Source: Candidatus Oxydemutatoraceae bacterium (GTDB lineage: Bacteria; Pseudomonadota; Gammaproteobacteria; Poriferisulfidales; Oxydemutatoraceae). From it: a stretch of 64,000 bases of DNA. Numbering within the stretch: position 1 is the stretch's first letter; each line of letters starts with the position of its first letter. The stretch covers positions 1,216,001 to 1,280,000 of the forward strand of contig CBDCOZ010000003.1 in assembly GCA_965220085.1 (NCBI GenBank), read 5' to 3'. The notes beneath the pieces are model-generated. The model had not been told where the DNA came from. It did not search any database and was given only the letters and a program-made list of their open reading frames with translations. Below are positions 1 to 64,000 of the stretch, one piece after another. The position numbers were made by a program, and so were the translations under genes.

Positions 1-7
1 TTTTCTT

Positions 8-958
8 TTGACGTCAACGAGTATGACCGGGCAAATCTCGGTCGGCGGTGTCGCCTCGTTCTTTGTCTCGATCGTCATGCTGATGCGACCGGTGCGCAGC
101 CTGATCGGCATCAACGCGATCATTCAGCAGGGGGTGGTCGCGGCGCGCAGCGTGTTTGATGTGCTGGATATGCCGCCGGAATGCGACGCCGGCGCCTCCT
201 CGGTCAAGCATTTTGACGGCGGCATCGCTTTCAAGAACGTCAGTTACCGCTATCCGAACGGAACCTGTCCGAGCCTCAGCGAGGTCTCGCTGGATATTCC
301 GCCGCGGGCGATGGTCGCTCTTGTCGGCGCATCGGGAGCGGGCAAGACGACGCTGGCACATATGATCCCAAGATTCTACCGCCCCGATGCCGGGCGGATT
401 GAACTGGACGGGACGGATATTAATGAGATACCGCTATCCGAATTGCGCCGGCAAATCGCGTATGTCGGTCAGCATACGATACTGTTTCATGACACGATAC
501 GGAACAACATCACCTGCGGGCGGGAGGTCTCGGACGAACAGTTGCGCGCGGTGATAGCGCAAGCGCACGTCAGCGAAATCGCAGACAAGCTGCCGCTGGG
601 CATTGATACGGTAATCGGCGAAGACGAGGGCGCGCAACTGTCGGGCGGGCAAAGCCAGCGGGTTGCCATCGCGCGCGCCTTGCTCAAGGACGCTGCGATC
701 ATTATTCTGGATGAGGCGACCTCATTTCTGGATACCGAGAGCGAGAAGGTCATCAAGAATACGCTGGCGGAAATTGCCGGCGGTCGTACGCTCATCGTCA
801 TCGCGCATCGTCTGGCAACGGTTGAGCGCGCCGACCATATTGTCGTCATGGACGAAGGCAAGATCATCGAGCAGGGCCGGCACGGCGAGCTGCTCGGGCG
901 CGAAGGAAAATATTACCGGCTGTGCCGCGCCGGACAGCACGAAGGCATATTAAAGTGA
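8..958 (+). CDS. msbA: Lipid A flippase MsbA, 5'-truncated by the window edge
   Basis: ABC motifs GASGAGKT, LSGGQSQR and ILDEATS; directly upstream of lpxK. Confidence 0.9.
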   Translation: MTSTSMTGQISVGGVASFFVSIVMLMRPVRSLIGINAIIQQGVVAARSVFDVLDMPPECDAGASSVKHFDGGIAFKNVSYRYPNGTCPSLSEVSLDIPPRAMVALVGASGAGKTTLAHMIPRFYRPDAGRIELDGTDINEIPLSELRRQIAYVGQHTILFHDTIRNNITCGREVSDEQLRAVIAQAHVSEIADKLPLGIDTVIGEDEGAQLSGGQSQRVAIARALLKDAAIIILDEATSFLDTESEKVIKNTLAEIAGGRTLIVIAHRLATVERADHIVVMDEGKIIEQGRHGELLGREGKYYRLCRAGQHEGILK

Positions 959-1977
959 GCCTGCCCGACAAGATTTGGTACGGGCGTCATCGCTTGACGG
1001 CTTTGTGGATGTTGCCGGCGGTGCCGCTGTCGTGGCTCTGCCGCATCGCGGTCGCGCTTCGCGGCTTGCGCGCGCTGGCGCGGACGCCTTTGCCCGTTCC
1101 CGTTATCGTCGTCGGCAACCTGACGGTCGGCGGCACCGGCAAGACGCCGATGGTCATCTGCCTCGCCAAACTGTTGCAAAAGCGCGGCTATAAGGTCGGC
1201 ATCGTCAGCCGCGGCTATCGCGCCCAGTGCCGTCAATTCCCGCATCGGGTGAGCGCGGCGGACAGCGCGGTTTTTTGCGGCGATGAGCCGAAACTGCTGG
1301 CGCAAGCGACAGGCTGTCCGGTTGTGATTGACCCCAAGCGGCGGCGGGCGGCGAAGTCTTTGCTCGCTACCGAAGCGGTGGATGTCGTGTTATCCGATGA
1401 CGGACTGCAGCATGTGTCATTGCCGCGCGCATTGGAAATCGTCATGGTCGACGGCGCGCGCAAGTTTGGCAACAGGCGATTGTTGCCGGCGGGGCCGTTG
1501 CGCGAACCGATCAAACGGCTGGCAAAAGTTGATTTCATCGTTGTCAATGGCGGCGAGAGCAATATCAAAGGCGCCGGGGTGATGCGCGAGAAGATATATC
1601 GTGCGCAGATGCGGATGCTCGGGTTTCGCCACCTGACGACCAAGCAACGCAAGCCGATCGGATATCTCAAGGGCAAAAGCGCGCATCTGAATATCGCCAT
1701 CGCCCACCCGCAACGGGTGGTCAACACGCTTGTTGCCAACGGGATTAAGCCGCGGGCGCATGAATTCCCGGACCATCACCTGTGGCAGGAAGCCGATTTT
1801 GCCTACGATGACGACCTGCCGATTGTGGTGACCGAAAAGGATGCGGTGAAATGTATCGCGTTGCCGATACCGGCGCTGGCGCTGGAGAAAGTATGGGTGA
1901 TTGAAAGTAAAATGTGTCTTGGTGTAGAATTTGAAGAGTGTTTGCTACAAAGTCTCAAAATACATGCTGATGGATAA
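955..1977 (+). CDS. lpxK: Tetraacyldisaccharide 4'-kinase
   Basis: [30 protein letters not shown] and TEKDAVK motifs; GTG at 955 overlaps the msbA stop. Confidence 0.95.
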
Positions 1978-2167
1978 TCGTTTGCTTGACATACTCGTGT
2001 GCCCGGTCACCAAAGGCCCTTTGATATATGACAAGGAGCGCGCGGAACTGATTTCCTTGTCCGCAAGGCTGGCTTATCCGATACGCGATGGCATTCCGGT
2101 GATGCTGTCTCAGGAAGCGCGTCAGATATCTCAGGATGAATACGAACGCTGCCGAAAAAAGCGCTGA
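1970..2167 (+). CDS. ycaR: Trm112-family protein
   Basis: [14 protein letters not shown]...[12 protein letters not shown]; lies between lpxK and kdsB. Confidence 0.9.
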
Positions 2168-2897
2168 GTTCAAGGTCGTGATACCGGCGCGTTACGATTC
2201 AAAACGCTTGCCGGGCAAACCGTTGCGGCTGATTGCCGGGCGCCCGCTGATCGAACACGCCTACCGCAATGCCGCGGACAGCGGCGCGTCCCAAGTGATC
2301 GTCGCCACCGATGACGAACGCATCGCCGAATGCGTCGCCGGGTTTGACGGCGAGTGCTGCATGACCTCGGCCGATCATCTGTGCGGCAGCGACCGCATTC
2401 ACGAGGCGGCGACAAAGCTGCGGTGGGGCGATGAGGTCATGATTGTCAATGTGCAAGGCGATGAGCCGTTTATTTCCGCACAGTCGATTGCGATGTTGGC
2501 GGCAGACTTGGCGCAGCGCCCGCAAGCCTCCGTCGGCACCTTGGCATCGGCGCACGAGGCCGGCGAAAGCGGATATAATGAGCGCGACCGGGTGAAGGTG
2601 GTGTGCGACGATAACGGCTATGCGCTGTACTTCAGTCGCGAAGCGATACCGGCGGCGGCAGACAGGTGGCTGTGCCATCACGGCATCTATGCTTATCGGC
2701 GGGGCTATCTGCGCAGATTTGCATCCATGAGCCAATCAGATATGGAAAAATGCGAGAAACTGGAACAACTTCGGGCATTGGCGGCGGGTGATAAAATACG
2801 GGTGCGCTTGATTGCCGCTCCGGCCTGCTTCGGCATAGATAGCGAAGCCGACCTCAAACGGGCGGGGGACTTGATAAACAAGGGCAAAAGGTTGTAG
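2136..2897 (+). CDS. kdsB: CMP-Kdo synthetase
   Basis: [22 protein letters not shown] and EKLEQLRAL motifs. Confidence 0.95.
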
Positions 2898-3012
2898 AAT
2901 TCGCAACCTGAACTTGATTAGATGTGCGCAAACGACATCCGGATGCAGGCAAACAACACTCGATTGTTTCGCAGTGTGACGAATGATTGCTTGTGACTTT
3001 GACTGTGATATG

Positions 3013-3037
3013 CGCAAATAACTAAGCGCTATTTGCG
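3013..3037. promoter_or_regulatory. 25-bp palindrome CGCAAATAAC-TAAGC-GCTATTTGCG, operator-like; weaker copy at ~2949-2972
   Basis: 23/25 identical to the palindromes at 25736-25760 and 28932-28956; ends 6 bp before the GTG at 3044. Confidence 0.6.
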
Positions 3038-3043
3038 CACTGT

Positions 3044-3982
3044 GTGACGATGATAAAAATACAGAACCTTACAAAACGTTTTGGCGCGCGCGTTGCGGTG
3101 GATGACATCAGCTTTGAAGTCGCGCCGGGAGAAGTGCTGGGCTTTCTCGGACCAAACGGCGCCGGCAAATCGACGACGATGAAGATCATCTGCGGTTTTC
3201 TGCCCATGAACGAAGGGCGGATCAGCGTCTGCGGGCACGATGTCGTTTCGGATTCGATTGCCGCCAAATCCTGCATCGGTTATCTGCCGGAAGGCGCTCC
3301 GAGTTATGACGACATGTCGGTGCTCGGTTTCCTGCGCTTCATTTCTCAAGTGCGTCAAATCCCCCCGGCCAAGCGCGAAGAGCGGTTGCAATATGTCATC
3401 GACGAACTCAAGATTGAGGATGTTTTGCAACAGCGCATAGATACGCTGTCAAAAGGCTTCAAGCGCCGGGTCGGGTTGGCGCAGGCCCTGATTCACGACC
3501 CGCAGGTATTAATCATGGACGAGCCGACCGACGGGCTGGACCCGAACCAGAAGCACCATGTGCGGTCGTTGATTAACTCCCTGAGCAAGGAAAAGATCGT
3601 CGTCATATCCACCCACATATTGGAAGAGGTCGAGGCGGTCTGCACCCGGGCGATGATCGTCGCGCGCGGCCGCATCCTGATCGATTCCACCCCGCAGGAG
3701 TTGGTCGGCAAGTCGCGCTATCACCGCGCCATCAGCATCACCGCCGACAATCGGGAAACGGTAGACAAGCTGTGCAAAGGCGAGTCCGGCGTGGAGACGA
3801 TCAGGCATACGCCGCCGGGCAATCAGTGGGTGGTGTTTGCCAAACAGGGCAAGCAGGGCGCCGTCTATGAGCATCTGCATCGTCGCATGCGGGAAAATTC
3901 CGCCGGGGTGCGGGACATACGCATGGAGTCGGGGCGGATGGACGAGGTGTTTCGGGAGATTACCGAAGGGAGTCTGGCATGA
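3044..3982 (+). CDS. ABC transporter ATP-binding subunit, GldA-like
   Basis: GPNGAGKST, LSKGFKRRVG and DEPTDGLDPNQ motifs. Confidence 0.9.
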   Translation: MTMIKIQNLTKRFGARVAVDDISFEVAPGEVLGFLGPNGAGKSTTMKIICGFLPMNEGRISVCGHDVVSDSIAAKSCIGYLPEGAPSYDDMSVLGFLRFISQVRQIPPAKREERLQYVIDELKIEDVLQQRIDTLSKGFKRRVGLAQALIHDPQVLIMDEPTDGLDPNQKHHVRSLINSLSKEKIVVISTHILEEVEAVCTRAMIVARGRILIDSTPQELVGKSRYHRAISITADNRETVDKLCKGESGVETIRHTPPGNQWVVFAKQGKQGAVYEHLHRRMRENSAGVRDIRMESGRMDEVFREITEGSLA

Positions 3983-4716
3983 GCAGTTTGATTGCGGTTG
4001 TGGCGCGGCGGGAGTTTGTGGGTTATTTCGCAACCCCGTTGGCCTATGTTTTCACCATCGTGTTTCTCGCCATGTCGGCGGTTTTCACTTTTTATCTCGG
4101 CAACTTCTTTGAAAGAGGCGAGGCGGATTTGTTGCCATTTTTCCAGTACCACCCGTGGTTGTACTTGTTTTTGATTCCGGCGATTTCAATGCGCCTGTGG
4201 GCCGAGGAGCGCAAGAGCGGCAGCATTGAGCTGTTGATGACATTGCCGATTACGCCGTTGCAGGCGATTCTCGGCAAATATTTTGCCGCGTGGTTGTTTA
4301 CCGGAGTGGTCTTGGCGCTGACGTTCCCGCTATGGATCACCGTCAATTATCTCGGCGAACCGGATAATGGCGTCATCGCATCGGCCTATCTCGGCAGTTT
4401 CCTGATGGCGGGGTCCTTTCTGGCCATCGGCTCGTGCATATCGGCGACGACCAGAAACCAGGTGATCGCATTTATCATCACCATCGTGGTTTGCTTTTTG
4501 CTGCTCCTGAGCAGTCTGTCGCTGGTGCTGGATTTCTTCCGCCCGTGGATGCCGCAATTGTTGCTGGACACCATCGCATCGCTAAGCTTTTTGGCGCACT
4601 TCGCTTCTATCAGCAAGGGGGTGGTCGATTTGCGCGACATCGTTTATTTTGTTTTTATGATTTTATTCTGGCTTGGCGCGAATGCCATCGTTTTGGACAC
4701 TAAGAAAGGCGAATGA
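3979..4716 (+). CDS. ABC-2 permease, GldF-like
   Basis: Multiple TM segments; MRLWAEERKSGSIELLMTLP motif. Confidence 0.88.
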   Translation: MSSLIAVVARREFVGYFATPLAYVFTIVFLAMSAVFTFYLGNFFERGEADLLPFFQYHPWLYLFLIPAISMRLWAEERKSGSIELLMTLPITPLQAILGKYFAAWLFTGVVLALTFPLWITVNYLGEPDNGVIASAYLGSFLMAGSFLAIGSCISATTRNQVIAFIITIVVCFLLLLSSLSLVLDFFRPWMPQLLLDTIASLSFLAHFASISKGVVDLRDIVYFVFMILFWLGANAIVLDTKKGE

Positions 4717-6698
4717 GCAAGCAAGACAACAAGCAAGGCAAAAGCCGCAAAGCGGCGACGGTGCCGCCGAAAGTCATCTACATCACGATGACCGCGCTCT
4801 TTTTGTTGCTGATGACCATTTCCAACGAGACGTTGCGTCACTACCGTTTGGACATGACCGAGAACGATGCGTACACATTGTCCGACAGCACTTTCACGAT
4901 TCTTGAAAAGATCGAGCAACCGATCAATCTGTACCTGTTTTTCTCCGAGCGGTCGAGCCGAGACCGGCCGTTTTTAAGGAAGTACTACGACAAAGTGAAA
5001 GAACTGCTGGAAGAGTTTGAGCTCTATTCCAACGACCGCATACGCCTCCAATTTATCAACCCCGAACCGTTCTCCGAAGAGGAAGATCGCGCCGATAGTT
5101 TTGGTCTTCAGAAAGTGCCGGTGAGGCAAGGCGGCGAATCGCTTTACTTCGGTTTGGCCGGCACCAACGCCATCGGTCACGTGGAAGTGATTCCGTTTTT
5201 GGATTCGCAACGCGAACCCTTTCTGGAATACGACATAGACAAAATGATCTATTCGCTGATCAATCCGGAGAAGCCGGTGCTCGGGCTGATGACTTCTATC
5301 TCCATGTTTCCTTCCGACAACGTATTGCCGGGCGACAAGGCGTGGGTGATTACCGAGCAATTGGAAGAACTGTTTGAAGTGAAAAAGCTCTATCGGGGGC
5401 TTGACGAAATAAAGAGCGACGAGGTCGATGTGCTGATGGTGGTGCATCCGAAAAACCTCGCCGATGTGACCTTGTATGCGATCGACCAATATGTGATGCG
5501 CGGCGGCAAGGCGATATTCTTTGTCGACCCGTATGCCGAGATTGAATATGTGCCGGGCCTCGGCGTGCCGCGTCCCGGCGACGAAACCAAGAGAAGCTCG
5601 TCGTTAAATCGCATCTTCCGCAAATGGGGGTTTGAAGTCAATGCCGATAAGGTCATCGGCGATTCGGCCGCCGCGCTCAGCGTGTCCGCGCCGGGCAAGG
5701 CCGCCGAGCGCGACATCGTGATGGTCGGTTACGGCCCCGGTAACATCGAAGAAGAAGATGTGGCGACCGCGAGGTTGCAACAGATCATCCTCGGCATGCC
5801 GTCTTACATCCGAGTGCTGAACCAGAACAGAATCAAGATGACGCCGTTGATCTGGTCGACCAGGCAGGCGACATTGCTGTCATTGTTGCATGTTTCCAAA
5901 TCGCGCTTTGCCCAACGGCCGTCCATGTTGCTGGAAGGTTTCAAAGCGACCGGCACCGAATACCCGATTGCCGCCAGAATTCGGGGCAAGTTGCCCAGCG
6001 CGTTTGCCAAAGCGCCCGCGCCGGAGCCGGAAGAAGAGGAGGCGCCGGAATTGGAAGAGGGCGAGGAGCCGCCGGAGCCGCCGCCGCCGCCCAAGCCGCG
6101 CGAGGATTTGCCGGCGCATGTCTCCGCAACGGCAGAGGAGGCCAATCTGGTGGTGGTCGCCGATGCCGATATTTTGAGCGACCGCCTGTGGGTGCAGATT
6201 TCAAGGTTTCTGGAGCAGCGGATTTACCGGCCGTTTGCGAATAACCGAGACTTCATCGTCAATACGCTTGAGAACATGACCGGAGACGAGTCGTTGGTCG
6301 GCATCCGCAGTCGCGCGGTCTTCAGTCGTCCGTTCACGCGCATCGAAGAAATTCAACAGGCGGCGAATTTCAAGTTTCAATCGACCGAGGATGCGTTGAA
6401 CAACAAGCTCAAGGAATCCGAAGAGAAACTGAAAGAATTGCAGAGCCAAAGAACCGATACGACTTCCAGTATCCTGACTCCGGAGCAACAGGCCGAAGTC
6501 GCGAAGTCGCGGCAGCAAATGTTGCAGACGCGCAAGCAGCTGCGCGAAGTTAAGCATAGTATGGTCAAAGATATTGATACATTGGTTGCGCAGATTAAAT
6601 TCATTAATATCGGAGGCGTACCGATTCTGATAACTATTTTTGCGGGAGTATTCGCCCTGGTTAAAAGACGCAAGAAAGGAGGCGCAAAACTGTCATGA
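4713..6698 (+). CDS. ABC auxiliary component, GldG-like
   Basis: N-terminal TM, DMTENDAYTLS, IDQYVMRGG, C-terminal coiled coil plus TM; follows the GldA/F-like genes. Confidence 0.85.
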   Translation: MSKQDNKQGKSRKAATVPPKVIYITMTALFLLLMTISNETLRHYRLDMTENDAYTLSDSTFTILEKIEQPINLYLFFSERSSRDRPFLRKYYDKVKELLEEFELYSNDRIRLQFINPEPFSEEEDRADSFGLQKVPVRQGGESLYFGLAGTNAIGHVEVIPFLDSQREPFLEYDIDKMIYSLINPEKPVLGLMTSISMFPSDNVLPGDKAWVITEQLEELFEVKKLYRGLDEIKSDEVDVLMVVHPKNLADVTLYAIDQYVMRGGKAIFFVDPYAEIEYVPGLGVPRPGDETKRSSSLNRIFRKWGFEVNADKVIGDSAAALSVSAPGKAAERDIVMVGYGPGNIEEEDVATARLQQIILGMPSYIRVLNQNRIKMTPLIWSTRQATLLSLLHVSKSRFAQRPSMLLEGFKATGTEYPIAARIRGKLPSAFAKAPAPEPEEEEAPELEEGEEPPEPPPPPKPREDLPAHVSATAEEANLVVVADADILSDRLWVQISRFLEQRIYRPFANNRDFIVNTLENMTGDESLVGIRSRAVFSRPFTRIEEIQQAANFKFQSTEDALNNKLKESEEKLKELQSQRTDTTSSILTPEQQAEVAKSRQQMLQTRKQLREVKHSMVKDIDTLVAQIKFINIGGVPILITIFAGVFALVKRRKKGGAKLS

Positions 6699-7759
6699 AC
6701 CCGAAGACTTTTATAATTCTTGTAACTGCTGTGGTTGCCGCCGCCGGGGCTGTGTTGTTGTTGAATCAGGGCAAGCAGTCCATGGATAACTTCGGGCCGA
6801 TATTTGACGGGTTTGACATAGAAGAAATCAATGATGTGCATGCCTTGAACCTGAGCGCGTCCAGTCGCCGCAGAGTGAGCATGAGCCGCGATGAAGACGG
6901 GCGCTGGCGGGTGCTGGAAAAGAAAAACTACCCCGCTGATTTGGTCAAAATCCGTAAGTTGATGGTTGCTATTTCGGAATCGGAGAAGGTGGAATTAAAG
7001 ACTTCCAGAGCCGAGCAATATACCGAGCTCAAGCTCGCTGATCCTGCGGAAACCGACTACAAGGCCGGGTATCGGGTGGATATCATTACGTCCGATCAGA
7101 CGCGCTCGTTATTCGTCGGCGACATAGCCGAAGGCATAGAGAAGGGACAGTACATTCGCATTCCCGGCGAGAAAGAAAGCTGGCTGGTGAATCAGCGCAT
7201 ATGGATTGATATGGAAGTGGACAAGTGGCTGGACAAGCGCATTCTGCATATGGATCCCGACAACATCCACAAGATTTCCATTACCCCTCCGGAGGGCGAG
7301 ACGATACATGTCGTACGCGCCGCCAAGGGGGAGGAGTTGGCGCTGGAGAATGCGCCCGAAGGACGCAAGCCTAAGGGCGGCGCTGCGATAACCGGCTTGG
7401 CAAAATTCCCCGACTTTCTGGAGTTCAACGAGATACGCAGCCGGGAAAAACTCAAGATACCGGAGGAAGACGTGACCAAAGCGGTGGTCACAACCTTTGA
7501 CGGCCTTGAGTTGCATTACACCGGCTACCCGCAAGGCACGAGACGCCGCTACGGCGTATTTGATGTGAAGGAGAACGCCGAAGTAGCGGAAAAGTTTGGC
7601 ATATCCGAAGAAGACAAGGCGGCGGTCAGCAAGAAATTAGAGCGCTTGACGAATCGCCTGTCGCCTTGGTTCTATGAAATCAGACATACGGCCTACAACC
7701 TGTTCAAGGTTGATATGGAAAAGCTGACCGAAGCGGTAGAAGAAGAGAAAGAAAAGTAA
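6695..7759 (+). CDS. DUF4340-like membrane-anchored protein
   Basis: N-terminal anchor, W..L....YPAD, YIR.PGE..SWLV; usual fourth gene of GldAFG-like operons. Confidence 0.7.
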   Translation: MNPKTFIILVTAVVAAAGAVLLLNQGKQSMDNFGPIFDGFDIEEINDVHALNLSASSRRRVSMSRDEDGRWRVLEKKNYPADLVKIRKLMVAISESEKVELKTSRAEQYTELKLADPAETDYKAGYRVDIITSDQTRSLFVGDIAEGIEKGQYIRIPGEKESWLVNQRIWIDMEVDKWLDKRILHMDPDNIHKISITPPEGETIHVVRAAKGEELALENAPEGRKPKGGAAITGLAKFPDFLEFNEIRSREKLKIPEEDVTKAVVTTFDGLELHYTGYPQGTRRRYGVFDVKENAEVAEKFGISEEDKAAVSKKLERLTNRLSPWFYEIRHTAYNLFKVDMEKLTEAVEEEKEK

Positions 7760-7782
7760 GCGGGCTGTCGGCGCGTTTAATA

Positions 7783-9165
7783 CTACTTCAAACGGCTTTT
7801 AATTTCACGTGCGAGTTTGGCGGCGATGCCGGTATAGGTTTCGCTCCGCAGTTCCAATAACGCCCGCTTTTCATCGGTCGGCAAATCCAACTTTTCAATA
7901 AACGTTTGCAGTTGCTTCTCTCCGAGTTCCTGTCCGCGCGACAGCGATTTCAATTGATCGTAGGCGTCTTCTACGCCGTGCTTGCGGAGTATGGTCTGTA
8001 TTGCTTCGGTGAGGACTTCGGGGTGTGCGGCGAGCTCAGCGGCGATAAAGCGACGGTCGGGCGCGATTTTGTCGCAGCCTTTGATGATGCCGTCCAGACC
8101 GAGCACGGTGTGCGCAAAGACGCTGCCGAGCGAGCGCATAACGGTGGAGTCGGACAGGTCGCGTTGCCACCTGGATATGACCAACTTGTCGGCCAGGTGT
8201 CGCGCTAGGGTCGCTGCGATACCGAGATTGCCTTCGGCGTTTTCAAAATCAATCGGGTTGACCTTGTGCGGCATCGTCGACGAACCGACTTCTTGCCGGT
8301 TCGCCTTTTGTATCAGCACGCCGCGCGAGATATACGCCCACATGTCGCGGCAGAAATCGACCAGCGTGTGCGATGCGCGGGCGAGGGCGTCCAGCAATTC
8401 GGCCAAGCGCTCGTGCGGTTCTATCTGCGTCGTGTAGATTGACGCTTGCAGACCGAGCGAGCCCATCATCTTTTCGCTCATCGCGATCCAATCGGCGTCC
8501 GGCCAGGCGCAGTGGTGCGCGTTGTAATTGCCGACCGCGCCGTTCCATTTGGCCGTAATCGGAACGGATTTTATGCAATGCAAGTGGGCGCGGATACGGA
8601 AACAAAAATTCGCGAACTCCTTGCCGACGGTCGTCGGCGAGGCGGCTTGGCCGTGGGTTCTTGACAGCAACGGAAGCTCGGCATATTCAAGCGCCAACGC
8701 CTGCAAGGTCCCCGCCAGATCATCAAGAGCCGGGACGATGATGTTATCCCGCGCGTCTTTGACCATCAGCGCATAGGCGATGCTGTTGATATCTTCCGAG
8801 GTGCAGGCGATGTGGATGAAGGGGCTGTAGCTTGCCAACTCGGGGACGGCTTTTATCTTTTCGCGCAGATATTCCTCAATCGCTTTGACGTCGTGGTTGA
8901 TGTCGCTTTCGATCGCCTTGACCCGCTCGGCCTGCTCGGTATCAAAGCGGTCGGAGATGTCGTCCAGCCGCTTTTCCATGTTGCCATCCAGCGGTGCGAC
9001 GGAGGGGATTTCCTCGCTTGCGGCGAGTATCTTAAGCCACTGTATCTCGGCTTGCAGGCGCCGGCGCATCAGGCCGTACTCACTGAAGTATTCGGATAGC
9101 GCGAGCGTCTTCTTGTGGTAGCGCCCGTCTAACGGGCTGATGGCGGTCAAAGGGGAGAGAGGCAT
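7783..9165 (-). CDS. purB: Adenylosuccinate lyase
   Basis: ISPLDGRY, GSSTMPHKVNPIDFENAEGN and SRWQRDLSDS motifs. Confidence 0.97.
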   Translation of the reverse strand: MPLSPLTAISPLDGRYHKKTLALSEYFSEYGLMRRRLQAEIQWLKILAASEEIPSVAPLDGNMEKRLDDISDRFDTEQAERVKAIESDINHDVKAIEEYLREKIKAVPELASYSPFIHIACTSEDINSIAYALMVKDARDNIIVPALDDLAGTLQALALEYAELPLLSRTHGQAASPTTVGKEFANFCFRIRAHLHCIKSVPITAKWNGAVGNYNAHHCAWPDADWIAMSEKMMGSLGLQASIYTTQIEPHERLAELLDALARASHTLVDFCRDMWAYISRGVLIQKANRQEVGSSTMPHKVNPIDFENAEGNLGIAATLARHLADKLVISRWQRDLSDSTVMRSLGSVFAHTVLGLDGIIKGCDKIAPDRRFIAAELAAHPEVLTEAIQTILRKHGVEDAYDQLKSLSRGQELGEKQLQTFIEKLDLPTDEKRALLELRSETYTGIAAKLAREIKSRLK

Positions 9166-9269
9166 TTGCTTGACGGTTGCTCGATAGTCATCGTACGGCT
9201 TCGGATTATACTACAACAGCGCTTCATGCCCCTCTCTGCGCTATGCTGACTTTTCCACAAGGGGAAAGT

Positions 9270-9460
9270 ATTGGCTGTATTCCCCTCGTGGGGGAGGCGG
9301 CAAGCCAACAAACCAAAGGGGCTGACTAGCAGGCGGTTTGGCGGTACTGCTCCGACACGCTCCCCTCGTACCATCCCTACCGGCGCACCGGAGAGGGGGA
9401 GTCCTTCCGAGAAAGCCGGAAGTTTCCTTCTTTCTACGCTGTGCGGACTCTCCCACAAGG
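9270..9460. repeat. Dispersed palindromic REP/MITE-like element
   Basis: TCCCCTCGTGGGGGAG...GGGGCTGACTAGCAGGCGG...GGAGAGGGGG; related to 12989-13106 and 47878-47940. Confidence 0.65.
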
Positions 9461-9603
9461 CGGATAATATTGGCTACGCTCCCTGCTTGCGGAGTCGGCG
9501 GCGAGCCGAAGGCTTCTTAACCATTGTGGGGCATACTCCGCAATAGTTTAACTATTATGGAGTATAATCCGGAATAGTCGTACCATTAGGAGGTATTATC
9601 CGA

Positions 9604-10764
9604 ATGAAAACAGTACATAGAATGTTGAGTTTTGAATTGCCCGGAGGCCAATCAGCCTTTCTGTGGGGGCCGCGCAAAACCGGTAAATCCACCTGGCTTA
9701 AACAGACATTCCCCGACAGTATCGTCTTTGATTTTCTGAAGACGGATGTTGCTTTTGACTACATCAGAAACCCTGCGCTGGTACGCGAGCGATTATACCC
9801 GGTTATGGAGCAAGCTCTTGCCGCACCTGTCATCTTGGATGAAGTGCAAAAAATCCCCGCAATACTTGATGAAGTACATTGGCTTATTGAGAATGAAGGG
9901 CTGCGTTTTATTCTGTGCGGATCGAGCGCGCGGAAATTGAAAAGAGGACAAGCAAATCTGCTTGGCGGTCGGGCCTGGCGGTATGAGATGTTTCCGTTTG
10001 TCTATCCCGAACTCAAAGATGCGAACCTGTTGCAAATTCTCAACCATGGGCTGATTCCTTCACATTACTTGCAGCAGAACTATCGGCAATCTCTGCGGGC
10101 ATATGTGAGGGACTATCTCAAGGAAGAAGTATTCAACGAAGGGTTAATCAGGAACATTACCGCCTTCTCCCGCTTTTTTGAAGCGATGGGATATAGCCAT
10201 GGGGAGCTGGTCAATTATGCGAGCATTGGGAGAGACTGCGGCATGGACTCCAAGTCAGTAAAAGAGTATTTCCAGATTCTGGTTGACACCTTGCTCGGGA
10301 CTTACGTCACACCATTCAAAAAAAGACAGCACCGGCAAGTCATAAGCAAGGCACCAAAGTTTTATCTCTTTGATGTCGGCGTCGCCGGACAATTACAAAA
10401 TCGCAAGATTGACGAAGCGCGCGGCGAGCATTTCGGCAGAGCATTAGAGCACTACATATTCATGGAGATTAATGCGCATCGCGCGTATCAAGACCTTCAT
10501 TATGAAATTAATTTTTGGAGGACAAAAACAGGGCTTGAAGTAGACTTCATTTTGGCAAATGGCGAAGTCGCAGTGGAGGTGAAGGGCAGCAACCGCATAG
10601 ATAATCACGACCTGAAGTCAATTCGTGCCTTCCAAAACGAGCACAAAGCGAAGTTTGCAATTGTAGTCGCTAACGAGAAGCAGGAACGCAAGGTCGGGGA
10701 TATTACTATTTTGCCGTGGCAGGTCTTCCTCGACCGGCTATGGAGCGGGAAAATACTGAGCTAG
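9604..10764 (+). CDS. AAA ATPase with C-terminal DUF4143/PD-(D/E)xK-like domain
   Basis: GPRKTGKST, LDEVQK, GSSARKL, PKFYLFDVG and EVDFIL...VEVK motifs. Confidence 0.85.
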   Translation: MKTVHRMLSFELPGGQSAFLWGPRKTGKSTWLKQTFPDSIVFDFLKTDVAFDYIRNPALVRERLYPVMEQALAAPVILDEVQKIPAILDEVHWLIENEGLRFILCGSSARKLKRGQANLLGGRAWRYEMFPFVYPELKDANLLQILNHGLIPSHYLQQNYRQSLRAYVRDYLKEEVFNEGLIRNITAFSRFFEAMGYSHGELVNYASIGRDCGMDSKSVKEYFQILVDTLLGTYVTPFKKRQHRQVISKAPKFYLFDVGVAGQLQNRKIDEARGEHFGRALEHYIFMEINAHRAYQDLHYEINFWRTKTGLEVDFILANGEVAVEVKGSNRIDNHDLKSIRAFQNEHKAKFAIVVANEKQERKVGDITILPWQVFLDRLWSGKILS

Positions 10765-10769
10765 TAGGC

Positions 10770-11010
10770 ATCGTTGAAAGGGGAGTGCAACGAACACCTC
10801 CCTCGCGGGAGGGGTGCTCGCACCAAGTGCAGAGTCTGAGCCGTAGGCAAAAAGTGATGCAACGGAGAGGGGGAAACACTTGCACTAAGAAAGCTGAAAG
10901 CACACCCCCTCTCCGGCTCGCCTGCGGCTTGCCGACTCCCCACGAGGGGGGAGTAGGGAATGGTGCGAAGTGTTTCCCCGCCAGCGTAGCGTTGCTACGC
11001 TGACCCTCCC
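10770..11010. repeat. REP/MITE-like palindromic element cluster
   Basis: CTCCCTCGCGGGAG and CTCCCCACGAGGGGGGAG hairpins; inverse-related to 13140-13400. Confidence 0.6.
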
Positions 11011-11011
11011 G

Positions 11012-11480
11012 CAGATTGTAGTTTTTGCGGTCTGCGGCAGTATGTGCAAATTTTGCACACACTGAATCTTGCCAGAGTTCTTTGGAGTCAAATATGCTTT
11101 TCAGGCGCTTGGTGATGGCATACCCTTGAATTGCAAATTTTCGGAGTGCTTGCGTCGCCCATTGGCGGAATTGGGCGGCGCGTCTGGAATTGACGCGGTA
11201 GCCTACGGATATGATGGCATCCAGATTGTAGTAGTTGGTGTTGTAGGTTTTGCCGTCTGCGGCAGTTATCCGGAATTTCCGGATAACTGAATCTTCTTGC
11301 AATTCATCGCTTGCGAGTATGTTTTGCAGGTGCTCGCTGACAGTACGCACATCCGCATCAAACAACTCCGCCATTAACTTTTGCGTCAGCCAGGTGGTTT
11401 CATCTTCGTAGCGCGCTTCTATGTCGTCTTCGCCGGCTTGCCGGGTAAAAATCAGAAACTCGGCGGTGCTACTGCGGATG
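11012..11480 (-). pseudogene. RhuM-family protein fragments
   Basis: WLTQKLMAELF...RKFRITAADGKTY..YYNLDAIISVGYRVNS..A.QFRQWA, then truncated and followed by a second partial copy (CAKFAHTAAD). Confidence 0.8.
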
Positions 11481-11650
11481 GTCGGGCAGACCGATGACTG
11501 CATCCAGCAGGTTGTCATCAATCAGCGGTTGTACGCATCGGCACTGGCTTCCTCAGCACCCCACTTGTCGAGAGAAAAGGGCGGATTGGCGATGATGTTG
11601 TCGAACTTCATCAGGGCGTTGTCTTCTACCAAGGCAGGGCTCTTGGCTAT
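11481..11650 (-). pseudogene. Type I R-M methyltransferase (HsdM) remnant
   Basis: Hand translation gives LMKFDNIIANPPFSLDKWGAEE, then IDDNLLDAVIGLP in another frame. Confidence 0.75.
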
Positions 11651-11722
11651 AAGGAGTCGTCAAGCATAGCGCACCGGAGAAGGGAGCGATAATATCGTGC
11701 AAGAGTTTCCAAACTCTGCCAC

Positions 11723-12064
11723 CTATTTCTTTTTAGTCTTTTTGGCAGAGGTGGTTCTTTTCGTTCTCCTCGTTATATGGGATCCCGCTTGTGAGCCAAG
11801 CTCCATGAACTCAATGACATCCTCCTGCACGGAGTAGGCATAGAGGATACGAAGCGATGACCCTTTCAAGGTGCGGCAAAACAGCCGGGATTTGATAAGG
11901 CACACAGCATCATCAGTTTGTGTGAGGCAGCGGGAGTGCTTGCTACCTCGCGGACGAACAGAAAGTACCGCCCGAAACGTTTTCAGGGCCTCGGCTAATG
12001 AGTCGTACTTCTTAGCTAGGCGTTTATAGTCGGCTTGAAATTTGGAGCATTCGTTAAACTGCAT
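11723..12064 (-). CDS. Putative RelE/ParE-superfamily toxin
   Basis: Small basic protein, F.ADYKRLAKKY.SL...LRILYAY; start overlaps the end of the upstream antitoxin. Confidence 0.55.
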   Translation of the reverse strand: MQFNECSKFQADYKRLAKKYDSLAEALKTFRAVLSVRPRGSKHSRCLTQTDDAVCLIKSRLFCRTLKGSSLRILYAYSVQEDVIEFMELGSQAGSHITRRTKRTTSAKKTKKK

Positions 12065-12821
12065 CGCGATAACTTCTCGCGGAGTATTTCTCGTCACGGT
12101 AAAAAACACTTTCGTAAGCGAGCGCTTGGCCATATTCCGCGGATAACCAGGGGATGTCTCCGTGCGCATGGTTTTCTATCTCTTTGTCACTCTTGTCCGA
12201 TAGGCGCGCCAGCACCGCATCGATATGTTCTTTGTCACGCGCAGAGAAGGCGCTTAGATCAGAATTCTTTTGTGGAAGATATTTCTTCTGCGTGTAGTTA
12301 TGATATTTAGTCTTGACGACTTTAATCTCTTCTTGCTCTTGCATCTCTCTCAGAATAGCCCCTAAATCAACCGAGGTCGGGCCGTGATGGTTCTTGATAT
12401 AAGTAGCCCCCATCAGGTTTTCTTCAAACTTTTCATAGTAGTCAAAGTCGATGAAGTAGAGCAGTTTGTGCAGGACAGTTTCGCCAACATTCGGTTTGGC
12501 GCCCACTTTAATCAGCACATAGAGGATGACTTGCTTGAACTTGTCCAAGTCTTTGGCAAGAACGCGGATGTGCAATGCCTTTTGCTTTTTTCGTGATGCC
12601 TTCTCAATCGTTACTCTACGCTTGGTTTCCTCTTCATTGAGAAAATCCTGTAACGGGATATCAAAGACCGCTGCCAGCCTCTTCGCTTCGGATATGGTGA
12701 GCTCTCTCTTACCGCTTTCAATCTGCGTATATGTCGGGCGCGATATGCGAAGCTCTGTCGCCAGCTCTTTTTGCGTTATCTCTTTTTTAGTACGTTGTTT
12801 GCGGATGAACTCTCCAAGCAT
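12054..12821 (-). CDS. XRE-HTH plus DUF4065 (Panacea/SocA) antitoxin-like protein
   Basis: N-terminal HTH (ITQKELATELRISRPTYTQIESG); LHKLLYFIDF...HGP and H.DIPW motifs. Confidence 0.8.
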   Translation of the reverse strand: MLGEFIRKQRTKKEITQKELATELRISRPTYTQIESGKRELTISEAKRLAAVFDIPLQDFLNEEETKRRVTIEKASRKKQKALHIRVLAKDLDKFKQVILYVLIKVGAKPNVGETVLHKLLYFIDFDYYEKFEENLMGATYIKNHHGPTSVDLGAILREMQEQEEIKVVKTKYHNYTQKKYLPQKNSDLSAFSARDKEHIDAVLARLSDKSDKEIENHAHGDIPWLSAEYGQALAYESVFYRDEKYSARSYRDAV

Positions 12822-12949
12822 CTCCAGCCTCCTTGAAAAGTATGATTGATAATGTTTATATAACTTACATCATAAATGTAAATATTTCAAACCTTATGCA
12901 AACGCCGGCTTAGGCAGCGCGATTATGCGGGACACTTGCACTATGCATC

Positions 12950-13405
12950 GCTCCACCCTCGTAGAAGAGTGCTTGCACCGTACATCACTCCCCCCTTGCG
13001 GGGGAGTCGGCAAGCCAAGGGGCTGACTAGCAGGCGGCTTGGCGGTAGCCACTCCGGCACTCTCCTCTCGCACTATCCCCGCAGGCGCGCCGGAGAGGGG
13101 GAGAGTTTCATACCCGCACTAATGTTGTGCAAGCTGGAAGCTTTCCCCCTCTCCGTTGCGTCGCCTTTTGCATACGGCTCCTCTGTACTTCGTGCGAGCA
13201 CCCCTCCCGCAAGGGGAGAGTAATGGTTAGCTTAGTGCAAGTGTTTCCCCCTCTCCGCATCGTCCTTCGCCTGCGGCTCGGTCTCTGCACTTGGTGCAAA
13301 CTAGAAACTTTCCCACAAGGAATATTAGTAGTGGAACAATTCTCCCGCAAGGGGAGAGTGATGTTGGCTAGGTGTGAGCACCCCTCCCGCGAGGGGGGAG
13401 AGTGA
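12950..13405. repeat. Cluster of REP/MITE-like palindromic elements
   Basis: Repeated CCCCTCCCGCAAGGGGAGAG hairpins and TTTCCCCCTCTCCG..CGTC..TTCGCC units. Confidence 0.7.
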
Positions 13406-13469
13406 CGCGCACTGACGGTGTGCAGGGTATTCGTGTCGGTTTCGGATATACTACGACTCTCACAGAACA

Positions 13470-14849
13470 ATGACTAAATACCGCACAGAAAAAGACAGCA
13501 TGGGGGAGGTGAAGGTTCCTTCCGATATGCTCTACGGCGCACAGACTCAGCGTGCCGTAGACAACTTTCACATCAGCGGCGTGCCGATGCCGGAGCAATT
13601 CATTCACGCACTCGGCTTGATTAAACTCTGTGCCGCTGATGCGAACAAGCAACTCGGCTTGCTCGCGGATGATTTGGCACAGGCGATTATTGCCGCCGCC
13701 ACTCAGGTCGCCGACGGTCAATACGATGCGCATTTCCCGATCGATGTGTTTCAAACCGGTTCGGGGACTAGTTCCAATATGAATGCCAACGAGGTGATCG
13801 CAAAGGTTGCGGCACAGGATTCTGGCCTTGAAATTCACCCTAATGACCACGTCAATATGAGCCAAAGCTCCAATGATGTCGTGCCGACTGCCATCCACAT
13901 CAGCGCGTGTATGGCACTGGCGCACGATTTACTGCCAGCACTGGCGCACCTGATTGGCGTGATTGACGAGAAGGCCGCAACGCTGGATGACAAAGTCACG
14001 ACCGGCAGGACGCATTTGATGGATGCGATGCCGGTGACGCTGGGGCAGGTGCTTGGGGGTTGGAAGAAACAATTGGAATACGGCGAGCAACGAATTCATA
14101 ATGCACTGGAGCGGCTGCGTGAGTTGGCGCAGGGAGGCACGGCGGTCGGCAGCGGGATTAATTGCCCCCCGGAATTCCCGCAGTTGTTCTGTGCTGCATT
14201 GGCGCAAAAAACGCAGGTTGAATTTGTCACTAAACCGGATAAGTTTGAGGCTTTGAGTGCGCAGGATGCGGCGGTGGAATGTAGCGGTCAGCTGAAGACG
14301 CTGGCAGTCGGTATTATGAAAATAGCGAATGATTTGCGCTGGATGAACTCAGGGCCGCTGGCGGGGATTGGCGAGATTGCATTGCCGGCGCTACAGCCCG
14401 GCAGCAGTATCATGCCGGGTAAGGTTAATCCGGTCATACCGGAAGCGACGGCGATGGCGGCGATGCAGGTCATCGGTAACGATACGGCAATTACGGTAGC
14501 GGGGCAGTCGGGTAATTTTCAGCTTAATGTGACGCTACCGCTCATTGCGCATAACTTGTTGCAAAGCATCAAGCTGCTGAAGAATAGTTGTATTGCGCTT
14601 GCCGACAAAGCGATTAAGGATTTTAGCGTTAACGATCAGGTGCTTGCCGATGCACTGCAACGCAACCCGATTTTAGTCACCGGGCTCAACCGCATCATCG
14701 GCTATGAGAAGGGTGCGGCCATCGCAAAACGTGCCTACAAAGAGCAGCGGCCAATCCTTGATGTTGTGCTTGAGGAAACCGACCTAAGTCGTGAAGAGGC
14801 CGAGAAGCTTTTGGACCCGCTTGCCTTGACGCAAAGTCAAAATAAGTAG
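13470..14849 (+). CDS. fumC: Class II fumarate hydratase
   Basis: YGAQTQRA, FQTGSGTSSNMN and GSSIMPGKVNP motifs. Confidence 0.96.
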   Translation: MTKYRTEKDSMGEVKVPSDMLYGAQTQRAVDNFHISGVPMPEQFIHALGLIKLCAADANKQLGLLADDLAQAIIAAATQVADGQYDAHFPIDVFQTGSGTSSNMNANEVIAKVAAQDSGLEIHPNDHVNMSQSSNDVVPTAIHISACMALAHDLLPALAHLIGVIDEKAATLDDKVTTGRTHLMDAMPVTLGQVLGGWKKQLEYGEQRIHNALERLRELAQGGTAVGSGINCPPEFPQLFCAALAQKTQVEFVTKPDKFEALSAQDAAVECSGQLKTLAVGIMKIANDLRWMNSGPLAGIGEIALPALQPGSSIMPGKVNPVIPEATAMAAMQVIGNDTAITVAGQSGNFQLNVTLPLIAHNLLQSIKLLKNSCIALADKAIKDFSVNDQVLADALQRNPILVTGLNRIIGYEKGAAIAKRAYKEQRPILDVVLEETDLSREEAEKLLDPLALTQSQNK

Positions 14850-14978
14850 ATATTTTAGCCGAGTCGTCAGGCAAGGATGATTATCTAGGTAGCCCTCTGC
14901 AGGAATCGCAGAAGCCGAGCCGTCATCCGCCACATATTCCGTATAATCCCCGTAGCTAATATCCTCAATATCTTAAAT

Positions 14979-15833
14979 ATGTTGAATACGAAACTTGCTC
15001 GACTATTTATCCATCATTGCCTGAGCGACATTAAAAATCGCCACTATCGTGCTTTTCCGGATATCTGCACGCTCATACAAAGTTCACTACACAGACCTTA
15101 TGCTCCGCGAGAACTGCTTCACAGTGCAATCAACCGCCGATTGATCTATATCAGAATCTACAAATCTGCAAGCACGACTATATACGATTGGATACAACCA
15201 AGCCAAATTCATCCTCTGGAAAATTATTTTCAGCAGATTGCCCGCATTTTACTCTTTCGTCGGAAATGGGGAAATACAGACAAAATCCTTGCCGCACATT
15301 TTCAAAAGTCAGAAACACCTTTTCTTTTCAGTTTTGTCAGAAATCCTTTTATTCGCCATGTTTCCTGCTATAAGGATAGGGTGCTTCGCTATCAAGAGAG
15401 CAAGCAACATAGCACGAATAAGTTACCGACAAAAAATAAATTACTCTTGTGCAATATTTATCCAATCTTGCCTCTTTTGTCCTCTTTTGAAGTCTTCACA
15501 TTGGCAGTTGCCTCTACACCTGACTACTATGCGAACGAACATATCAAATCACAATATGCTACTTTGTATGAAAACGGCAATCTCTTACCTGACTATGTCG
15601 GCAAAGTAGAAAACTTTAATCATGATGCGCGTTACCTCTGCGAGCAATTTAACCTACCCTCTCCCAAAAAATTAAACGCTTCGTTGCCATACGACTATCG
15701 TGCGTTCTACACACTGGAAACGGTTGAACTGGTTGCGAAACGCTATGCTTCGGATATTCAGGCATTTGGTTACGAGGGAGAACTGAAAGCATTGCGGCAA
15801 TATATTGCGAAAGGATATTCTAAAGATAAATAA
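14979..15833 (+). CDS. Sulfotransferase family 2 protein
   Basis: YIRIYKSASTT, FSFVRNPF.R.VS.Y, DYVGKVE and Y..D...FGY motifs; AT-rich. Confidence 0.75.
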   Translation: MLNTKLARLFIHHCLSDIKNRHYRAFPDICTLIQSSLHRPYAPRELLHSAINRRLIYIRIYKSASTTIYDWIQPSQIHPLENYFQQIARILLFRRKWGNTDKILAAHFQKSETPFLFSFVRNPFIRHVSCYKDRVLRYQESKQHSTNKLPTKNKLLLCNIYPILPLLSSFEVFTLAVASTPDYYANEHIKSQYATLYENGNLLPDYVGKVENFNHDARYLCEQFNLPSPKKLNASLPYDYRAFYTLETVELVAKRYASDIQAFGYEGELKALRQYIAKGYSKDK

Positions 15834-15877
15834 AACATGGAGCCCTACAGGGGAGTGGCGTATTGTGCAAGCTATGT

Positions 15878-15945
15878 CCCCCCTCTCCGGTTCGCTGCGC
15901 TCGCCGACTCTCCCGCGAGGGGAGAGTGCTGGTTAGCTTGGTGCA
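15878..15945. repeat. REP-like element
   Basis: CCCCCTCTCCGG...CGACTCTCCCGCGAGGGGAGAG. Confidence 0.55.
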
Positions 15946-15950
15946 GGGAA

Positions 15951-18584
15951 TTAAGCGGCGAGTTGCTGGATGACGTATTGCAAGATGCCACCGTGTTGCA
16001 GGTACTCTAACTCACGCGGTGTGTCTATTCGCACCAGTGCGGTGAAGCTACGGGTATTGCCACTGTCATCGGTGGCGTGCACTTCAACCGTGCTGCCCGG
16101 TGCGGTGACATCTCCTATCGTGAAGGTTTCCTCTCCGCTCAGCTTAAGTGAGTCAACGCTGTCGCCCGAATTAAACTGCAACGGCAGGATGCCCATGCCA
16201 ATCAGGTTAGAACGGTGAATCCGTTCGAAGCTCTCGGCGATGACGGCGCGCACACCTTGGAGCATCGGGCCTTTTGCCGCCCAGTCGCGCGATGAACCAC
16301 TGCCGTACTCTTTGCCGGCGAGAATGATGACCGGTGTGGACTCTTCCGCATAGCGCATGGCCGCATCGTAGATTGCCATTTGCTCGCCGGATGGCAAGTG
16401 GCGGGTGTAACCGCCTTCAACCCCGGGCACGAGGCGGTTGCGTAAGCGGATGTTGGCAAAGGTTCCGCGCATCATGACTTCGTGGTTGCCGCGACGCGAG
16501 CCGTAGGAATTGAAGTCCACAACCTCAACACCGTGTTCTTGCAGGTAGCGTCCGGCAGGGCTGTCCGGTGCAATAGATCCGGCGGGCGATATGTGATCGG
16601 TCGTTACCGAATCACCCAGCACGGCGAGCGCTCTGGCATTTTCAATACCTTCGGGCTTTGCTTCCTGCATATTTTTGAAGTAGGGCGGGTGTGCGATGTA
16701 TGTCGATTCGGGCCACGGGTATAACTCGCCCGTATCCGCTTTGAGCTTGCGCCAATCATCGGTGCCGGCATAAATCTCATCGTAGGTCTTACGGAATTGG
16801 GTCTTATCCAATGCGCTGTGCAACAAAGAATCGACTTCGGCATTGCTCGGCCATATGTCTTTGAGATATACCGGCTTGCCGTCGGCATCCTCGCCAATGG
16901 CGTCGTTATACAAGTCAATGTCAACCGTCCCGGCAAGGGCGTAGGCGACGACCAGCGGTGGCGAAGCGAGGTAGTTCATTTTAACTTCCGCATGCACACG
17001 ACCTTCAAAGTTGCGGTTACCGGATAGCACCGAGGTTGCGGTCAAGTCGGCGGCAGAGATTGCAGCGGATACTTCTTTGGGCAAAGGGCCTGAGTTGCCG
17101 ATGCAGGTCGTGCAACCATAGCCGACGACATGAAAGCCCAGTGTGTTGAGAGAATCCAGCAGATTGCTTTTCTCCAGATATTCGGTGACAACGCGGGAGC
17201 CGGGTGCCAGCGAGGTTTTGACCCACGGCTTGACTTTGAGACCGCGCGCCGCGGCTTTTTGTGCGACCAACCCGGCGGCCAACATGACCGACGGGTTGGA
17301 TGTATTCGTGCACGATGTGATTGCGGCAATGGCGATGAAGCCATCGTTCAAAGTGTGTTGCTCGTTGTTCAGGGAGACGCTCGCCTGTTTGCTTGCCTGT
17401 CCGTCGTTGATTGCGGCGAGATCTTTGGCAAAGCTTTCTTTGACTTGCTCCAGCGGGATGCGATCCTGAGGCCGCTTAGGTCCGGCCAGACAGGGTTTGA
17501 CTGTGCCAAGATCAAGTGACAGCGTCTCATCGTAGTCGGCTTGCACATTGTCATCGCGCCAGAGGTTGGTCGCTTTGGCATATTGCTCGACGAGGGCAAT
17601 CTGTTGTTCGTCCCGTCCGCTCAAGCGCAGGTAGTTGATGGTTTCATCATCAATCGGGAAGATGCCGCAGCTAGCACCGTATTCCGGAGCCATATTAGCG
17701 ATTGTCGCACGGTCACCAAGCGTCAGGTGCTCCAAGCCCGGGCCATAGAATTCAACGAATTTGCCGACGACGCCGTGCTTGCGCAGTTGCTCCACAATCG
17801 TCAGTACCAGGTCGGTCGCAGTTGTACCTTCGGGCAAATTGCCATCCAGTTTGAATCCGACTACCGAAGGTATCAACATGGAGATCGGTTGTCCCAGCAG
17901 CGAGGCTTCCGCCTCAATGCCGCCGACACCCCAGCCGAGTATGCCCGCGCCGTTAATCATTGTCGTATGAGAATCGGTGCCGACCAGTGTGTCGGGGAAG
18001 GCCACCTGTCCGTCCTGCGTCTTTTGCGTGAAGACGACACGCCCCAGATACTCCAGGTTGACCTGGTGGACGATGCCCGATCCCGGAGGGATGACTTGAA
18101 AGTTAGAGAAGGTCTCCTGACCCCATTTGAGGAAATGATAGCGCTCCCGATTGCGCGAAAATTCTATCTTGGTATTCAAGTCCAGCGAGTCGGCGTTGCC
18201 GAATTTATCCACCTGAACCGAGTGGTCTATGACCAGTTCGGCGGGTTGCAGAGGGTTTACCTTCATCGGGTCTTTACCCAGTTGTGCCATCGCATCACGC
18301 ATTGCCGCAAGGTCTGCGACCACCGGTACGCCGGTGAAATCCTGCAATAGGACTCGCGCCGGGCGGTAGGCGATCTCGCGCTTCTCGCCGCCTTTGCGCT
18401 TCAGCAAGGCTTCAATGTCGCTGCGGCTTACGGTTACGTCGTCTTCGTAACGCAGTAAATTCTCCAGCAGGATTTTCAATGAGTAGGGCAGGCTGTGAGA
18501 TGCCTCAATCGCACTGCCGTCGTAGATGGAATATGTCTGTCCATTGACTTCAAATGGTTTTTTGGTGTTAAAGCTATTTAGCAT
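15951..18584 (-). CDS. acnA: Aconitate hydratase A
   Basis: QDFTGVP, DSHTTM, AITSCTNTSNP and GSGSSRDWAAKG motifs. Confidence 0.97.
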   Translation of the reverse strand: MLNSFNTKKPFEVNGQTYSIYDGSAIEASHSLPYSLKILLENLLRYEDDVTVSRSDIEALLKRKGGEKREIAYRPARVLLQDFTGVPVVADLAAMRDAMAQLGKDPMKVNPLQPAELVIDHSVQVDKFGNADSLDLNTKIEFSRNRERYHFLKWGQETFSNFQVIPPGSGIVHQVNLEYLGRVVFTQKTQDGQVAFPDTLVGTDSHTTMINGAGILGWGVGGIEAEASLLGQPISMLIPSVVGFKLDGNLPEGTTATDLVLTIVEQLRKHGVVGKFVEFYGPGLEHLTLGDRATIANMAPEYGASCGIFPIDDETINYLRLSGRDEQQIALVEQYAKATNLWRDDNVQADYDETLSLDLGTVKPCLAGPKRPQDRIPLEQVKESFAKDLAAINDGQASKQASVSLNNEQHTLNDGFIAIAAITSCTNTSNPSVMLAAGLVAQKAAARGLKVKPWVKTSLAPGSRVVTEYLEKSNLLDSLNTLGFHVVGYGCTTCIGNSGPLPKEVSAAISAADLTATSVLSGNRNFEGRVHAEVKMNYLASPPLVVAYALAGTVDIDLYNDAIGEDADGKPVYLKDIWPSNAEVDSLLHSALDKTQFRKTYDEIYAGTDDWRKLKADTGELYPWPESTYIAHPPYFKNMQEAKPEGIENARALAVLGDSVTTDHISPAGSIAPDSPAGRYLQEHGVEVVDFNSYGSRRGNHEVMMRGTFANIRLRNRLVPGVEGGYTRHLPSGEQMAIYDAAMRYAEESTPVIILAGKEYGSGSSRDWAAKGPMLQGVRAVIAESFERIHRSNLIGMGILPLQFNSGDSVDSLKLSGEETFTIGDVTAPGSTVEVHATDDSGNTRSFTALVRIDTPRELEYLQHGGILQYVIQQLAA

Positions 18585-18645
18585 GGTATTGTACCTATCT
18601 AGTTATAATTTCATTATTTATTACGAGTTTTTAGAGCCTGACTCC

Positions 18646-19722
18646 TCAGGCGGAAGCGGTAATTATACCACCACCCAAGCATTCTCGGTCACGATAGAAG
18701 ACAACTGCCTGCCCGGGAGTGATCGACCGTTGCGGGCGGTCAAAATAAACCTGCGCCCGCTGGGCGCCGGAAAATTCTATGGAACATTGCTGATCGGCCT
18801 GCCGGTAGCGGATTTTACAACTCAGTTTTTCGCCATCGGCGGGCGTGTCGGCAATCCAATGCAAACTGTTTGCCCGCAGGCTTTCGCCGAACAGGAGAGG
18901 GTGGTCGTTGCTCTGTACCACCGTGACCGTATTGGCGCGGACATCTTTGCGCGCGACATACCACGGCAATTCGCCGCGCTCGCTCAAGCCGCCGATGCCG
19001 AGTCCCTGACGCTGGCCTATCGTGTAATACCAGCAGCCGTCGTGTTGGCCGATGACAGCGCCGTGCTCATCAAGGATATCGCCTTTCTCGGGGGGCAGGT
19101 AGCGGGCGAGAAAATCGCGGAAGCGATGGCTGCCGATAAAGCAGATACCGGTGCTGTCTTTTCGCGCATGGCAGTCAAAACCCGCTTGACGCGCTATGTC
19201 CCGCGCTTGGGATTTCTCCATATCCGCCAACGGGAACAGCGAGTGACGCAAGCCTTCTTGTCCGATCAGGTGCAGGAAGTATGACTGGTCCTTGTTGGCA
19301 TCGCGCCCGCGCAACAGGCGCCAACAGGCGCCCCTTCTTTCCGCGCCGACGTAATGTCCGGTCGCTATCTTTTCCGCGCCGAGACTCTTGGCGCGCTCCA
19401 GAAACGTTTTGAACTTTATCTCGCGGTTGCAATACACGTCCGGGTTCGGAGTTTGCCCGCGGCGATACCCTTCGAGAAAATGCTCAAACACATCCTCCCA
19501 ATAGCGGTCGGAGAAGTTCGCGGTATGCAAAGTTATGCCGAGCGTATCGGCGACCTGACGGGCGGACTCCAGATCCTCGCGGGCGTTGCAACCGTCGCTG
19601 TCATCCTCTTCCCAGTTTTTCATGAACAGCCCGGCAACCTCGTGGCCTTGCCGCTGCAACAGCAGGGCGGCGGTCGCCGAATCTACGCCGCCAGAGAGGC
19701 CGATGATCACTCTGTGCCTCAT
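18646..19722 (-). CDS. mnmA: tRNA 2-thiouridylase
   Basis: SGGVDS, PNPDVYCN, KDQSYFL and KDSTGICFIG motifs. Confidence 0.97.
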   Translation of the reverse strand: MRHRVIIGLSGGVDSATAALLLQRQGHEVAGLFMKNWEEDDSDGCNAREDLESARQVADTLGITLHTANFSDRYWEDVFEHFLEGYRRGQTPNPDVYCNREIKFKTFLERAKSLGAEKIATGHYVGAERRGACWRLLRGRDANKDQSYFLHLIGQEGLRHSLFPLADMEKSQARDIARQAGFDCHARKDSTGICFIGSHRFRDFLARYLPPEKGDILDEHGAVIGQHDGCWYYTIGQRQGLGIGGLSERGELPWYVARKDVRANTVTVVQSNDHPLLFGESLRANSLHWIADTPADGEKLSCKIRYRQADQQCSIEFSGAQRAQVYFDRPQRSITPGQAVVFYRDRECLGGGIITASA

Positions 19723-19875
19723 GTCAATGCGCTCCCGCCAAGGGTCGGTTTTTGTTGTCAAAAGTATTCATTTGTCTAAGCCGCCTGCGGGCAAAGTTTG
19801 TCAATAATTATCAAATCGGGGCAAATGTGGTAAATATAATATGGCAAATATAATACCGTATCCGGATCATTACAA

Positions 19876-20217
19876 ATGGATTCAATGAATGCAACAAATG
19901 AAAACTCCGATTGTCAGGAAAGTGTTCGCACTGCCAACGCAACAGCGACCAAAACCAAAGTGCGACATCCGTCCCAATACGAGGTGTTGTTCGTCAACGA
20001 CGATTATACGCCGATGGATTTTGTGGTTGACATATTGAAGCGCCAATTCCAATTTGACCACCAACGCGCAGTGCGGTTGATGATGGACATACACCGCGAA
20101 GGCATCGGGGTCGCCGGCGTCTTTCCGCGCGAGATTGCCGAGACGAAAGTCGTCGAGGCCAACCGCTACGCGCGCGCTTGCGAGCATCCTCTGTTGTGCG
20201 CGATGAGAAAAGCCTGA
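19876..20217 (+). CDS. clpS: Clp protease adaptor ClpS
   Basis: NDDYTPMDFVV and EIAETK motifs; upstream of clpA. Confidence 0.95.
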   Translation: MDSMNATNENSDCQESVRTANATATKTKVRHPSQYEVLFVNDDYTPMDFVVDILKRQFQFDHQRAVRLMMDIHREGIGVAGVFPREIAETKVVEANRYARACEHPLLCAMRKA

Positions 20218-20233
20218 TGAGAAGCCTGATGAG

Positions 20234-22513
20234 ATGTTAGCCAAAGACCTTGAACAAACCCTAGGGCGGGTATTTGACAGAGCCCGGCAGGAATACCACG
20301 AATACATCACCACCGAGCATCTGTTGCTGGGCTTGATAGAAAACACCCATGTCTCGCAAGTGCTCGATGCCTGCGGCGCCGATACCGCCGCGCTGAGCGA
20401 TGAGTTGAAAACATATATCAATGATACGACACCGAAGACGCGCACGGACGGCAAGCCCGATGTGCAGCCGACGGTGGGCTTTCAGCGCGTTTTGCAACGC
20501 GCGATATTTCATGTGCAGTCGCTTCCCGGCGTGAGCGACGAAGAAGTAAAGAGCGAGGATGTGCTGGTGGCGATATTCAACGAGCGCGATTCGCAATCGG
20601 TGCGACTGTTGGCGGCGCACGATGTCGAGCGTCTGGATGTCGTCAGTTATCTGTCACACGGTCTGGCCAAAGAAGAAGGCGCGAAGAAGAGCGCGGACAG
20701 CGACGAAAAGAGCGAAGAGGAAGAGCGACCGCTCGAACAGTTTTGCGAAAACTTAAACGACAAGGCGCGCAACGGCAATACCGACCCCTTGGTCGGTCGC
20801 CAGACCGAGGCGGACAGGACGATACAGGTGCTGTGCCGCCGCCGCAAAAATAATCCGCTGTATGTCGGCGAGGCCGGCGTCGGCAAAACCGCTCTGGCCG
20901 AAGGCTTGGCACAGAAAATCATCGACGGGGAGGCGCCCGATGCGCTCAAGGACACGGTAATCTATGCTCTGGACCTCGGCGCTCTGGTCGCCGGAACCAA
21001 GTATCGAGGCGACTTTGAAAAGCGTTTGAAGGGGGTTATAAAAGACATACGGGCGCACGGCCATGTCATCCTCTTCATCGATGAGATTCATACGCTGGTC
21101 GGCGCGGGGTCGGCCGCCGGCAATGCGCTGGATGCGGCCAATCTGCTTAAGCCGATGTTGCAGTCCGGTCAGTTGCGCTGCATCGGCGCGACAACGTATC
21201 ACGAATACCGCAGTTTGTTTGAGAAAGACCACGCGCTGCAGAGACGTTTTCAGAAGATAGATATCAAGGAACCGTCCGCCGACGAAAGTTACCGGATATT
21301 GCTGGGCCTCAAACAGCGGTTTGAGAAACATCACAATGTGCGTTATTCAAAACAGAGTTTGCGCATGGCGGTTGATTTGTCGGTGCGCTATCTGAACGAC
21401 CGCCGCTTGCCGGATAAAGCGATCGATGTGATGGACGAAGCGGGGGCGTATATGCGCATCCGCTTTCCGGCCAAGCAAAGCAAGACGATACGCAGCACCG
21501 ACATAGAGCGCACGGTGTCGCAGATGGCTCAGGTTCCTCTGCACCGTCTCAGCGAGGAGGTCGGCAAAAACCTGCTGACATTGCCGCGCAATATCAAGCG
21601 GGTTGTCTTCGGTCAGGACGAGGCGGTCGATACGGTGACTGATGTCATCAAGATGTCGCGACTCGGCTTGCGCGAACAGGAGCGATTGATCGGCGCGTTT
21701 TTATTGGTCGGGCCGACCGGGACGGGCAAGACCGAGTTGGTCAGGCAACTGGGCTTTCACATGGGCGTGAAGCTGGCGCAATACGATATGTCCGAATACA
21801 TGGAACGCCATGCGGTGTCGCGGCTGATCGGCGCGCCTCCCGGCTATGCCGGCTTTGATCAGGGCGGACTGCTGACGAATGCCGTGGCGGAATCTCCGCA
21901 CTGCATCGTCCTGCTGGACGAGATAGAAAAAGCCCACCCCGATATCCTCAACATTTTGTTGCAGATAATGGACCACGGCACACTGACCGATACCAACGGG
22001 CGGGCGGTGGATTTCCGCAATGTGTTGCTGATGATGACGAGCAATGCCGGCGCGGAAGAGATGAGCCGCAGCGGGATAGGTTTTTCCAAGCAGGATAACA
22101 GCGGCGATTGGCAAGGAGTCATCAAGCGCATTTTCACGCCCGAGTTTCGCAATCGCTTGGATGCCGTCGTCGGCTTTCGGCGGCTGGATAAAGAAGCGAC
22201 TCTGCAAGTGGTGGACAAGTTTCTGTTGCAGTTTCAGGCGCAGTTGGAAAGCAAGAAGATGGAAGCGCATTTTTGCGACACGGTGCGGGAGTGGCTGGTC
22301 AAGCACGGCTTTGACGAAGAGTTGGGAGCGCGTCCGATGCGGCGGCTGATTGAAGCGGAGATGAAAAAGCCGGTGCTGGATAAGATTCTCTCGTTGCCGA
22401 ATCGCAACAAAGGGGTGCAAATTCGGTATCGTATTGAGAACGACAAGATTGAAGCGGAAGTCTCCGTAAGCAACAAGACGCCGATGAAATCCTCCAAGCG
22501 CGTTGTCAACTGA
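20234..22513 (+). CDS. clpA: ATP-dependent Clp protease ATP-binding subunit ClpA
   Basis: Two AAA modules ([16 protein letters not shown]); [16 protein letters not shown] motif. Confidence 0.97.
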
Positions 22514-22660
22514 GACGATAGGATTGATTAAAGGGGCACAGGTTCGCTACCGTACTGAGAATGACAAGATTGAAGCGGAAGCCGCCGCAGACAGCAAGAC
22601 GCCGATGAAATCCTCCAAGCGTGTTGTCAACTGAGACGGTGGGTGAGACGATAGGATTGA
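22409..22660 (+). repeat. Diverged tandem duplication of the clpA 3' end (22409-22527 repeated at 22530-22660)
   Basis: Second copy reads [34 protein letters not shown] versus [34 protein letters not shown]. Confidence 0.9.
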
Positions 22661-22851
22661 CTGCGATTTGCTTTCCGGGCTTCTATGCTTGACTCCGCCC
22701 GCCAACGATGACAGCCGGTTACTAAGGCGATGTTCCATCGCTATTTTCACATAGGGCAATAACTAGTGGGAGCGGTTAGAGACGCCGCTATGCTACGACA
22801 CTCAGCAAGGGGAATGTTGCTTGCGCTAAGCAAGGAGAAATGTCGCTCGCA

Positions 22852-23589
22852 CTATCGCAACGGGCCTTCCAGAAAGATGCGCAAGCGCATCCGTAATCCC
22901 GTGAAAACGCATTGACCGCCGACGAGGGGGGAGAGTCCGCCGTGCGGGGCTGAGGAGCGAGTCGCGCCTTGTCGGATATGTGACGGTTTCGCGCATCTGC
23001 ATTCAATCGCGCCAATGGTGTTGATGGTTGCCGGAATCAAACCGCGCGTCCCGTCCGGGTCGCAGTTGTAAACGTATCGCGAATCGCTTCCGTCCTCCGG
23101 TCTTTGCGGAAACTCCAAGTTGGGGCCAAAAGCGTCGTAGCAATTGCCGCCGGAAGAGTATGTGCACTGACTGCCCGTGCTACCGCTGGCAAGGTCCCAA
23201 TGCCCCACCAGACACCGGCTGAGAGAGATAACGGATTGCCAACCTCTCTCCTCGCATTTTTCTTTCGGCATCACGCATCTGCGATCCAACGTCACTTTTC
23301 CCGTCGGACAAGTTTTCACGCATTCGTTTCCGTCACGGAATTCGTCCGTTGCGCAGGATTGTGCTTGGGCCTGAGCGGATACGATGAAAAAGGCGAGCAG
23401 AAAGAGCGACCGGAGGCCGCACCTGCTTAACTTAATGTGGAGGGGGGGGGGGGGGGGGCAAACGGATGCTAACGTGCTTGCACGGAATTGTGCGGCGTTA
23501 AAAAGCGCGGTGCGGGTTTTCAACCTTCCGCAGAAGATTTGAATCGTGCGTCCGCGAATGAAAGAGTTCGGAGTCATATTGCAAATCAT
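22852..23589 (-). CDS. Exported Cys-rich protein, LEGPLR family member 1 (poly-C17, in frame)
   Basis: Conserved leader, G17 at 23442-23458, signal peptide ending AQAQAQ, many Cys, ends LRMRLRIFLEGPLR*. Confidence 0.8.
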   Translation of the reverse strand: MICNMTPNSFIRGRTIQIFCGRLKTRTALFNAAQFRASTLASVCPPPPPLHIKLSRCGLRSLFLLAFFIVSAQAQAQSCATDEFRDGNECVKTCPTGKVTLDRRCVMPKEKCEERGWQSVISLSRCLVGHWDLASGSTGSQCTYSSGGNCYDAFGPNLEFPQRPEDGSDSRYVYNCDPDGTRGLIPATINTIGAIECRCAKPSHIRQGATRSSAPHGGLSPLVGGQCVFTGLRMRLRIFLEGPLR

Positions 23590-23612
23590 ATCACAAACCT
23601 CTATAAAAAATT

Positions 23613-23716
23613 CACAAACAACTGAGTGTTGTTTGTGCTCTTATTACCGTGCCTCATTAAATGCCGTTTGCGTACACAGAAGTCCACACTATATACGATT
23701 TGCACCCGCCTTGCAA
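23613..23716 (-). promoter_or_regulatory. Sigma70-like promoter TTGCAA-N17-TATAGT plus palindrome CACAAACAAC-TGAGT-GTTGTTTGTG
   Basis: -35 at 23711-23716, -10 at 23688-23693, palindrome at 23613-23637; conserved in paralogous leaders. Confidence 0.6.
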
Positions 23717-23779
23717 CTGGCGCATTTATCTTTGTAACGCCTACATTATATAGACTATTCCTAAGCCTTGTGCTTGCAC

Positions 23780-24152
23780 TGGTCACACGCTCCCCTCGCA
23801 GGAGAAGCGCAGAGTCCGCTATAACTCCGAGCTTTTTTGAAAGTTGCAGAATTCGATCCACAGGCGATGGATGATGCAGTGAAGAGAAAGCTTCGTACTT
23901 GCGCCGACCACACGCTCCCCTCGCAGGAGAAGCGCAGAGTCCGCTATAACTCCGAGTTTTTTTGACAGTCGCAGAATTCGAGCTACAGGTGGCGGACGAT
24001 GCAAAGAGTGTTACTTGCACCATGCAAGGGGTGAGTGTTACTCGCACTAGGCAACGGAGAGTGTCGCTTGCGCCAGGCAAGGGGAGCGTGTCACTCGCAC
24101 TCGGCAAGGGGTGAGTGTTGCTTGCGCTAAGCAAGGAGAAATGTCGCTTGCA
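23780..24152. repeat. Inter-cassette repeats: ~120-bp units plus a degenerate ~28-30-bp tandem array
   Basis: GAGTCCGCTATAACTCCGAG units, then GAGTGTTACTTGCAC-like units running up to the gene stop codon. Confidence 0.75.
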
Positions 24153-25712
24153 CTACCGCAACGGGCCTTCAAGAAAGAGACGCAGGCGCAAGCGTATATT
24201 GGCTCTGACCACCGGCGCAACGGAAGTCCAACAACGCATCTCGCTACCGCCGTCATCATCATCAAAGGCGGCGCAGACACGGAGGAGTTTGCCCGCCTGC
24301 CCCTGCATGGGAGCGAAGGTCGCAGAGGCAGCGCCGGGGATATTCGTGATATCGTCGGGCAACTGCGGTGCGCGGGCGAAAAGGCACTCAACAAACTGCC
24401 GATAAGTTGAGTCGGTGTTTCCGATGCACACCAAATTCTCGTCAATTTCATTAAACATGTGAGTGGCGAGAGACCGCGAAGGTCCGCTTGTTTGGAGACC
24501 GTCAAAAATTTGCTGAACGGCATCCAGCATGTCGCCATAGTTTTCGTCGCGGACGAGATAGGACACAAACGCGGTCAGCACGGCATCTCCGATGTCCATA
24601 AGGCCCTGATGCGTCTGTGCGTCCCTTGCGGCGACTATCCCGTCGTATATTTCCTTCGCCGTTCCCGTGAGGGTGGCGGTGGAGACGGTCGCAGTTTCAA
24701 CTTCCTGCCACTGCCAGACGGGGGCGAAGGCAGTGATGTCATTGGCATCGTCTATCGTGCCGATGGATGCGGTCAGTGTGCTGCCCACATTGGGCCCGTC
24801 CATGGTCAGGTCAGCGCCGTCCGCCGCCGTCACCGCCGGTTCGCCGCTGGCTACAGCGTTGACCTTCGCAACGGAAGTCCAGCAACGCGTCTCGCTGTTG
24901 CCGGCATCATCATCAAAGGCGACGCAGACACGAAGGAATTTGCCCGCCTGCGCCTGCATGGGAGCGAAGGCCTCAGCGGTAGCGCCAGGGATATTCGTGA
25001 CATCAGGCATCTGCGGAATTTGAGAGAACAAGCAATGCGTGTATGTCTTTCTGAAAATGTTGCCGCTGCCGACGCACGGCGAGCGGTTAACCCCGCTGGC
25101 CTGCTCCACCACTTCAAAAAGGGCTCCGCCGCTGGCGAAAACTTGTCCGGAAGCGTCATTGGCAAGCGCTCCAAGCGAATGGGTCTCGTAATAGTCGTCG
25201 TCGCGCAGAAGGTAAGACACAAACGCGTCTCGATACGCCATTGCCGCCGTCGCCAATATCGTGTTGGGCGAGGAAAACCACGCCGTGAACCCGTCATAAA
25301 CCTCCTTCGCCGTTCCCGTGGTCGCAACTTCAACCTCCTGCCACTGCCAGACGATGGCGCCATCGGCATCGGCTATCGTGCCCGTAGTTGCGGTCAGCAC
25401 ACTGTTCACATTGGGCCCGTTCGTGGTCAGGTCGGTGCCGTCCGCCGCCGTGACCGCCGGTTCGCCAGCAACGGCAGTGTTGGTCTGCGCCTGCGCTTGA
25501 CCGCAGACGATGATTAGGGCGAGCAGAAAGAGCGACCGGAGGCCGCACCTGCTTAACTTAATGTGGCAAAGGGGGGGGGGGGGGGGGGGGGGGTAAACGG
25601 ATGCTAACGTGCTTGCACGGAATTGTGCGGCGTTAAAAAGCGCGGTGCGGGTTTTCAACCTTCCGCAGAAGATTTGAATCGCGCGTCCGCGAACGAAAGA
25701 GTTCAGAGTCAT
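24153..25712 (-). CDS. Exported protein with two Ig-like repeats, LEGPLR family member 2 (poly-C23, in frame)
   Basis: G23 at 25571-25593; signal peptide; two GEPAVTAADG...WQWQ...RVC..F.DD repeats; ends IRLRLRLFLEGPLR*. Confidence 0.85.
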   Translation of the reverse strand: MTLNSFVRGRAIQIFCGRLKTRTALFNAAQFRASTLASVYPPPPPPPLCHIKLSRCGLRSLFLLALIIVCGQAQAQTNTAVAGEPAVTAADGTDLTTNGPNVNSVLTATTGTIADADGAIVWQWQEVEVATTGTAKEVYDGFTAWFSSPNTILATAAMAYRDAFVSYLLRDDDYYETHSLGALANDASGQVFASGGALFEVVEQASGVNRSPCVGSGNIFRKTYTHCLFSQIPQMPDVTNIPGATAEAFAPMQAQAGKFLRVCVAFDDDAGNSETRCWTSVAKVNAVASGEPAVTAADGADLTMDGPNVGSTLTASIGTIDDANDITAFAPVWQWQEVETATVSTATLTGTAKEIYDGIVAARDAQTHQGLMDIGDAVLTAFVSYLVRDENYGDMLDAVQQIFDGLQTSGPSRSLATHMFNEIDENLVCIGNTDSTYRQFVECLFARAPQLPDDITNIPGAASATFAPMQGQAGKLLRVCAAFDDDDGGSEMRCWTSVAPVVRANIRLRLRLFLEGPLR

Positions 25713-25735
25713 ATCACAAACCTCTATAAAAAATT

Positions 25736-25848
25736 CACAAATAACTAAGCGTTATTTGCGTACATATCTTCCTATATCCCGCGAGCAACTAAGTGTTGTT
25801 TGCGTGCACAGAAGCCCACACTATACACGATTTGCACCCGCCTTGCAA
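25736..25848 (-). promoter_or_regulatory. Promoter TTGCAA-N17-TATAGT and 25-bp palindrome
   Basis: -35 at 25843-25848, -10 at 25820-25825, palindrome at 25736-25760. Confidence 0.6.
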
Positions 25849-26879
25849 CTGGCTGTATGATGCCAGTACATATTGGAAACTTTGGGCAAATATTGTGTAA
25901 TTTGTGCCATAGGTGTTTGGAGCCTCAATCCATAATGTGGTCGTTGGGTATTAAACCATAGCAGGTAGTCTATCATACGCTCATTGAATTCCCGAATATC
26001 GGTCAGCAACAAGCCCTCTTCAAACTCCACAAACTCTTCCTGGAGCGTGCGGTTAAAGCGTTCATTGAATGCGTTCATCTTCGGACATTTGGGATACGTG
26101 TAGCAGTGCCGGATACCTTGCTCTTGCAGGCAGCGATCAAACGCGCCGCAGAACTCGGAGCCGTTGTCGGTGAGCACTTGCTCTATCTTGGCGGGGAACA
26201 CTTCCATCATCAGCTTCATAAAGAACTCGGCGGCGATGCTGTTGCCACGAGGGACGCCGATAGCAAAGCCAAACCGGCTATGCAAATCTACGGCCGTGAA
26301 CAGATAGCGACGCTGACCTTGAATAAACCGTTGCACGGTATCCATAGCGATGCAATGCCCGATACGCTTTGCATTGAAACCCTTTTCAAGACGCTCCTTG
26401 CGCTTGCTTTGCGGTGTGCGTTGCCGACGCGGTTTTGCGGGCACCCAGCGCATCTTATCGGCTTCGCCGGCAATCAGTCGCGCGATGGTGCGCGGCTTGG
26501 GACAACGCAAGCCGCGCTCGTCACACCACGGTTGAATCAGCAGGTATATCTTGGGTGCGCCGTAGGGATAGTTTTCGCGGTGTCGCCGAATCTCGGCGAT
26601 AATCTCCTCAGGCCAGTTGCGCCGGCGTGGCTGGCGCGGGCAAGTGCTCTGATTGATTAAGCCGTTAATGCCATAAAGCCGATATTGTCTCCGCCACTCA
26701 TAGAGTGATGATTTGCTGATGTGGTAAGCGTCCATGCTGGCTTTTATGTTGTGGTTCTCCCATAATATAAGGGCTTCAAGTTTCTGTTTTGCTTTATAGC
26801 TCATAGTTGCCTCGTCTATTGAAAAAGCAGCTATTTTATAGAAACCTTTGATGCCGTGGCCGATGTGTTGATATTGCAT
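25821..26879 (-). CDS. IS481-family DDE transposase
   Basis: N-terminal HTH, MDT, TDNGSEF, NERFNRTLQEEF and N.QRPH motifs; stop codon lies in flanking DNA. Confidence 0.88.
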   Translation of the reverse strand: MQYQHIGHGIKGFYKIAAFSIDEATMSYKAKQKLEALILWENHNIKASMDAYHISKSSLYEWRRQYRLYGINGLINQSTCPRQPRRRNWPEEIIAEIRRHRENYPYGAPKIYLLIQPWCDERGLRCPKPRTIARLIAGEADKMRWVPAKPRRQRTPQSKRKERLEKGFNAKRIGHCIAMDTVQRFIQGQRRYLFTAVDLHSRFGFAIGVPRGNSIAAEFFMKLMMEVFPAKIEQVLTDNGSEFCGAFDRCLQEQGIRHCYTYPKCPKMNAFNERFNRTLQEEFVEFEEGLLLTDIREFNERMIDYLLWFNTQRPHYGLRLQTPMAQITQYLPKVSNMYWHHTASCKAGANRV

Positions 26880-26934
26880 GTCGGCTACGTTTGTTGTTGA
26901 AGCCAAGAATCCAGAATGTTTCTGGCATTATGCA
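25854..26934 (-). mobile_element. IS481-family insertion sequence (~1.08 kb)
   Basis: Imperfect IRs TGTATGATGCCAG.. and ..CTGGCATTATGCA; interrupts a leader that is intact at ~29040-29060. Confidence 0.8.
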
Positions 26935-26989
26935 CCAGCGCATTTGCCTGTGGCAATGCCTGCATTATATAGACTATTCCTAAGCGTTG

Positions 26990-27533
26990 TACTTGCGCCG
27001 GTCACACGCTCCTCAGCGGGGGAGGCGCAGAGTCCGCTATGACTCCGAACTTTTTTGAAAGTTGCAGAGCCCGAGCCACAGGCGATAGACGATGCAGTGA
27101 AGAGAAAGCTTCGTGCTTGCGCCGGTCACACGCTCCTCAGCGGGGGAGGCGCAGAGTCCGCTATGACTCCGAACTTTTTTGAAAGTTGCAGAGCCCGAGC
27201 CACAGGCGATAGACGATGCAGTGAAGAGAAAGCTTCGTGCTTGCGCCGGCCACACTCTCCTCGAGAGAGAGTCGCAAAGTCCGAGCCACAGGCGATGGAC
27301 GATGCGGTGAAGAGAAAGCTTCGTGCTTGCGCCAACTACACTTCCTCTCTGGTGCGCTTGCGGAGATAGTGCGAGGAACGTACCGGAGTAACTACCGCCA
27401 GTCAGCCCCCAAGGAAGCATGTGTGCAAGTCCCGCGAAGGAATTGCTTCCCGCTACCGCAACGGAGAATGTTACTTGCACCATGCAAGGAGTGAGTGTTA
27501 CTCGCACTACCGCAAAGGAAGGTGTCACTTGCA
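26990..27533. repeat. Inter-cassette repeats: tandem ~121-bp units, a REP-like fragment and a ~30-bp array
   Basis: CCGGTCACACGCTCCTCAGCGGGGGAGGCGCAGAGTCCGC repeated at ~26998 and ~27122. Confidence 0.75.
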
Positions 27534-28908
27534 CTACCGCAACGGGCCTTCCAGGAAGATGCGCAACCGCAAGCGCAAACTGCCGGGCACAACACGGGCG
27601 GCGACGGAGCAGAGCGTCTCGCTGACCGGCATCGGATGGCTGTCCATGAAACTTGCGCAGACTCTTATGTATTGTCCCACCTGCTCCTGGCCTGGGGTGA
27701 ATATGGTGGTGGTGGCATCGGTGATGGCGGAGTAGTCGTTATCCGCCGGGGTGCCGGAGTCCGGGGCAACGGCCTGTTGCCATTGCCACATCAGGGTGCT
27801 GCCATCTATGCCGTTAGGTTCGGTTATGCCTCCTACGCCAGTAGACAGCCGGGTGCCCTCGGCGTAGGTCGGGTTCTCTGCAGTGGTGACCGGGATTATG
27901 CCAGGTCTGCCAGAGGCGGCGACCTGAGCCGCCACCACCAGACGAATGCTGGCTATGGCGTTGTTGGTGCTGGTTTTGTTGTCGGTGCCATCGCTGCCAT
28001 CGTCCACCACATTGAAGTTGAAAGAGGTGTAAGCGTCGCCAAGGTCGTCGGGGTCGTTGGGCTCCTGGCCTGATTCCGGGTAATAGGTCAGTTCCCTGGC
28101 GGTCAGTTGGGCCACAGTTATTTCCATTGTGGGAACATCGGCGTTGGTCAGGACTGTGCCATCCAGAGCCATAGTGCCGCGGAATGGCAATGTTTGTACG
28201 ATGACGGCAGCCAGCATATCGTCATCGGCATCGGTGAGCGGGAAGTCGGTTGCCTTGAATATGTATGGGTTGGCGGCATTGGCGTTGACATTTACCGTGA
28301 GCGCTCTTGTGGTGAATAAATTGCTTGCCGTCGGCTTGTCATTGATGTTGGCCACGGCGGTGGCTATCTGCAGGCATCGCATCTCCGAGTTGGGGGTGGT
28401 GGCCATATCCATGAACGATGCGCAGACCTGCAGAAACTTGCCCACCTCATCATCGCCCGGAATGAAAGCGGCATTGGTCGCGCCGGCTATGGCGGTGTAG
28501 GTGCCGCCGTTGGCGGTGGCCGCGCTCCATTGCCAACTGAATGTGCCCAAGCCATCGGTGTCGGCTATGGCGGTGGAACCGTTGCCGCCGTTGGCAGTGA
28601 TGGCGGAGTCCTCAGTGGGGGTGTTGCCGCTGGCGTAGGTGACGGCGGGTGTGCCGGTGGCCGGGCTGTTGCTCTGCGCTTGCGCCTGAGCGGATAAAAT
28701 GAAAAATGTGAGCAGAAAAAGTGACCGGAAGCCGCACCCGCTTAACTTAATGCGGAGGGGGGGGGGGGGGGGGGGGGTAAACGGATGCTAACGTGCTTGC
28801 ACGGAATTGTGCGACGTTAAAAAGCGCGGTGCGGGTTTTTAACCTCCCGCAGAAAATTTGAATCGCGCGTCCGCGAATGAAAGAGTTCGGAGCCATATCA
28901 CAAATCAT
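27534..28908 (-). pseudogene. LEGPLR family member 3, Ig/cadherin-like repeats; frameshifted at poly-C21 (phase-OFF or homopolymer error)
   Basis: Leader MICDMAPNSFIRGR from 28908 hits TAA after G21 (28757-28777); the other frame gives the signal peptide and runs open to LRLRLRIFLEGPLR* at 27534. Confidence 0.8.
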
Positions 28909-28931
28909 ATCACAAACCTCTATAAAAAATT

Positions 28932-29044
28932 CACAAATAACTAAGCGTTATTTGCGTACATATCTTCCTATATCCCGCGAGCAACTAAGTGTTGTTTGCG
29001 TACACAGAAGCCCACACTATACACGATTTGCACCCGCCTTGCAA
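28932..29044 (-). promoter_or_regulatory. Promoter TTGCAA-N17-TATAGT and 25-bp palindrome
   Basis: -35 at 29039-29044, -10 at 29016-29021, palindrome at 28932-28956. Confidence 0.6.
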
Positions 29045-29099
29045 CCAGCGCATTTGCCTGTGGCAATGCCTGCATTATATAGACTATTCCTAAGCGTTG

Positions 29100-29321
29100 T
29101 ACTTGCGCCGGTCACACGCTCCTCAGCGGGGGAGGCGCAGAGCCCGCTATGACTCCGAACTTTTTTGAGAGTCCGAGCCACAGGCGGTGGACGATGCAAA
29201 GAATGTTACTTGCACTAAGCAACGGAGAATGTTGCTTGCGCTCAGCAAGGGGTGAGTGTTGCTTGCACTACCGCAAGGGGCGAGTGTTACTTGCACCAGA
29301 CAAGGGTGAGTGTTACTTGCG
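29100..29321. repeat. Inter-cassette repeats (partial 120-bp unit plus ~30-bp array)
   Basis: Same units as 23780-24152. Confidence 0.7.
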
Positions 29322-29407
29322 CTACCGCAACGCCCCTTCAAGAAAGATGCGCAACCGCAACAGCAAGCGCAAGGGGCGCACACGAGCGGCGACAGAGCAG
29401 AGCGGGG
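29322..29407 (-). pseudogene. 3' remnant of a LEGPLR family gene
   Basis: Hand translation gives PLCSVAARVRPLRLLLRLRIFLEGALR*; no leader or signal peptide upstream. Confidence 0.75.
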
Positions 29408-29539
29408 TCGCGCGCGCCCGGCGCATCTGATTGGTCGCGCCGTTTTGATTTGCCCGCCGGAGACATCCGAACCGCTTATCGGGCGCGCCGGTCACGCCGC
29501 TCGTGTCAGTGCGCTGATATTTTTAAGTATGCAAGCCCC

Positions 29540-29761
29540 TTATTTTTTGCGGTAAGTGATGCGCCCGCGTGTGAGGTCGTAGGGGCTCATTTCTACTGTT
29601 ACGCGGTCGCCCGTTAATATTCGTATATAATGCTTACGCATTTTTCCCGATATGTGCGCAATGATTTTGTGATCGTTTTTATCGAGCTTAACCCGAAACA
29701 TTGCGTTGGGCAGGACTTCAAAAACAGTCCCTTCCATTTCAAAGTGTTCTTCTTTTGCCAT
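29540..29761 (-). CDS. infA: Translation initiation factor IF-1
   Basis: MAKEE...[34 protein letters not shown]. Confidence 0.97.
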
Positions 29762-29827
29762 ATATAATTTGCTGAAATAAAAACACATATTATCGGATAT
29801 TTGAACAATAACTCAAGGCTTGATTCC

Positions 29828-30787
29828 ATGAAAACGAAAACCGCTTTTATCTTCCCCGGACAGGGTTCGCAATCCGCAGGCATGATGGATGCCTACGCAA
29901 ACGACTGCGGCGAAGTGCGCGATACCTTTGCGCGCGCCTCCGATGTGTTGGGCAAAGACCTCTATGCGTTGGCCGCGGAAGGCCCCAAGGACGCGTTGGA
30001 TGCGACGGTGAATACGCAGCCGATTATGCTCAGCGCGTGCTTCTCGCTGTGGTCCATTTGGCAACGGCGGGGGGGAGGGATGCCGGATATGATGGCCGGA
30101 CACAGCTTCGGCGAGTATGCGGCGCTGGTCTGTGCCGGCGCGATTGCGTTTGAAGACGGTATCAGGATTGCGGCAAAGCGCGGTGAGTTGATGCAAGATG
30201 CGGTGCCCGGAATCTCTGCGGCGATGGCGGCGGTGATGGGGGTTGATGCGCAGAGCCTCGGCGCGCATTGTCGGCGGGCGCAAGACGATAGCGGGTTAGT
30301 TGTTGAGATGGTCAACTTCAATGCGCCGACGCAGATCGTTGTCGCCGGACATCGCCAAGCGATCGATGCGCTCTCGGCAAACATCAAGACCGCCGCCGCA
30401 TCCAAAGCTGTCAAAGTGATCGTGTTGCCGGTCAGTGTGCCCGCGCATTCCTCTTTGATGAAGCCGGCCGCGGAACAACTGGCGGCGTTTCTTGAAAATA
30501 TTGAGGTCAAAACTCCGGCGATTCCGGTGGTGCAGAACGTGGAAGCAAAGGCGTATTCGGCGCCCGAAGATATCAAGCAAGCCCTGAACAAACAAGTGTA
30601 TAACCCTGTTTTATGGGCGGAAACCGTCGCGCATTTTACCCAAGCGGGCGCGCAACGCCTGGTTGAGATGGGGCCGGGACAGGTGCTGACGGGCATCGCC
30701 CGACGGATTGATCGCAACCTGGTGTGTATGCCAACCGACACTCCGGACAAGTTGGAAGCATTGCTTTCGGGGAGCGATGGTTTATGA
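29828..30787 (+). CDS. fabD: Malonyl-CoA:ACP transacylase
   Basis: FPGQGSQ, GHSFGEY and VSVPAHS motifs. Confidence 0.96.
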   Translation: MKTKTAFIFPGQGSQSAGMMDAYANDCGEVRDTFARASDVLGKDLYALAAEGPKDALDATVNTQPIMLSACFSLWSIWQRRGGGMPDMMAGHSFGEYAALVCAGAIAFEDGIRIAAKRGELMQDAVPGISAAMAAVMGVDAQSLGAHCRRAQDDSGLVVEMVNFNAPTQIVVAGHRQAIDALSANIKTAAASKAVKVIVLPVSVPAHSSLMKPAAEQLAAFLENIEVKTPAIPVVQNVEAKAYSAPEDIKQALNKQVYNPVLWAETVAHFTQAGAQRLVEMGPGQVLTGIARRIDRNLVCMPTDTPDKLEALLSGSDGL

Positions 30788-30833
30788 TAAAAACCCTCAT
30801 GACTCTAGCAGCCGATCATTACGCACCAATCCG

Positions 30834-31577
30834 ATGAACGAACAGCAACGAACAGCTCTTGTTACAGGCGCCTCGCGAGGCATCGGACAAGCGTGCGCAT
30901 TGGCGCTCGGCGGCATCGGCACGCGCGTAGTCGGCACCGCAACCGCTGCCCAAGGGGCGGCGGGCATATCCGCATTACTTGAGCAACACGAAATTGCCGG
31001 CTTCGGTTTGGAGATGCGCATCGATTCCGCCGACTCAGTTGCCGCCGCTATCAAACTGTTGCAGGAGCGGGACTGTGCTCCGGATATTCTGGTCAATAAT
31101 GCCGGTATCACCAGAGACAATCTGCTGATACGAATGGGCGATAGCGAGTGGTCGGAAGTGATAGAGACAAACTTGAGCTCTCTCTATCGCCTGTGCAAAT
31201 CCTGTGCAAAAAGCATGATCAAAAAACGTTGGGGGCGGATTATCAATATCAGTTCTGTCAGTGCGCAGATGGGGAATCCCGGACAATCCAACTATGCCGC
31301 CGCTAAGGCGGGGATGATAGGGTTCAGCAAAAGTCTTGCAAAAGAACTGGGATTGCGTAATATCACTGTTAATTGCGTTGCGCCGGGCTTTATTCGGACC
31401 GATATGACGGCAGCTTTGCCGCAAGAGCAATGCGAGGAAATAATCCGCCGCATCCCGCTGGGACGTTTTGGCAATTCGGGAGAGGTCGGTGATTTGGTTT
31501 GCTTTTTGGCTTCTGACAAAGCGGCTTATATCACCGGCGAAACGATTGCCGTCAACGGCGGCATGCATATGAACTAA
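30834..31577 (+). CDS. fabG: 3-oxoacyl-ACP reductase
   Basis: TGASRGIG, NNAGITRD and YAAAK motifs. Confidence 0.96.
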   Translation: MNEQQRTALVTGASRGIGQACALALGGIGTRVVGTATAAQGAAGISALLEQHEIAGFGLEMRIDSADSVAAAIKLLQERDCAPDILVNNAGITRDNLLIRMGDSEWSEVIETNLSSLYRLCKSCAKSMIKKRWGRIINISSVSAQMGNPGQSNYAAAKAGMIGFSKSLAKELGLRNITVNCVAPGFIRTDMTAALPQEQCEEIIRRIPLGRFGNSGEVGDLVCFLASDKAAYITGETIAVNGGMHMN

Positions 31578-31601
31578 TGATAAAACAAACAGGAGAAAAC
31601 A

Positions 31602-31838
31602 ATGAGTGACAACATAGAAAGCAGGGTACATAAAATTGTGGCCGAGCAACTGGGAGTGGAAGAGAGCAAAGTGACGCCCGATGCATCTTTTGTAAACGAT
31701 CTCAATGCGGACTCTCTTGACACGGTCGAGCTGGTGATGGCGCTGGAAGAAGAGTTTGAGTGCAATATCCCCGATGAAGAAGCCGAAAAATTGACGACCG
31801 TCGGCGAAGCAATCGAGTATATAAAATCTCATTTGTGA
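31602..31838 (+). CDS. acpP: Acyl carrier protein
   Basis: [20 protein letters not shown] motif. Confidence 0.97.
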
Positions 31839-31886
31839 CCCGCCGCAACACGAGGCTCTTGCACCGAACTCCTTGGAGGTAGCGCT

Positions 31887-33134
31887 TTGGAAGGAAGACG
31901 AGTCGTAGTGACCGGGCTGGGCATCGTCTGCCCGGTCGGCGCGTCGGTTGACACGGCGTGGAGCGCATTGACCGCCGGCCGCAGCGGGGTGCGCAAAGTC
32001 GAAGGCTTTGATGTCTCTGACTTTGCGGTCAGGATCGCCGCGACGGTGTCGGATGACTTCAACGCCGGCGATTGGATTTCTCCGAAAGAACAAAAGCGCA
32101 CCGATGTGTTCATTCACTACGGCGTCGGCGCGGCCATTCAGGCATTCAAAGATTCGGGGCTTGAAGTCAATGACGAGAACGCGCACCGCATCGGGGTGGT
32201 AATCGGTTCCGGTATCGGCGGCTTGCCGTTCATCGAGGCGAACTATGCGGCGTGGAGCAAAGGCGGCCCTCGCAGGATATCGCCGTTTCTGATTCCGGGC
32301 AGCATTTCCAATATGGTCTCGGGCAATTTGTCTATCGCTTGCGGGTTTAAGGGGCCCAGTTTTGCCATTGTTTCGGCGTGCACGACCGGCACGCATAGCA
32401 TCGGCGAGTCGGCGCGCAAGATCGCCGTCGGCGATGCCGATGTGATGCTGGCGGGCGGGGCCGAGATGGCGACATCGGTGTTGGGCCTCGGCGGTTTCGC
32501 TTCCGCCCGCGCCTTGTCTTCCGCGTATAACGACGAGCCACACCGCGCCAGTCGGCCGTGGGACAGCGATCGCGACGGCTTTGTGCTGGGCGAGGGCGCC
32601 GGGGTGTTGGCGCTGGAAGAGTACGAACACGCCAAACGGCGCGGCGCAAACATCTATTGCGAGTTAGCCGGTTATGGCGCGTCCAGCGATGCGGCGCATA
32701 TCACACAACCCGCGCCCGGGGGAGAAGGGGCGGTGCGTTGCATGGAAAATGCTTTGCGTGATGCCGCGCTCGCTCCCGAGCAAGTCGGCTATATCAATGC
32801 CCACGGCACTTCTACTCCGCTGGGCGACAAGGCCGAAAGCGATGCGGTCAAAACCGTGTTTGGCGATTATGCAAAACGCTTGCCGGTCAGTTCGGTGAAG
32901 TCTATGATCGGGCATCTGCTCGGGGCTGCCGGCGGGGTGGAAGCGGTATGCTCGGTGTTAAGCCTGCGCGACGGAATCTTGCCGCCGACCATTAATCTGG
33001 AGACACCCGACCCGGAATGCGATCTGGATTATGTGCCGAACGAAGCGCGCGAGCATGACGTTGACTGCGCGCTGTCAAACTCGTTCGGTTTCGGCGGTAC
33101 GAACGCCTCTCTGGTCTTCCGCGCATTGCGCTAA
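31887..33134 (+). CDS. fabF: Beta-ketoacyl-ACP synthase II
   Basis: [22 protein letters not shown] and NSFGFGGTN motifs. Confidence 0.96.
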
Positions 33135-33145
33135 AGCCCGCGCCG

Positions 33146-33964
33146 ATGCCCTCGGTTTTGATAGACGGTCGGGAATGCGACCTGATTGCGGTCTCCGACC
33201 GCGCGTTGGCATATGGCGACGGATTATTTGAGACCGTTGCGGCAGAAGACGGACGACTGCGCTTGTGGCGCTTGCATTGCAAGCGTCTGCAAAAGGGGTG
33301 CGAAGTTCTGGGCATACCCTTTGCCGACTACGATGCGCTCGCAAGCGAAGCGCGGCAGTTGGCGCAGGAGATTGGACACGGCAGTATCAAGATTATCATC
33401 TCAAGCGGCAGCGGCCCGCGCGGCTATCGGCGTCCCGACGCGGTCAAACCTGTTCGCATCGTCAGCGCCGAAGCTGCGGTCGCCGCCCATGAAACGTTTT
33501 ATCGCGAAGGCATCGCGGCGACAGTTTGTCGTACGTTGATTTCGGAACAGAAAGCTTTGGCCGGAGTGAAGCACCTCAACCGGCTGGATCAGGTGTTAGC
33601 GCGGCAAGAGTGGGACGGCGAGTATCAGGAAGGGGTGATGCTTGACGCGAAAGGCTATGTGCGGGAAGGAACGATGAGCAACTTGTTTGTTCTCAAGGGC
33701 GCACGGTTGCTGACGCCGGCGCTTGAAAACTGCGGGGTGCGCGGTGTGATGCGCGAGTGGATTATCGGGCGCTGCGCCGAACTCGGTATTACGGTCCAAT
33801 GTGGCGACATGACACTTGAGGAGGCGCTGCAAAGCGACGGACTCTTCTTTTGCAATGCGGTGATCAGGGCCTGGCCGGTCAAAACATTGGCGCATCGCCG
33901 CTACGATACCGGCGCTATCCGAACGCTTCTTGAGCGCTTGTCCTTCGGAGATTGCGCGCGATGA
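33146..33964 (+). CDS. pabC: Aminodeoxychorismate lyase
   Basis: DRALAYGDGLFET and GVKHLNRL motifs; conserved synteny. Confidence 0.93.
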   Translation: MPSVLIDGRECDLIAVSDRALAYGDGLFETVAAEDGRLRLWRLHCKRLQKGCEVLGIPFADYDALASEARQLAQEIGHGSIKIIISSGSGPRGYRRPDAVKPVRIVSAEAAVAAHETFYREGIAATVCRTLISEQKALAGVKHLNRLDQVLARQEWDGEYQEGVMLDAKGYVREGTMSNLFVLKGARLLTPALENCGVRGVMREWIIGRCAELGITVQCGDMTLEEALQSDGLFFCNAVIRAWPVKTLAHRRYDTGAIRTLLERLSFGDCAR

Positions 33965-34962
33965 AAGTGAAATCGCTCATCGCTCTCATCGTCTTGGCCG
34001 CCGCCGGAGCAGCGGTCTATGACTACGTGCGCTATATCTATGTTCAGCCGCTCAGCCCGGGACGGGAAACTGTTCTGACACTTGCGCGCGGCGAATCTTT
34101 CGCCGCGGTCGCAACCAAGGTCGCATGGATTGTAGCGGGCGCGCCGGTGTTTTTCCCGCGCACATATATTCGTATCTATGGTCGCTTAGGCGGAGTCGAA
34201 CGTCGCATCAAAGCGGGGGAGTATGCGGTCGGGAAAGAGATGACGATCAGCGCTCTGCTTGGGAAGATCGTCAGAGGCGAGAGTATCTACCGCAACATTA
34301 CCGTTCCCGAAGGCGCGCGCTTTGCCGACTTGCTGCGGATTATCGGGCGCCACCCGGGAATTACATTGAACGATGATGCGCTCCGGCGTATCCGCTTGCA
34401 ATTCCCCGATACGAAGCCGCCGGAAGGGTGGTTCTTTCCGGACACCTATCTTTTCCATGGCGGAAGCGACGGGTTTGAGATATTGAAGAAGAGTCATCTT
34501 GCTATGCGACGGATTCTGCAAAAGCATTGGCAGACACGCAATCCGACTATCCCGCTGAACTCGCCGTACGAGGCTTTGATACTCGCTTCAATAATCGAGA
34601 AAGAGGCAAAGCTAGCAGAAGAGAAAACGGAGATCGCCGCGGTATTCTTAAACCGCCTGAAGCAGAATATGCCTCTTGAAGCGGACCCGACGGTCATATA
34701 CGGATTGGGAGAAAACTTTGACGGCAATCTGACGCGCGCAGACCTTAGAGCCGACACACCGTATAACACCTACACGCGCAGAGCGTTGCCGCCGACACCG
34801 ATCGCGTTGCCGGGAGAACAGGCGATATATGCCGCAACGCACCCGACGACTAGTTCGGCGCTGTATTTTGTCGCTAAGGGCGATGGCAGTCACCATTTCT
34901 CACAAACCTATAAAGAGCATAAACAAATGGTGGATAAGTATCAGAGAAATCGGAAGAAATGA
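33961..34962 (+). CDS. mltG: Endolytic transglycosylase MltG
   Basis: EGWFFPDTY, LASIIEKE, DPTVIYG and LPPTPI motifs. Confidence 0.95.
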   Translation: MKVKSLIALIVLAAAGAAVYDYVRYIYVQPLSPGRETVLTLARGESFAAVATKVAWIVAGAPVFFPRTYIRIYGRLGGVERRIKAGEYAVGKEMTISALLGKIVRGESIYRNITVPEGARFADLLRIIGRHPGITLNDDALRRIRLQFPDTKPPEGWFFPDTYLFHGGSDGFEILKKSHLAMRRILQKHWQTRNPTIPLNSPYEALILASIIEKEAKLAEEKTEIAAVFLNRLKQNMPLEADPTVIYGLGENFDGNLTRADLRADTPYNTYTRRALPPTPIALPGEQAIYAATHPTTSSALYFVAKGDGSHHFSQTYKEHKQMVDKYQRNRKK

Positions 34963-35582
34963 GGGGGTATTTAGTCACTTTTGAGGGTCTTGAAGCCGCC
35001 GGCAAGAGTACGCAGGTGGCTCGCTTGCAACGGATGCTTGAGGAGCGGGGAGCAGACGTTATCACCACCCGCGAGCCGGGCGGCACTCCGTTGGCGGAGA
35101 AGATTCGTGCGTTTTTGCTCAGCGAGACACAGCGCTCCGGCCTCTGCGAGTCGGCGCTGTTTTCTATCGCCCGCGCGAGCCATGTGCGTCGGCATATCCG
35201 GCCGGCTTTGCGAAGCGGGCGGTGGGTGATCTGCGATCGCTTCGTCGATACCACCAGAGCGTACCAAGGCGGAGGGCGCGCTATGCCGTCGTGGTGGATT
35301 GAGTTGCTGATCAGCGCAACGACCTTTTGTATCAAACCGGATGTGACGATCGTGTTGGACATTCCGCTCGAAGCGATTCACGCGCGCTTGCAACAGCGCG
35401 GCAGGATGAACCGCTTTGACAACGAGCGGGCGGAGTTCTTTAAGCGCGCGCGGCAGAGGTATCACGCGCTGGCGCAAGCGGAGCCCGACAGGATCCGCCT
35501 GATCGATGCTATGCTTCCGCTTGACGAAGCAGAGCGGCAGATTCAGTTGATCATAGAGCCGCTATTGGAAAGCAAACGATGA
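34959..35582 (+). CDS. tmk: Thymidylate kinase
   Basis: FEGLEAAGKSTQ, TREPGGT and DRF..T.AYQG motifs. Confidence 0.95.
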   Translation: MRGYLVTFEGLEAAGKSTQVARLQRMLEERGADVITTREPGGTPLAEKIRAFLLSETQRSGLCESALFSIARASHVRRHIRPALRSGRWVICDRFVDTTRAYQGGGRAMPSWWIELLISATTFCIKPDVTIVLDIPLEAIHARLQQRGRMNRFDNERAEFFKRARQRYHALAQAEPDRIRLIDAMLPLDEAERQIQLIIEPLLESKR

Positions 35583-36538
35583 GTGACATTTATCCGTGGC
35601 AGCGGCGACAGTGGGAGACCTGGATTAATCTGGCGCACAGCGACCGCTTGCCTCATGCGTTGTTGCTGTATGGCAACTCCGGAATCGGGATTCGGGACTT
35701 TGTGATACACGCTGCGCACAGCATATTATGCGAGCACGCCGAGGCCGCGCAGAAACCGTGCGGCCGATGTCGCGCTTGTCGTCTTCTCGCAGCCGGAACA
35801 CACCCCGACTATTGCCCGGCAGAAGCGCAGAAGAAAGAAATACAGATTGACCAAGTGTTGCGGTTGATAGCGTTTCTTCAGTTGGAGCGGCAGTACCGAC
35901 AATACCGCCTTGTCGTCATTCCGGAGATCGACAAATTGAACTACTCGGCGGCTAACGCGTTATTGAAAATCCTTGAAGAGCCGCCGCCGTGGGCGTTGAT
36001 TCTGGCCGGCACCGAGAACCTGTCGCGCCTGCCGGCGACGATACGCAGCCGTTTCCAAAAGATGCGCTTTCCGCTGCCCGGCGAGGAAGCCGAAGGGTGG
36101 CTCGCGGAGAAACTGGGGTGTGACCGGCAACAGGCGCGGCAGAAACTGCGGCGATATAACATGCAGGCGCTGGTCGCATTGGCGGAAAGCGCGAGCGGCA
36201 AAGAGGAAAAAGACAGTTATGAATCCTTTCACGCCGATTTTGTAGCCTACATCCAGGGCCGGGTTTCGCTGACCCGTATGGCCGAAGAATGGCAGGGTGT
36301 CGCTCCCGAGCGGATACAGAACTGGCTGCTGAGAGAGTTGCACAGCGCATTGAAACTGCAATTTCTGCCGGATGCCGACTCGGAGATACCCTTTGCGCAC
36401 ATCAAAGGCAAGCCTCTGGAGAATCTGTATCTGTTGCAGGTCGGGCGCTGTCATATGGCCCATGCAAACTTGAATTCTCGTTTGCTGTTGGAAAGCAGTT
36501 TGCTGGAGTGGGGCAGGGCGTTGGCGCGACCGAACTAG
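35579..36538 (+). CDS. holB: DNA polymerase III delta' subunit
   Basis: YPWQ, CGRCRAC, HPDY, AANALLKILEEP and LPATIRSR motifs. Confidence 0.93.
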   Translation: MSDIYPWQRRQWETWINLAHSDRLPHALLLYGNSGIGIRDFVIHAAHSILCEHAEAAQKPCGRCRACRLLAAGTHPDYCPAEAQKKEIQIDQVLRLIAFLQLERQYRQYRLVVIPEIDKLNYSAANALLKILEEPPPWALILAGTENLSRLPATIRSRFQKMRFPLPGEEAEGWLAEKLGCDRQQARQKLRRYNMQALVALAESASGKEEKDSYESFHADFVAYIQGRVSLTRMAEEWQGVAPERIQNWLLRELHSALKLQFLPDADSEIPFAHIKGKPLENLYLLQVGRCHMAHANLNSRLLLESSLLEWGRALARPN

Positions 36539-37231
36539 AATGCTTGCAAACATTCCAGCGCCTTGTCCGGATACGCATTCGGAGAATCTGTATCTGTTGC
36601 AGGTCGGGCGCTGTCATATGGCCCATGCAAATTTGAATTCCCGTTTGCTGTTGGAAAGCAGTTTGCCGGAGCGGGGAGGGCGTTGGCGCGACCGAACTAG
36701 AATGCTTGCAAGCGCTCCAGCGCCTTGTCCGGATACGCACTCGGAGAATCTGTATCTGTTGCAGGTCGGGCGCTGTCATATGGCCCATGCAAACTTGAAT
36801 TCCCGGTTGCTGTTGGAAAGCAGTTTGCCGGAGCGGGGCAGGGCGTTGGCGCGACTGAACTAGAATGCTTGCAAGCATTCCAGCGCCTTGTCCGGATACG
36901 CATTCGGAGAATCTGTATCTGTTGCAGGTCGGGCGCTGTCATATGGCCCATGCAAATTTGAATTCCCGGTTGCTGTTGGAAAGCAGTTTGCCGGAGCGGG
37001 GCAGGGCGTTGGCGCGACCGAACTAGAATGCTTGCAAGCATTCCAGCGCCTTGTCCGGATACGCGCTCGGAGAATCTGTATCTGTTGCAGGTCGGGCGCT
37101 GTCATATGGCCCATGCAAATTTGAATTCCCGGTTGCTGTTGGAAAGCAGTTTGCCGGAGCGGGGCAGGGCGTTGGCGCGACCGAACTAGAATGCTTGCAA
37201 GCATTCCAGCGCCTTGTCCAGATACGCATTC
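36418..37231. repeat. Five tandem copies of a 162-163-bp unit covering the overlapping 3' ends of holB and the convergent aminotransferase
   Basis: Units start at 36418, 36581, 36743, 36906 and 37069 (GGAGAATCTGTATCTG...). Confidence 0.95.
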
Positions 37232-38352
37232 GGAGTATAGAAGTGGGGGGAGAATCTGACACCGCCGCCGCGATGGGCACAGAGAATGTCTTGCTCCAGC
37301 AACTGCCGGAATAATTCCTTTGCTTCTTTGGCGCGCGGTTTTACCGTCAGGATTCCGGCTCTTTGTGTCGCATCCAAAGGCGTCAGAATCTGATATTTTT
37401 CCCGGTCGATGCGCTCCGACAGATAAGCGATTCGGGCCGAGATGCGCTCGCTGATAGCGGCAATTCCGACATCAAGCAATAGTTCAATACTCGTATGCAA
37501 ACCGCTGATTCCTAAGCTATTCGGGCTGCCGCATTCAAAGCGTCGGGCGCTAGGACTCAGTTGCCAGTCGCAGAGCTTGGCGGAATGGAACAAGGTGTCG
37601 TAATCGTTGCGGTTGGCGACCGATGCCCAGCCGAGTTGGCGCGGTATCAATTGTTCAATCTGTTCTTTGCGACAATAAAAAACGCCGATGCCTTCCGGAG
37701 CCAGCAACCATTTGTGACCGTCAGCGGCGGCAAAATCTATTTGGCACGCTTGCACATCAAACGGCAACGCGCCGAGGCTCTGGATCGCATCCACACAAAA
37801 CAGGGTGTTATTCTGCCGACAAGCGGCGCCGAGTTTTTCCAATGCGATTCTATGACCGTAGGCATATTGAACCGAGCTGACCGCCAGCAGGCGGGTGCCG
37901 GAATCCATCTGTTCCAACAACGCTTCTTCGGGCGCGCTTTTTCCGTAAAGGTCTGCGCAACGCGGCTCTACGCCGAACTGTCGGGCGGTCGCCTCCCAGA
38001 CGATGCGGTTGGATGGGAATTCCTGTTGCCCGAACACGATATTGTCTCCGGGCTTCCAGTCTATGCCGTGGGCGACAAAGGATAATCCTTCGGAGGTGTT
38101 TTTTATCAATGCGATCTCATCGGCCGATTGCGCATGGAACAATTTTTGCGCCATCGCCCGCAACTCGTCGCAACGATGTTCCCATTCGCCAAAGTCTATT
38201 CTGTTGTCGGCGCTGTTCTGTTCGGCGAAGCGGCGGATGGCCGCTTGGGTCCGGCGCGGCCACGGCGCAAGACCCGCATGGTTTAAGTGGGTAATCCGAT
38301 CGCTTGCAAAAGGGCCGAATTCATCTTTAACTAGGGTTATAATGTCGTCCAT
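37186..38352 (-). CDS. Class V PLP aminotransferase / cysteine desulfurase-like protein
   Basis: HLNHAG, NTSEG, VDAIQSLG, DGHKWLLAPEG and RFSPHFY motifs. Confidence 0.9.
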   Translation of the reverse strand: MDDIITLVKDEFGPFASDRITHLNHAGLAPWPRRTQAAIRRFAEQNSADNRIDFGEWEHRCDELRAMAQKLFHAQSADEIALIKNTSEGLSFVAHGIDWKPGDNIVFGQQEFPSNRIVWEATARQFGVEPRCADLYGKSAPEEALLEQMDSGTRLLAVSSVQYAYGHRIALEKLGAACRQNNTLFCVDAIQSLGALPFDVQACQIDFAAADGHKWLLAPEGIGVFYCRKEQIEQLIPRQLGWASVANRNDYDTLFHSAKLCDWQLSPSARRFECGSPNSLGISGLHTSIELLLDVGIAAISERISARIAYLSERIDREKYQILTPLDATQRAGILTVKPRAKEAKELFRQLLEQDILCAHRGGGVRFSPHFYTPNAYLDKALECLQAF

Positions 38353-39328
38353 GCGTCTATTATGTCTTATGTCGTTATTACTGATAAGCGCGGGCTTTTC
38401 GGCACAAGCGTCTACCTATCGGTATGACCTCGATCATACCCTGATCGGGGCTTTGCAGAGCACGGCGGTGCGCGCGACCGATACCTTGATTGATATTGCC
38501 CGCGACTTTGAGTTGGGCTACGAGGAAATCGTGCAGGCCAATCCCGATTTGGACCCGTGGGTTCCGGGGGAGGGCAGCCGGGTCATTCTGCCAAGCCAAT
38601 TTATTTTGCCCTATCCGGAGTTTCAGGGAGTCTTTATCAACCTGGCGGAGATGAGGTTGTATTACTATCTCCCCGTTGCGGAAGATGGCAAACGGGTCGT
38701 CTCAACTTATCCGATCAGCATCGGTCGCGAAGAATGGAAGACACCCGTTTCCAGCGCGAAGGTTGTCGATAAGTTAGTCAACCCGAGTTGGTATCCGCCG
38801 AAGAGCGTTCGTCGCGAGCACGCGCAGATGGGAGACCCCTTGCCATCCGTCGTGCCCCCGGGAGAGGACAACCCGTTAGGGGAATATGCCTTGCAACTCA
38901 ATTTGTCGGGTTACTTTATCCACGGCACAAACCGGCCGGAAGGCATCGGGATGCGGGTGACCCACGGCTGCATCCGCATGCGCCCCGAGGATATATCGGA
39001 CTTGTTTCACCGCATTCCCCGAGGCACGAATGTCACCATCCGCTTTATGCCCCATAAAACGGTATTGGCAGACGGCGTGATCTATTTTGAAGCGCACCGA
39101 GGCGGCTATGCGCAAAAGAGCTATATGGCGGATTCGCTGATCGCGGTCAGCGAGTTATCCAAACAGCAAAATATTACCGTCGATTGGGAACGTATGTTGC
39201 GGGTCGCAAAGCGCGGTCGGGGGATACCGGTGCCTTTGAATATCGGCATGGAGCATTCCGACTATATCTCTGCGCTGCCGCAAGCGGGCGAACGCGACGC
39301 GACCGCGCGCAAAGATTACATATTTTGA
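38351..39328 (+). CDS. L,D-transpeptidase (ErfK/YcfS family)
   Basis: Signal peptide, ANPDLDPWVP, INLAEMRLYY and IHGTN...THGCIRM motifs. Confidence 0.92.
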   Translation: MRLLCLMSLLLISAGFSAQASTYRYDLDHTLIGALQSTAVRATDTLIDIARDFELGYEEIVQANPDLDPWVPGEGSRVILPSQFILPYPEFQGVFINLAEMRLYYYLPVAEDGKRVVSTYPISIGREEWKTPVSSAKVVDKLVNPSWYPPKSVRREHAQMGDPLPSVVPPGEDNPLGEYALQLNLSGYFIHGTNRPEGIGMRVTHGCIRMRPEDISDLFHRIPRGTNVTIRFMPHKTVLADGVIYFEAHRGGYAQKSYMADSLIAVSELSKQQNITVDWERMLRVAKRGRGIPVPLNIGMEHSDYISALPQAGERDATARKDYIF

Positions 39329-39330
39329 GG

Positions 39331-39365
39331 ATAAAAAAAGGGGGACAAGATTGCCCCCCTAAAAT
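39331..39365. terminator. Intrinsic terminator between convergent genes
   Basis: A-tract then GGGGGACAA-GA-TTGCCCCCC; T-run on the minus strand. Confidence 0.6.
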
Positions 39366-39383
39366 CAAAATGAATGATCGAAG

Positions 39384-39692
39384 TTACTTCATCATCTTAT
39401 AATCAAATTTCTCCATCAGAAACTTTTCAGCGCGGCTTGCTCTCATCATTGCCTCGTGAGCCATCTCTTTAGCACGCATCGCTTCGGTTTCTGCGGTATT
39501 CAACTGAAATTGCATTTCAGCTGCTTGCCGCTCCATCTCTTTGTCGTGCATCATCATATCATCGTGCATCATGTCATCGTGCATCATGTCATCGTGCATC
39601 ATTTTGTCGCCGTGCATCATTTTGTCGCTTGCACAACCGGTGATTGCTAATGCGATAATACCGACGAGGGCTGTAGAACGAAAATTTTTCAT
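39384..39692 (-). CDS. Lipoprotein with MMHDD repeats and an Lpp/OprI-like alanine zipper
   Basis: Lipobox ITGC, 15-bp DNA repeats, Ala-rich heptads, C-terminal Lys; next to the L,D-transpeptidase. Confidence 0.75.
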   Translation of the reverse strand: MKNFRSTALVGIIALAITGCASDKMMHGDKMMHDDMMHDDMMHDDMMMHDKEMERQAAEMQFQLNTAETEAMRAKEMAHEAMMRASRAEKFLMEKFDYKMMK

Positions 39693-39928
39693 ATCTAATT
39701 ACTCCAGAGTTTATATATGGAAATGTGTTAACACAGTCGTAAGCATAAACGAAAACACGATGCGTATCAAGCGAGGCTGTGAACTCAGGGGTCGGTGGCC
39801 GACCGGGCGCTTTGAAGCCTTGCCTATGTGCCTTCGCATAATATGCATTATGTTAAATAGATACGGGCTTAGCGGAAGGCTTGCAGAGCCCTGTTTTCTA
39901 AGGTTATCCAAGGGCTTAGACAGGATCA

Positions 39929-40031
39929 AGCGGGACGGCCTCAACGTGCGCACTCAGCGGCGATCGTCGGGAGAGGATGTTGCGTTTCGCTATTCAGCGG
40001 GACGGCCTCAACGTGCGCGCTCAGCGGCGAT
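39929..40031. repeat. 36-bp direct repeat (39929-39964 and 39996-40031) including the FAH gene stop codon
   Basis: AGCGGGACGGCCTCAACGTGCGC(A/G)CTCAGCGGCGAT. Confidence 0.8.
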
Positions 40032-40803
40032 AGTGATTGCGCAACCGCCCCACTTCGTTGATCTCAACCTCAACCAGACAGCCTTCGGGCATCGGCCCGA
40101 GCCCGACAGATGTGCCGCAACAAATGACATCCCCCGGATACAGGGTCATGTTGGCCGACAAAGCGCAGACGATCTCATCGGGACTCATCAGCATATCCGC
40201 GACCGGATATTGCTGGACAACATCGCCGTTGATCTTTGTTGTGATGCTCAGGTCTTTCCAGTTTACATCGGTCGCAAGCGCCGGGCCGATGACGCCAAAG
40301 GTATCAAAACCTTTGGCGCGGCTCCATTGATCAAAGCCGGCATAGTCCTTGAGCAAGCCGAAGGCGGTCACATCGTTGATGCAGGTATATCCGGCGATGG
40401 CGTCGCTACCGGCGCCGGGCGCGAGGTTATTGGCTTCGCGGCCGATGACGATGCCCAGCTCGCCTTCAAAAAAGACCTCGCCGTCATACGCCGGCGGATG
40501 GCGGATGGTTTGTTCCGACGCCAGCCAGGAGTTCGGCGGTTTGAACAGGTACAACGGCGTCGCGGGATACTCCAATTTCTTTTCATCGGCCAGCGCCTTG
40601 AAATTATTCCACAAGGCGATGACCTTTGTCGGGCGACACGGCAACAGTATTTCAACGTCGTCAAGCGCATATTGTTGCGCGGTCTTTTCGGGTGTCGCCG
40701 GTATCGCATCGTGTGCGTTCGCGCAGGCCGTCACGGTATTATTTTCCAGAATCCCGTAGCGCGGCGCAACGTCGGCGGCGGTTTTATAACGTAACCACAG
40801 CAT
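40021..40803 (-). CDS. Fumarylacetoacetate hydrolase family protein
   Basis: EGELGIVIG, GYTCINDVTA, KGFDTF and PGDVICCGT motifs. Confidence 0.9.
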   Translation of the reverse strand: MLWLRYKTAADVAPRYGILENNTVTACANAHDAIPATPEKTAQQYALDDVEILLPCRPTKVIALWNNFKALADEKKLEYPATPLYLFKPPNSWLASEQTIRHPPAYDGEVFFEGELGIVIGREANNLAPGAGSDAIAGYTCINDVTAFGLLKDYAGFDQWSRAKGFDTFGVIGPALATDVNWKDLSITTKINGDVVQQYPVADMLMSPDEIVCALSANMTLYPGDVICCGTSVGLGPMPEGCLVEVEINEVGRLRNHYRR

Positions 40804-41827
40804 TTTCTTGTTCCCCCTCGGTCGACTCGAGCATCCGCTCAAATCGTGTTTTGAATTGTCGCATGAAATCGGCTTCGGTCGCGACCGCGGCCTCGTTGCT
40901 AAGCCAGCGACGCCAGTTGCGCGCATGGCGTTGTCCTTTGAACAGATTGAGCAGATGCTTGAGCAACCTGCCGGACGAAGCCTCTTCCTCGCGCAGCGTT
41001 TTTGCGACATAGGCCATGATCAGTTTGCCTAATTCGTAACCGCTTTGCCCGGCAACGCTGTCGCGCGCGTAAAACAGCGCATCCGCATCGCGCAGCATGA
41101 ACGGATTATCGTAAACGGCCCGGCCCAACATCACGCCGTCAAGCGACGCTCGGACACGCTGCGCCTGTTGCAACGACAGGATGCCGCCGTTGAGAATAAT
41201 CTCGCATTCGGGGAACGCTTCTTTCAGACGATAGACAGATTCGTAATCCAGCGGCGGAATAGTCCGATTTTGTTTGGGCGAAAAGCTGTCCAGACGGGCC
41301 AGGCGGGCGTGTACTATGAACACCTTGCAACCGGCATCGGCATTCGCCTCGACAAAGCGCGGCAGATCGGATTCGCCGCGGCGCCCTGCCACCCCTATTC
41401 TGCATTTTATGGACAGCGGCAGATCGCTCGCATCGCGAATCGCTTTGACGCAAGCGGCAGCCTGTTGCGGCATCTTCATCAAGGCGACCCCGAACCCTCC
41501 GGCTTGCGCACATTTTCCCGGACAACCCGCGTTGATATTGAATTCCGCATAGCCCCATCGTTGCGCCAGTTCCGCGCAAGCGGCCATCGCCGCGGGCTCC
41601 CTGCCGCCGACTTGCAAGGCAAGCGGGTGTTCCACCGCGTCATAATCCAATATCCCCCGCGAGTGGCCGTGGATGACCGCTTTGCAACTGAGCATCTCGG
41701 TATAGAGCACGGCGCGCTTTGTCATAAACCGCGCCAAGCGCCGAAAGTAGCGATCGGTGCATTTCATCATCGGCGCGACACAAAAGCGTCTGTCGGGTGC
41801 GGTTGCTGTGGCGGCACTATACTGCAT
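40784..41827 (-). CDS. dusA: tRNA dihydrouridine synthase A
   Basis: APMM..TDR, LYTEM, NINAGCP, HAR.A.L..FSPKQNRTIPPL and GVMLGR motifs. Confidence 0.9.
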   Translation of the reverse strand: MQYSAATATAPDRRFCVAPMMKCTDRYFRRLARFMTKRAVLYTEMLSCKAVIHGHSRGILDYDAVEHPLALQVGGREPAAMAACAELAQRWGYAEFNINAGCPGKCAQAGGFGVALMKMPQQAAACVKAIRDASDLPLSIKCRIGVAGRRGESDLPRFVEANADAGCKVFIVHARLARLDSFSPKQNRTIPPLDYESVYRLKEAFPECEIILNGGILSLQQAQRVRASLDGVMLGRAVYDNPFMLRDADALFYARDSVAGQSGYELGKLIMAYVAKTLREEEASSGRLLKHLLNLFKGQRHARNWRRWLSNEAAVATEADFMRQFKTRFERMLESTEGEQENAVVTL

Positions 41828-41906
41828 TGGGATATTTTATCATGCAGAAAGCCGCTATAATAGAGCACATTTGTCAGACCGACCTGCCACGGTCGCACCC
41901 GTTGAT

Positions 41907-42824
41907 ATGAAAACCGCTCTTGAAATTAAAAACCTGAAAAAAGTTTATGCCTCCGGCCACACCGCGCTGAAGGGAATTGAATTGCGCGTTGAGCAAGGTG
42001 ATTTCTTTGCCCTGCTCGGCCCGAACGGCGCCGGCAAGTCGACGACGATCGGCATCATCACATCGCTGGTCAACAAGACCGCCGGCGAGGTGCGGGTGCA
42101 CGGCTTTGACATGGATAAGGACCCCGAACAGGCCAAAGACTTCATCGGTCTGGTTCCCCAAGAGTTCAACTTCAACGGGTTTGAAGGCGTGTTGGATGTG
42201 TTGATTCATCAGGCCGGCTATTACGGCGTGCCGGCGAAAGTCGCTTGCAAGCACGCCGAGGAGCAGTTGCGCAAGCTGGAGTTGTGGGACAGACGGCTTT
42301 CCGAAGTGAGGAGCTTATCCGGCGGCATGAGACGCCGCTTGATGATTGCGCGCGCAATGGTGCACCGCCCTCGCCTGCTGATTCTGGACGAACCGACCGC
42401 GGGGGTTGACATAGAAATACGCCGGATGATCTGGGATTACTTGTGCGAACTGAACCGCAGCGGCACGACGATCATTTTGACCACGCATTACCTGGAAGAA
42501 GCCGAGCGCCTGTGCCGCACCATAGCGATTATTTCGGACGGCGAAATCATCGCCGACACCGATATGCGCAGCCTGCTGGAGAAAACAGAGTCGGAATCAT
42601 TTACCCTCTATCTGCGCCGCCCTATCAGCGAAGAGTTTGCGATCCCCAATGTGCGCAGCAAGCGGATCGATGACCACACCTTGGAAGTGGTGGTGCGCAC
42701 CGCGGATGACTTGCCCGATGCTTTGCATGCCCTGAAACAGCGCGGCATACAATTGAGCGGCATACGCAATACCAGCAATCGGCTGGAAGAATTATTCCTG
42801 CAATTGGTAGCGGAAAATGAATAG
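41907..42824 (+). CDS. ABC transporter ATP-binding protein (YadG-like)
   Basis: GPNGAGKST, GLVPQEFNFN and LSGGMRRR motifs. Confidence 0.9.
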   Translation: MKTALEIKNLKKVYASGHTALKGIELRVEQGDFFALLGPNGAGKSTTIGIITSLVNKTAGEVRVHGFDMDKDPEQAKDFIGLVPQEFNFNGFEGVLDVLIHQAGYYGVPAKVACKHAEEQLRKLELWDRRLSEVRSLSGGMRRRLMIARAMVHRPRLLILDEPTAGVDIEIRRMIWDYLCELNRSGTTIILTTHYLEEAERLCRTIAIISDGEIIADTDMRSLLEKTESESFTLYLRRPISEEFAIPNVRSKRIDDHTLEVVVRTADDLPDALHALKQRGIQLSGIRNTSNRLEELFLQLVAENE

Positions 42825-43596
42825 GTTTGTGCGCAACAAGATAGTCGCTCTGTATACGCTGATTCGCCGCGAGGTCATACGCTTCATGCGGATTTGGCCG
42901 CAAACCCTGTTGCCGGCGGCGGTCACGACGATACTCTACTTTGTTATCTTCGGCAAACTGATCGGCTCGCGAGTCGGCGACATTCAAGGCTTCTCGTACG
43001 TTGATTTCATCGCCCCCGGGCTGGTCATGATGACAGCGCTGACCAACGCATACAACAATGTCGCCTCGTCATTCTTCAGCGCCAGGTTTCACGGCAACAT
43101 CGAAGAGATGCTCATCTCCCCGATGCCAAACTACATTATCCTCACAGGCTTTGTCATCGGCGGCATACTGCGCGGCTTGGCGGCGGGCGTCATCGTATCG
43201 CTCGTTGCGATGTTTTTCACGCCGTTCCTTTTTGACAACATCGGCCCCAGTCTGCTGGTCATGGTCGCAACATGCGCTTTGTTCGCTTTGGCCGGATTGA
43301 TCAACGGCATCTATACAAAGAACTTTGACGGCATATCGATCATACCGACATTTGTCTTGTTGCCATTGACGTATCTCGGCGGCGTATTTTTTCCGGTGGA
43401 ATTGCTGCCCGGTATCTGGCAAAAAGTATCCCTGTTAAACCCGCTGTTTTATATCATTAACGCATATCGTTCAAGCACATTGGGAATATCCGATGTGCCC
43501 TTTGTGCCGTCGGTGCTGATGATTTTTCTGTTCTTGATTGCAGCGGTCATCTTCGCGCTCTATTTGCTCCGCAAAGGCGTCGGGATTCGCACCTGA
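42817..43596 (+). CDS. ABC-2 permease (YadH-like)
   Basis: RFMRIWPQTL, YNNVASSFF and PLTYLGGVFF motifs. Confidence 0.9.
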   Translation: MNRFVRNKIVALYTLIRREVIRFMRIWPQTLLPAAVTTILYFVIFGKLIGSRVGDIQGFSYVDFIAPGLVMMTALTNAYNNVASSFFSARFHGNIEEMLISPMPNYIILTGFVIGGILRGLAAGVIVSLVAMFFTPFLFDNIGPSLLVMVATCALFALAGLINGIYTKNFDGISIIPTFVLLPLTYLGGVFFPVELLPGIWQKVSLLNPLFYIINAYRSSTLGISDVPFVPSVLMIFLFLIAAVIFALYLLRKGVGIRT

Positions 43597-43756
43597 TCGG
43601 CGCGGCGATCAACCCGGCGCACCCGGGATTCGCATCTCCTTGAATGCAACCGGCCGGACAAGTCGGCAGTCGCCGTATAAGAGTGTCGCCCTCTCGGTCG
43701 GAAACTCCGGAGTCTGCTTGCGGTCGTTGTTCGGGCAATGATGGCGGCGGTGCGGC

Positions 43757-43832
43757 TGGCGTCCCCAAGGGGAGTCGAACCCCTGTTACCGCCGTGAAAG
43801 GGCGATGTCCTAGGCCTCTAGACGATGGGGAC
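43757..43832 (-). tRNA. tRNA-Glu (TTC)
   Basis: GTCCCCATCGTCTAGAGGCCTAGGACATCGCCCTTTCACGGCGGTAACAGGGGTTCGACTCCCCTTGGGGACGCCA. Confidence 0.97.
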
Positions 43833-44204
43833 GCTGTGCACGATGGATAATTGTCTCTGTATAAACCCATTAGTCAAGAGTTTGGAAACCTAAGTTGCCG
43901 CTACGACAGTCGCAGAGATTCGGCGACAACACAAAAACTATCCCCAAACCATCTTCGATGGCACACCCCACAAACAACCCGCAAACAGTTTGTGGAACAC
44001 AAACAATACTTAATTGTTTGTGTGATGAAGTCTGAAGTATTGGCATCTGGCTTGGGTGTGCAAACAATACTAATGAGGCACAAACCGCGGCTTGTCCCGG
44101 CCCGCGCACCATCGCGCGACCGATCGCCATCCGATAAGCGGCGACGCGCGCGCGACCTCGCGTCGGCATAGCACACCGCAACGCAAGCTCCGTCTTGGCC
44201 AAGG

Positions 44205-44430
44205 TTTCAAGACGATGAATGTATCAATGAACGCTTTAACCGCGCGTTTCAAGAAGAGTCTGTGGAATTTGAAGAGGGTTTGTGGCGGACCGATATGCGG
44301 ACATTTAATGATTGTCGGATAAAATATCTATTAGGGTTTAACACCCGACGACCACGCTACAGACTGAAATTTCAAGCGCTTATGCCACAGCACAATATTT
44401 GCCAGATGCCCGATATTTCATGGCATCAAA
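44205..44430 (+). pseudogene. Degenerate 3' remnant of an IS481-type transposase
   Basis: NERFNRAFQEESVEFEEGLWRTDMRTFN...FNTRRP aligns with the C-terminus of the 25821-26879 transposase. Confidence 0.8.
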
Positions 44431-44437
44431 AAGGCGC

Positions 44438-44796
44438 TTGCAAATGATTGAGCTTGTGGTATAGTGCGACGGAATCCATGAGGAGGAGTGCAACAGTTGA
44501 ACTTGCAAATGACTAAATTTATGATACCGTAACAGTTTATGGAGCACAAACAAAAATAAGGACACACAAACAGTTTATGGAACACAAACAATTAATATTG
44601 TTTGTGCCTCATTAAATATTGTTTGTGCTCCCACTTACGTTTGTGCCTCATTAAATGTTTGTGTACATATATCGTATAATTACACTTGCTAGAAACAGGA
44701 GATATGACACTTGTAGATAACTTGCAATTTTGTGGCAGAGTACACAGCACTCATCGCACAACTGCATTTACTAGAAAGAGGAAATACATTCTTAAG
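44438..44796 (+). promoter_or_regulatory. Displaced leader of the 46198 gene: TTGCAA-N16-TATAGT and CACAAACAA..TTGTTTGTG palindrome
   Basis: Homologous to the reverse complement of 62050-62282; palindromes at 44583-44606 and 43998-44022. Confidence 0.6.
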
Positions 44797-44925
44797 AGAA
44801 ATAGGGGAATTATGTATTTAACTTGACAGAGGCGGATTATGTCAGGCAGGAAACTTGACAAAGATACCAGTACGCTATATACCTATATCTTAATTCGTTG
44901 TTAAACCACTTTGGGGATTAGGACT

Positions 44926-45846
44926 ATGAGTAAGAGAAAAGCAGAAATATTAAGCCTATATCAGATTATGGAGCAATACCCGACCGATGAAGCGACCATA
45001 CGATACCTTGAAAGTCTGGCATGGAGTGATAAGCCGGTATGTTCCAAATGCGGATGTGATAACAAAATTACAGAGCAAAAGAAAGCTGGCGATTATTGGT
45101 GCGGTAGCTGTCGTTCATACTTCAATGTATTCACCAATACACCGCTAGAGCGGAATAAAGTAGATGCCAGAAAATGGGTTTATGCTTCCTATACCCTGCT
45201 CACTTCACGCAAAGGGATAAGCAGTCTGCAATTAAGCAAAGAGATTGGAGTGCAACAAAGAACAGCGTGGTATATGCTTCACCGCTTGCGGGTTATATGT
45301 GGCGGGGATATGCAGGCGCTGCATGGGCAAGTAGAGACAGATGAAACTTATATCGGCGGCAAGGAGAAAAACCGCCATCCCAACAAGAAAAAGCGGGCGG
45401 GTCGCGGTGGTGCTGGCAAGACTGCTATACTGGGTATGCGAGAGCGTAAAGGCAGAGTAAAGGCCATGCCAGTAGAGAACACTACAAAGGAAACACTACA
45501 GACCGCCGTACATAAAAATGTCCGCAAGGGTTCTACCCTTTTTACTGATGAAAACCCCTCATACAATGGTGTTGCCAATCGCCACTATGCGGTTAATCAT
45601 TCTGCGAAGGAATATGTAAATGGTATGGCGCACACTAACGGCATAGAATCCGTATGGGCTGTACTCAAGAGAGGTTTTAGCGGTGTGTATCACAACTGGA
45701 GTAAGAAGCATTGCAGGGCTTATGTCAATGAGTTTTCCTTCCGTCTTAACGATGGCAATTGTGAGATAGATACCCAAGACAGATTAAACAGTTTGTTTGC
45801 CGGTATGCACGGCAAGCAGATTACTTATAAGGAATTGACAGGATGA
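44926..45846 (+). CDS. IS1595-family transposase
   Basis: Zn ribbon, KGISSLQL, VETDETYIGG, TDE, HTNGIESVW and Y.NEF.FR motifs. Confidence 0.93.
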   Translation: MSKRKAEILSLYQIMEQYPTDEATIRYLESLAWSDKPVCSKCGCDNKITEQKKAGDYWCGSCRSYFNVFTNTPLERNKVDARKWVYASYTLLTSRKGISSLQLSKEIGVQQRTAWYMLHRLRVICGGDMQALHGQVETDETYIGGKEKNRHPNKKKRAGRGGAGKTAILGMRERKGRVKAMPVENTTKETLQTAVHKNVRKGSTLFTDENPSYNGVANRHYAVNHSAKEYVNGMAHTNGIESVWAVLKRGFSGVYHNWSKKHCRAYVNEFSFRLNDGNCEIDTQDRLNSLFAGMHGKQITYKELTG

Positions 45847-45998
45847 AAACCACCCACAGCATAACTACAGTTTCGGTGAAGGTAGATAATTCAAAAAGGG
45901 TTCCTTTGATAATAGATTTATCGGTGGTGCTATCCTTCCTTTGAGTATGAAATAGACAATGTAGAGCATGACACATCTAATCAGTCAGATATGCAAAT

Positions 45999-46157
45999 AT
46001 GAAACAGAAAGACTTAGACAGAGCGGCTACGGCACTACTTAAAGCAGGGAAACCGCCGAAGGATAAAGATTGCCCGATACCGACAAAAGCAGACTTAAAC
46101 CGTAAGTTTGTCATGCGGGTAGACCGTCAAGGCAAACCCACAATTATTGAGAAATAA
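45999..46157 (+). CDS. 52-aa passenger ORF inside the IS1595 element
   Basis: MKQKDLDRAATALLKAGKPP...IIEK*, ending just before the right IR. Confidence 0.5.
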   Translation: MKQKDLDRAATALLKAGKPPKDKDCPIPTKADLNRKFVMRVDRQGKPTIIEK

Positions 46158-46197
46158 TACCTCTGTCAAGTTAAATACATAATTCCCAGAAATAGAT

Positions 46198-47817
46198 ATG
46201 AAAAAAGAAATTTATAATACTACCCCCCCCCATGTAAATAGAAATAGGGGGATTGCGGGTACTTGGCTCTATGGCCTCGTCGCCCTCTTCCTGCCGCCAT
46301 CCCATATAGACTCGCCATACACCGCACAGTTGCGCTACCCGATTTCGCCCGGGCTTTCGCTGTGGTTGCGGCTTGTGGCGCTGTTCGCACCCGCACGGGC
46401 GGCGGTGCATGGCATCGGCTGGGCCGCCATGCATTGTCTGCTGACCCTGTGCCTGGCATTGGGCGCGAACTGGGCGAATGCCCAAGCTCAGGACAGCAGA
46501 ATTGATGTCCCTGTTGGCAACGATATGCATATATTCGATGCAACAGACTTCGGAGCCAGACTCGGTAACAGTGTAACCTTCATCTCCCGCCCCACTTATG
46601 GCAGACTGATTGATCTCTCTGACAATAACATGGTGGAAATCAGAGGAGATGTGCTTGCTGGCGAGCCTGGAGATGTTTTCTTCGCCCACGAACTCAACGG
46701 CGAGAATGATGGCAGCGGCGCCGCATACACACTCCCGGCCGATGCCATCTCTGTCGCCAACGGTTATGACAGTTTTGCTTTCTCGATAGAGGCCGGGGGT
46801 GTCAGTACCGAGGCCATCATGACTATCAATCTGGTGGGAGCGTCCACGCAGATGGCCGCCAGCGGTGCGCCCACTGTTGCGGCCGCCATGGGCCACACCG
46901 CCTATAACGTCGGTGTGCCGCTGACTGCTTCCATCACAGGTGTGACTGAGCTCAACGGCATCAATGTGGAAACTCTGGCATGGAAGTGGCAACAGGCCGA
47001 TGCCCCCGCCAGTGGTGCTCCCATGGCCAGTGCCTACAGCGATATAGCGGGAGCCACTGCCACGGGCGCAGCTTCCTCAGACTTCACACCGCTTGTCGCC
47101 CATGCTGGAAAGTACATACGGGTCTGTGCCGCATTCATGGATCAGTTTTCCACTCCGGCGGCCTCAGGAGATCTGTGCAGCACCGGCAGCCAGGTGACCA
47201 ATGCGCCATTCTTTGGCGATGCATCGGTGGATGATCAAGTCTGGGTGACCGGCACCGCCATAGCCGCCCTGGTTCTGCCTGAGGCCATGTTTGGCAATGG
47301 CACATTGACTTACAGCCTGATCCCCACAAGCCTGCCCACCGGCCTCTCCTTTGATGCAGTCACCCGCACTATCAGCGGCACCCCGACGGCGACAACTTCA
47401 CAGCCGTCCTCATATGTTTGGTCTGTTGCCGATGACGACGGCGATACAACCACGCTGCTCTTCGATATAGAAATCAGTGCCGATGCAAAACCGGCCTTTG
47501 CCACCGAGGCGGCCATCGCCGACCAGACCTGGATTACCGGCACCGCCATAACCGACCTGGTGTTGCCTGCGGCCACCGGCGGCAATGGTGCGCTGACCTA
47601 TACCCTGACCCCGGCACTGCCCGCGGGCCTGAGCCTTGATGTCGCCACCCGCACCATCAGCGGCACACCCACGGCGGCGGCGCAGAGCAACTATACATGG
47701 ACAGCGGCGGATGCCGACAACAACACTGCAAGCAGCGATACGACCAGCCTGACTTTCAGCGTCATCTCAAATATACGCTTGCGCCTGCGCCTCTTTCTTG
47801 AGGGGCCGCTACGATAG
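46198..47817 (+). CDS. Exported Ig-like (He_PIG-type) repeat protein, LEGPLR family member (poly-C9)
   Basis: C9 at 46223-46231; ANAQAQ cleavage site; two LP.GLS.D..TRTISGTPT repeats; ends IRLRLRLFLEGPLR*. Confidence 0.85.
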   Translation: MKKEIYNTTPPHVNRNRGIAGTWLYGLVALFLPPSHIDSPYTAQLRYPISPGLSLWLRLVALFAPARAAVHGIGWAAMHCLLTLCLALGANWANAQAQDSRIDVPVGNDMHIFDATDFGARLGNSVTFISRPTYGRLIDLSDNNMVEIRGDVLAGEPGDVFFAHELNGENDGSGAAYTLPADAISVANGYDSFAFSIEAGGVSTEAIMTINLVGASTQMAASGAPTVAAAMGHTAYNVGVPLTASITGVTELNGINVETLAWKWQQADAPASGAPMASAYSDIAGATATGAASSDFTPLVAHAGKYIRVCAAFMDQFSTPAASGDLCSTGSQVTNAPFFGDASVDDQVWVTGTAIAALVLPEAMFGNGTLTYSLIPTSLPTGLSFDAVTRTISGTPTATTSQPSSYVWSVADDDGDTTTLLFDIEISADAKPAFATEAAIADQTWITGTAITDLVLPAATGGNGALTYTLTPALPAGLSLDVATRTISGTPTAAAQSNYTWTAADADNNTASSDTTSLTFSVISNIRLRLRLFLEGPLR

Positions 47818-47837
47818 CGGTCCCGCCGTAGCATCAT

Positions 47838-48080
47838 TCTCTGCGACTCTCCCGCGAGGGGAGAGTATTGGTTGTACTCCCCCCTTGTGGGGGAGTCGGC
47901 AAACCAAGGGCGAAGCCCGCAGGTTGACGGAGAGGGCGTGTGCTTCCAGCTTTCTTAGCGCAAGTGTTTCCCCCTCACCGCATCGTCCTTCGCCTGCGGA
48001 TCGGTCTCTGCGACTCTCCCGCGAGGGGAGAGTATTGGTTGGTGCGGGTACCCCCTCTCTGGCGTAGCTTTGCTACGCTG
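47838..48080. repeat. REP/MITE-like palindromic elements
   Basis: CTCTGCGACTCTCCCGCGAGGGGAGAG twice; same family as the 10.8 and 13 kb copies. Confidence 0.65.
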
Positions 48081-48202
48081 ATTTGCTTTAAGATAGACAT
48101 ACAGCTGTGGCAAGTATCGGCGGAACATAAAAGATTGGCGAGGCGCGAGGCGGCGGTTCAAGGCGATGCCCGCAAGCCTCCTGTCACGACAAAAGTTTGG
48201 GG

Positions 48203-48278
<76 letters not shown>

Positions 48279-48312
48279 GGAGTTTCGTCATTATAACGGA
48301 ATCGGCGCGGGT

Positions 48313-49083
48313 TCAGCCGGTCACCCCCCGCTCGCTGTCTTCAATGAACTGCAACAGATAGGCGACTTCGGGGTGTTTGCGCCCAAGGTCAAGATACTTC
48401 TGGCGATGTTCTTTGTGCCCCATCGGCGCGCGGATGAGGTCTTTCCATGCTTGGCGCAACGCCTTGATCGTCTCGGCCGAGAACCCGGCGCGTTCCAAAC
48501 CGATGGTATTCGGGCCGTAGGTTTTGACCGGTTCGCCGGCGGATATCATGTAGGGGGGAATGTCTCTCTGGAAATTTGACCGCATTCCGGTGAAGGCGTG
48601 CCGCCCTACCCGACAGCGCTGGTGCACCAATGTGAAGCCGCCGAGGGTCACATGATCTTCGACCGTGACGTGTCCGGCGAGCGAAGCGGCGTTGGCAAAG
48701 ATTGTGTGGTTGCCGACGATACAGTCGTGCGCAATATGGACATATGCCATCAGCAGGTTGTGGTCGCCGATGACCGTTTCCATGCAGCCGTCCTCGGTGC
48801 CTCGGTTGAGGGTGACAAACTCGCGGATGGTGTTGTTATTGCCGATAATCAGCCGGGTCTCGCCGCCGCGGTATTTCTTATCCTGCGGCGGTTGGCCGAC
48901 GGATGCATAGGGCAGGATGTTGTTGTCGCAGCCGATCACGGCGGGCCCTTGGATGACGGTGTGGGATTGCACTACGGTGCCTTTGCCGATTTTGACTTTG
49001 GCGCCGATGACGCAATACGCGCCGATTGAGGCGCCGTCATCAATCTCCGCGTTGGGATCAATGATTGCTGTGGGATCTATCAT
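48313..49083 (-). CDS. lpxA: UDP-GlcNAc acyltransferase
   Basis: PQDKKY, IREFVTLNRGT and HIAHDC motifs. Confidence 0.96.
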   Translation of the reverse strand: MIDPTAIIDPNAEIDDGASIGAYCVIGAKVKIGKGTVVQSHTVIQGPAVIGCDNNILPYASVGQPPQDKKYRGGETRLIIGNNNTIREFVTLNRGTEDGCMETVIGDHNLLMAYVHIAHDCIVGNHTIFANAASLAGHVTVEDHVTLGGFTLVHQRCRVGRHAFTGMRSNFQRDIPPYMISAGEPVKTYGPNTIGLERAGFSAETIKALRQAWKDLIRAPMGHKEHRQKYLDLGRKHPEVAYLLQFIEDSERGVTG

Positions 49084-49115
49084 TGGGAATCCGACCGATG
49101 AGTAACTGGCAATGC

Positions 49116-49556
49116 CTATTCTTTGTTGACCATCAGATTGATCACGGCCTGTGTCGCGACCTCGCCGTCTACCGTCGCGCGCGTATCAAAACTGAAGTAA
49201 TTCTCCCGGCTGCGCTTGACCGTGGCGCGCAAGGTCAGTTGGTCGCCCGGTATGACCATCCGCTTGAAACGCGCTTGGTCGACCCCGACGACAAAAAACA
49301 AATGGTCGCGCAGGTGATGCAGCGAAGGGTCTTCAAACAACAGCAACCCGCAGGTTTGTCCCAGCGCTTCCAGTATCAATACGCCGGGCATGATCGGCTG
49401 GTGCGGGAAATGGCCTTGAAAAAAGGATTCGTTATAAGTGACGTTTTTAATCGCGGTCAACGAACCTTCCTCGTACTTCATGACGCGGTCAACCAGCAAC
49501 ATCGGATACCCGTGCGGCAACAGTTTTATAATTTGTGATATGTCAGCAAGCCTCAT
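49116..49556 (-). CDS. fabZ: 3-hydroxyacyl-ACP dehydratase
   Basis: LPHGYPMLLVDRV and GHFP..PIMPGVLILEA motifs. Confidence 0.96.
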   Translation of the reverse strand: MRLADISQIIKLLPHGYPMLLVDRVMKYEEGSLTAIKNVTYNESFFQGHFPHQPIMPGVLILEALGQTCGLLLFEDPSLHHLRDHLFFVVGVDQARFKRMVIPGDQLTLRATVKRSRENYFSFDTRATVDGEVATQAVINLMVNKE

Positions 49557-50575
49557 TTCTTTCCCCCCTTTTGTATGGATTCCGACTTCTCTCCGAACAG
49601 TTTGTAAAGTTTTTTGTATATGGCGAGGTTTTTTAACGCCAGTTTGCGTTCTTGCAACGGAACGCCGCCGTAAGCGCCGGGCTGTCCGATGGATTGCGGC
49701 ACCCAGCTGCCGCCCATAATGACGACATTGTCGCATATCGCGATATGCCCGTTGATACCGCTCTGGCCGCCGATACGGCAATAGCGCCCGATTTTCGCAC
49801 TCCCCGCAATGCAGGTGCACCCGGCAATCGCCGTATGCGCGCCGATGGTAACATTGTGGGCGATTTGCACCTGATTATCTATCTTGACGCCGTCCTCAAT
49901 GACGGTCTCGTCAAATGTCGCGCAATCTATCGTCGTGCCCGCGCCGATCTCAACGTCATTGCCGATTCTGACCGAGCCCGATTGCTCTATCTTCACCCAG
50001 CTTTTATCGGGCGCCTCGGCAACCCCGAAACCGTCGGCTCCGATTACCGCGCCCGAATGAATGATGCTGCGCTCCCCTACTTCGGTGCCGTGATAAAGCG
50101 TGACATGGGCAAACAGATGGCTGTCGCGACCGACTTTGCTGTTGGCCATGACCACGCAATGGTGGTCGATCTCCGCGCCGTCGCCGATGATGCAATGGTC
50201 TTCAATCACACAGTACGCGCCGATGTTCGCTTTGCCGACTTGCGCGGTGGCGGCAACCGTCGCCGTCGGATGCGCGGCGTATGTCGCCGGCGTTCTTTTG
50301 AATAACTGCGAGACGCGGGCGAAAGCAAGATACGGGTCGTCGCAAATCAAAGCGGCTGCGCCGCAGTCGCTGTAGTCTTTCTCCTTGACGATAACCGCAA
50401 TGTCTTTGTTATCCCGCAGCAGATGACGGTAACCGGGTTTGACGCTGAAGGTAATCGTATTCGCGGCGGCCCGGCCGAGGCTGCCGGTGCCGGTAATCTT
50501 TAGGTTTTTATCGCCAATGGCTTGCGCGCCGATGCGCTCGGCCAAGTCACCCAGGGTGTAACCCTTGCCGCTCAC
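49553..50575 (-). CDS. lpxD: UDP-3-O-acyl-glucosamine N-acyltransferase
   Basis: IGADGFG and KIDNQVQIAHNV motifs; hexapeptide repeats. Confidence 0.96.
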   Translation of the reverse strand: MSGKGYTLGDLAERIGAQAIGDKNLKITGTGSLGRAAANTITFSVKPGYRHLLRDNKDIAVIVKEKDYSDCGAAALICDDPYLAFARVSQLFKRTPATYAAHPTATVAATAQVGKANIGAYCVIEDHCIIGDGAEIDHHCVVMANSKVGRDSHLFAHVTLYHGTEVGERSIIHSGAVIGADGFGVAEAPDKSWVKIEQSGSVRIGNDVEIGAGTTIDCATFDETVIEDGVKIDNQVQIAHNVTIGAHTAIAGCTCIAGSAKIGRYCRIGGQSGINGHIAICDNVVIMGGSWVPQSIGQPGAYGGVPLQERKLALKNLAIYKKLYKLFGEKSESIQKGGKK

Positions 50576-50580
50576 CGGAT

Positions 50581-51102
50581 TTATTGCGATCGCCTGTCGA
50601 GAGCCTTGAGCACATCCTCTGTCAGGTCAACGCGATCGCTGGCATATAAGACAGGCCCTGAGACGACCAAATCAACTCCTTTCCTTTTGGCGACACTTTC
50701 AACGACGGCAGTAATCAGGTTCTGCATCTTGCTGAACTCTTCTCTTCTGCGGCTGGTGAATTCTTCCTGCAGTTCGTCATTGCGATCTTTGAGGTCGCGC
50801 TTGCCGGAAAGAATTTCTCTCTTGGCTTTTTTCACTTCGGACTCTTTCATCTTGCGTCCCGACTTTCTCAGCTTTCTCTCCAAGCTGCTGATCTTGGCTT
50901 CGATCTCCGCTATCTCGTCGAGCTCGCCCGAGAATTCGTCTTCCAGACGGTCTTCGGCTTCCTTCACCTGCTTGGAAGTTTGCATGATCGCGGATATATC
51001 GACGAAGCCGATGCTCGGCTTGTCGGCGGCGAAGGCCGGGATAGCGAGCGCAAACCATGCGCCGATGAAATAGGTAAGTTGGTTTTGAATAGTTTTTTTC
51101 AT
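50581..51102 (-). CDS. skp: Periplasmic chaperone Skp/OmpH
   Basis: Signal peptide, IGFVD, coiled coil and DLTEDVL; between bamA and lpxD. Confidence 0.9.
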   Translation of the reverse strand: MKKTIQNQLTYFIGAWFALAIPAFAADKPSIGFVDISAIMQTSKQVKEAEDRLEDEFSGELDEIAEIEAKISSLERKLRKSGRKMKESEVKKAKREILSGKRDLKDRNDELQEEFTSRRREEFSKMQNLITAVVESVAKRKGVDLVVSGPVLYASDRVDLTEDVLKALDRRSQ

Positions 51103-51109
51103 AGTACTT

Positions 51110-53407
51110 TTAAAAGCTCCCGCCAAAATCAAGTTGAAACCTTTCGGTCTCATCGTCCGATTCATTATTATAATGGGTTGCAAAATTTAAGTTAATTATT
51201 CCCAGCGGGGTCAGCCATTGAAGCTCCGTCCCCAATGAGCCCCGCAAATCCGCAAAGGAAAAGTCATCAACATCGTCAAACACATTGCCCAAATCGCTGA
51301 ATAAGCCGACCCGCAATCGGTTCGGGTCATACAGCCCCCCCGTCGGCAAAAACAGATTCACACTGCCGATGGTCCTGAAATCCCCCCCCAAGGGGTCGTC
51401 GTTTTCCACATCTCGCGCCCCCAGAGAATTACTCCTGTAACCGCGGACTGTCTTCGTTCCTCCCGCATAGAACTTGTCATAAAAGGGCACCTCTTCGGTA
51501 CTCCCGAAGGCCCTGGCATACGATATGATACCACTAGGCGCCAAAACCCACTCATTATCTTGGTCAAGCGGCAGATACGTTCTGTGCGTGTAATTCAACT
51601 TTGAATAGACCAAATCGCTGCCCGGGACAAAGGCTTCCACGCTGCCGCGCAATCGCATGCCGGTGGTCGGGAACAATGAGCGGTCGCGGGTATCGTAGAC
51701 CAAACTGGCGCTGAGTATAAAGTTGGTGAAGGATTTTCCCTCGCGCTCGGTAAACGCATGCGCTCTGGTGCCCGAAGTCGGTTCGCCCAGCGTAATCTTC
51801 TGCAGCCGCGCGCCCAACCCCAGCGTATCGTCTTCCGATACCGGAATGCCGAAGGTGAGCCCCAGACTGAGCTCTTTGCTGTCGGTGCCCGACGTGCGGC
51901 TTTCTTCAAAGTCGGTCGATGAGTAGTTGATGCGCCAGGAACGGCTGATACCGTCCACGGTATAGTGCGGGTCGTATACGCTTATGCCATAGCGCGAGTT
52001 GGTCTCGCTGTTGTTAAAAGAAAACTGGACGCGGTCGCCCTCGCCCATAAAATTATCCTGCGTCACACTGATTGAAAACACAGCCCCGTCGCTGTCGGAG
52101 AGACCCGCGCCGATGTTAAAGCTGCCGGACAGGCGCTCCTCTACCGCGAAATCCAAATCGATCTGATTGTCCTCCCCCGCAACCGGGTTTTCGCGCACAT
52201 CGACAGCGGTGATATACGGCAGGCGCTGTAACCTGCGGCGCGAGCGGTCTATGTTCTTGCTTGAATATGCCGCCGATTCCACCTGCCTCAACTCGTGCCG
52301 AAAGACCGAGTCGTTCGTCGTGTCGGTGCCGGAAAAAGTGATTCTGCGCACATAGGCGCGCTCGCCCGGGTCGGCGACAAAAAGCAGATTGACCTTCGCT
52401 TCGTCTCGGTGTTTGTCGGGCACCGTATTTACTTTGGCGAACGCATACCCCTGTTCTTTGAGGCGGTCGATGATGATATTGTCCGAATCTATCGCATTGC
52501 TGCGCGAAAACCGCTCGCCCTCTTTTGCCTTGAGTTGTTGTTTGAGCGCGGCGACATCGTCAATGCCGGAACCGGTGATGTCAATCTCGCCGATTTGATA
52601 AGGCGATTGTTCCGAGACTTTGATGACGATATCTATAAAGCGCTTATCGGGTGTCAATGTGACGCGCACATCGGTGATGGCAAAATCCAAATAGCCGCGA
52701 TCCAGATAGATATTTTTCATCAACTCCAGGTCGGACTCCAAACGAATCTTTGAGTAATGGTCTTTGTTGCTGAAAAATTCGTACCACGCCGGCTTGCCGG
52801 ATTGAAAATCCGCGGTCAGGGTATCGTAGTCAATGCGCCGATTGCCGATGATGCGTATCTCTCGTATCCGTGTCGTCTCCCCCTCATTGACCTCAATGGA
52901 GATATTGACCTGATTGTCCGGCAACTCAACGGTCTCCAGCGATAAGGTCACGGCATATTTGCCCAGTGCGTAATACTGCTGCTTGAGTTCTTTGCGCAGC
53001 CGTTCAAAGACCGTGCGGTCATAGATCTGACCGGCCGCAATGTTGATGGACTTCAAGCCGTCTAACATGGATTCGGTCGTAATCTCATCGTTGCCGGCGA
53101 TGATTATCTCGGCCACCCCCGGTCGCTCGTCGACCGAAATAATCAGCGTGTCATCCGCGTGTTTCAGCGTTACATCGTCAAACAGTTTCGTGCCGTAGAC
53201 AGCATGGATTATTTCCGCGCTGCGGGATACGTCAAAAAAGTCTCCGACCTGCGCCGGCAAGGCGACAAATACGGTACCGGGGTTTACCCGCTCAAGCCCT
53301 TCTATCTCTATGTCTTCAATGACAAAACCGGCGGCCATCAGCCGCCCGCCGCCGCAGAGGATTGCCGCTAATACAAGAACCCTTGGCAGTAATGCGATGC
53401 GAGCCAT
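51110..53407 (-). CDS. bamA: Outer membrane protein assembly factor BamA
   Basis: POTRA repeats, FYAGG..TVRGY and terminal Phe. Confidence 0.96.
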   Translation of the reverse strand: MARIALLPRVLVLAAILCGGGRLMAAGFVIEDIEIEGLERVNPGTVFVALPAQVGDFFDVSRSAEIIHAVYGTKLFDDVTLKHADDTLIISVDERPGVAEIIIAGNDEITTESMLDGLKSINIAAGQIYDRTVFERLRKELKQQYYALGKYAVTLSLETVELPDNQVNISIEVNEGETTRIREIRIIGNRRIDYDTLTADFQSGKPAWYEFFSNKDHYSKIRLESDLELMKNIYLDRGYLDFAITDVRVTLTPDKRFIDIVIKVSEQSPYQIGEIDITGSGIDDVAALKQQLKAKEGERFSRSNAIDSDNIIIDRLKEQGYAFAKVNTVPDKHRDEAKVNLLFVADPGERAYVRRITFSGTDTTNDSVFRHELRQVESAAYSSKNIDRSRRRLQRLPYITAVDVRENPVAGEDNQIDLDFAVEERLSGSFNIGAGLSDSDGAVFSISVTQDNFMGEGDRVQFSFNNSETNSRYGISVYDPHYTVDGISRSWRINYSSTDFEESRTSGTDSKELSLGLTFGIPVSEDDTLGLGARLQKITLGEPTSGTRAHAFTEREGKSFTNFILSASLVYDTRDRSLFPTTGMRLRGSVEAFVPGSDLVYSKLNYTHRTYLPLDQDNEWVLAPSGIISYARAFGSTEEVPFYDKFYAGGTKTVRGYRSNSLGARDVENDDPLGGDFRTIGSVNLFLPTGGLYDPNRLRVGLFSDLGNVFDDVDDFSFADLRGSLGTELQWLTPLGIINLNFATHYNNESDDETERFQLDFGGSF

Positions 53408-53426
53408 GTTGTTGCAATGCGGGCGC

Positions 53427-54800
53427 TTAGTGAAGGAGGCGCGTCAGGTCATTGTAGAGCGCGAGGATCAGCAACGACCCTATCATGACCACACCGATTC
53501 CATAGCCGACTATTTGGGCGCTGTGAGAGAGCGGAGAACGTTTGATAAATTCAATCAGGTAATAAAGGAGATGCCCGCCGTCCAATAGCGGAATCGGCAA
53601 CAGGTTCAGAATTCCGATACTGATACTGAGCAATGCCAACGTGAAGAGATAGGTCGTCATCCCTATGTTAAATGTCGTTCCGGTAATCTCGGCGATCGTG
53701 ACCGGCCCGCTGATGTTTTTCAGCGACACGTCGCCGGTCGCCATGCGCGCGATATAGAGCAGCGTCATCCGGGTCAGATCGGCGGTGTCCGCCAAGCCTT
53801 TCCTCACCGCTTGCGGCCACGAATAATTGACAAAGCGCGCATAAGAACGGCGGGTGTCTTCGGAGACATAAGGCGATGCGCCGATGCGCCCCGCCGTTTG
53901 ACCGCCCGCTTCCGTCGCTCCGATTTGCAGTCGCAGATCAACCGACTCCCCGCCTCTTTGCACGGTTATCGGGATGCTTTGGTTCGGTTTCTGTCGAATC
54001 AACTCGACAAACGATTGCCAAGCAGCGATCTCGCGACCGTCCGCAAAAACCACTTTGTCTCGCTCTCGCAGACCGCTGCCGTAGGCGCTGCCCGAAGCGG
54101 TCAGTTCGCCGATGACAGCGGGTATCTCGTAGCGCAGCGGCGCGATGCCGATACCCCGCAACACCGGCTCCTGATTGCTGAGGAAGGCTCCGCTATCGTC
54201 AAACTCCAGTCGGGAGACGCGCAGATTGCCGTCCCTGAGCGCTTCCACTTCGACTGTGGAGTCGTCCAATACCGCTCTGAGCAGGGCGCGTTTCAGCGCC
54301 TTCCAGTTGCTCACTTCGTCCCCTCCGACCCTGACAAATTCATCGTTTGCCCGCAAACCGGCTCGCGCCGCGATGCTGTGCGGCTGTACGCTGCCGATAA
54401 TGGGCTTGATCTCGTAGGAGCCGATCATGTGCGCGCCGGCAAATAATACGACCGCGAGCAGAAAATTCGCCGCCGGCCCGGCGGCGACAATCAGCGCCCT
54501 GATCCACAGAGGTTGTCGGCAAAAAGCGCGGGCGCGATCTTCCTCCGCAACGCGCTCCAACCCTCTTTCATCCTGTCCCAACATACTGACGTAACCGCCG
54601 AGAGGGATCGACGCGATGACGTATTCGGTTCTGTCGGCGCCCGCGACGCGGCGGCAAAGCGGTTTGCCAAAGCCGATTGAGAATTTGAGTATTTTGACGT
54701 TCGCCAAGCGGGCGACATAGTAATGCCCGAATTCATGAAAAGCAATCAGCAGACTGAAGCCCAATATGAAGCCGATTGCGCCTGTGACAAAAGATACCAT
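53427..54800 (-). CDS. rseP: RIP metalloprotease RseP
   Basis: HEFGH, PDZ domains and NLLPIPLLDGGH motif. Confidence 0.96.
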   Translation of the reverse strand: MVSFVTGAIGFILGFSLLIAFHEFGHYYVARLANVKILKFSIGFGKPLCRRVAGADRTEYVIASIPLGGYVSMLGQDERGLERVAEEDRARAFCRQPLWIRALIVAAGPAANFLLAVVLFAGAHMIGSYEIKPIIGSVQPHSIAARAGLRANDEFVRVGGDEVSNWKALKRALLRAVLDDSTVEVEALRDGNLRVSRLEFDDSGAFLSNQEPVLRGIGIAPLRYEIPAVIGELTASGSAYGSGLRERDKVVFADGREIAAWQSFVELIRQKPNQSIPITVQRGGESVDLRLQIGATEAGGQTAGRIGASPYVSEDTRRSYARFVNYSWPQAVRKGLADTADLTRMTLLYIARMATGDVSLKNISGPVTIAEITGTTFNIGMTTYLFTLALLSISIGILNLLPIPLLDGGHLLYYLIEFIKRSPLSHSAQIVGYGIGVVMIGSLLILALYNDLTRLLH

Positions 54801-54804
54801 AAAT

Positions 54805-55983
54805 CTAAATAGCAGCGATTAACTCGGCTGCGTATGCGCGCACCTCGCGGTCGACTGCGTACACATCATCGATGCTGTCCGCCGCCATCCCGCCGTGCTG
54901 TTCCAACATGCGCCGATTAATCGTAAAAATATCGGTGAATTTTAACTTGTTTTCAAGAAAACTTTCAACCGCCGCCTCATTTGCCGCATTGAGTACCGTT
55001 GCCGCGGCGCCGCCCCGGCGCATTGCGTCATACGCCAGTGTGAGGCACGGGAAACGCTCTTCGTCCGGCGCAAGAAAATCAAGGCGCGAATGCTTGAGGA
55101 AATCCACCGTCGCTACGCCGCTGTCCATGATCTCGGGCCAGCCGAGCGCACTCGCTATCGGAATACGCATATCGGGCGCGGCCATTTGCGCCAGCGCCGA
55201 ACCGTCGCCGAGCCGAACCATGCCGTGAATCAGGCTTTGCGGGTGAATCAGCGCCTCGATGCGATCCGGCGCGAAGGAAAACAGCCAATGCGCTTCAATC
55301 GCTTCAAAACCTTTGTTCATCAGCGTCGCCGAATCAACCGAAATCTTCTTTCCCATTCGCCAGTTCGGGTGTGCGACCGCTTGATCCGGAGCGACCGCGG
55401 CAAGTTCTTTTGTCGGCGTGTTGAGAAAAGGCCCGCCCGATGCGGTCAAGATAATACTGTCGACAGCGCTCGCTTCGTCCCGCCTTCTGGCAACGGCATG
55501 CAAGCACTGGAAGATAGCATTATGCTCGCTGTCCAGCGGCAGGATTTCGGCGCCGTTTGCCGCCGCTTCGGACATGACAAACCGCCCCGCCATCACCAGG
55601 CATTCCTTGTTTGCCAACAAAATGCGCTTGCCATTGCGAACCGCTTCGTATGTCGGCGACAGGCCGGCCGCGCCGGTAATGCCGATGACCGCCGTATCGT
55701 AGTCGGGCAATGCCGCCAAGCGCGCCGCATCGCCGGCTTCGCTCCAGACTTCCGTTTTGAGTTTATGCTCCTTCAATGTCCGACGGAGCGTCTGCGCATA
55801 GTTGCTGTCGCCAATCACCGCAATCTGCGGACGAAACTCAATGCACTGTTCCGCCAGCGTATTCATACTGCTGTGCGCCGTCAGCGCAAACACCTCGCAG
55901 CGTTGCGGGTTGCGGCGGATCACATCCAGACACTGACAGCCGATGCTGCCGGTGGAACCCAGTACCGCGACCTTGTGTTTCAT
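54805..55983 (-). CDS. dxr: DXP reductoisomerase
   Basis: LGSTGSIG, LANKE, DSEHNA and HPNW.MG.KISVDSA motifs. Confidence 0.97.
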   Translation of the reverse strand: MKHKVAVLGSTGSIGCQCLDVIRRNPQRCEVFALTAHSSMNTLAEQCIEFRPQIAVIGDSNYAQTLRRTLKEHKLKTEVWSEAGDAARLAALPDYDTAVIGITGAAGLSPTYEAVRNGKRILLANKECLVMAGRFVMSEAAANGAEILPLDSEHNAIFQCLHAVARRRDEASAVDSIILTASGGPFLNTPTKELAAVAPDQAVAHPNWRMGKKISVDSATLMNKGFEAIEAHWLFSFAPDRIEALIHPQSLIHGMVRLGDGSALAQMAAPDMRIPIASALGWPEIMDSGVATVDFLKHSRLDFLAPDEERFPCLTLAYDAMRRGGAAATVLNAANEAAVESFLENKLKFTDIFTINRRMLEQHGGMAADSIDDVYAVDREVRAYAAELIAAI

Positions 55984-56852
55984 GGGTTCGTATTCCACCC
56001 GATCAGGGCGGCGAAGCCGAGTAAGAAGATCGGCGCGGCGGCGATAGAAGAGTCGATACGGTCGACGATGCCGCCGTGCCCCGGCAACAAATTGCCGCTG
56101 TTTTTAACCCCTGCCAGCCGCTTGGCCATGCTCGCTGTCAAATCACCGATGATGCTGCTCAAACCGGTCAGAACCGACAGCATGATGAAGTTAATAATAT
56201 CTGGTAACCCAATGAGATAGCCCGCAAAGTTCATGCTTCCTATCAGCCCCGAATGCAGTAGCCAGGCCATCGCTCCTGCGAGCGCGATCATCGCCCCGAG
56301 TGCGCCGACGACCCCCGCGCGGGTTTTGCCCTGACTCAACTCCGGACACAACGGTGTGCGTCCGAAACGACGTCCCGAGTAATATGCGGCGATGTCACAC
56401 CCGGCAACCAGAGTGATCAGATACAAAAGCCAGATCCAACTTTGCGCGTGTAACTGATAGATTGCAAACCAACACGCCGGCAACGCGATAACAATATGCG
56501 CGCGCAATACGCGCGCAAACCATTTCCGGCGGCACAGCGATCGTGTAAAGCAAGTCGTCAGAAAGAGCATGCCGCCCCACCATATCGCGACGGGAACGAG
56601 CACAAAGGTTGCTGACCGGTAACGTATCAAAGCGGCACACACGAACAAGCAAACTATCGGGTATGCCCAACACATCGCGTTTTTTTCCACCAACTTCCCC
56701 CACTCCAAAGCGGCCAATGCGACGACGAAGAGGAAGGCTCCCGCCAGCGCCTGCGTCGGCACATAGCCGATAGCCGCGACTGCCGCCGCCGCCATGATAA
56801 CGCCGGTGCAGACCCGTCGGCGGCTGTCGCTGCTTGTTTGTTCGCCGCTCAT
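55980..56852 (-). CDS. cdsA: Phosphatidate cytidylyltransferase
   Basis: S.GKT and KR.AGVKNSG.LLPGHGG..DR.DS motifs. Confidence 0.93.
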   Translation of the reverse strand: MSGEQTSSDSRRRVCTGVIMAAAAVAAIGYVPTQALAGAFLFVVALAALEWGKLVEKNAMCWAYPIVCLFVCAALIRYRSATFVLVPVAIWWGGMLFLTTCFTRSLCRRKWFARVLRAHIVIALPACWFAIYQLHAQSWIWLLYLITLVAGCDIAAYYSGRRFGRTPLCPELSQGKTRAGVVGALGAMIALAGAMAWLLHSGLIGSMNFAGYLIGLPDIINFIMLSVLTGLSSIIGDLTASMAKRLAGVKNSGNLLPGHGGIVDRIDSSIAAAPIFLLGFAALIGWNTNP

Positions 56853-57556
56853 TTAACTGTGCCAAACTTTCTGTCGCGTTGTCCGAACCACTTTATCGCA
56901 TCCAAATATTTGCGCTTGTCAAAGTCCGGCCACAAGGTGTCGGTGAAGTACAACTCCGCATAAGCGCTTTGCCATAAGAGAAAATTACTCAGACGGTTCT
57001 CACCGCCCGTGCGTATCAGCAGGTCGACATCGCCGACGCTGCTGTGCGCCAACTGTCGCCCGATGGCGGCTTCAATCTGTCCGCAATCAAGAGCGCTTCC
57101 CGACCCTTCGCGCATCAATTTCTCGCAAGCATGCGCAATGTCCCAGCGGCCGCCATAACTCAGCGCAATATTCAATTGCAGTTGCCGCATACCCGCAGTC
57201 GCCCGCTCGGCGTTGGCTATCTCCTTCGACAATTTGCCGGCAAGCCGGGCGCGGTCTCCGATAAAACGAAGGCGCACTTCGTTTTCCATCAACTCATCCA
57301 GATACTTATGCAGCGATGCGGAAAACAGCATCAGCAAAGTCCGCACTTCAACCTGCGGTCGTTTCCAGTTCTCACTGCTGAAGGTAAAAAGGGTCAATGC
57401 CCGTACGCCGTATTCCACGCTGGCCTTGACGATTTCGCGGACTACTTCGACCCCTTTGCGATGGCCGCAGGTTCTTTCGCGGTTGTGGGATTCCGCCCAG
57501 CGCCCGTTGCCATCCATGACAATAGCAACATGCGCGGGACATACTCGGTCGGTCAT
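56849..57556 (-). CDS. uppS: Undecaprenyl diphosphate synthase
   Basis: MDGNGRWA, FSSENWKRP and RTGGE.RLSNFLLWQ motifs. Confidence 0.96.
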   Translation of the reverse strand: MTDRVCPAHVAIVMDGNGRWAESHNRERTCGHRKGVEVVREIVKASVEYGVRALTLFTFSSENWKRPQVEVRTLLMLFSASLHKYLDELMENEVRLRFIGDRARLAGKLSKEIANAERATAGMRQLQLNIALSYGGRWDIAHACEKLMREGSGSALDCGQIEAAIGRQLAHSSVGDVDLLIRTGGENRLSNFLLWQSAYAELYFTDTLWPDFDKRKYLDAIKWFGQRDRKFGTVK

Positions 57557-58116
57557 CAGACTGCCATCAATTCGGCTTCTTTCTGTTCCAGAATCTCGTC
57601 TATCTTTTTAATCTTGGCGCTGCTCAATTTATCCACCGATGCCTGCGCCAGCTTTTCTTCGTCCTCGCCCATCGCCGAATTTTTGACCGCATCTTTCAGA
57701 TGGCGGATGGCATCGCGCCGGATGTTGCGCACCGCGACCCGCGCCGACTCGCCATACTGGCGCACGACCTTAGTCAACTCTTTGCGTCGTTCCTCGGTCA
57801 GCGCAGGCATCGGGATTCGCATGACGGTACCCTGCACGACGGGATTGAGCCCCAGCCCCGCCGCCACAATCGCTTTCTCAATCACCTCGACCATATTCTT
57901 CTCCCATACCGTCAGCACCAGGTTTCTGGATTCTTCCACCGTGATATTGGATACCTGATTGAGCGGCGCCCGGCTGCCATAATACTCCACGGTAATGTGC
58001 TCCAGCAGGCTGGGGTGAGCGCGTCCGGTTCTGATCTTTTGCAACTCGGAGACAAGCGTCGCCACGCTCTTGTCCATGTTTTTCTCAACCGCTTGGCTGT
58101 TTAAAGTATCGCTCAT
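57556..58116 (-). CDS. frr: Ribosome recycling factor
   Basis: IRTGRAHP, LTEERRKEL and RNIRRD motifs. Confidence 0.96.
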   Translation of the reverse strand: MSDTLNSQAVEKNMDKSVATLVSELQKIRTGRAHPSLLEHITVEYYGSRAPLNQVSNITVEESRNLVLTVWEKNMVEVIEKAIVAAGLGLNPVVQGTVMRIPMPALTEERRKELTKVVRQYGESARVAVRNIRRDAIRHLKDAVKNSAMGEDEEKLAQASVDKLSSAKIKKIDEILEQKEAELMAV

Positions 58117-58121
58117 CGTAA

Positions 58122-58883
58122 TCAGGCCTCGCTTGAAATTAAAGTTCCGCATTCCTCATTGCGCAGAATCGTGCCGAGGGCGCCGACCTTATGCATATTG
58201 AATACCCGGATAGGTATTCCGTTGTCGCGGCACAACACAATCGCCATCGTATCCATCGCCGCCAACTTATCTTTGATGACCTGATCATAACTCAGGCTGG
58301 CATACATCGTCGCATCGGGATGGCGCTCCGGGTCCTTATTGTAAACGCCGTCGACTTTGGTCGCTTTCAGCAGCAAGGTCGCGTTGATTTCAACCGCGCG
58401 CAAACTGGCGGCGGTATCGGTGGTGAAAAACGGATTGCCGGTGCCGGCGGCAAAGATGGTAATCAGCCCTTTCTCCAGATGGCGCATCGCGCGCCGGCGG
58501 ATATAGCTCTCGCAGACCGCATTGATCTCAATCGCCGACATGACCCGCGTTTGCATGCCGCTGCGCTCCAGCGCCTCCTGTAGCGCAAGCGCATTGATCA
58601 CAGTGGCCAACATTCCCATCTGGTCCGCGGTGACCGGGTCAATCCTGGCGCTTGAAGAATCTCTGCCTCGGAATATATTGCCGCCGCCGATGACGATAGC
58701 AATCTCTATGTCTCTTTCGCGCGCTTGTTTGATCTCGCCGACCAAGTGATTGACAGCGGCAATATCGATGCCGTGCTTCTTCCCCCCCATGAGGATTTCG
58801 CCGCTCAATTTGAGAATAACCCGTTGCTTCCCGATCTGTAAGGGTTTGTTCTCTGCTTTCAGCGCGGCAGGTTTCGGAGTCAT
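58122..58883 (-). CDS. pyrH: UMP kinase
   Basis: [14 protein letters not shown] and GNPFFTTD motifs. Confidence 0.97.
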
Positions 58884-59752
58884 TGAATCTGAGCCATGAC
58901 TTCTTCGACAAAGTTCTCTTTTTTCTTCTCTATCCCTTCGCCGATTTCATAGCGGTGAAAGCTGTTCATGGTCGCCGATGCTTTCTGCAACAATTGGCCG
59001 ATGGTCACATCGGGGTCTTTGACAAACGGCTGACCGACCAGCGTAATCTCCTTGAGAAATTTCTTCATCCGCCCGCGCACCATCTTGTCGACGATATCGG
59101 CGGGCTTGCCTTCGGCGGCGGCCTGCTCGGTTAAAAACGCTCTCTCTTTATCCGCCATCTCGGCGGGCACGTCGTCTTCGCTGATAAATTGCGGACGGCT
59201 GGCCGCAATATGCAATGCGATATCTTTCGCCAGCGTTGCGTCGCCGCCTTGCATATCCGCAACCACACCGATGCGGGTGTTATGCATATAGACCGCGTGC
59301 GCATCGCCATCCAGCGGGATGCGAACAAAACGCCGTACTTGGATATTTTCTCCGGTCTTAATCACCAGAGTCTTGCGGGTGTCTTCAACGGAGTCCGCGC
59401 CGATTGCAAGCTTGGCGAGCGCCTCGCCGTCGGCCGGGTTTGCCTCCAGCGCCGCTTGTGCGACACGATGACAGAATGATTGAAAGCTCTTTTCTTTGGC
59501 GACAAAATCGGTTTCGCAATTCACTTCCAGCAACAGAGCCGCCGATTTGTCGTCGGCAACCGCCACGCTGATCAGACCTTCCGCGGCAATCCGCGCGGCT
59601 TTGTTATCGGCCTTGGCCTGCCCCGCTTTGCGCAACAACTCAACCGCCCTCTCCATATCCCCGTCGGCTTCGGTCAGAGACTTCTTGCACTCCATCATTC
59701 CGGCGCCGGTTCGCTGCCGCAATTCTTTGACCATTAAAGGAGTGATTTGCAT
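58880..59752 (-). CDS. tsf: Elongation factor Ts
   Basis: [10 protein letters not shown] and [10 protein letters not shown] motifs. Confidence 0.97.
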
Positions 59753-59764
59753 CGCCTGAGAATG

Positions 59765-60565
59765 CTACTCGCGCGCGTCCGCCGCATCGTCGTCGTCATC
59801 GGCGATGAGCGGCGCCGTCGGCGCAACCGTTTCTTTTGCCTTGTCGCTTTCGGCAACGACATCAAGCCCCTGCCTCTGACGTTCGTCGCGCCCTTCGATG
59901 ACCGCATCCGCAAACGCCGAGGCGTATAGCTTGATAGAACTGATGCTGTCGTCGTTGGCCGGAATCACATAATCTATGCCGTCGAGCGAGTTATTGGTAT
60001 CAACCACCGCCACCAGCGGGATGCCAAGCCGCACCGCCTCTTGTATCGCGATGCTCTCGTAGCCCACATCGATTACAAACAAGGCATCGGGCAGGTGGCC
60101 CATCTCTTTTATGCCTTCAAAGTTCCGCCGCAGTTTGAGGTATCTGCGGCGCATCTTCTGCGCGTCCTTTTTGCTCATGCCGCCCAACACGCCCTTGTTC
60201 TCGACCACATCCTGAAGCTCTTTGTATTTGTTGATTGACACGCGCAAGGTTCTGTAATTCGTCAACGTGCCGCCGAGCCAATGATGATTCACATACGGCA
60301 TTTCGCAACGTCTTGCCTGATCCCGAATCGCAAGCGAAGCGGCTCTCTTGGTGCCGACAAAAAGCACAGTCTTGCCATCGAACGCCAAGTCCCGAACGAA
60401 CGCCAACGCATCTTTTAGCATCGGCAACGTCTTATCCAAGTTTATGATGTGAATGCCATTGTGTTTGCCGTAGATGTACGGAGCGATTTGCGGATTCCAA
60501 TAACGAGGGCGGTGGCCCAAGTGCGCTCCGGCGGCAAACAAATTTTGTATAGTTGTTTCAGTCAT
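59765..60565 (-). CDS. rpsB: 30S ribosomal protein S2
   Basis: AGAHLGH...WNP, WLGGTLTN and PANDD motifs. Confidence 0.97.
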   Translation of the reverse strand: MTETTIQNLFAAGAHLGHRPRYWNPQIAPYIYGKHNGIHIINLDKTLPMLKDALAFVRDLAFDGKTVLFVGTKRAASLAIRDQARRCEMPYVNHHWLGGTLTNYRTLRVSINKYKELQDVVENKGVLGGMSKKDAQKMRRRYLKLRRNFEGIKEMGHLPDALFVIDVGYESIAIQEAVRLGIPLVAVVDTNNSLDGIDYVIPANDDSISSIKLYASAFADAVIEGRDERQRQGLDVVAESDKAKETVAPTAPLIADDDDDAADARE

Positions 60566-60696
60566 TCAAATCTGGCGTATCAAACGGGAGTCGCCCCCCA
60601 AGATAATTTAGCCGACCATTATAACCATCTCTGCCGTTTGAAGCAATAACAAATTGTATGTTGCCAAGACCTATCGGACACCCGGGGCAACTCGCG

Positions 60697-62031
60697 CTAC
60701 CGCAACGGGCCTTCCAGGAAGAGCCGCAACCGCAAGCTCAGGCCCATCAGGTTTATCGTCAGGGTGGCATCCTCTCTGGCCTGATTGGTGCTGACATTGA
60801 TGGTCTCGCAAAGGAACCCGCCGGCATCGAGTCTGCATAGTCTTGTTGAGGCGCTGCTGGCGCCGGTGTCCAGCACTCTATATGCGAGGGTTGCGTAACC
60901 CGCTGTGCCGGCGGCGGCATCGGCTTCCGGATAGTATGCCAGAGCATCCAGCTGGGCCAGTGTCAACTCGGTGTCGGCGGCTATGGTGACACTGGCATCG
61001 CCCACTACCAGCAGGGTGCCCCGTTCGGGCGGGGTGATTATGCGGATGCCATTGATGGTGTCGCCGTCCTCATCCTCAAAGGGGAAGTTGCCCCGCACAA
61101 AGCGGTGCGGATTGGCGGAGCTGGCAGTGCTCGCTACCCAGACGGCGCTGTCGCCGCCCACGGGCCAGTCGCTCACGGCTGTTATTCGGCTGCTTGCGGA
61201 GCACAACGGCCCCTCGCTACCGGAGGGAGAATGCAAGTCCATGAAACTGACACAGACGCGAATGTACTGGCCCACCTGCTCCTGCATGGGCTGGTAGAAC
61301 TGGGTGGTCTCACCGCTGATGGCGGCGTAGGCGCCGGTCTCGGTGGCGGACTGTTCCCATTGCCATTTCAGGGTCTCGCTGTCTATGCCGTTGAGGTCAC
61401 TAACATTGCCAAGTGCGGTCTGGAGCGGCGTATCCTCGCTGTATGTGGTACCGCTGGCACCGGTGTCCAGGGTGCCCACTCTGGGCGCGCCAGTTGCGGA
61501 AACCTGCGCGGATGCGCGCAGGCTGATGGTGATGGTGCCGTTGTTGGCCGAGGATTCGCCGGCGGTCGTGACGCTGAATGTGAAGGAGGTGTATCCGGCC
61601 TGCGCACTCTGCCCCGCTTCCGGATAATAAGTGATGGTGCCGATGCTGGCGGTTGCCACAGTCTCATTCACAGTGGCGGCGGAGCTGCCCACCCTCAGTG
61701 TGCCGAGGGATGGCAGGCTCTTTATCGTGATGCTGTCCAGGTCATCATCATCGTCCACTTCCGTAAAAGGGAAGTCGTCCTCCTCAAAGGTGTACGGGCT
61801 GTTGGCGGTGGCATTGTGCAATACCCAGATGGTTTTGTGGTTGGCAGATGGCTTGGCTTGAGCGGCCGAGACAGCCGGGTCCGCATCGTTGTGCGGTTGC
61901 GCCTGCGCCTGTGCGCAGATAACAAACAGGGCTGGCAGAACCAGCGACCAGAGGCTAAACCGAGTTAGTCTTGCCCGCTGATGCGGGGGGGGGGGGGGGG
62001 GGGGGGTAGTATTATAAGTTTTTTGCTTCAT
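60697..62031 (-). CDS. Exported Ig/cadherin-like repeat protein, LEGPLR family member (poly-C22, in frame)
   Basis: G22 at 61985-62006; signal peptide ending AQAQAQ; ends LRLRLFLEGPLR*. Confidence 0.85.
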   Translation of the reverse strand: MKQKTYNTTPPPPPPPHQRARLTRFSLWSLVLPALFVICAQAQAQPHNDADPAVSAAQAKPSANHKTIWVLHNATANSPYTFEEDDFPFTEVDDDDDLDSITIKSLPSLGTLRVGSSAATVNETVATASIGTITYYPEAGQSAQAGYTSFTFSVTTAGESSANNGTITISLRASAQVSATGAPRVGTLDTGASGTTYSEDTPLQTALGNVSDLNGIDSETLKWQWEQSATETGAYAAISGETTQFYQPMQEQVGQYIRVCVSFMDLHSPSGSEGPLCSASSRITAVSDWPVGGDSAVWVASTASSANPHRFVRGNFPFEDEDGDTINGIRIITPPERGTLLVVGDASVTIAADTELTLAQLDALAYYPEADAAAGTAGYATLAYRVLDTGASSASTRLCRLDAGGFLCETINVSTNQAREDATLTINLMGLSLRLRLFLEGPLR

Positions 62032-62049
62032 AGTTCTTCTCCTTATGGT

Positions 62050-62282
62050 TTAAGTTTCATGAATGCAGATGTACTAATGAGTGCTGGGCACTCTGCCACA
62101 AAATGCAAGTTATCTATAAATTCTGTATCTCCTATTTCTAGCAAATGTAATTATACATGCAATTATACAATGAGTACTACGCTATAAATAATCCACAAAC
62201 AACTGAGTGTTGTTTGTGCTCCACAAACTGTTCATTGTTTCCCTCATCTAGCGCACTCTACCACAAAACGCAACATTTGCAA
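62050..62282 (-). promoter_or_regulatory. Family leader: TTGCAA-N16-TAGAGT and palindrome at 62194-62218
   Basis: Palindrome identical to 23613-23637. Confidence 0.55.
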
Positions 62283-62424
62283 GTCGCCGTTGCTCAGAGC
62301 ATTACACCCAGAGTCAGGTTGCGCTCTGCCACAAAATGCAAGTCCTTTGCAAGCGCTTTTTGCATCCTGCCTCACTCCCCTTGGGTGCGCCCACAACACT
62401 CCCCTCCTCCGCCAGTCACTCGCG

Positions 62425-62838
62425 CTATCGCAACGGGCCTTCCAGGAAAAGGCGCAGCCGCAAGCGCAGACTGTCCGGAGGGGGATCCACCAGGTCTATG
62501 GTGAGGACGGCTATGTTGGCGCTGGTTGTTCGCTACCATCGCTAGCGGCCTGATTAGCGCTGACATGGATTGTGTGGCAAAGGAAACTGTCGTCGCCATC
62601 AGATGCGCATAGTCTTGATGAGGCGCTGCCGGCACCGGTGTCCGGCACTCTATATATCAGGATTGCGTAACCCGCTGTGACAGTGACATTAGCTTCCGGA
62701 TAGTATGCCAGGGTATCCAACTGGGCCAGTGTCAACTCGGTGTCTGCGGCTATGGTGACACTGGCATCGCCTGCCACGGCCAGAGCGCCCCGTGCGGGCG
62801 GAGTGATTATGCGGATGCCATTGATGGTGTCGCCATCG
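62425..62838 (-). pseudogene. 5'-truncated, frameshifted LEGPLR family paralog
   Basis: Close to the 3' third of 60697-62031 (DGDTINGIRIITPP..., AADTELTLAQLD); ends DSLRLRLRLFLEGPLR* after a frameshift. Confidence 0.8.
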
Positions 62839-62967
62839 ATGCGCGCACGGGGGCAGTATCAGAAGTTTAGCAGTTCATAGTATTTCTGTTGATGCCGACA
62901 TATCGGATGCCAGCCTGCTCTGGGACAAGTCGGGCACAAGCCCTTTCGGCTTGCGCATAAAATGCTT

Positions 62968-63807
62968 TTAATTAATCCTGTGATAGGGTCGTAAGTCCAC
63001 AGACTCTAGTAGTGTAAAAGTTAGTTTTGAATCAATTTGCTTTTTAGCGACCGCCCGAAACTTTTGCTGTAATTGATCTTTGTAATTTTTGCCGACATCG
63101 TCAAACACGTCCAGTAGCGGAGTCAGTGTGTTGTCGCCGCCAATAAAATCCCAATACTCACTGCCGACCAAAAAGTCATTCGGAGCATCCATCATATTGG
63201 TTTCTGTGAATCGCTCATAGGTTGCGGGGTGATAAGGGTTATAAGGGAGCGCTAAAAATACACGAACAGGCTTTTGCCTTCTGGCAACCCACTCTAACAA
63301 CTTCGTTTTGCTTTCTTTGAAGACATCTATGTTCGGTTTCGCTGTCTTTATCTCAAAGTAGTGTTCTATGCCGTCTTTGTTCATATAGAAGTCAACAACA
63401 GCACCGGCCTTCTGGTGTTGTCCGCCCTTGGCATCCGCGGCGAGCGCTTCCTCGCTTTCTCTCTTAATGTCAGCGTCTCTGTCCCCGTTCCTCAAGTCTT
63501 TGACAATCTCTCCGATAGTCGCTTTCTGTGCCTTGGATATTGTTCCGCCGATTTTGTATCCTCTGCTTACTTCGGTGGCGGTCTCGCGCGCTACGATGAC
63601 CGAAACTTCTTCGTAGATGCTCATACCAAGGGTAGTTGCCAGAGAGTGTATAAAGGAATATGCGGCGACCTTTTCGTTGTCTTGTATGAGCCTTTCCAAA
63701 AAAAGCATGGATGTGGTCTCCCTGCCATAATTTTCAAGCTTCTCCTCTAATTTCTGATTGAGTAGTGCGGAGATATCTCGTCGTTGTGCATCGCTTAACG
63801 CCATCAC
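62968..63807 (-). CDS. Type II restriction endonuclease, TdeIII-like
   Basis: HSL.TTLG.SIYE, VDFY...FEIKTAKPN, LLEWVA and PYNPY motifs. Confidence 0.75.
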   Translation of the reverse strand: MMALSDAQRRDISALLNQKLEEKLENYGRETTSMLFLERLIQDNEKVAAYSFIHSLATTLGMSIYEEVSVIVARETATEVSRGYKIGGTISKAQKATIGEIVKDLRNGDRDADIKRESEEALAADAKGGQHQKAGAVVDFYMNKDGIEHYFEIKTAKPNIDVFKESKTKLLEWVARRQKPVRVFLALPYNPYHPATYERFTETNMMDAPNDFLVGSEYWDFIGGDNTLTPLLDVFDDVGKNYKDQLQQKFRAVAKKQIDSKLTFTLLESVDLRPYHRIN

Positions 63808-63808
63808 C

Positions 63809-64000
63809 TTATAGTTCCTTCAAGTGAAAAATCATTTCGGCGTAACTGCGACGGTCTTTTTCCACACGATTAAGCACTGGGCGTTTGTAATGCTGTACTA
63901 TTTTCATGTTGGCTTTTTGTGCGATAGTCGGGTATAGGTTGTGCTTGTCATTAGCAACCAGAAAAACATCATAGTCAGGTTTCATGTAGCGGCGGCAGTT
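63809..64000 (-). CDS. C-terminus of the probable cognate DNA methyltransferase (partial)
   Basis: FLVANDKHNLYP.IA...KRPVLNR.EKD..Y.E.IFHLK; directly upstream of the endonuclease. Confidence 0.6.
   Translation of the reverse strand, partial: NCRRYMKPDYDVFLVANDKHNLYPTIAQKANMKIVQHYKRPVLNRVEKDRRSYAEMIFHLKEL

Follow-up and report, generated by a model that had tools for sequence, protein, structure and literature searches.

The operon and the palindromes in its leader

The operon studied here lies in a 64-kb stretch of DNA that was analysed as a whole (hereafter, the window) and comprises four genes on the + strand, which encode a gldA-like ABC ATPase (3050..3982), a gldF-like ABC-2 permease (3979..4716), a gldG-like auxiliary protein (4713..6698) and, as the product of its last gene, a DUF4340 protein (6695..7759), this last gene being convergent with purB (7783-9165). 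An earlier note on this DNA had called it a GldA/F/G-DUF4340 operon, and Pfam agreed, assigning ABC_tran, an ABC-2 permease, ABC_transp_aux with DUF7088, and DUF4340 to the four products, respectively. Since the scores of the best NCBIfam matches all fell below the curated cutoffs (TIGR03522, 284.1 against 402.6 bits, for the ATPase; TIGR03518, 174.1 against 288.5 bits, for the permease; TIGR03521, 120.3 against 389.85 bits, for the auxiliary protein), membership in the GldAFG gliding-motility equivalogs was rejected and the operon is described as GldAFG-like only. It shares its three-protein architecture and its best NCBIfam matches with the gliding-motility ABC transporter GldA/GldF/GldG of Flavobacterium johnsoniae, but differs from it by these sub-cutoff scores, by a gammaproteobacterium-like host, by the attached DUF4340 gene and by its msbA-lpxK-kdsB synteny.

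For comparison we used 80 loci retained from one scan, all of which contain a GldG-like gene and for each of which about 20 kb were fetched. Adjacency within the four-gene module was found for the gldA-like gene in 68 of 69 loci, for the gldF-like gene in 74 of 80 and for the DUF4340-like gene in 57 of 77, and the four nearest relatives (L001-L004) keep the synteny msbA-lpxK-kdsB-gldAFG-DUF4340-purB. The module is old and widespread, and ABC modules of this type are common in Proteobacteria and beyond. In SAR11, a DUF4340 orthologue group is reported to be conserved near ABC-transporter genes (PMC13712998), and the essential-gene list of Verrucomicrobium spinosum includes a DUF4340 gene (PMC12283558); no assigned substrate for GldAFG-like/DUF4340 modules was found in the literature searched.

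Upstream of the gldA-like gene lies a predicted sigma-70-like promoter (TTGATA-18-TAGAAT, 2871..2900, + strand) that matches the consensus at 10 of 12 positions and overlaps the kdsB stop codon; if this promoter is in use, every motif copy of the ABC leader lies inside the transcribed leader. A lone half-site, CGCAAACGAC (2927..2936, + strand), is found 21 nt ahead of the left arm of a weaker dyad, site A (2948..2972), whose sequence GGCAAACAACACTCGATTGTTTCGC can be read as GGCAAACAAC-ACTCG-ATTGTTTCGC and belongs to the C-class (C-G at arm position 7). The earlier note had placed this weaker site at about 2949-2972, and it does exist: when its central 20 nt are aligned in reverse orientation with a variant present at 23613 and 62194, 18 of the 20 agree (score 30; the best of 200 shuffles reached 28). 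Site B (3013..3037), the palindrome CGCAAATAAC-TAAGC-GCTATTTGCG, is of the T-class and ends 12 nt ahead of the gldA-like ATG (3050), so that its description as lying directly upstream of the operon was accurate. The dyad centres of sites A and B are 65 bp apart and their spacers are in opposite orientation.

Form and distribution of the motif in the window

The motif is a 10-5-10 dyad with the consensus CRCAAAYAAY-N5-RTTRTTTGYG. Site B (CGCAAATAACTAAGCGCTATTTGCG) differs at only 2 of 25 positions (2 and 17) from two identical 25-mers, CACAAATAACTAAGCGTTATTTGCG, at 25736-25760 and 28932-28956, with which it also has the spacer TAAGC in common, just as first reported; 100 dinucleotide-shuffled versions of the window produced no match at all to the 25-mer. 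The two 25-mers are not independent of each other, since both lie inside a duplication of 141 nt with 99% identity. Copies that the earlier note had not listed are found at 23613-23637, 25780-25804, 28976-29000, 43998-44022, 44583-44606 and 62194-62218, those at 23613-23637 and 62194-62218 being identical (CACAAACAACTGAGTGTTGTTTGTG). In addition, compact 7-1-7 dyads are present at 43980-43994 and 44565-44579, with a degenerate one at 62222-62236; they use the same half-site as the long form (7-11-7 for the outer halves) and are 10 bp shorter, which is about one helical turn.

Apart from sites A and B, these copies lie 5' of genes of the LEGPLR family. The gene at 22852-23589 (minus) is preceded by a perfect dyad, CACAAACAAC-TGAGT-GTTGTTTGTG (23613..23637), with an extra half-site at 23592, and the gene at 24153-25712 (minus) by two dyads (25736..25804) with centres 44 bp apart and by an extra half-site at 25715 that overlaps its ribosome-binding region. 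A duplicate of this two-dyad set (28932..29000) lies 5' of the gene at 27534-~28770 (minus), which is frame-shifted at its poly-C tract. Between 43969 and 44022, a half-site (43969) and a compact dyad, CGCAAAC-A-GTTTGTG (43980-43994), are followed by a long dyad, CACAAACAAT-ACTTA-ATTGTTTGTG (43998-44022), whose centre is 23 bp from that of the compact one. The control region of the gene at 46198-47817, which an IS1595-family insertion now separates from its gene, is an array of 7 half-sites (44545..44663), three in one orientation and then four in the other, spaced by 18-23 nt, which contains the compact dyad at 44565-44579 and the long dyad at 44583-44606. Finally, the long dyad at 62194-62218 and the degenerate compact dyad next to it (62194..62236 together; centres 23 bp apart) are located 163 nt upstream of the start codon (ATG at 62031) of the gene at 60697-62031 (minus).

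Dyad symmetry is pronounced, with 91.7% of arm cells paired over the 6 distinct 10-5-10 copies, and the arms covary: both sides change in 4 of 10 pairs, and the observed covariation score was reached by none of 500 shuffles. Arm cells that are not Watson-Crick pairs favour neither strand (one copy has G.U on the sense strand, another has A.C), the spacer is conserved over its 5 nt as TRAGY, and sites occur in both orientations relative to the downstream gene. At four loci a lone half-site stands exactly 21 nt before a dyad (2927/2948, 23592/23613, 25715/25736 and 28911/28932). The dyad-centre spacings of 23, 44 and 65 bp each equal 2.0 modulo 10.5 and occur in three non-homologous contexts; since many copies are kin by gene-family duplication, the spacing argument is one from about three independent contexts.

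Scattering of the motif over unrelated loci, which the earlier note would have counted against its own reading, is not seen at the scale of the window. A scan for YRCAAAY-N(0-15)-RTTTGYR gave 9 matches, where 200 simulated sequences averaged 0.55 (at most 5), and all 9 fall in six regions, which are the kdsB-gldA gap or lie 5' of LEGPLR genes. These six regions (2,240 nt) contain 17.0 6-mer half cores per kb, versus 1.67 per kb elsewhere. Among the 23 intergenic gaps of at least 50 nt on our gene map, the motif is present in 6, namely the kdsB-gldA gap and the 5' regions of five LEGPLR genes; it is absent from the other 17 gaps and from the coding DNA of the window, while all five LEGPLR genes of the window with a retained 5' end have it upstream. 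Other hairpin repeats are found at 12,900-13,400. The ABC leader resembles the LEGPLR leaders only in the motif instances (24/26 and 18/20 matches), the flanks being at shuffle level.

What the palindrome may be

The palindrome may be a DNA-level operator of a sequence-specific regulator, which would include the ABC operon in the LEGPLR regulon; we favour this reading tentatively, giving it a little less than an even chance. The putative regulator would read the half-site CRCAAAY(AAY), probably as a dimer of dimers or in some larger complex, and the half-sites would be deployed as 10-5-10 dyads, compact 7-1-7 dyads and lone half-sites, arrayed in helical phase along the promoter and leader DNA of every LEGPLR gene of the window that retains its 5' end. 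The ABC leader would offer it three elements, the half-site at 2927 and sites A and B, all of them downstream of the predicted promoter and ahead of the start codon, and protein bound there, possibly with looping between A and B, would most simply repress the operon and thereby place it in one regulon with the phase-variable LEGPLR surface proteins. Protein binding, the sign of regulation and the functionality of the ABC copies are what we infer here from sequence. The specificity of the motif and the limitation of the leader likeness to motif instances support an operator, as do the compact variant of the same half-site, about one helical turn shorter, the location of sites between predicted promoters (consensus matches only) and start codons, and the fact that the minimum-free-energy fold predicted for the ABC leader does not pair the two arms of site B to one another, no Rfam family being found there either. 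Against an operator, arm covariation and a conserved spacer are not predicted for a symmetric dimer and could be accounted for by a hairpin or by plain copying.

Helically phased dyads are known from multi-operator repressor systems such as lac O1/O2/O3, gal OE/OI, deo and ara. Similarly, several dyads per control region are found here in one helical phase (23/44/65 bp), at or downstream of a predicted promoter, but with long arms of 10 bp, a conserved 5-nt spacer and one half-site that serves two spacings, 7-1-7 and 7-11-7; covarying arms are also unlike typical operator sets. The operator of PurR and the LacI family is a 16-bp box with the half-site CGCAAAC, LacI-type boxes having an even number of bases and a CpG at their centre. 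This heptamer recurs here as the outer half-site CGCAAAC/GTTTGCG and the compact dyad at 43980-43994 is box-like, whereas the halves are 1 or 11 nt apart here and no LacI-family gene is present in the window, nor is any candidate for the cognate DNA-binding protein.

Alternatively, the ABC leader could have gained pieces of a LEGPLR leader by recombination, by template switching or from a lost LEGPLR gene; its palindromes would then regulate little or nothing, and the likeness would reflect descent rather than shared control. We consider this rather unlikely, though of real weight: LEGPLR genes and remnants are dense and mobile here (seven C-termini in 64 kb, two of them 3' remnants at 29325 and 62428, and IS elements within two LEGPLR leaders), and copying would give what is seen, with site B matching 23 of the 25 positions of the LEG2/LEG3 variant (25736 and 28932), the non-palindromic spacer among them, and site A fitting another variant. 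Indeed, that site B is so near this variant, spacer included, suggests that the ABC sites were copied from a LEGPLR leader and are not convergent. The orthologous operons of the four nearest relatives also have no such site, so the ABC motif copy is young and could be a passenger: neither a full palindrome match nor a LEGPLR C-terminus was found in any of the 80 loci (~20 kb each), loose matches (at most 2 substitutions) occurred in 11 of the 80 (two in L065 were inspected), and the motif was absent from the inspected upstream regions of the L001-L003 operons. Nor is a start-proximal palindrome general to this operon in relatives. As a test of motif conservation the comparison is weak, because these relatives are distant (the nearest, Ca. 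Oxydemutator and Ca. Porisulfidus MAGs, have GldG identities of 50-53%, and none exceeds 53%). Yet only the motif instances are shared, with nothing else of a 200-300-nt LEGPLR leader in the ABC leader, neutral decay of a larger insert should have eroded the palindromes as much as the flanks, and both the geometry of a half-site 21 nt before a dyad and the A-B helical phase have been retained. If the hairpins acted instead as RNA in 5' leaders, they could be an attenuator or terminator, a stability element, a translation regulator or the target of an RNA-binding protein, which we regard as improbable. The arms covary and the loop is conserved, sites are close 5' of start codons (12 nt for the ABC operon, 23 nt for LEG2), a hairpin is present in the predicted LEG2 leader fold, and the LEGPLR sense strand has a 10-bp hairpin followed by a T-run, which was flagged as terminator-like at 25760-25736 and 62218-62194. 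At the ABC operon, however, the loop of site B is inverted relative to the gene when compared with the LEGPLR copies, and an intrinsic terminator or attenuator was rejected there as neither site A nor site B has a T-run after it on the + strand; even the flagged LEGPLR copies have few G-C pairs per stem (3-4), and fold z-scores were weak (-2.08 and -1.10). Rfam 15 at gathering score returned two tRNAs only in the whole window and no RNA family at motif sites. An operator is favoured over an RNA hairpin because lone half-sites in the phased arrays, like the 7-1-7 dyads, cannot form comparable hairpins, because the centre spacings fall in one helical phase, and because sites are used in either orientation with G.U and A.C cells that are not strand-consistent.

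It is very unlikely that the palindrome is a mobile or recombination element, either REP-like and dependent on a RAYT or IS200-type enzyme, or a recombinase core site that shuffles or inverts LEGPLR loci. A 10-5-10 dyad with an asymmetric conserved spacer does resemble recombinase core sites, the arms are kept complementary, the spacers of A and B are oppositely oriented and the window holds the other hairpin repeats mentioned above, but it contains no recombinase, RAYT or IS200-family gene, no consistent target-site duplications were seen and the 65 bp between A and B would be very short for an invertible segment. Like REP/BIME repeats, the copies are short, imperfect, exclusively intergenic palindromes; unlike them, they have lone half-sites beside them in phased arrays and lie at the 5' regions of one family and one operon in the window rather than scattered at gene 3' ends. 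A REP/BIME or MITE repeat was rejected since, within the window, the copies are not indifferent to the neighbouring gene.

Possible shared regulation and the LEGPLR family

Returning to the operator, the earlier note had proposed that the operon is co-regulated with the LEGPLR genes and is a candidate for their trafficking or maturation machinery. The first part stands as far as a specific cis-element is shared in the window, with likeness confined to the motif, which makes co-regulation a plausible and reasonable reading. For the second part we found no support, since the module is old and syntenic in relatives whose ~20-kb loci contain neither palindrome nor LEGPLR. The family itself is almost limited to one 2,046,636-bp contig (33 of 39 matches); with a module this old and widespread, and relatives' loci without the family, the operon predates LEGPLR and was at most recruited into its regulon. 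The shared palindrome does not show that LEGPLR proteins and the ABC operon work together. A bolder version, in which a master regulator of CRCAAAYAAY dyads would couple the poly-C phase-variable LEGPLR repertoire to a GldAFG-like/DUF4340 envelope exporter serving its display, by exporting or anchoring LEGPLR proteins via their C-terminal LRLRLFLEGPLR tag or by exporting a lipid or glycan partner, seems to us highly improbable; if true, it would provide the first physiological client for these widespread orphan transporters. More modestly, a cis-element common to an ABC operon and a lineage-specific phase-variable family yields a concrete hypothesis of one regulator and one regulon, and possibly a handle on how a small-genome host-associated bacterium controls a large contingency-gene repertoire. 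Were the ABC copy a passenger, it would neatly illustrate how a regulatory module can spread out of a gene family and into the leader of a housekeeping operon.

LEGPLR is a large, phase-variable (switchable) surface-protein family, with at least 36 paralogs in a 2.05-Mb genome. The genes that share the palindrome have poly-C tracts of 17-23 nt in their 5' coding region, where one paralog is frame-shifted, as in the homopolymer-tract contingency families of Neisseria, Haemophilus and Campylobacter, whose phase-variable surface genes contain poly-G or poly-C tracts. LEGPLR is set apart from those families by an invariant C-terminus of its own (LRLRLFLEGPLR), by leader dyads that are likewise its own, and by belonging essentially to one genome.

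Copies of the dyad in the ABC leader and the LEGPLR 5' regions

The earlier note had reported that a palindrome found in leaders of the LEGPLR genes, a surface-protein gene family named for its C-terminal end, recurs directly upstream of the ABC operon (gldA/F/G-like and DUF4340 genes, 3050-7759, plus strand), and our comparison bore this out. The 25-mer CGCAAATAACTAAGCGCTATTTGCG at 3013-3037 in the kdsB-gldA gap (site B) differs at 2 of 25 positions from the LEGPLR copies at 25736 and 28932, has the spacer TAAGC in common with them and stops 12 nt short of the gldA-like ATG (3050). The weaker site exists as well: GGCAAACAACACTCGATTGTTTCGC at 2948-2972 (site A) agrees at 18 of 20 central positions with the variant found at 23613 and 62194. 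Since the 25736 and 28932 copies are both part of a duplicated leader (99% identity over 141 nt), they were counted as a single observation. A degenerate pattern covering site B and the LEGPLR copies matched the window solely at 3013, 25736 and 28932 and matched none of 100 shuffles.

The motif is far commoner in the window than the earlier note had stated. The dyad CACAAACAACTGAGTGTTGTTTGTG was found at 23613-23637, in the leader of a third tandem paralog, and an identical copy at 62194-62218, 163 nt 5' of the ATG of another LEGPLR gene. Additional dyads lie at 25780-25804, 28976-29000, 43998-44022 and 44583-44606; the compact form CRCAAAC-N-GTTTGYG occurs at 43980-43994 and 44565-44579 and, in a degenerate version, at 62222-62236. 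The resulting consensus is CRCAAAYAAY-TRAGY-RTTRTTTGYG, and a literature search on the motif arms found no description of a CRCAAAYAAY dyad. Judged by titles and the openings of abstracts, the papers listed do not deal with a bacterial operator; one is about a Brucella LysR regulator.

These copies are strongly clustered. Pairs of outer half-sites (YRCAAAY-N(0-15)-RTTTGYR) gave 9 matches in the window against a mean of 0.55 and a maximum of 5 in 200 simulations, and all nine are located either 5' of LEGPLR genes or between kdsB and gldA. A looser dyad scan gave 11 matches against a mean of 2.05, ten of them in those same regions; the eleventh (2+2 mismatches, inside clpA) is probably a chance match. 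The 6-mer half cores reach 17.0 per kb in the six motif regions (38 in 2,240 nt) versus 1.67 per kb elsewhere, and the one exact lone half-site within a coding region (12794) is close to chance expectation. On the gene map built in this analysis, the motif is present in 6 of the window's 23 intergenic gaps of at least 50 nt, namely the ABC leader and the gaps 5' of five LEGPLR genes, and missing from the other 17. When the kdsB-gldA gap was aligned locally with every LEGPLR 5' region, similarity was found at motif instances only, the alignments having 24/26 matches (score 42) and 18/20 matches (score 30) against a shuffle maximum of 28. Within the 64-kb window, then, the palindrome is not a repeat spread over unrelated loci; occurrence at many such loci was one of the outcomes that the earlier note had set against its own proposal.

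Given such a specific shared element with a conserved geometry, we can fairly infer that the ABC operon may be co-regulated with the LEGPLR genes. Promoters were predicted in the ABC leader (TTGATA-18-TAGAAT, 2871-2900) and, on the minus strand, in the 25736 leader (TTGCAA-17-TATAGT, 25848-25820). In both leaders the motif sites lie between the predicted promoter and the start codon, an arrangement that would suit a repressor, with both promoters being consensus pattern matches only.

DNA operator or RNA hairpin

The palindromes could act on DNA, as operators, or on RNA, as hairpins. Several properties of the copies would be expected of hairpins: among 6 distinct copies, 91.7% of the arm cells are paired, and in 4 of the 10 arm pairs both sides have changed (position 1, C-G to G-C; position 2, A-T to G-C; position 7, T-A to C-G; position 10, C-G to T-A), the covariation score being reached in 0 of 500 shuffles; the spacer is conserved; and on the LEGPLR sense strand a T-run follows the hairpin, so that a terminator scanner calls the LEGPLR copies terminator-like. 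However, no T-run follows either site A or site B, the minimum-free-energy structure predicted for the ABC leader leaves the arms of site B unpaired with each other, so that the 10-5-10 hairpin does not form, and the RNA folds of the ABC leader and of the leader at 25736 have weak z-scores (-2.08 and -1.10). Rfam searches at gathering thresholds returned tRNAs only in the window and no RNA family at the ABC leader. The cells that depart from Watson-Crick pairing favour neither strand, since one copy has a sense-strand G.U and another an A.C. Template switching is known to re-perfect quasi-palindromes, and descent best accounts for the arm covariation and the conservation of the spacer, with duplication having spread the copies.

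The arrangement of the sites also bears on this choice. Seven lone half-sites, 18-23 nt apart, form an array at 44545-44663, three in one orientation and then four in the opposite one, and such half-sites have no partner arm with which a hairpin could form. At 23592, 25715 and 28911 an extra half-site stands exactly 21 nt ahead of the dyad, and another does so at 2927 ahead of site A. In the compact 7-1-7 dyad, the outer heptamer is the same as in the long form and the two halves are 10 bp, or about one turn, closer. Dyad centres are 23 bp apart at three loci of the LEG4/LEG6 type (LEG numbers denote family members), 44 bp apart at those of the LEG2/LEG3 type (25736 and 28932) and 65 bp apart between sites A and B, thus in steps of 21, each value being 2.0 modulo 10.5. 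Relative to the gene, site B carries its spacer in the opposite orientation to the LEGPLR copies, and site A in the LEGPLR orientation. On account of the lone half-sites, the compact form, the spacing phase, the spacer orientation, the mismatched cells, the fold and T-run data from the ABC leader and the negative Rfam result, we favour reading the palindrome as a DNA operator, which would be bound by a putative multimeric regulator.

Site A and site B are each followed by GTGTGACGA(A)TGAT (2975-2989 and 3042-3056), and the second copy includes the gldA-like start codon, as if a site and its start context had been partly duplicated in tandem. This repetition yields a 12-codon upstream ORF (2984-3022) and a 3-codon ORF, ATG CGC AAA TAA (3010-3021), both terminating within the left arm of site B. 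We also considered a classic attenuator, in which two tandem dyads would form the segments 1:2, 2:3 and 3:4 and the mini-ORFs would be the one at 3010 and, in the LEG2 leader, one of 6 codons; this reading was dropped because the LEG1, LEG4 and LEG6 leaders have no mini-ORFs.

The ABC operon and its relatives

From the ATG at 3050, four overlapping genes encode an ABC ATPase, an ABC-2 permease, a protein with ABC_transp_aux and DUF7088 domains and a DUF4340 protein. GldA, GldF and GldG rank top among the NCBIfam models, and since all three scores are below the equivalog cutoffs, we describe the operon as GldAFG-like and not as a bona fide gliding-motility transporter. Its neighbours are an msbA-like gene, lpxK and kdsB upstream and a convergent purB downstream. 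With the GldG-like protein as query, 80 loci were retrieved: the closest (50-53% identity) come from Ca. Oxydemutator and Ca. Porisulfidus MAGs and one further gammaproteobacterial MAG, and others from many Gamma-, Alpha- and Betaproteobacteria and a few MAGs of Planctomycetota, Sumerlaeota and Bdellovibrionales. A gldA-like gene adjoins in 68 of the 69 loci with sufficient upstream sequence, a gldF-like gene in 74/80 and a DUF4340-like gene in 57/77, and the whole synteny msbA-lpxK-kdsB-gldAFG-DUF4340(-purB) is kept in the four nearest relatives (L001-L004). Since module and synteny are kept, the operon is ancient and, in these four relatives, linked to LPS/lipid A genes.

None of the 80 loci held a full dyad match or a LEGPLR C-terminus. 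Allowing up to 2 substitutions gave 12 loose matches in 11 of the 80 loci, one of them (L053, about 8217) near the expected gldA-like start; two in L065 look like chance matches. In L001-L003, nothing related to the dyads was seen in the kdsB-gldA gap or upstream region, and an exact scan with the degenerate 25-mer found no match in 185,579 species genomes, a collection that holds neither the source genome nor its close relatives. As the relatives' loci contain no full dyad match, the leader palindromes appear to be a recent, lineage-specific acquisition. We also rejected the idea that operons of this kind generally have a palindrome near their start: of 49 loci, 11 have a dyad with arms of at least 9 bp within 150 nt upstream, compared with about 10% of shuffles, and of these 11 dyads eight are G+C-rich and none resembles the CRCAAAYAAY motif. 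L001 and L002, the nearest G+C-rich relatives, have a common block TT(A/C)(C/A)AAATAGCGCCCG (8280-8300 in both), about 40-55 nt 5' of the gldA-like ATG, which may be their own promoter or operator and whose layout is unrelated to the window's dyads.

The earlier note had further proposed the operon as the trafficking or maturation machinery of the LEGPLR proteins. This step found no support, since the operon long predates the LEGPLR family and is present in many lineages, the fetched loci being without a LEGPLR gene. In the literature searched, we found neither an assigned substrate for the GldAFG-like/DUF4340 module nor a function of GldA/F/G outside Bacteroidota. In SAR11, a DUF4340 orthologue group is reported to be conserved in the vicinity of genes for ABC transporters, and a complex is predicted (PMC13712998); a transposon study of Verrucomicrobium spinosum counts a DUF4340 gene among the essential ones (PMC12283558).

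The LEGPLR family and its surroundings

The C-terminal end ...LRLR(L/I)FLEG(P/A)LR is shared by seven of the window's reading frames. Five keep their 5' end (22852-23589, 24153-25712, 27534 to about 28770, 46198-47817 and 60697-62031) and two are 3' remnants (29325-29345 and 62428-62448). Four of the five genes with a 5' end carry a poly-C tract of 17-23 nt in their 5' coding region, seen as G runs on the plus strand at 23442-23458 (17 nt), 25571-25593 (23 nt), 28757-28777 (21 nt) and 61985-62006 (22 nt); the fifth, 46198-47817, has a 9-nt C run at 46223-46231. Coding for poly-Pro, these homopolymer tracts separate the ATG from the signal peptide. The frame of the gene at 27534 to about 28770 is broken across its 21-nt tract and the other copies are in frame; the tracts and the out-of-frame copy are therefore a signature of slipped-strand phase variation, that is, of an ON/OFF switch.

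A protein search with the product of the 60697 gene returned 39 proteins, of which 33, query included, are encoded on one 2,046,636-bp contig, five on three further contigs, and one is a distant Mesorhizobium protein. The LEGPLR end was found in 35 of the 39, and most have a ...CAQAQAQ signal-peptide end. Pfam gave weak Ig-like, cadherin-like and He_PIG domains only, and NCBIfam nothing above threshold, with a single ZirU-family match at 27 bits against a cutoff of 100. By its search distribution and its weak Pfam domains, the family is a hyper-expanded set of proteins, secreted or at the surface, that is restricted to one lineage, and its C-terminal tag, being kept through synonymous codon changes, is under selection at the protein level.

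Several insertions and repeats surround these genes. An IS1595-family element (about 44807-46187; transposase 44911-45846) with the inverted ends GGGGAATTATGTATTTAACTTGACAGAGG and CCTCTGTCAAGTTAAATACATAATTCCC and an 8-bp target duplication, AGAAATAG, is inserted 2-3 nt 5' of the ATG of the LEGPLR gene at 46198, which is thereby cut off from its dyad-rich control region. A further transposase fragment lies at about 44200-44450. An rve-type IS (about 25851-26933; transposase 25821-26906, minus strand) is inserted just past the predicted promoter of the LEGPLR gene 24153-25712, and from 26934 on the DNA aligns once more with the paralogous leader at 29044. The DNA directly 3' of LEGPLR genes is occupied by units of about 27 nt repeated in tandem, every one containing a small CTTGC-N5-GCAAG hairpin (24005-24151, 27465-27531 and 29200-29320), and by 121-125-nt repeats (23798-24043 and 27016-27346). 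Another hairpin repeat, CCCCTCCCGCAAGGGGAGAG-like and unrelated to the CRCAAAYAAY dyads, packs 12900-13420 in the 650-nt gap between an HTH/SocA gene and fumC, and several repeat families are present in this genome. That HTH_3 and SocA/Panacea antitoxin-like gene, overlapped by a 148-aa ORF, is part of a short stretch of genes of defence or mobile type (9604-12821) that also encodes an AAA_14/DUF4143 ATPase and a RhuM-family protein, and a TdeIII-type restriction endonuclease is encoded at the far end of the window (62968-63807).

Follow-up and report, generated by a model that had tools for sequence, protein, structure and literature searches.

What does a short peptide do when it closes a set of otherwise different secreted proteins? 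The question is raised by a 64-kb stretch of DNA (the window) from a small, sponge-associated Gram-negative gammaproteobacterium (genome G000, 2.49 Mb). A first-pass annotation had picked out in it seven genes or gene remnants that share one C-terminal motif, and had read this motif as a candidate for an undescribed sorting or anchoring signal, either a beta-strand docking tag or an export tag.

The tail-bearing genes of the window

The window was searched with a degenerate DNA pattern for FLEG(P/A)LR-TAG followed by six-frame translation, 100 shuffles of the window serving as control. The pattern occurs at exactly seven sites, at the tail end of each frame listed in Table 1, and in none of the 100 shuffles; the seven copies described at first therefore stand. 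All of them translate as ..(L/M)RLR(L/I)FLEG(P/A)LR-stop, and a further FLEG at 19479, the only one in the window besides these, is not related to them. The signal-peptide-like leader ending in AQAQ(AQ), previously proposed for five copies, is seen in all five long ones, to note that the start codon of member 3 lies out of frame behind its poly-C run, so that this leader has no in-frame start and the gene is in the OFF phase. The claimed diversity of passengers is solid for He_PIG (E 1.9e-20), while the matches to Big_9, Furin-like and ZirU fall below the curated cut-offs.

Table 1. Tail-bearing frames and hairpin repeats of the window (window positions), with the adaptor encoded elsewhere in the genome (genome and contig coordinates).
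Feature	Position	Strand	Characteristics
Family member 1, 245 aa	22852..23589	-	17-C run near 5' end; leader SAQAQAQ; Cys-rich; tail GLRMRLRIFLEGPLR-TAG
Family member 2, 519 aa	24153..25712	-	23-C run 25571-25593; leader GQAQAQ; two repeated passenger modules; tail NIRLRLRLFLEGPLR-TAG
Family member 3, 338/417 aa (417-aa stop-to-stop frame)	27534..28787	-	21-C run 28757-28777; phase OFF; tail SLRLRLRIFLEGPLR-TAG
Remnant, 66-aa frame	29322..29522	-	ends LLLRLRIFLEGALR-TAG
Family member 4, 539 aa	46198..47817	+	9-C run; leader NAQAQ; two He_PIG domains; tail NIRLRLRLFLEGPLR-TAG
Family member 5, 444 aa	60697..62031	-	22-C run 61985-62006 directly after start; leader CAQAQAQ; Ig-like passenger; tail LSLRLRLFLEGPLR-TAG
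Remnant, 35-aa frame	62425..62532	-	ends SLRLRLRLFLEGPLR-TAG
Tandem hairpin repeat, 26-27 bp, 5.7 copies	24005..24155	.	directly 3' of member 2 tail; the downstream repeat of the first-pass annotation; outside peptide tag
Similar hairpin arrays	29200-29324 (4.7 copies); 22799-22854 (2.2 copies)	.	outside peptide tag
Adaptor P0006, 322 aa	G000:C3:469169-470137		single secreted strand-less domain copy; mature N-terminus just past missing strand

A selected peptide across the genome

The family is much larger than the seven members first counted. Genome-wide, 215 reading frames end in ..RLR[LIV]FLEGPLR-stop; these approximately 215 genes represent about a tenth of the gene complement, and the frames together cover about 19.6% of the DNA. 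TAG, once taken as the universal stop, closes 135 of the terminal copies, the others using TAA (50) or TGA (28). The tail is 11-14 residues long, its hydrophobic residues alternate (L-R-L-R-L-F-L), and its consensus can be written (L/I)R(L/V)R(L/V)(R/K)(L/V/I)FLEGP(L/F)(R/Q)-COOH. The motif is not mostly internal, as 213 of its 218 copies are exactly C-terminal; the final residue is R in all 215 tails of this genome, while relatives have Q, E, N or P there. In three G000 proteins the tag sits close to the N-terminus with GGSSS after it, which points to position independence. One of these N-terminally tagged proteins, L122, contains a GGSSGGG stretch that resembles a serine-protease motif by eye, with no Pfam match.

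Conservation of this kind could lie in the DNA, the tail serving as an anchor for recombination or gene conversion, or belonging to the downstream hairpin repeat, and being translated by chance with no peptide role. Hairpin repeats of 26-27 bp do follow several tails, and about 6-10 nt past the stop are weakly conserved. Against this stands the codon pattern of the 213 terminal copies: ten of the 11 motif codons (0-10) show 99-100% amino-acid identity and the remaining one encodes L, I or V, each position being spelled by 2-8 different codons, with codon positions 1 and 2 invariant and third positions and Leu first positions varying freely. Just upstream, at codons -10 to -4, the share of the top residue is just 0.13-0.29. 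The peptide persists in sister genera, where it is spelled with other codons and followed by different DNA (IRVRVKVFLEGPLR*, LLRVKLFLEGPFR*, ..FLEGPLQ*, ..FLEGALE*, ..FLEGAVIP*), which speaks against the downstream repeat as the source of the conservation. Since changes within the motif are almost all synonymous, three stops are used and relatives choose other codons, the tail is, judging from this codon pattern, under selection as a peptide rather than being repeated DNA, in agreement with the initial proposal.

Resemblance of the tail to an XDoc strand

In sequence, the tail corresponds to beta-strand 1 (hKVFLEGPY) of a domain that is absent from Pfam. A HMMER search of 1.84 billion proteins returned 1050 relatives of the adaptor P0006 at E <= 0.001. 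The h-x-h-h-[LIVM]-[EQ]-G strand is absent from 34 of the 36 closest relatives listed (258-1083 aa), the other two being multi-domain proteins. Of the 114 relatives that come next in the list, 78 possess hKhFLEGP/A about 50 residues before the DWV motif. Profile-profile alignment matches the strand-less and complete forms with a probability of 100% (E 1.9e-54) and positions the split: the end of the adaptor signal peptide falls on the KVFLEGPY columns, the mature protein begins at the next x-x-M-x-T-x-L, and the columns missing from the adaptors are precisely those of strand 1 in the complete domain. A fused form exists in the relative G001, where 26 adaptor-domain profile matches are inside frames of 1272-17496 aa and strand and domain form the C-terminus in the five frames inspected; FLEGPxx-stop tails do not occur in this genome.

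The AlphaFold2 (AF2) model of a complete-domain relative from G001 has a pTM of 0.75, with strand E76-83 at a pLDDT of about 96. It resembles the X-module plus type II dockerin (XDoc) of Clostridium thermocellum CipA: its best Foldseek matches are the C. thermocellum XDoc chains 5k39_B, 5g5d_B, 2b59_B and 5m0y_B (probability 0.98-1.0, TMt 0.58-0.63, none reaching E <= 0.001). A VIA-align comparison with 48,161 chains places 3kcp_A (Z 9.8) and 5g5d_B (Z 9.3) ahead of the next best (Z 4.7), the 5g5d_B alignment covering 155 of 156 residues (model 77-335) with an rmsd of 4.3. The complete form also carries two dockerin-like calcium-loop repeats. As modelled, the complete domain has the XDoc fold, an Ig-like X-module followed by a two-repeat dockerin as one unit. 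The C-terminal part of the adaptor profile gives many weak matches to solved dockerins (E 0.008-0.1), and the only Pfam dockerin match (PF00404), that of the G015 adaptor, reaches 15.8 bits, below the cut-off of 22.9. P0006 itself has no match in Pfam, and its dockerin-like part is degenerate, with an insertion.

In G000 and most of the family, the X-module is not continuous: the cargo carries strand 1, and a second gene, which has a signal peptide of its own, encodes the remainder. The identity of the tail as an XDoc-type first strand, which is suggested by these alignments, looks like what is new here. The match of the tail to strand 1, together with the separate coding of the strand-less remainder, favours the docking half of the earlier reading, while the export half gained nothing. 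The tail also remains free of any matching CTERM model in NCBIfam or Pfam, as had been stated, but it would be a detached piece of a known fold and not a signal arisen from nothing.

The adaptor and its neighbours

The genome holds one adaptor homologue, P0006 (tblastn E 1.4e-20; profile E 1.5e-65). Its locus follows a conserved order: type II secretion genes, the adaptor, a Gly-rich, TM-anchored protein of 1369 amino acids (P0007), and a rhombosortase. GspD, GspG, GspK and GspE are encoded upstream, a complete type II secretion system (T2SS) being present in the genome. Downstream, TIGR03902 scores of 96 and 139 bits are obtained against a cut-off of 84, that of 96 bits belonging to the gene directly after P0007. 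The C-terminus of P0007, ..GGGGGGGGAIALNEVIGLLALLGLVAYGIRRQRRYE, assembles a Gly-run, a TM helix and RRQRR. No GlyGly-CTERM model is among its NCBIfam matches listed, which consist of choice-of-anchor U alone (30.3 vs 32 bits); by its Gly-rich motif, TM helix and basic residues, and with a rhombosortase in the genome, P0007 fits a GlyGly-CTERM/rhombosortase substrate.

The N-terminal module of P0007 is a conserved Cys-x-x-Cys module, present once in the genome. It starts directly after 21 of 25 stand-alone adaptors (10 genomes), the other four being inner members of tandem arrays, and one G009 gene fuses it to a strand-less adaptor. Of the family's 18 sister genomes, 16 have the module; it is absent from all of 22 genomes of the order's other families, and from G001, where the domain is fused. 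Pfam and NCBIfam detect no cohesin in P0007 or in this module, and hhalign finds nothing between the module and a cohesin-bearing protein; its AF2 model is unusable (pLDDT 43), and the Atlas gives only a 0.84 lead. A putative link between the adaptor and the P0007 module is supported only by gene order, the one gene fusion included.

The genomes G015, G017 and G002 have a giant gene with the tail and, 20-35 nt after it, a gene for the adaptor, a signal-peptide protein of 276-287 residues. The five adjacent tail-gene/adaptor cases probably represent one or two independent events, and none of 12 further adaptors inspected lies next to a tail gene. Co-occurrence of tail and adaptor is imperfect: G013 has an adaptor and 0 tail matches, G009 has weak tail matches only (best E 0.086), and G014 (85% complete) has nine tail matches and no adaptor.

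Comparison with known systems

Several described export and anchoring devices do not fit the tail. LPXTG, PEP-CTERM, GlyGly-CTERM and MYXO-CTERM signals were rejected, as no NCBIfam CTERM model matches and the stop codon comes three residues past FLEG; the absence of a TM helix and of a basic cluster after the motif sets the tails apart from GlyGly-CTERM, PEP-CTERM and LPXTG. A classical (type Va) autotransporter is not compatible with so short a tail, and PF03797 exceeds its cut-off in 0 of 19 family genomes, with no match at E <= 0.001 in G000. The outer-membrane-protein beta-signal does not apply either, the last residue not being aromatic and no barrel preceding the tail, nor do type I secretion substrates, given the AQAQ leaders of the long window members and the absence of RTX repeats by Pfam.

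The XDoc of cellulosomal scaffoldins binds type II cohesins on anchoring proteins, as in C. thermocellum CipA with SdbA/OlpB/ScaC (PDB 2b59, 5g5d, 5k39, 3kcp; compare PMC5141474 and PMC4266597). The complete form shares with it the two-part fold, the C-terminal position on very large surface proteins and the two calcium-loop repeats; in the cellulosome, the XDoc links a large assembly with a protein anchored at the cell surface. Here, however, the X-module is divided between genes, ~215 cargo proteins carrying strand 1 and the remainder being made once, in a Gram-negative host with no cellulosome context and no cohesin detected in the presumed receptor; the presumed anchor is a Gly-rich/TM tail with a rhombosortase instead of SLH domains or a sortase.

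In chaperone-usher and type V (Bacteroidia FimA/Mfa) pili, a donor strand, C-terminal in type V, completes an Ig-like fold that lacks an edge strand. The adaptors likewise lack one strand, and the donor peptide shows alternating hydrophobic residues; in contrast to pili, like subunits would not polymerise, a single XDoc-like acceptor that is no pilin being predicted to serve hundreds of unrelated cargo proteins. SpyTag/SpyCatcher is an engineered split of CnaB2, in which a 13-residue strand tag forms an isopeptide bond and works at either end. There too an Ig-like domain has given up one strand as the tag and is rebuilt from it and the remaining catcher, whereas the present system is natural and nothing points to a covalent bond. 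Finally, surface display by GlyGly-CTERM, rhombosortase and type II secretion is represented by V. cholerae VesB, among others (PMC6219818, PMC3237569, PMC13393428). The Gly-run, hydrophobic helix and basic cluster of P0007, with the rhombosortase gene after it and T2SS genes before it, resemble this system, but the signal resides on the anchor P0007 only and not on the 215 tails.

Proposed mechanism and alternatives

Strand complementation in trans, which would rebuild the XDoc and dock the cargo to the surface, is considered a rather probable role of the tail. The ancestral-type arrangement would be a whole module at the C-terminus of giant surface proteins, as in G001; a gene split in G000 and most of the family would then have left the cargo with the strand, followed by a stop, and the adaptor made once. 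Sec would export cargo and adaptor, the cargo tail would supply the edge strand that the adaptor lacks (donor-strand complementation), and the dockerin-like half of the rebuilt XDoc would bind the N-terminal Cys-x-x-Cys module of P0007, itself presumably lipid-anchored and carried to the surface by the adjacent T2SS. The ~215 genes, often phase-variable, would share a 14-residue tag instead of a 250-residue anchor each, and, as the remainder of the domain is encoded once, one adaptor may dock the whole repertoire. The analysis shows that tail and strand are homologous, where the module is split, that a relative has the fused form, that the gene neighbourhood is conserved and that selection acts on the peptide; the two binding steps and the export route are inferred. 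Conversely, type II export of proteins up to 15,193 residues long would be unusual, which weighs against this mechanism. The wider picture has about even chances: a natural “tag and catcher” made of a split XDoc, with a universal, position-tolerant tag of 14 residues on ~215 genes, many of them poly-C-switched, a single secreted catcher, one lipid-anchored scaffold, and head-to-tail giant chains in sister genera.

It is unlikely that the tail is instead a signal for export or sorting that the T2SS or an unknown outer-membrane translocon recognises directly, its strand likeness being only historical. The almost exclusive C-terminal position with its fixed PLR-COOH end and the complete T2SS agree with such a signal, as does the Arg-rich extension (RxRxR/K) of the tails; neither G001 nor the complete-domain relatives have this extension on their in-cis strands, so that a second role of the tail was possibly gained. 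The three proteins with an N-terminal tag and Gly/Ser linker fit poorly with the need for a free C-terminus, we know of no described T2SS signal that is a linear C-terminal peptide, and the existence, conservation and exact complementarity of the strand-less adaptors would be left unexplained. Donor-strand polymerisation from cargo to cargo, in pilus-like or daisy-chain fibres, would also use the alternating hydrophobic residues, as the pili do. In genus g3, the giant proteins with the tail themselves have the adaptor-associated module N-terminally, which makes head-to-tail chains through adaptors conceivable there; G000, however, has one copy of this module, in P0007, and the tail-adjacent passengers are unrelated folds with no common acceptor domain, leaving polymerisation improbable.

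A dead relic of a truncated C-terminal XDoc, or a degradation or quality-control mark for a periplasmic protease, is more doubtful still. The ancestor-like fused state of G001 is what a relic would derive from, and the serine-protease-like stretch of L122 would suit a protease mark; a relic should nevertheless decay, yet no other part of these 213 otherwise dissimilar genes is as well conserved as the tail, which other genera retain too, and the degradation mark finds no support in anything tested. The conserved DNA element discussed above is already largely refuted by the codon pattern, and its probability is very low.

Significance of the proposed strand complementation

If the tail complements the adaptor, it would be the first natural split Ig-like anchoring module employed as a genome-wide docking tag, and this in a Gram-negative bacterium; to our knowledge there is no earlier natural case of such a split-module tag, and full-text searches for the peptide strings were negative. 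It would extend cohesin-dockerin-type assembly beyond cellulosomes, name a widespread domain that Pfam lacks, and provide a ready-made peptide/adaptor pair for protein engineering. For the organism, an anchor of 250 residues would not need to be repeated about 215 times, which would explain how a 2.5-Mb symbiont-type genome can afford to spend one fifth of its DNA on variable surface proteins.

Copies of the tail and their reading frames

Seven sites in the window, and no more, match a degenerate DNA pattern that encodes F-L-E-G-(P/A)-L-R-TAG and has no match in 100 dinucleotide-preserving shuffles; six-frame translation reads all seven as ..(L/M)RLR(L/I)FLEG(P/A)LR followed by a stop. These are precisely the seven copies that the first-pass annotation had grouped as an exported family with a C-terminal docking or export tag. 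They comprise five long frames and two remnants of 66 and 35 residues. A hydrophobic leader ending in AQAQ is present in all five long copies; in four of these, 17-23 consecutive C lie close to the start codon or immediately behind it, and the fifth has 9 C (Table). In the copy at 27534-28787, the C run puts the leader out of frame and leaves no in-frame start. The neighbours of the family members are housekeeping operons (clpB-like; fabD/fabF; rpsB-tsf-pyrH-frr-uppS-cdsA-dxr-rseP-bamA-lpxD-lpxA) together with two IS elements.

The source genome, G000 (2,492,841 bp in three contigs, 55.8% G+C), contains 218 motif sites in six-frame translation. A looser rule, [LIVMF]F[LIVM]EGxxx-stop, yields 215 frames (213 PLR, 1 SLR, 1 ALR), of which 186 are at least 150 amino acids long from stop to stop and 15 at least 1000, the longest reaching 15,193. 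Together, the 186 long frames take up 19.6% of the genome (488,673 nt). Rough text rules detect something resembling a signal peptide in 98 of them and, close to the 5' end, a homopolymer of eight or more C or G in 83; the genome as a whole contains 90 C or G runs of nine bases or longer. These homopolymeric C tracts look like a device for slipped-strand phase variation of the tail-gene repertoire.

Selection on the peptide

A stop directly follows the motif in 213 of the 218 sites, which runs against a mostly internal motif. Over the eleven motif codons of the terminal copies, amino-acid identity is 99-100%, with L, I or V at one position, while each position is spelt with 2 to 8 different codons; only third positions vary, together with first positions where the codon is for Leu. 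FLEG is followed by an invariant P, L and R, none of which the search expression demanded. Upstream of the tag, the most frequent residue at codons -10 to -4 has a share of only 0.13-0.29, and 3' of the stop some 6-10 nt are weakly conserved, with nothing further. The idea that the motif is conserved only as DNA, as part of the downstream repeat, fails on the synonymous variation within it. The 26-27-bp hairpin repeats follow some tails and are not kept across the family as a whole; given the peptide-level conservation in the motif and the little conservation after the stop, they are a feature separate from the tail. The tail is thus under selection as a peptide, and so is its placement at the very C-terminus.

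Relatives spell the tail with codons unlike those of G000. Among 19 genomes of the family, the DNA pattern FLEGPxx-stop has 214 matches in G000, 12-34 in each of the five genomes of genus g3 and 5 in G012, as compared to 0-1 per genome for the reversed-pattern control. A 20-residue tail profile identifies variants in genera g2 and g4, including ..RIRVFLEGALE, ..FLEGALN, ..FLEGAVIP and ..FLEGPYEYR, each before a stop; the terminal FLEGAVIP of G006 and G010 is missed by the strict pattern (FLEGPxx-stop, or [PA] plus two residues) and recovered by the profile. In genus g3, the tails end giant frames of 3,000-19,000 amino acids. FLEGP(L/F)R-stop has no match in 22 genomes from three other families of the order.

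A strand-less adaptor complementary to the tail

In G015, G017 and G002 (genus g3), a giant gene ending in ..LLRVKLFLEGPFR and a stop is followed, 20-35 nt on, by a signal-peptide protein of 276-287 amino acids. This protein carries the motifs VVDWVLxELR, ARKPAFLLSNGRVVDA and RHRNHLD, as well as two D-x-N-x-D-G-type loops. G000 has exactly one homologue, the 322-residue P0006, encoded ~747 kb from the window. An exhaustive HMMER search returns 1050 relatives of P0006 at E <= 0.001. Among the matches listed, 34 of the 36 closest (258-1083 amino acids) lack the strand h-x-h-h-[LIVM]-[EQ]-G, and the remaining two are multi-domain proteins; in 78 of the next 114, hKhFLEGP/A precedes the DWV motif by ~50 residues. 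The consensus of these complete forms, with strand and domain in one chain, is ..KVFLEGPYxxxGxMxTxLNxxxxIPLxQPY..VVDWVLVELR..HRNHLAVMSA...

Profile-profile alignment joins strand-less and complete forms with a probability of 100% (E 1.9e-54). The columns of KVFLEGPY coincide with the end of the adaptor signal peptide, and the next x-x-M-x-T-x-L marks the start of the mature protein. At this split point, the mature adaptor takes up where the tail (strand and P-L-R) leaves off, with no overlap and no gap; the two are thus complementary parts of a single domain. Twelve further stand-alone adaptors from six sister genomes are all strand-less and have signal peptides. A metagenome scan for strand-less adaptors kept 80 loci, nearly all of complete-domain form, and found no tails among them. 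One metagenome contig (L175) encodes a stand-alone, apparently strand-less adaptor-like gene with a signal peptide, and no tail gene on its short length.

The fused state is found in G001, of the same family: 26 matches to the adaptor profile lie inside frames of 1,272-17,496 amino acids. The five frames inspected all end in the complete domain, e.g. ..AGVYLEGAYRVATGDMGTFLNRALPRVQPY..VVDWMLLELR..QHRNHLPILSA..GDVNADG.., and the DNA pattern finds no FLEGPxx-stop tails in this genome. That the two pieces are fused in one genome and split in another is a classic pattern and argues that tail and adaptor work together.

Similarity of the domain to XDoc modules

Neither Pfam nor NCBIfam contains a model of the adaptor or complete domain. 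The AF2 model of the complete G001 domain (28-sequence alignment) has a mean pLDDT of 73.9 and a pTM of 0.75, the FLEG-type strand being E76-83 with pLDDT ~96. The best Foldseek matches in the PDB are X-module/type II dockerin (XDoc) chains of the C. thermocellum cellulosome (5k39_B, 5g5d_B, 4u3s_B, 2b59_B, 5m0y_B), with probabilities of 0.98-1.0 and TMt 0.5-0.63, none at E <= 0.001. VIA-align over 48,161 representative chains ranks 3kcp_A (Z 9.8) and 5g5d_B (Z 9.3) ahead of a third match at Z 4.7; 155 of 156 residues of 5g5d_B are aligned with an rmsd of 4.3 (model 77-335 on chain 8-163). The C-terminal third of the adaptor profile also gives weak matches to many solved dockerins. Because of these matches, the modelled domain is assigned as XDoc-like, with the tail corresponding to the first strand of the X-module. 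An X-module plus type II dockerin has the same two-part fold as the complete domain; here it would be combined with donor-strand complementation.

The adaptor locus and its candidate anchor

P0006 lies between a type II secretion cluster and a 1369-residue candidate anchor, P0007 (Table). The same gene order, including GspE, is found in G015, where the rhombosortase scores 139 bits, and in part in G006, G010, G013 and G009. Published work (PMC6219818, PMC3237569, PMC13393428) describes GlyGly-CTERM proteins as cut by rhombosortase and retained at the surface after type II secretion.

Table. Coordinates and gene order of features in the window and in related loci
Feature	Position	Strand	Remarks
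C run in family gene	25571-25593		homopolymer near start codon
C run in family gene	28757-28777		homopolymer near start codon
C run in family gene	61985-62006		homopolymer near start codon
17-C run	within gene 22852-23589		
9-C run	within gene 46198-47817		
rve-type IS integrase	25821-26906	-	beside family genes
IS1595-family transposase	44911-45846	+	beside family genes; low-G+C stretch (43%)
TdeIII-type restriction endonuclease	62968-63807	-	beside family genes
124-bp tandem repeat	26992-27283		2.4 copies, 95% matches; downstream of gene 27534
86-bp repeat	27184-27347		overlaps the 124-bp repeat; downstream of gene 27534
26-27-bp tandem repeats	24005-24155, 29200-29324, 22799-22854		GCAAG..CTTGC hairpin; directly 3' of family stop codons
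P0006, adaptor	G000 C3:469169-470137		
Type II secretion cluster	upstream of P0006		GspD (428.9 bits), GspG, GspK; rhodanese
P0007, candidate anchor	downstream of P0006		1369 aa; ends in eight Gly, hydrophobic helix, RRQRRYE
Rhombosortase TIGR03902	next gene after P0007		96 bits, cut-off 84
Secretin-like frame, second in G000	G000 C3:561625-562737		GspD 144.9 bits (below cut-off), one in-frame TAG; possibly a damaged secretin gene or one of another kind
Paralogues with N-terminal tag	G000 C1:23868-25292 (L121), C1:36358-38001 (L122), C3:1171425-1173515 (L123)		leader MKKLL..VWANPMTVPQDVL..
Module-adaptor fusion	G009 L030:10148-12097		650-aa gene
Module-headed giant	genus g3, e.g. L017:2268-12827		ends in tail

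The genes downstream of adaptors have an N-terminal module in common, with a conserved C-x-x-C. It occurs once in G000; 16 of the family's 18 sister genomes have it, against none of 22 from other families of the order. The module begins directly after 21 of the 25 stand-alone adaptors, the remaining four being inner members of tandem adaptor arrays. In G009, one gene joins it to a strand-less adaptor. In genus g3 (G015, G017, G002), it heads giants that end in the tail, and tail, adaptor and module together could link these giants head to tail into chains.

A cohesin identity for the N-terminal module of P0007 was considered, and none of the results shows it: Pfam and NCBIfam searches find nothing, the AF2 model (8 orthologues) is too poor to use at pLDDT 43.3, and hhalign against the cohesin-bearing protein P0055 gives a probability of 0.1%. 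A word-index search with residues 20-420 matched P0007 alone. In the ESM Atlas the best score is 0.87, and a cluster at 0.84, with Cohesin in 13% of its members, is a lead only.

Alternative readings and contrary observations

Read-through or recoding of TAG was raised by the seven window copies, which all end in this codon; it is ruled out since the 213 terminal copies of G000 use TAA (50) and TGA (28) besides TAG (135). An autotransporter origin of the tail is rejected, the classical barrel PF03797 having no match above cut-off in any of the 19 family genomes. Nor does any described C-terminal sorting family fit among Pfam and NCBIfam models, in line with the first-pass annotation, which had set the motif apart from known CTERM signals. 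A docking peptide rather than an end-dependent signal is suggested by three G000 paralogues in which the tag sits close to the N-terminus, ahead of GGSSS; two of them are proteins with PPC repeats, and the third contains a GGSSGGG stretch and has no Pfam match.

Several observations count against docking. Adjacency of tail and adaptor genes is confined to a few related loci and is rejected as a general rule: it is seen in only five cases (G015, G017, G002), and a tail gene precedes none of 12 other adaptors. Co-occurrence is also imperfect: G013 has an adaptor and no tail match, G009 an adaptor and only weak tail matches, and G014 (85% complete) tails with no adaptor found. An Arg-rich extension sets the tails apart from the in-cis strands of G001 and of the complete-form consensus, which lack it; the dockerin-like part of P0006 is degenerate, and G001 is without the C-x-x-C module.

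Proposed mechanism and significance

The docking reading starts from peptide selection, tail-strand homology, a split point that is exact, a relative in which the pieces are fused, and a conserved three-gene logic. Cargo and adaptor would be exported by Sec; the tail would then insert as the missing strand of the adaptor, and the rebuilt XDoc would bind the N-terminal module of anchored P0007. Poly-C tracts would decide which cargo genes are expressed. The system is proposed to combine XDoc/cohesin-type anchoring with donor-strand complementation. Full-text literature searches with tail and domain strings found no relevant paper. What is new is the identification of the tail as a probable detached XDoc strand, a specific adaptor for it, a specific candidate anchor and a fused, ancestor-like state in a relative: a system that would be of unusually large scale and is directly testable.

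Follow-up and report, generated by a model that had tools for sequence, protein, structure and literature searches.

Poly-C tracts between start codon and signal peptide as putative ON/OFF switches of a large family of predicted secreted proteins in a gammaproteobacterium

The window analysed here is a 64-kb stretch from the 2.49-Mb genome of a gammaproteobacterium that belongs to the same family as a sponge-symbiont genus. It contains five full-length genes of one protein family, together with a short remnant frame (Table 1). A run scan of the window recovered all five of the cytosine tracts whose coordinates had been given in a first-pass annotation. Each tract lies between the ATG and a signal-peptide-like stretch ending AQAQAQ, and thus occupies an equivalent position in two leader types, as that annotation had proposed: a leader of about 45 residues (M..NSF.RGR..) in three genes and a short leader (MK...YNTT) in two. 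Only one further run in the window reaches 8 nucleotides, a C8 at 51382-51389 within an Omp85/BamA-like gene, and A or T runs of at least 8 were not found in the window. In gene 1 the long leader is followed by the proline run, a signal peptide (...SAQAQAQ), a cysteine-rich body, for which a Furin-like Pfam match was weak and below the cut-off, and the C-terminal tail RMRLRIFLEGPLR. Gene 2 comprises the long leader, a signal peptide, two internal repeats and the tail RLRLRLFLEGPLR, with which gene 4 also ends. The latter opens with a short MKKEIYNTT leader and a pre-sequence of about 90 residues, continues into He_PIG Ig domains (He_PIG match, E 1.9e-20) and has an in-frame ATG at 46429, directly ahead of the hydrophobic core. 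Gene 5, in which AAGGAG precedes the ATG, reads MKQKTYNTT-P7-signal peptide, then a Big_9/cadherin-like body and the tail SLRLRLFLEGPLR.

Table 1. Features of the poly-C tract genes in the 64-kb window
Feature	Position	Strand	Source
Poly-C17 tract (G17 on + strand), leader of family gene 1	23442-23458	-	run scan
Poly-C23 tract (G23 on + strand), leader of family gene 2	25571-25593	-	run scan
Poly-C21 tract (G21 on + strand), leader of family gene 3	28757-28777	-	run scan
Poly-C9 tract, leader of family gene 4	46223-46231	+	run scan
Poly-C22 tract (G22 on + strand), leader of family gene 5	61985-62006	-	run scan
Family gene 1, 245 aa, in frame (ON) as assembled	22852..23589	-	
Family gene 2, 519 aa, in frame (ON)	24153..25712	-	
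Gene 3 leader frame: ATG 28908 (or 28896), tract, TAA 28749-28747	28747..28908	-	
Gene 3 body frame, 417 codons stop to stop	27534..28787	-	
Family gene 4, 539 aa, in frame (ON)	46198..47817	+	
Family gene 5, 444 aa, in frame (ON)	60697..62031	-	
35-residue remnant frame, same tail, without tract or start	62425..62532	-	
Promoter-like site TTGCAA-17-TATAGT, ~100 nt upstream of gene 1 start	23688..23716	-	
10-bp hairpin then T run, between promoter-like site and ribosome-binding site of gene 1	23613..23637	-	

The three long-leader genes also share upstream elements. Genes 2 and 3 are preceded, at 25820-25848 and 29016-29044, by a promoter-like site identical to that of gene 1; such sites are not in excess in the region (4 versus 3.5 in shuffles), only their recurrence being of note. 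The hairpin has counterparts at 25736-25760 and 28932-28956, with a two-sided (compensatory) change in the stem.

Genes 1, 2, 4 and 5 are in frame as assembled. Gene 3 is OFF in the assembly because its leader frame runs into a TAA two codons past the tract, the early stop that had been claimed for C21, and its body is intact to the tail, yet out of frame with its own start codon. The prediction that C20 or C23 would restore this gene was borne out in silico, where C17, C20, C23 and C26 all give a frame of 452-455 residues; each of the five window genes opens only at every third tract length. Within 75 nt past the tract, none of the five offers an ATG, GTG or TTG in frame from which translation might start downstream of it. 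Elsewhere in the genome an in-frame ATG follows within 75 nt in 21 of 83 tract genes, and these might be leaky, being expressed whatever the frame of the tract.

Genome-wide, there are 90 C/G runs of at least 9 nucleotides and 81 of at least 13, against 0.22 of the latter expected from base composition, an excess far beyond chance; the longest A or T run in the genome is 9. All but two of the 90 runs (88) lie between a start codon and a signal-peptide-like stretch, with C always on the coding strand. The frame is unbroken to the invariant tail (...LEGPLR before the stop) in 83 of these 88 tract genes, the other five consisting of four that are frameshifted in the body and one giant frame whose end is not reached. 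In the 83 genes the tracts range from C9 to C28 with a median of 19, 77 being at least 13 and 70 at least 15 nucleotides long, and they are found 3-131 nt downstream of the start codon. A homopolymer switch located in the promoter was rejected, since in every leader type examined the ATG precedes the tract, and in the three long-leader genes the promoter-like sites are about 100 nt upstream of that ATG. The claim of the first-pass annotation that every full-length family member carries a tract is correct for the window (five of the five genes ending in LEGPLR) and fails genome-wide, where tracts are present in 83 of 189 tail-bearing frames of at least 100 residues.

The tail itself, x-R-L-R-L-F-L-E-G-P-L-R, occurs in 224 copies, and the 189 frames of at least 100 residues account for about 19.6% of the genome. 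It closes the protein with 13 charged or amphipathic residues, has no hydrophobic helix and is covered by none of the NCBIfam or Pfam models. Among 53 genomes of the order, it was detected only in this genome and in four of the five genomes of one sister genus, in which the tail is present and the tracts are absent; named records with the tail are Ca. Porisulfidus MAGs, plus two single matches that are likely due to chance. A known signal of the exosortase, rhombosortase or sortase type was rejected, as the tail lacks a following transmembrane helix and basic tail. Like PEP-CTERM, GlyGly-CTERM, LPXTG and the T9SS CTD, it is a short invariant C-terminal signature on many diverse secreted proteins of one genome; unlike these, it has no hydrophobic helix and is matched by no model, and it is so far undescribed.

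Only 27 of the 83 tract genes are in frame, whereas among tract-less paralogues sharing the leader 34 of 35 are (Fisher p ~8e-12), and tract lengths modulo 3 are distributed as 27, 25 and 31. Where the tract follows the canonical ATG, located 20-31 nt upstream, 12 of 57 genes are in frame, somewhat less than one third (p 0.05). The remaining 56 of the 83 genes are out of frame and all 83 downstream frames are intact; the frame is unconstrained only at the tract. That the tract is coding follows from two features of its relatives: the shared leader M..Q.F[ND]T is fused in frame in 34 of the 35 tract-less paralogues that have it, and the 45-residue leader is kept as a single open frame in eight of eight diverged copies, an in-frame 21-nt duplication included. 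Out-of-frame stops are packed immediately behind the tract (median 6 codons, 138 of 166 within 10), compared with a median of 21 codons deeper in the same genes and with 35 of 68 stops within 10 codons at the same site in tract-less paralogues (p 1.4e-6).

Long homopolymers are error-prone on all sequencing platforms, and the three public sequencing runs provide only contigs that are fragmented at the tracts, which leaves room for assembly error. The assembled lengths at homopolymers of 17-28 nt may therefore be wrong, and such errors would also place about one third of the genes in frame. A rival reading holds that every length is fixed and in frame in the cell, and that the OFF calls, including C21, are errors of the assembly consensus; it is favoured by the breaks of the contigs at the tracts. 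We nevertheless regard it as highly improbable. In-frame lengths are not enriched, either overall or at the canonical ATG, so that errors would need to have randomised nearly every locus; the early out-of-frame stops would serve no purpose; and faithful replication of runs this long is not to be expected. A second strain for comparison of lengths was searched for and none was found. Within the genome, three of six recent paralogue pairs that are alike on both flanks differ in tract length. A point against the switch is that MutS and MutL are both encoded and intact, leaving no defect in mismatch repair by which slippage would be raised. Homopolymers of 13-28 nucleotides slip at high rates, and from this known behaviour we infer that tract length changes at a high rate in cells.

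Slippage could also act above the level of DNA, with RNA polymerase or the ribosome shifting register on 13-28 C residues; one possible route is the re-pairing of prolyl-tRNA with CCC, in whichever frame, while a Pro-Pro bond is slowly being formed. Since a change of register on the run would yield some product from every gene whatever its DNA length, the tract would be a damper or noise generator, possibly linked to EF-P, and not a heritable switch. The tract does encode proline in all three frames, EF-P is encoded in the genome and, like tRNA-Pro, has an influence on how the frame is kept at runs of CCC, and constant low-level expression would likewise explain why 83 downstream frames are intact when two thirds of them are out of frame. 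On the other side, the best-documented cases of transcriptional slippage in bacteria involve A/T runs. We consider this explanation unlikely, because stops packed right behind the tract suggest that out-of-frame reading is a real, terminated state.

The sequences flanking the tracts are mosaic. Of 26 gene pairs that are near-identical over the 100 nt upstream of the tract, 15 are unrelated downstream; conversely, 19 of 27 pairs that are near-identical downstream are unrelated upstream, and identity stops exactly at the tract. The tracts might thus be primarily recombination junctions at which promoter-leader and signal-peptide-body modules are swapped among members, frame variation being a side effect; on the template strand, the long stretch of G might fold into a quadruplex or offer microhomology. 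Consistent with this, 35 short tail remnants are scattered over the genome and 70 of the 83 tracts have at least 15 bases, the threshold taken for an intramolecular G-quadruplex. Mosaicism, however, records past exchange and not mechanism, and is compatible with switching by slippage. Recombination alone accounts neither for the early stops in the other frames nor for the in-frame share of one third, and there is little likelihood that junction formation is the primary role of the tracts.

Slipped-strand phase variation of Ig/cadherin-like secreted proteins is the best reading of these data and is probably correct. The combinatorial ON/OFF repertoire envisaged by the first-pass annotation stands on 88 tracts at the same position, on the contrast in frame state (27/83 versus 34/35), on 83 intact frames and on the early stops; its extension to the whole family does not stand. 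Situated within the coding region, after the start codon and ahead of the signal peptide, the tracts would be hypermutable homopolymers at which replication slippage adds or removes C residues. One length in three would place signal peptide and body in frame with the start codon, giving the ON state with 3-9 prolines inserted in the leader, and the remaining two would lead to stop codons a few codons past the tract, giving the OFF state. With about 88 independent switches, a population would show random combinations of the repertoire. In silico, the genes have two hallmarks of contingency loci, namely a repeat near the 5' end of the coding region whose length alone sets ON or OFF, the rest of the gene being intact. 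Export and surface location of the proteins are predicted from sequence: the bodies match Big_9, cadherin-like and He_PIG domains, which, with signal-peptide-like leaders ending AQAQA, point toward action at the cell surface or on a host, where the variation presumably matters. It is conceivable, if rather doubtful, that the tract combines three roles, as a heritable frame switch, an EF-P-dependent translational gate for about 88 genes and a quadruplex-capable recombination junction, giving both phase and mosaic (antigenic) variation of the 189-member family.

This type of switch is known; its scale and the lengths of the runs are unusual. Simple-repeat phase variation is known almost entirely from vertebrate pathogens and commensals. 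In Neisseria, the repeats of pilC (poly-G) and opa (CTCTT) are situated in the region encoding the signal peptide, so that the mature protein is unchanged when ON, and the paralogues switch independently. The tract genes resemble these in carrying the repeat within the leader coding region of several paralogues. The Neisseria systems, however, number between a handful and about a dozen loci, whose repeats are either pentamers or tracts of some 10-14 nucleotides, whereas here there are 83-88 loci, mostly C13-28, with several prolines added when ON. In Bordetella fim, a poly-C tract between promoter elements tunes transcription; the present tracts would similarly be long poly-C runs controlling surface-protein expression, but they lie past the start codon and act on the reading frame. 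A close parallel in genome-wide terms is the poly-G/C phasome of Campylobacter, which likewise comprises many intragenic G/C homopolymers in a small genome, with surface-related genes in or out of frame. According to the available portion of a survey of 77 Campylobacter genomes (PMC6321876), a cut-off of at least 7 gives each strain 5-81 putative phase-variable genes (C. jejuni, 18-39), with lengths that peak at 9-10, tracts of 13-15 being rare and C on the coding strand in only 5%. In contrast, the tracts described here have a median of 19, 77 of 83 are at least 13 and C is on the coding strand in every one of the 83; they occupy one position in one protein family, in a lineage related to sponge symbionts and not in a vertebrate pathogen. 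A 2025 review (PMC11868660), in the portion available, gives "ten or more" as the number of phase-variable genes in host-restricted species, and the word symbiont does not occur in it.

The invariant tail suggests a sorting or anchoring route that is as yet undescribed. The tracts amount to about 88 putative switches at one position in one family that fills about 20% of a 2.5-Mb genome. If the switching is real, it would imply that surface display in an invertebrate-associated bacterium is under strong and fluctuating selection, for which host recognition, phagocytosis, phage and neighbours are candidate pressures, and it would provide a natural system that joins combinatorial display, polyproline translation and the shuffling of leaders and cassettes.

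The homopolymer scan of the window returned exactly the five poly-C tracts that the first-pass annotation had reported, each on the coding strand between the start codon and the signal peptide of one of the five full-length family genes, with an ATG before it and a signal-peptide-like stretch ending in AQAQAQ after it. The scan gave one further run, a C8 at 51382-51389 within an Omp85/BamA-like gene; A and T runs of at least 8 are absent from the 64 kb. The annotation's remark that housekeeping genes have no comparable runs holds for the ordinary genes of the window (ClpA-like, M50 RseP-like protease, Dxr, ketoacyl synthase and class-V aminotransferase), the C8 being the longest. Both of the leader types that had been described are present, and an AAGGAG motif stands upstream of the gene 5 ATG. 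As assembled, with C21, gene 3 terminates at a TAA (28749-28747); when the run length alone was varied in silico, one length in three, namely 17, 20, 23 and 26, gave a product of 452-455 residues, in agreement with the earlier expectation that C20 or C23 would restore a full reading frame. Genes 1, 2, 4 and 5 are in frame as assembled and are open in silico only at every third length.

Coordinates and descriptions of features in the window (tracts from the homopolymer scan)
Feature	Position	Strand	Description
Tract, gene 1	23442-23458	-	G17 on plus strand
Tract, gene 2	25571-25593	-	G23 on plus strand
Tract, gene 3	28757-28777	-	G21 on plus strand
Tract, gene 4	46223-46231	+	C9 on plus strand
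Tract, gene 5	61985-62006	-	G22 on plus strand
Long leader, genes 1-3			About 45 residues, M(ICNM)TPNSFIRGR...ASV
Short leader, genes 4 and 5			MK(K/Q)(E/K)(I/T)YNTT
Ends of C-terminal tails	22852, 24153, 27534, 47817, 60697, 62425		Last belongs to a 35-residue remnant
Hairpins, genes 1, 2, 3	23613-23637, 25736-25760, 28932-28956	-	10-bp hairpin plus T run, between promoter-like site and gene start
26-27-nt tandem repeats	22799-22854, 24005-24155, 29200-29332		AGAGTGTTACTTGCACTAGGCAAGGGG-like, small inverted repeat in each; directly 3′ of family genes
124-nt and 86-nt tandem repeats	26992-27347		124-nt unit 2.4 copies, 95%; between IS integrase gene and 3′ end of gene 3
163-nt tandem repeat	36418-37235		5.0 copies, 96% identity; only short overlapping frames
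rve-type integrase (IS)	25821-26906	-	
IS1595-family transposase	44911-45846	+	Low-GC (43%) stretch
TdeIII-type restriction endonuclease	62968-63807	-	

The tracts of the window belong to a system that extends across the whole genome. The genome (2,492,841 bases in 3 contigs, 55.7% GC) holds 90 C or G runs of at least 9, of which 81 measure 13-28, and 0.22 runs of at least 13 would be expected from base composition; the longest A run and the longest T run reach 9, one of each. Read in the poly-C orientation, nearly all runs share one context: a ribosome-binding-like motif, an ATG, about seven codons (M-K/N-x-Q-x-F-N-T), the run and a signal peptide. A pure C run of at least 9 is carried at the 5′ end by 83 of the 189 frames of at least 100 residues that close with the invariant C-terminal tail of the family. 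The other seven runs comprise four that enter family genes with a frameshifted body, the tail lying in another frame, one directly beside the ATG of a giant frame, followed over more than 3,000 codons, and two, G10 and G9, that are unrelated to the family. The equivalent position is held by 88 of the 90, with C always on the coding strand. Tract length ranges from 9 to 28 (median 19; at least 13 in 77 of 83), and frames of at least 1,000 residues number 15 among tract-less members and none among the 83 tract-bearing ones. The annotation's statement that every full-length member has a tract is accordingly correct for the window (five of five, plus the remnant) and fails genome-wide. Replication-strand bias was ruled out, since on C3, the window's own contig, 40 tract genes run with replication and 31 against it.

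Tract lengths fall into the three classes modulo 3 in 27, 25 and 31 genes. An ATG upstream shares the frame of the body in 27 of 83, a proportion that cannot be told from one third; for a canonical ATG 20-31 nt upstream the count is 12 of 57, slightly below one third (p 0.05). The canonical leader motif, a short M..Q.F[ND]T stretch, occurs in 35 of 106 tract-less members and is in frame with the body in 34 of these 35, compared with which the share in tract genes is far lower (Fisher p about 8e-12). The body is open from tract to tail in 83 of 83 tract genes, and only four further tract genes are broken outside the tract, so frame disruption is concentrated at the tract and the OFF genes, whose body is out of frame with the start codon, are not decaying. 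Reading in either wrong frame meets its first stop at a median of 6 codons past the tract (138 of 166 within 10), against a median of 21 and 33% within 10 at control positions 150-450 nt deeper in the same genes (Mann-Whitney p about 8e-22). Tract-less paralogues, taken at the equivalent site, have 35 of 68 stops within 10 codons (p 1.4e-6); leader-region composition accounts for part of the early-stop effect, but the tract-bearing genes exceed it.

In three of six recent paralogue pairs that are alike on both flanks, tract length also differs (13 vs 19, 22 vs 20 and 18 vs 15). The annotation's interpretation is supported in part: the one-third share in frame, the intact bodies and the early stops sustain the mechanism that it had put forward, and slipped-strand translational phase variation is the probable explanation of the tracts. 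Slippage at the level of the RNA or the ribosome would be an unlikely substitute. MutS and MutL are present in the genome, and there is accordingly no mismatch-repair defect. EF-P, a factor that assists translation of proline runs, is present as well, so it can help the ribosome through those of ON alleles.

Erroneous homopolymer lengths in the assembly are possible, yet it is very improbable that the lengths are in truth fixed in frame and the OFF calls an artefact, as errors would need to randomise nearly every locus. Public sequence data consist of three runs from one study, in contig form, and the search that gave them listed no RNA data sets for this source. We compared the contigs with positions 22500-29500 at 90% likeness, in a metagenome where near-identical paralogous leaders cross-map; they are short, break at or near tracts, and none spans the whole stretch. 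Several contigs anchored at the same two places vary by 1-4 extra G, with three forms in X2 (depth 23-32) and two in X3 (depth 32-34), for which paralogues, other strains or sequencing slippage are possible sources. Contigs C1 and C2 of the assembly are not haplotype copies of C3. Among 41 related genomes, a leader-plus-C12 pattern matched only the window's own, and its nine matches in metagenome contigs are all unrelated (GC 30-48%, lacking both the tail and the start-codon context); across the 41 genomes, genome contigs and metagenome contigs searched, neither a second strain nor a close relative bearing tracts turned up.

The tract forms part of the coding sequence. Tract-less paralogues join the same leader directly to the same signal peptide (MNRQIFNTAPDWRATLARRSLRSLILPALFVICAQAQAQ vs MKQKTYNTT-P7-HQRARLTRFSLWSLVLPALFVICAQAQAQ), and five more relatives of the genes 1-3 long leader lie elsewhere in the genome, all eight copies keeping one frame open while the other two frames are stop-rich; one copy contains a 21-nt in-frame duplication. 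No in-frame ATG, GTG or TTG occurs within 75 nt after the tract in any of the five window genes; an in-frame ATG lies in that interval in 21 of the 83 tract genes genome-wide, which might be partly tract-independent. An identical promoter-like site (TTGCAA-17-TATAGT) is found about 100 nt upstream of the ATG in genes 1, 2 and 3, the regional total of such sites being not above shuffles. A promoter-spacer switch was rejected because the tract lies downstream of the ATG, a regulatory RNA leader because Rfam matched only two tRNAs in the window and the reading frame of the long leader stays open, and a Tat signal because the leaders do not conserve the twin arginine. The hairpin of the long-leader genes is conserved, with a two-sided stem change between copies, and may be either an attenuator or a terminator serving the upstream gene.

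Many paralogues (at 122-132 kb of contig C1 and among other tract-less members) share the leader but have a C run that is only short or is interrupted, such as ...FDTRPRS... or ...FNTAPHW..., and C runs of 6-8 occur in 27 family members; these may be tract precursors or locked-ON derivatives. T-interrupted C runs also follow several long tracts.

The tract coincides with a boundary in the relationships between genes. Near-identity over the 100 nt upstream of the tract is seen in 26 gene pairs, 15 of which are unrelated in the 100 nt downstream, and 19 of the 27 pairs that are near-identical downstream are unrelated upstream. Identity stops exactly at the run, as between genes 1 and 2, which indicates that promoter-leader and signal-peptide-body modules have been exchanged there. 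Microhomology and a template-strand G-quadruplex are candidate means by which the run might promote exchange, and 70 of the 83 runs have at least 15 bases. These mosaic pairs favour the view that the tract is primarily a recombination junction; we hold this to be improbable as the primary role, and it can coexist with slipped-strand phase variation.

The bodies contain bacterial Ig (Big_9), cadherin-like and He_PIG matches, and a profile search of a 1.84-billion-protein library found the same modules in 19,315 proteins, most of them giant repeat proteins; of the 150 best, 136 come from other sources and none of these ends in the tail. Almost all frames downstream of tracts share the 13-residue end ...RLRLRLFLEGPLR. 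A six-frame search of the genome located 224 tails ending in ...RLRLRLFLEGPLR and a stop, whose 63-nt coding strings take 213 different forms; the constraint therefore acts at the protein level and not on the DNA. Of these tails, 189 close frames of at least 100 residues (longest 15,193 aa); counted stop to stop, those frames total 163,249 residues and make up about 19.6% of the genome. The tail is matched by no Pfam or NCBIfam model and, having no hydrophobic helix, is not a signal of exosortase, rhombosortase or sortase type; it may serve for sorting or anchoring as a signal not yet described.

In a survey of 53 genomes of the order, this genome has the tail pattern at 214 sites, and four of five genomes of one sister genus, which is Ca. 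Porisulfidus-like, have it at 15, 2, 2 and 1; it is absent elsewhere, and a reversed control pattern gave 0. In the sister genus the tail ends large signal-peptide proteins as ...(I/L)RV(R/K)(V/L)FLEGP(L/F)R, and the 12 tail loci fetched have no C or G run of at least 8. The tail thus predates the tracts, and the tracts, together with the roughly 190-fold expansion of the family, are innovations of the window's lineage. A 36-nt degenerate tail pattern had 0 matches in genome_contigs, and the pattern K-x-F-L-E-G-P-L/F-R-stop matched five stretches, three in two Ca. Porisulfidus records and single ones in Kiloniella and Thermoanaerobaculia, these last equalling the approximately two estimated by chance. 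A word-indexed protein search for the family drew 37 of its 39 matches from this genome, and the family profile had none among PDB sequences. The named records with the tail are Ca. Porisulfidus MAGs, and published work describes this genus as a sponge symbiont and uses it as a SUP05 outgroup (PMC12988363, PMC9123188). A similar leader (…CAPPPPIRN…MTRRALWPLALLALFAI…) is seen in protein P0071 (2,015 aa, from another source), whose end, ...DYRLRARLRW, may be a shortened form of the tail; this protein could represent a second lineage that has the system.

Mobile and defence genes adjoin family genes in the window. GC skew changes sign at about 40000-46000, and over contig C3 as a whole the cumulative skew reaches its maximum near 1,250,000; a replication terminus or origin probably lies within the window.

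The closest known system is the poly-G/C phasome of Campylobacter, for which one survey gives, with tracts counted from a length of 7 upward, 5-81 putative phase-variable genes in each strain (18-39 in C. jejuni), tract lengths peaking at 9-10 with 13-15 rare, and C on the coding strand in only 5% (PMC6321876). Against those figures, the number of loci here is at the top of the range under a far stricter length criterion; tract length is roughly double, and the coding strand carries the C in every case. In contrast to Campylobacter, they all lie at one position of one family. Placement of the repeat in the leader coding region is shared with Neisseria pilC and opa, where the repeat is inside the signal-peptide coding region. 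No published account of this system was found in literature on Porisulfidus, sponge-symbiont phase variation, Thioglobaceae contingency loci and poly-C/polyproline signal peptides. The mechanism is already known in kind; the scale, tract length, proline coding, mosaic junction, new tail and lineage set this instance apart.
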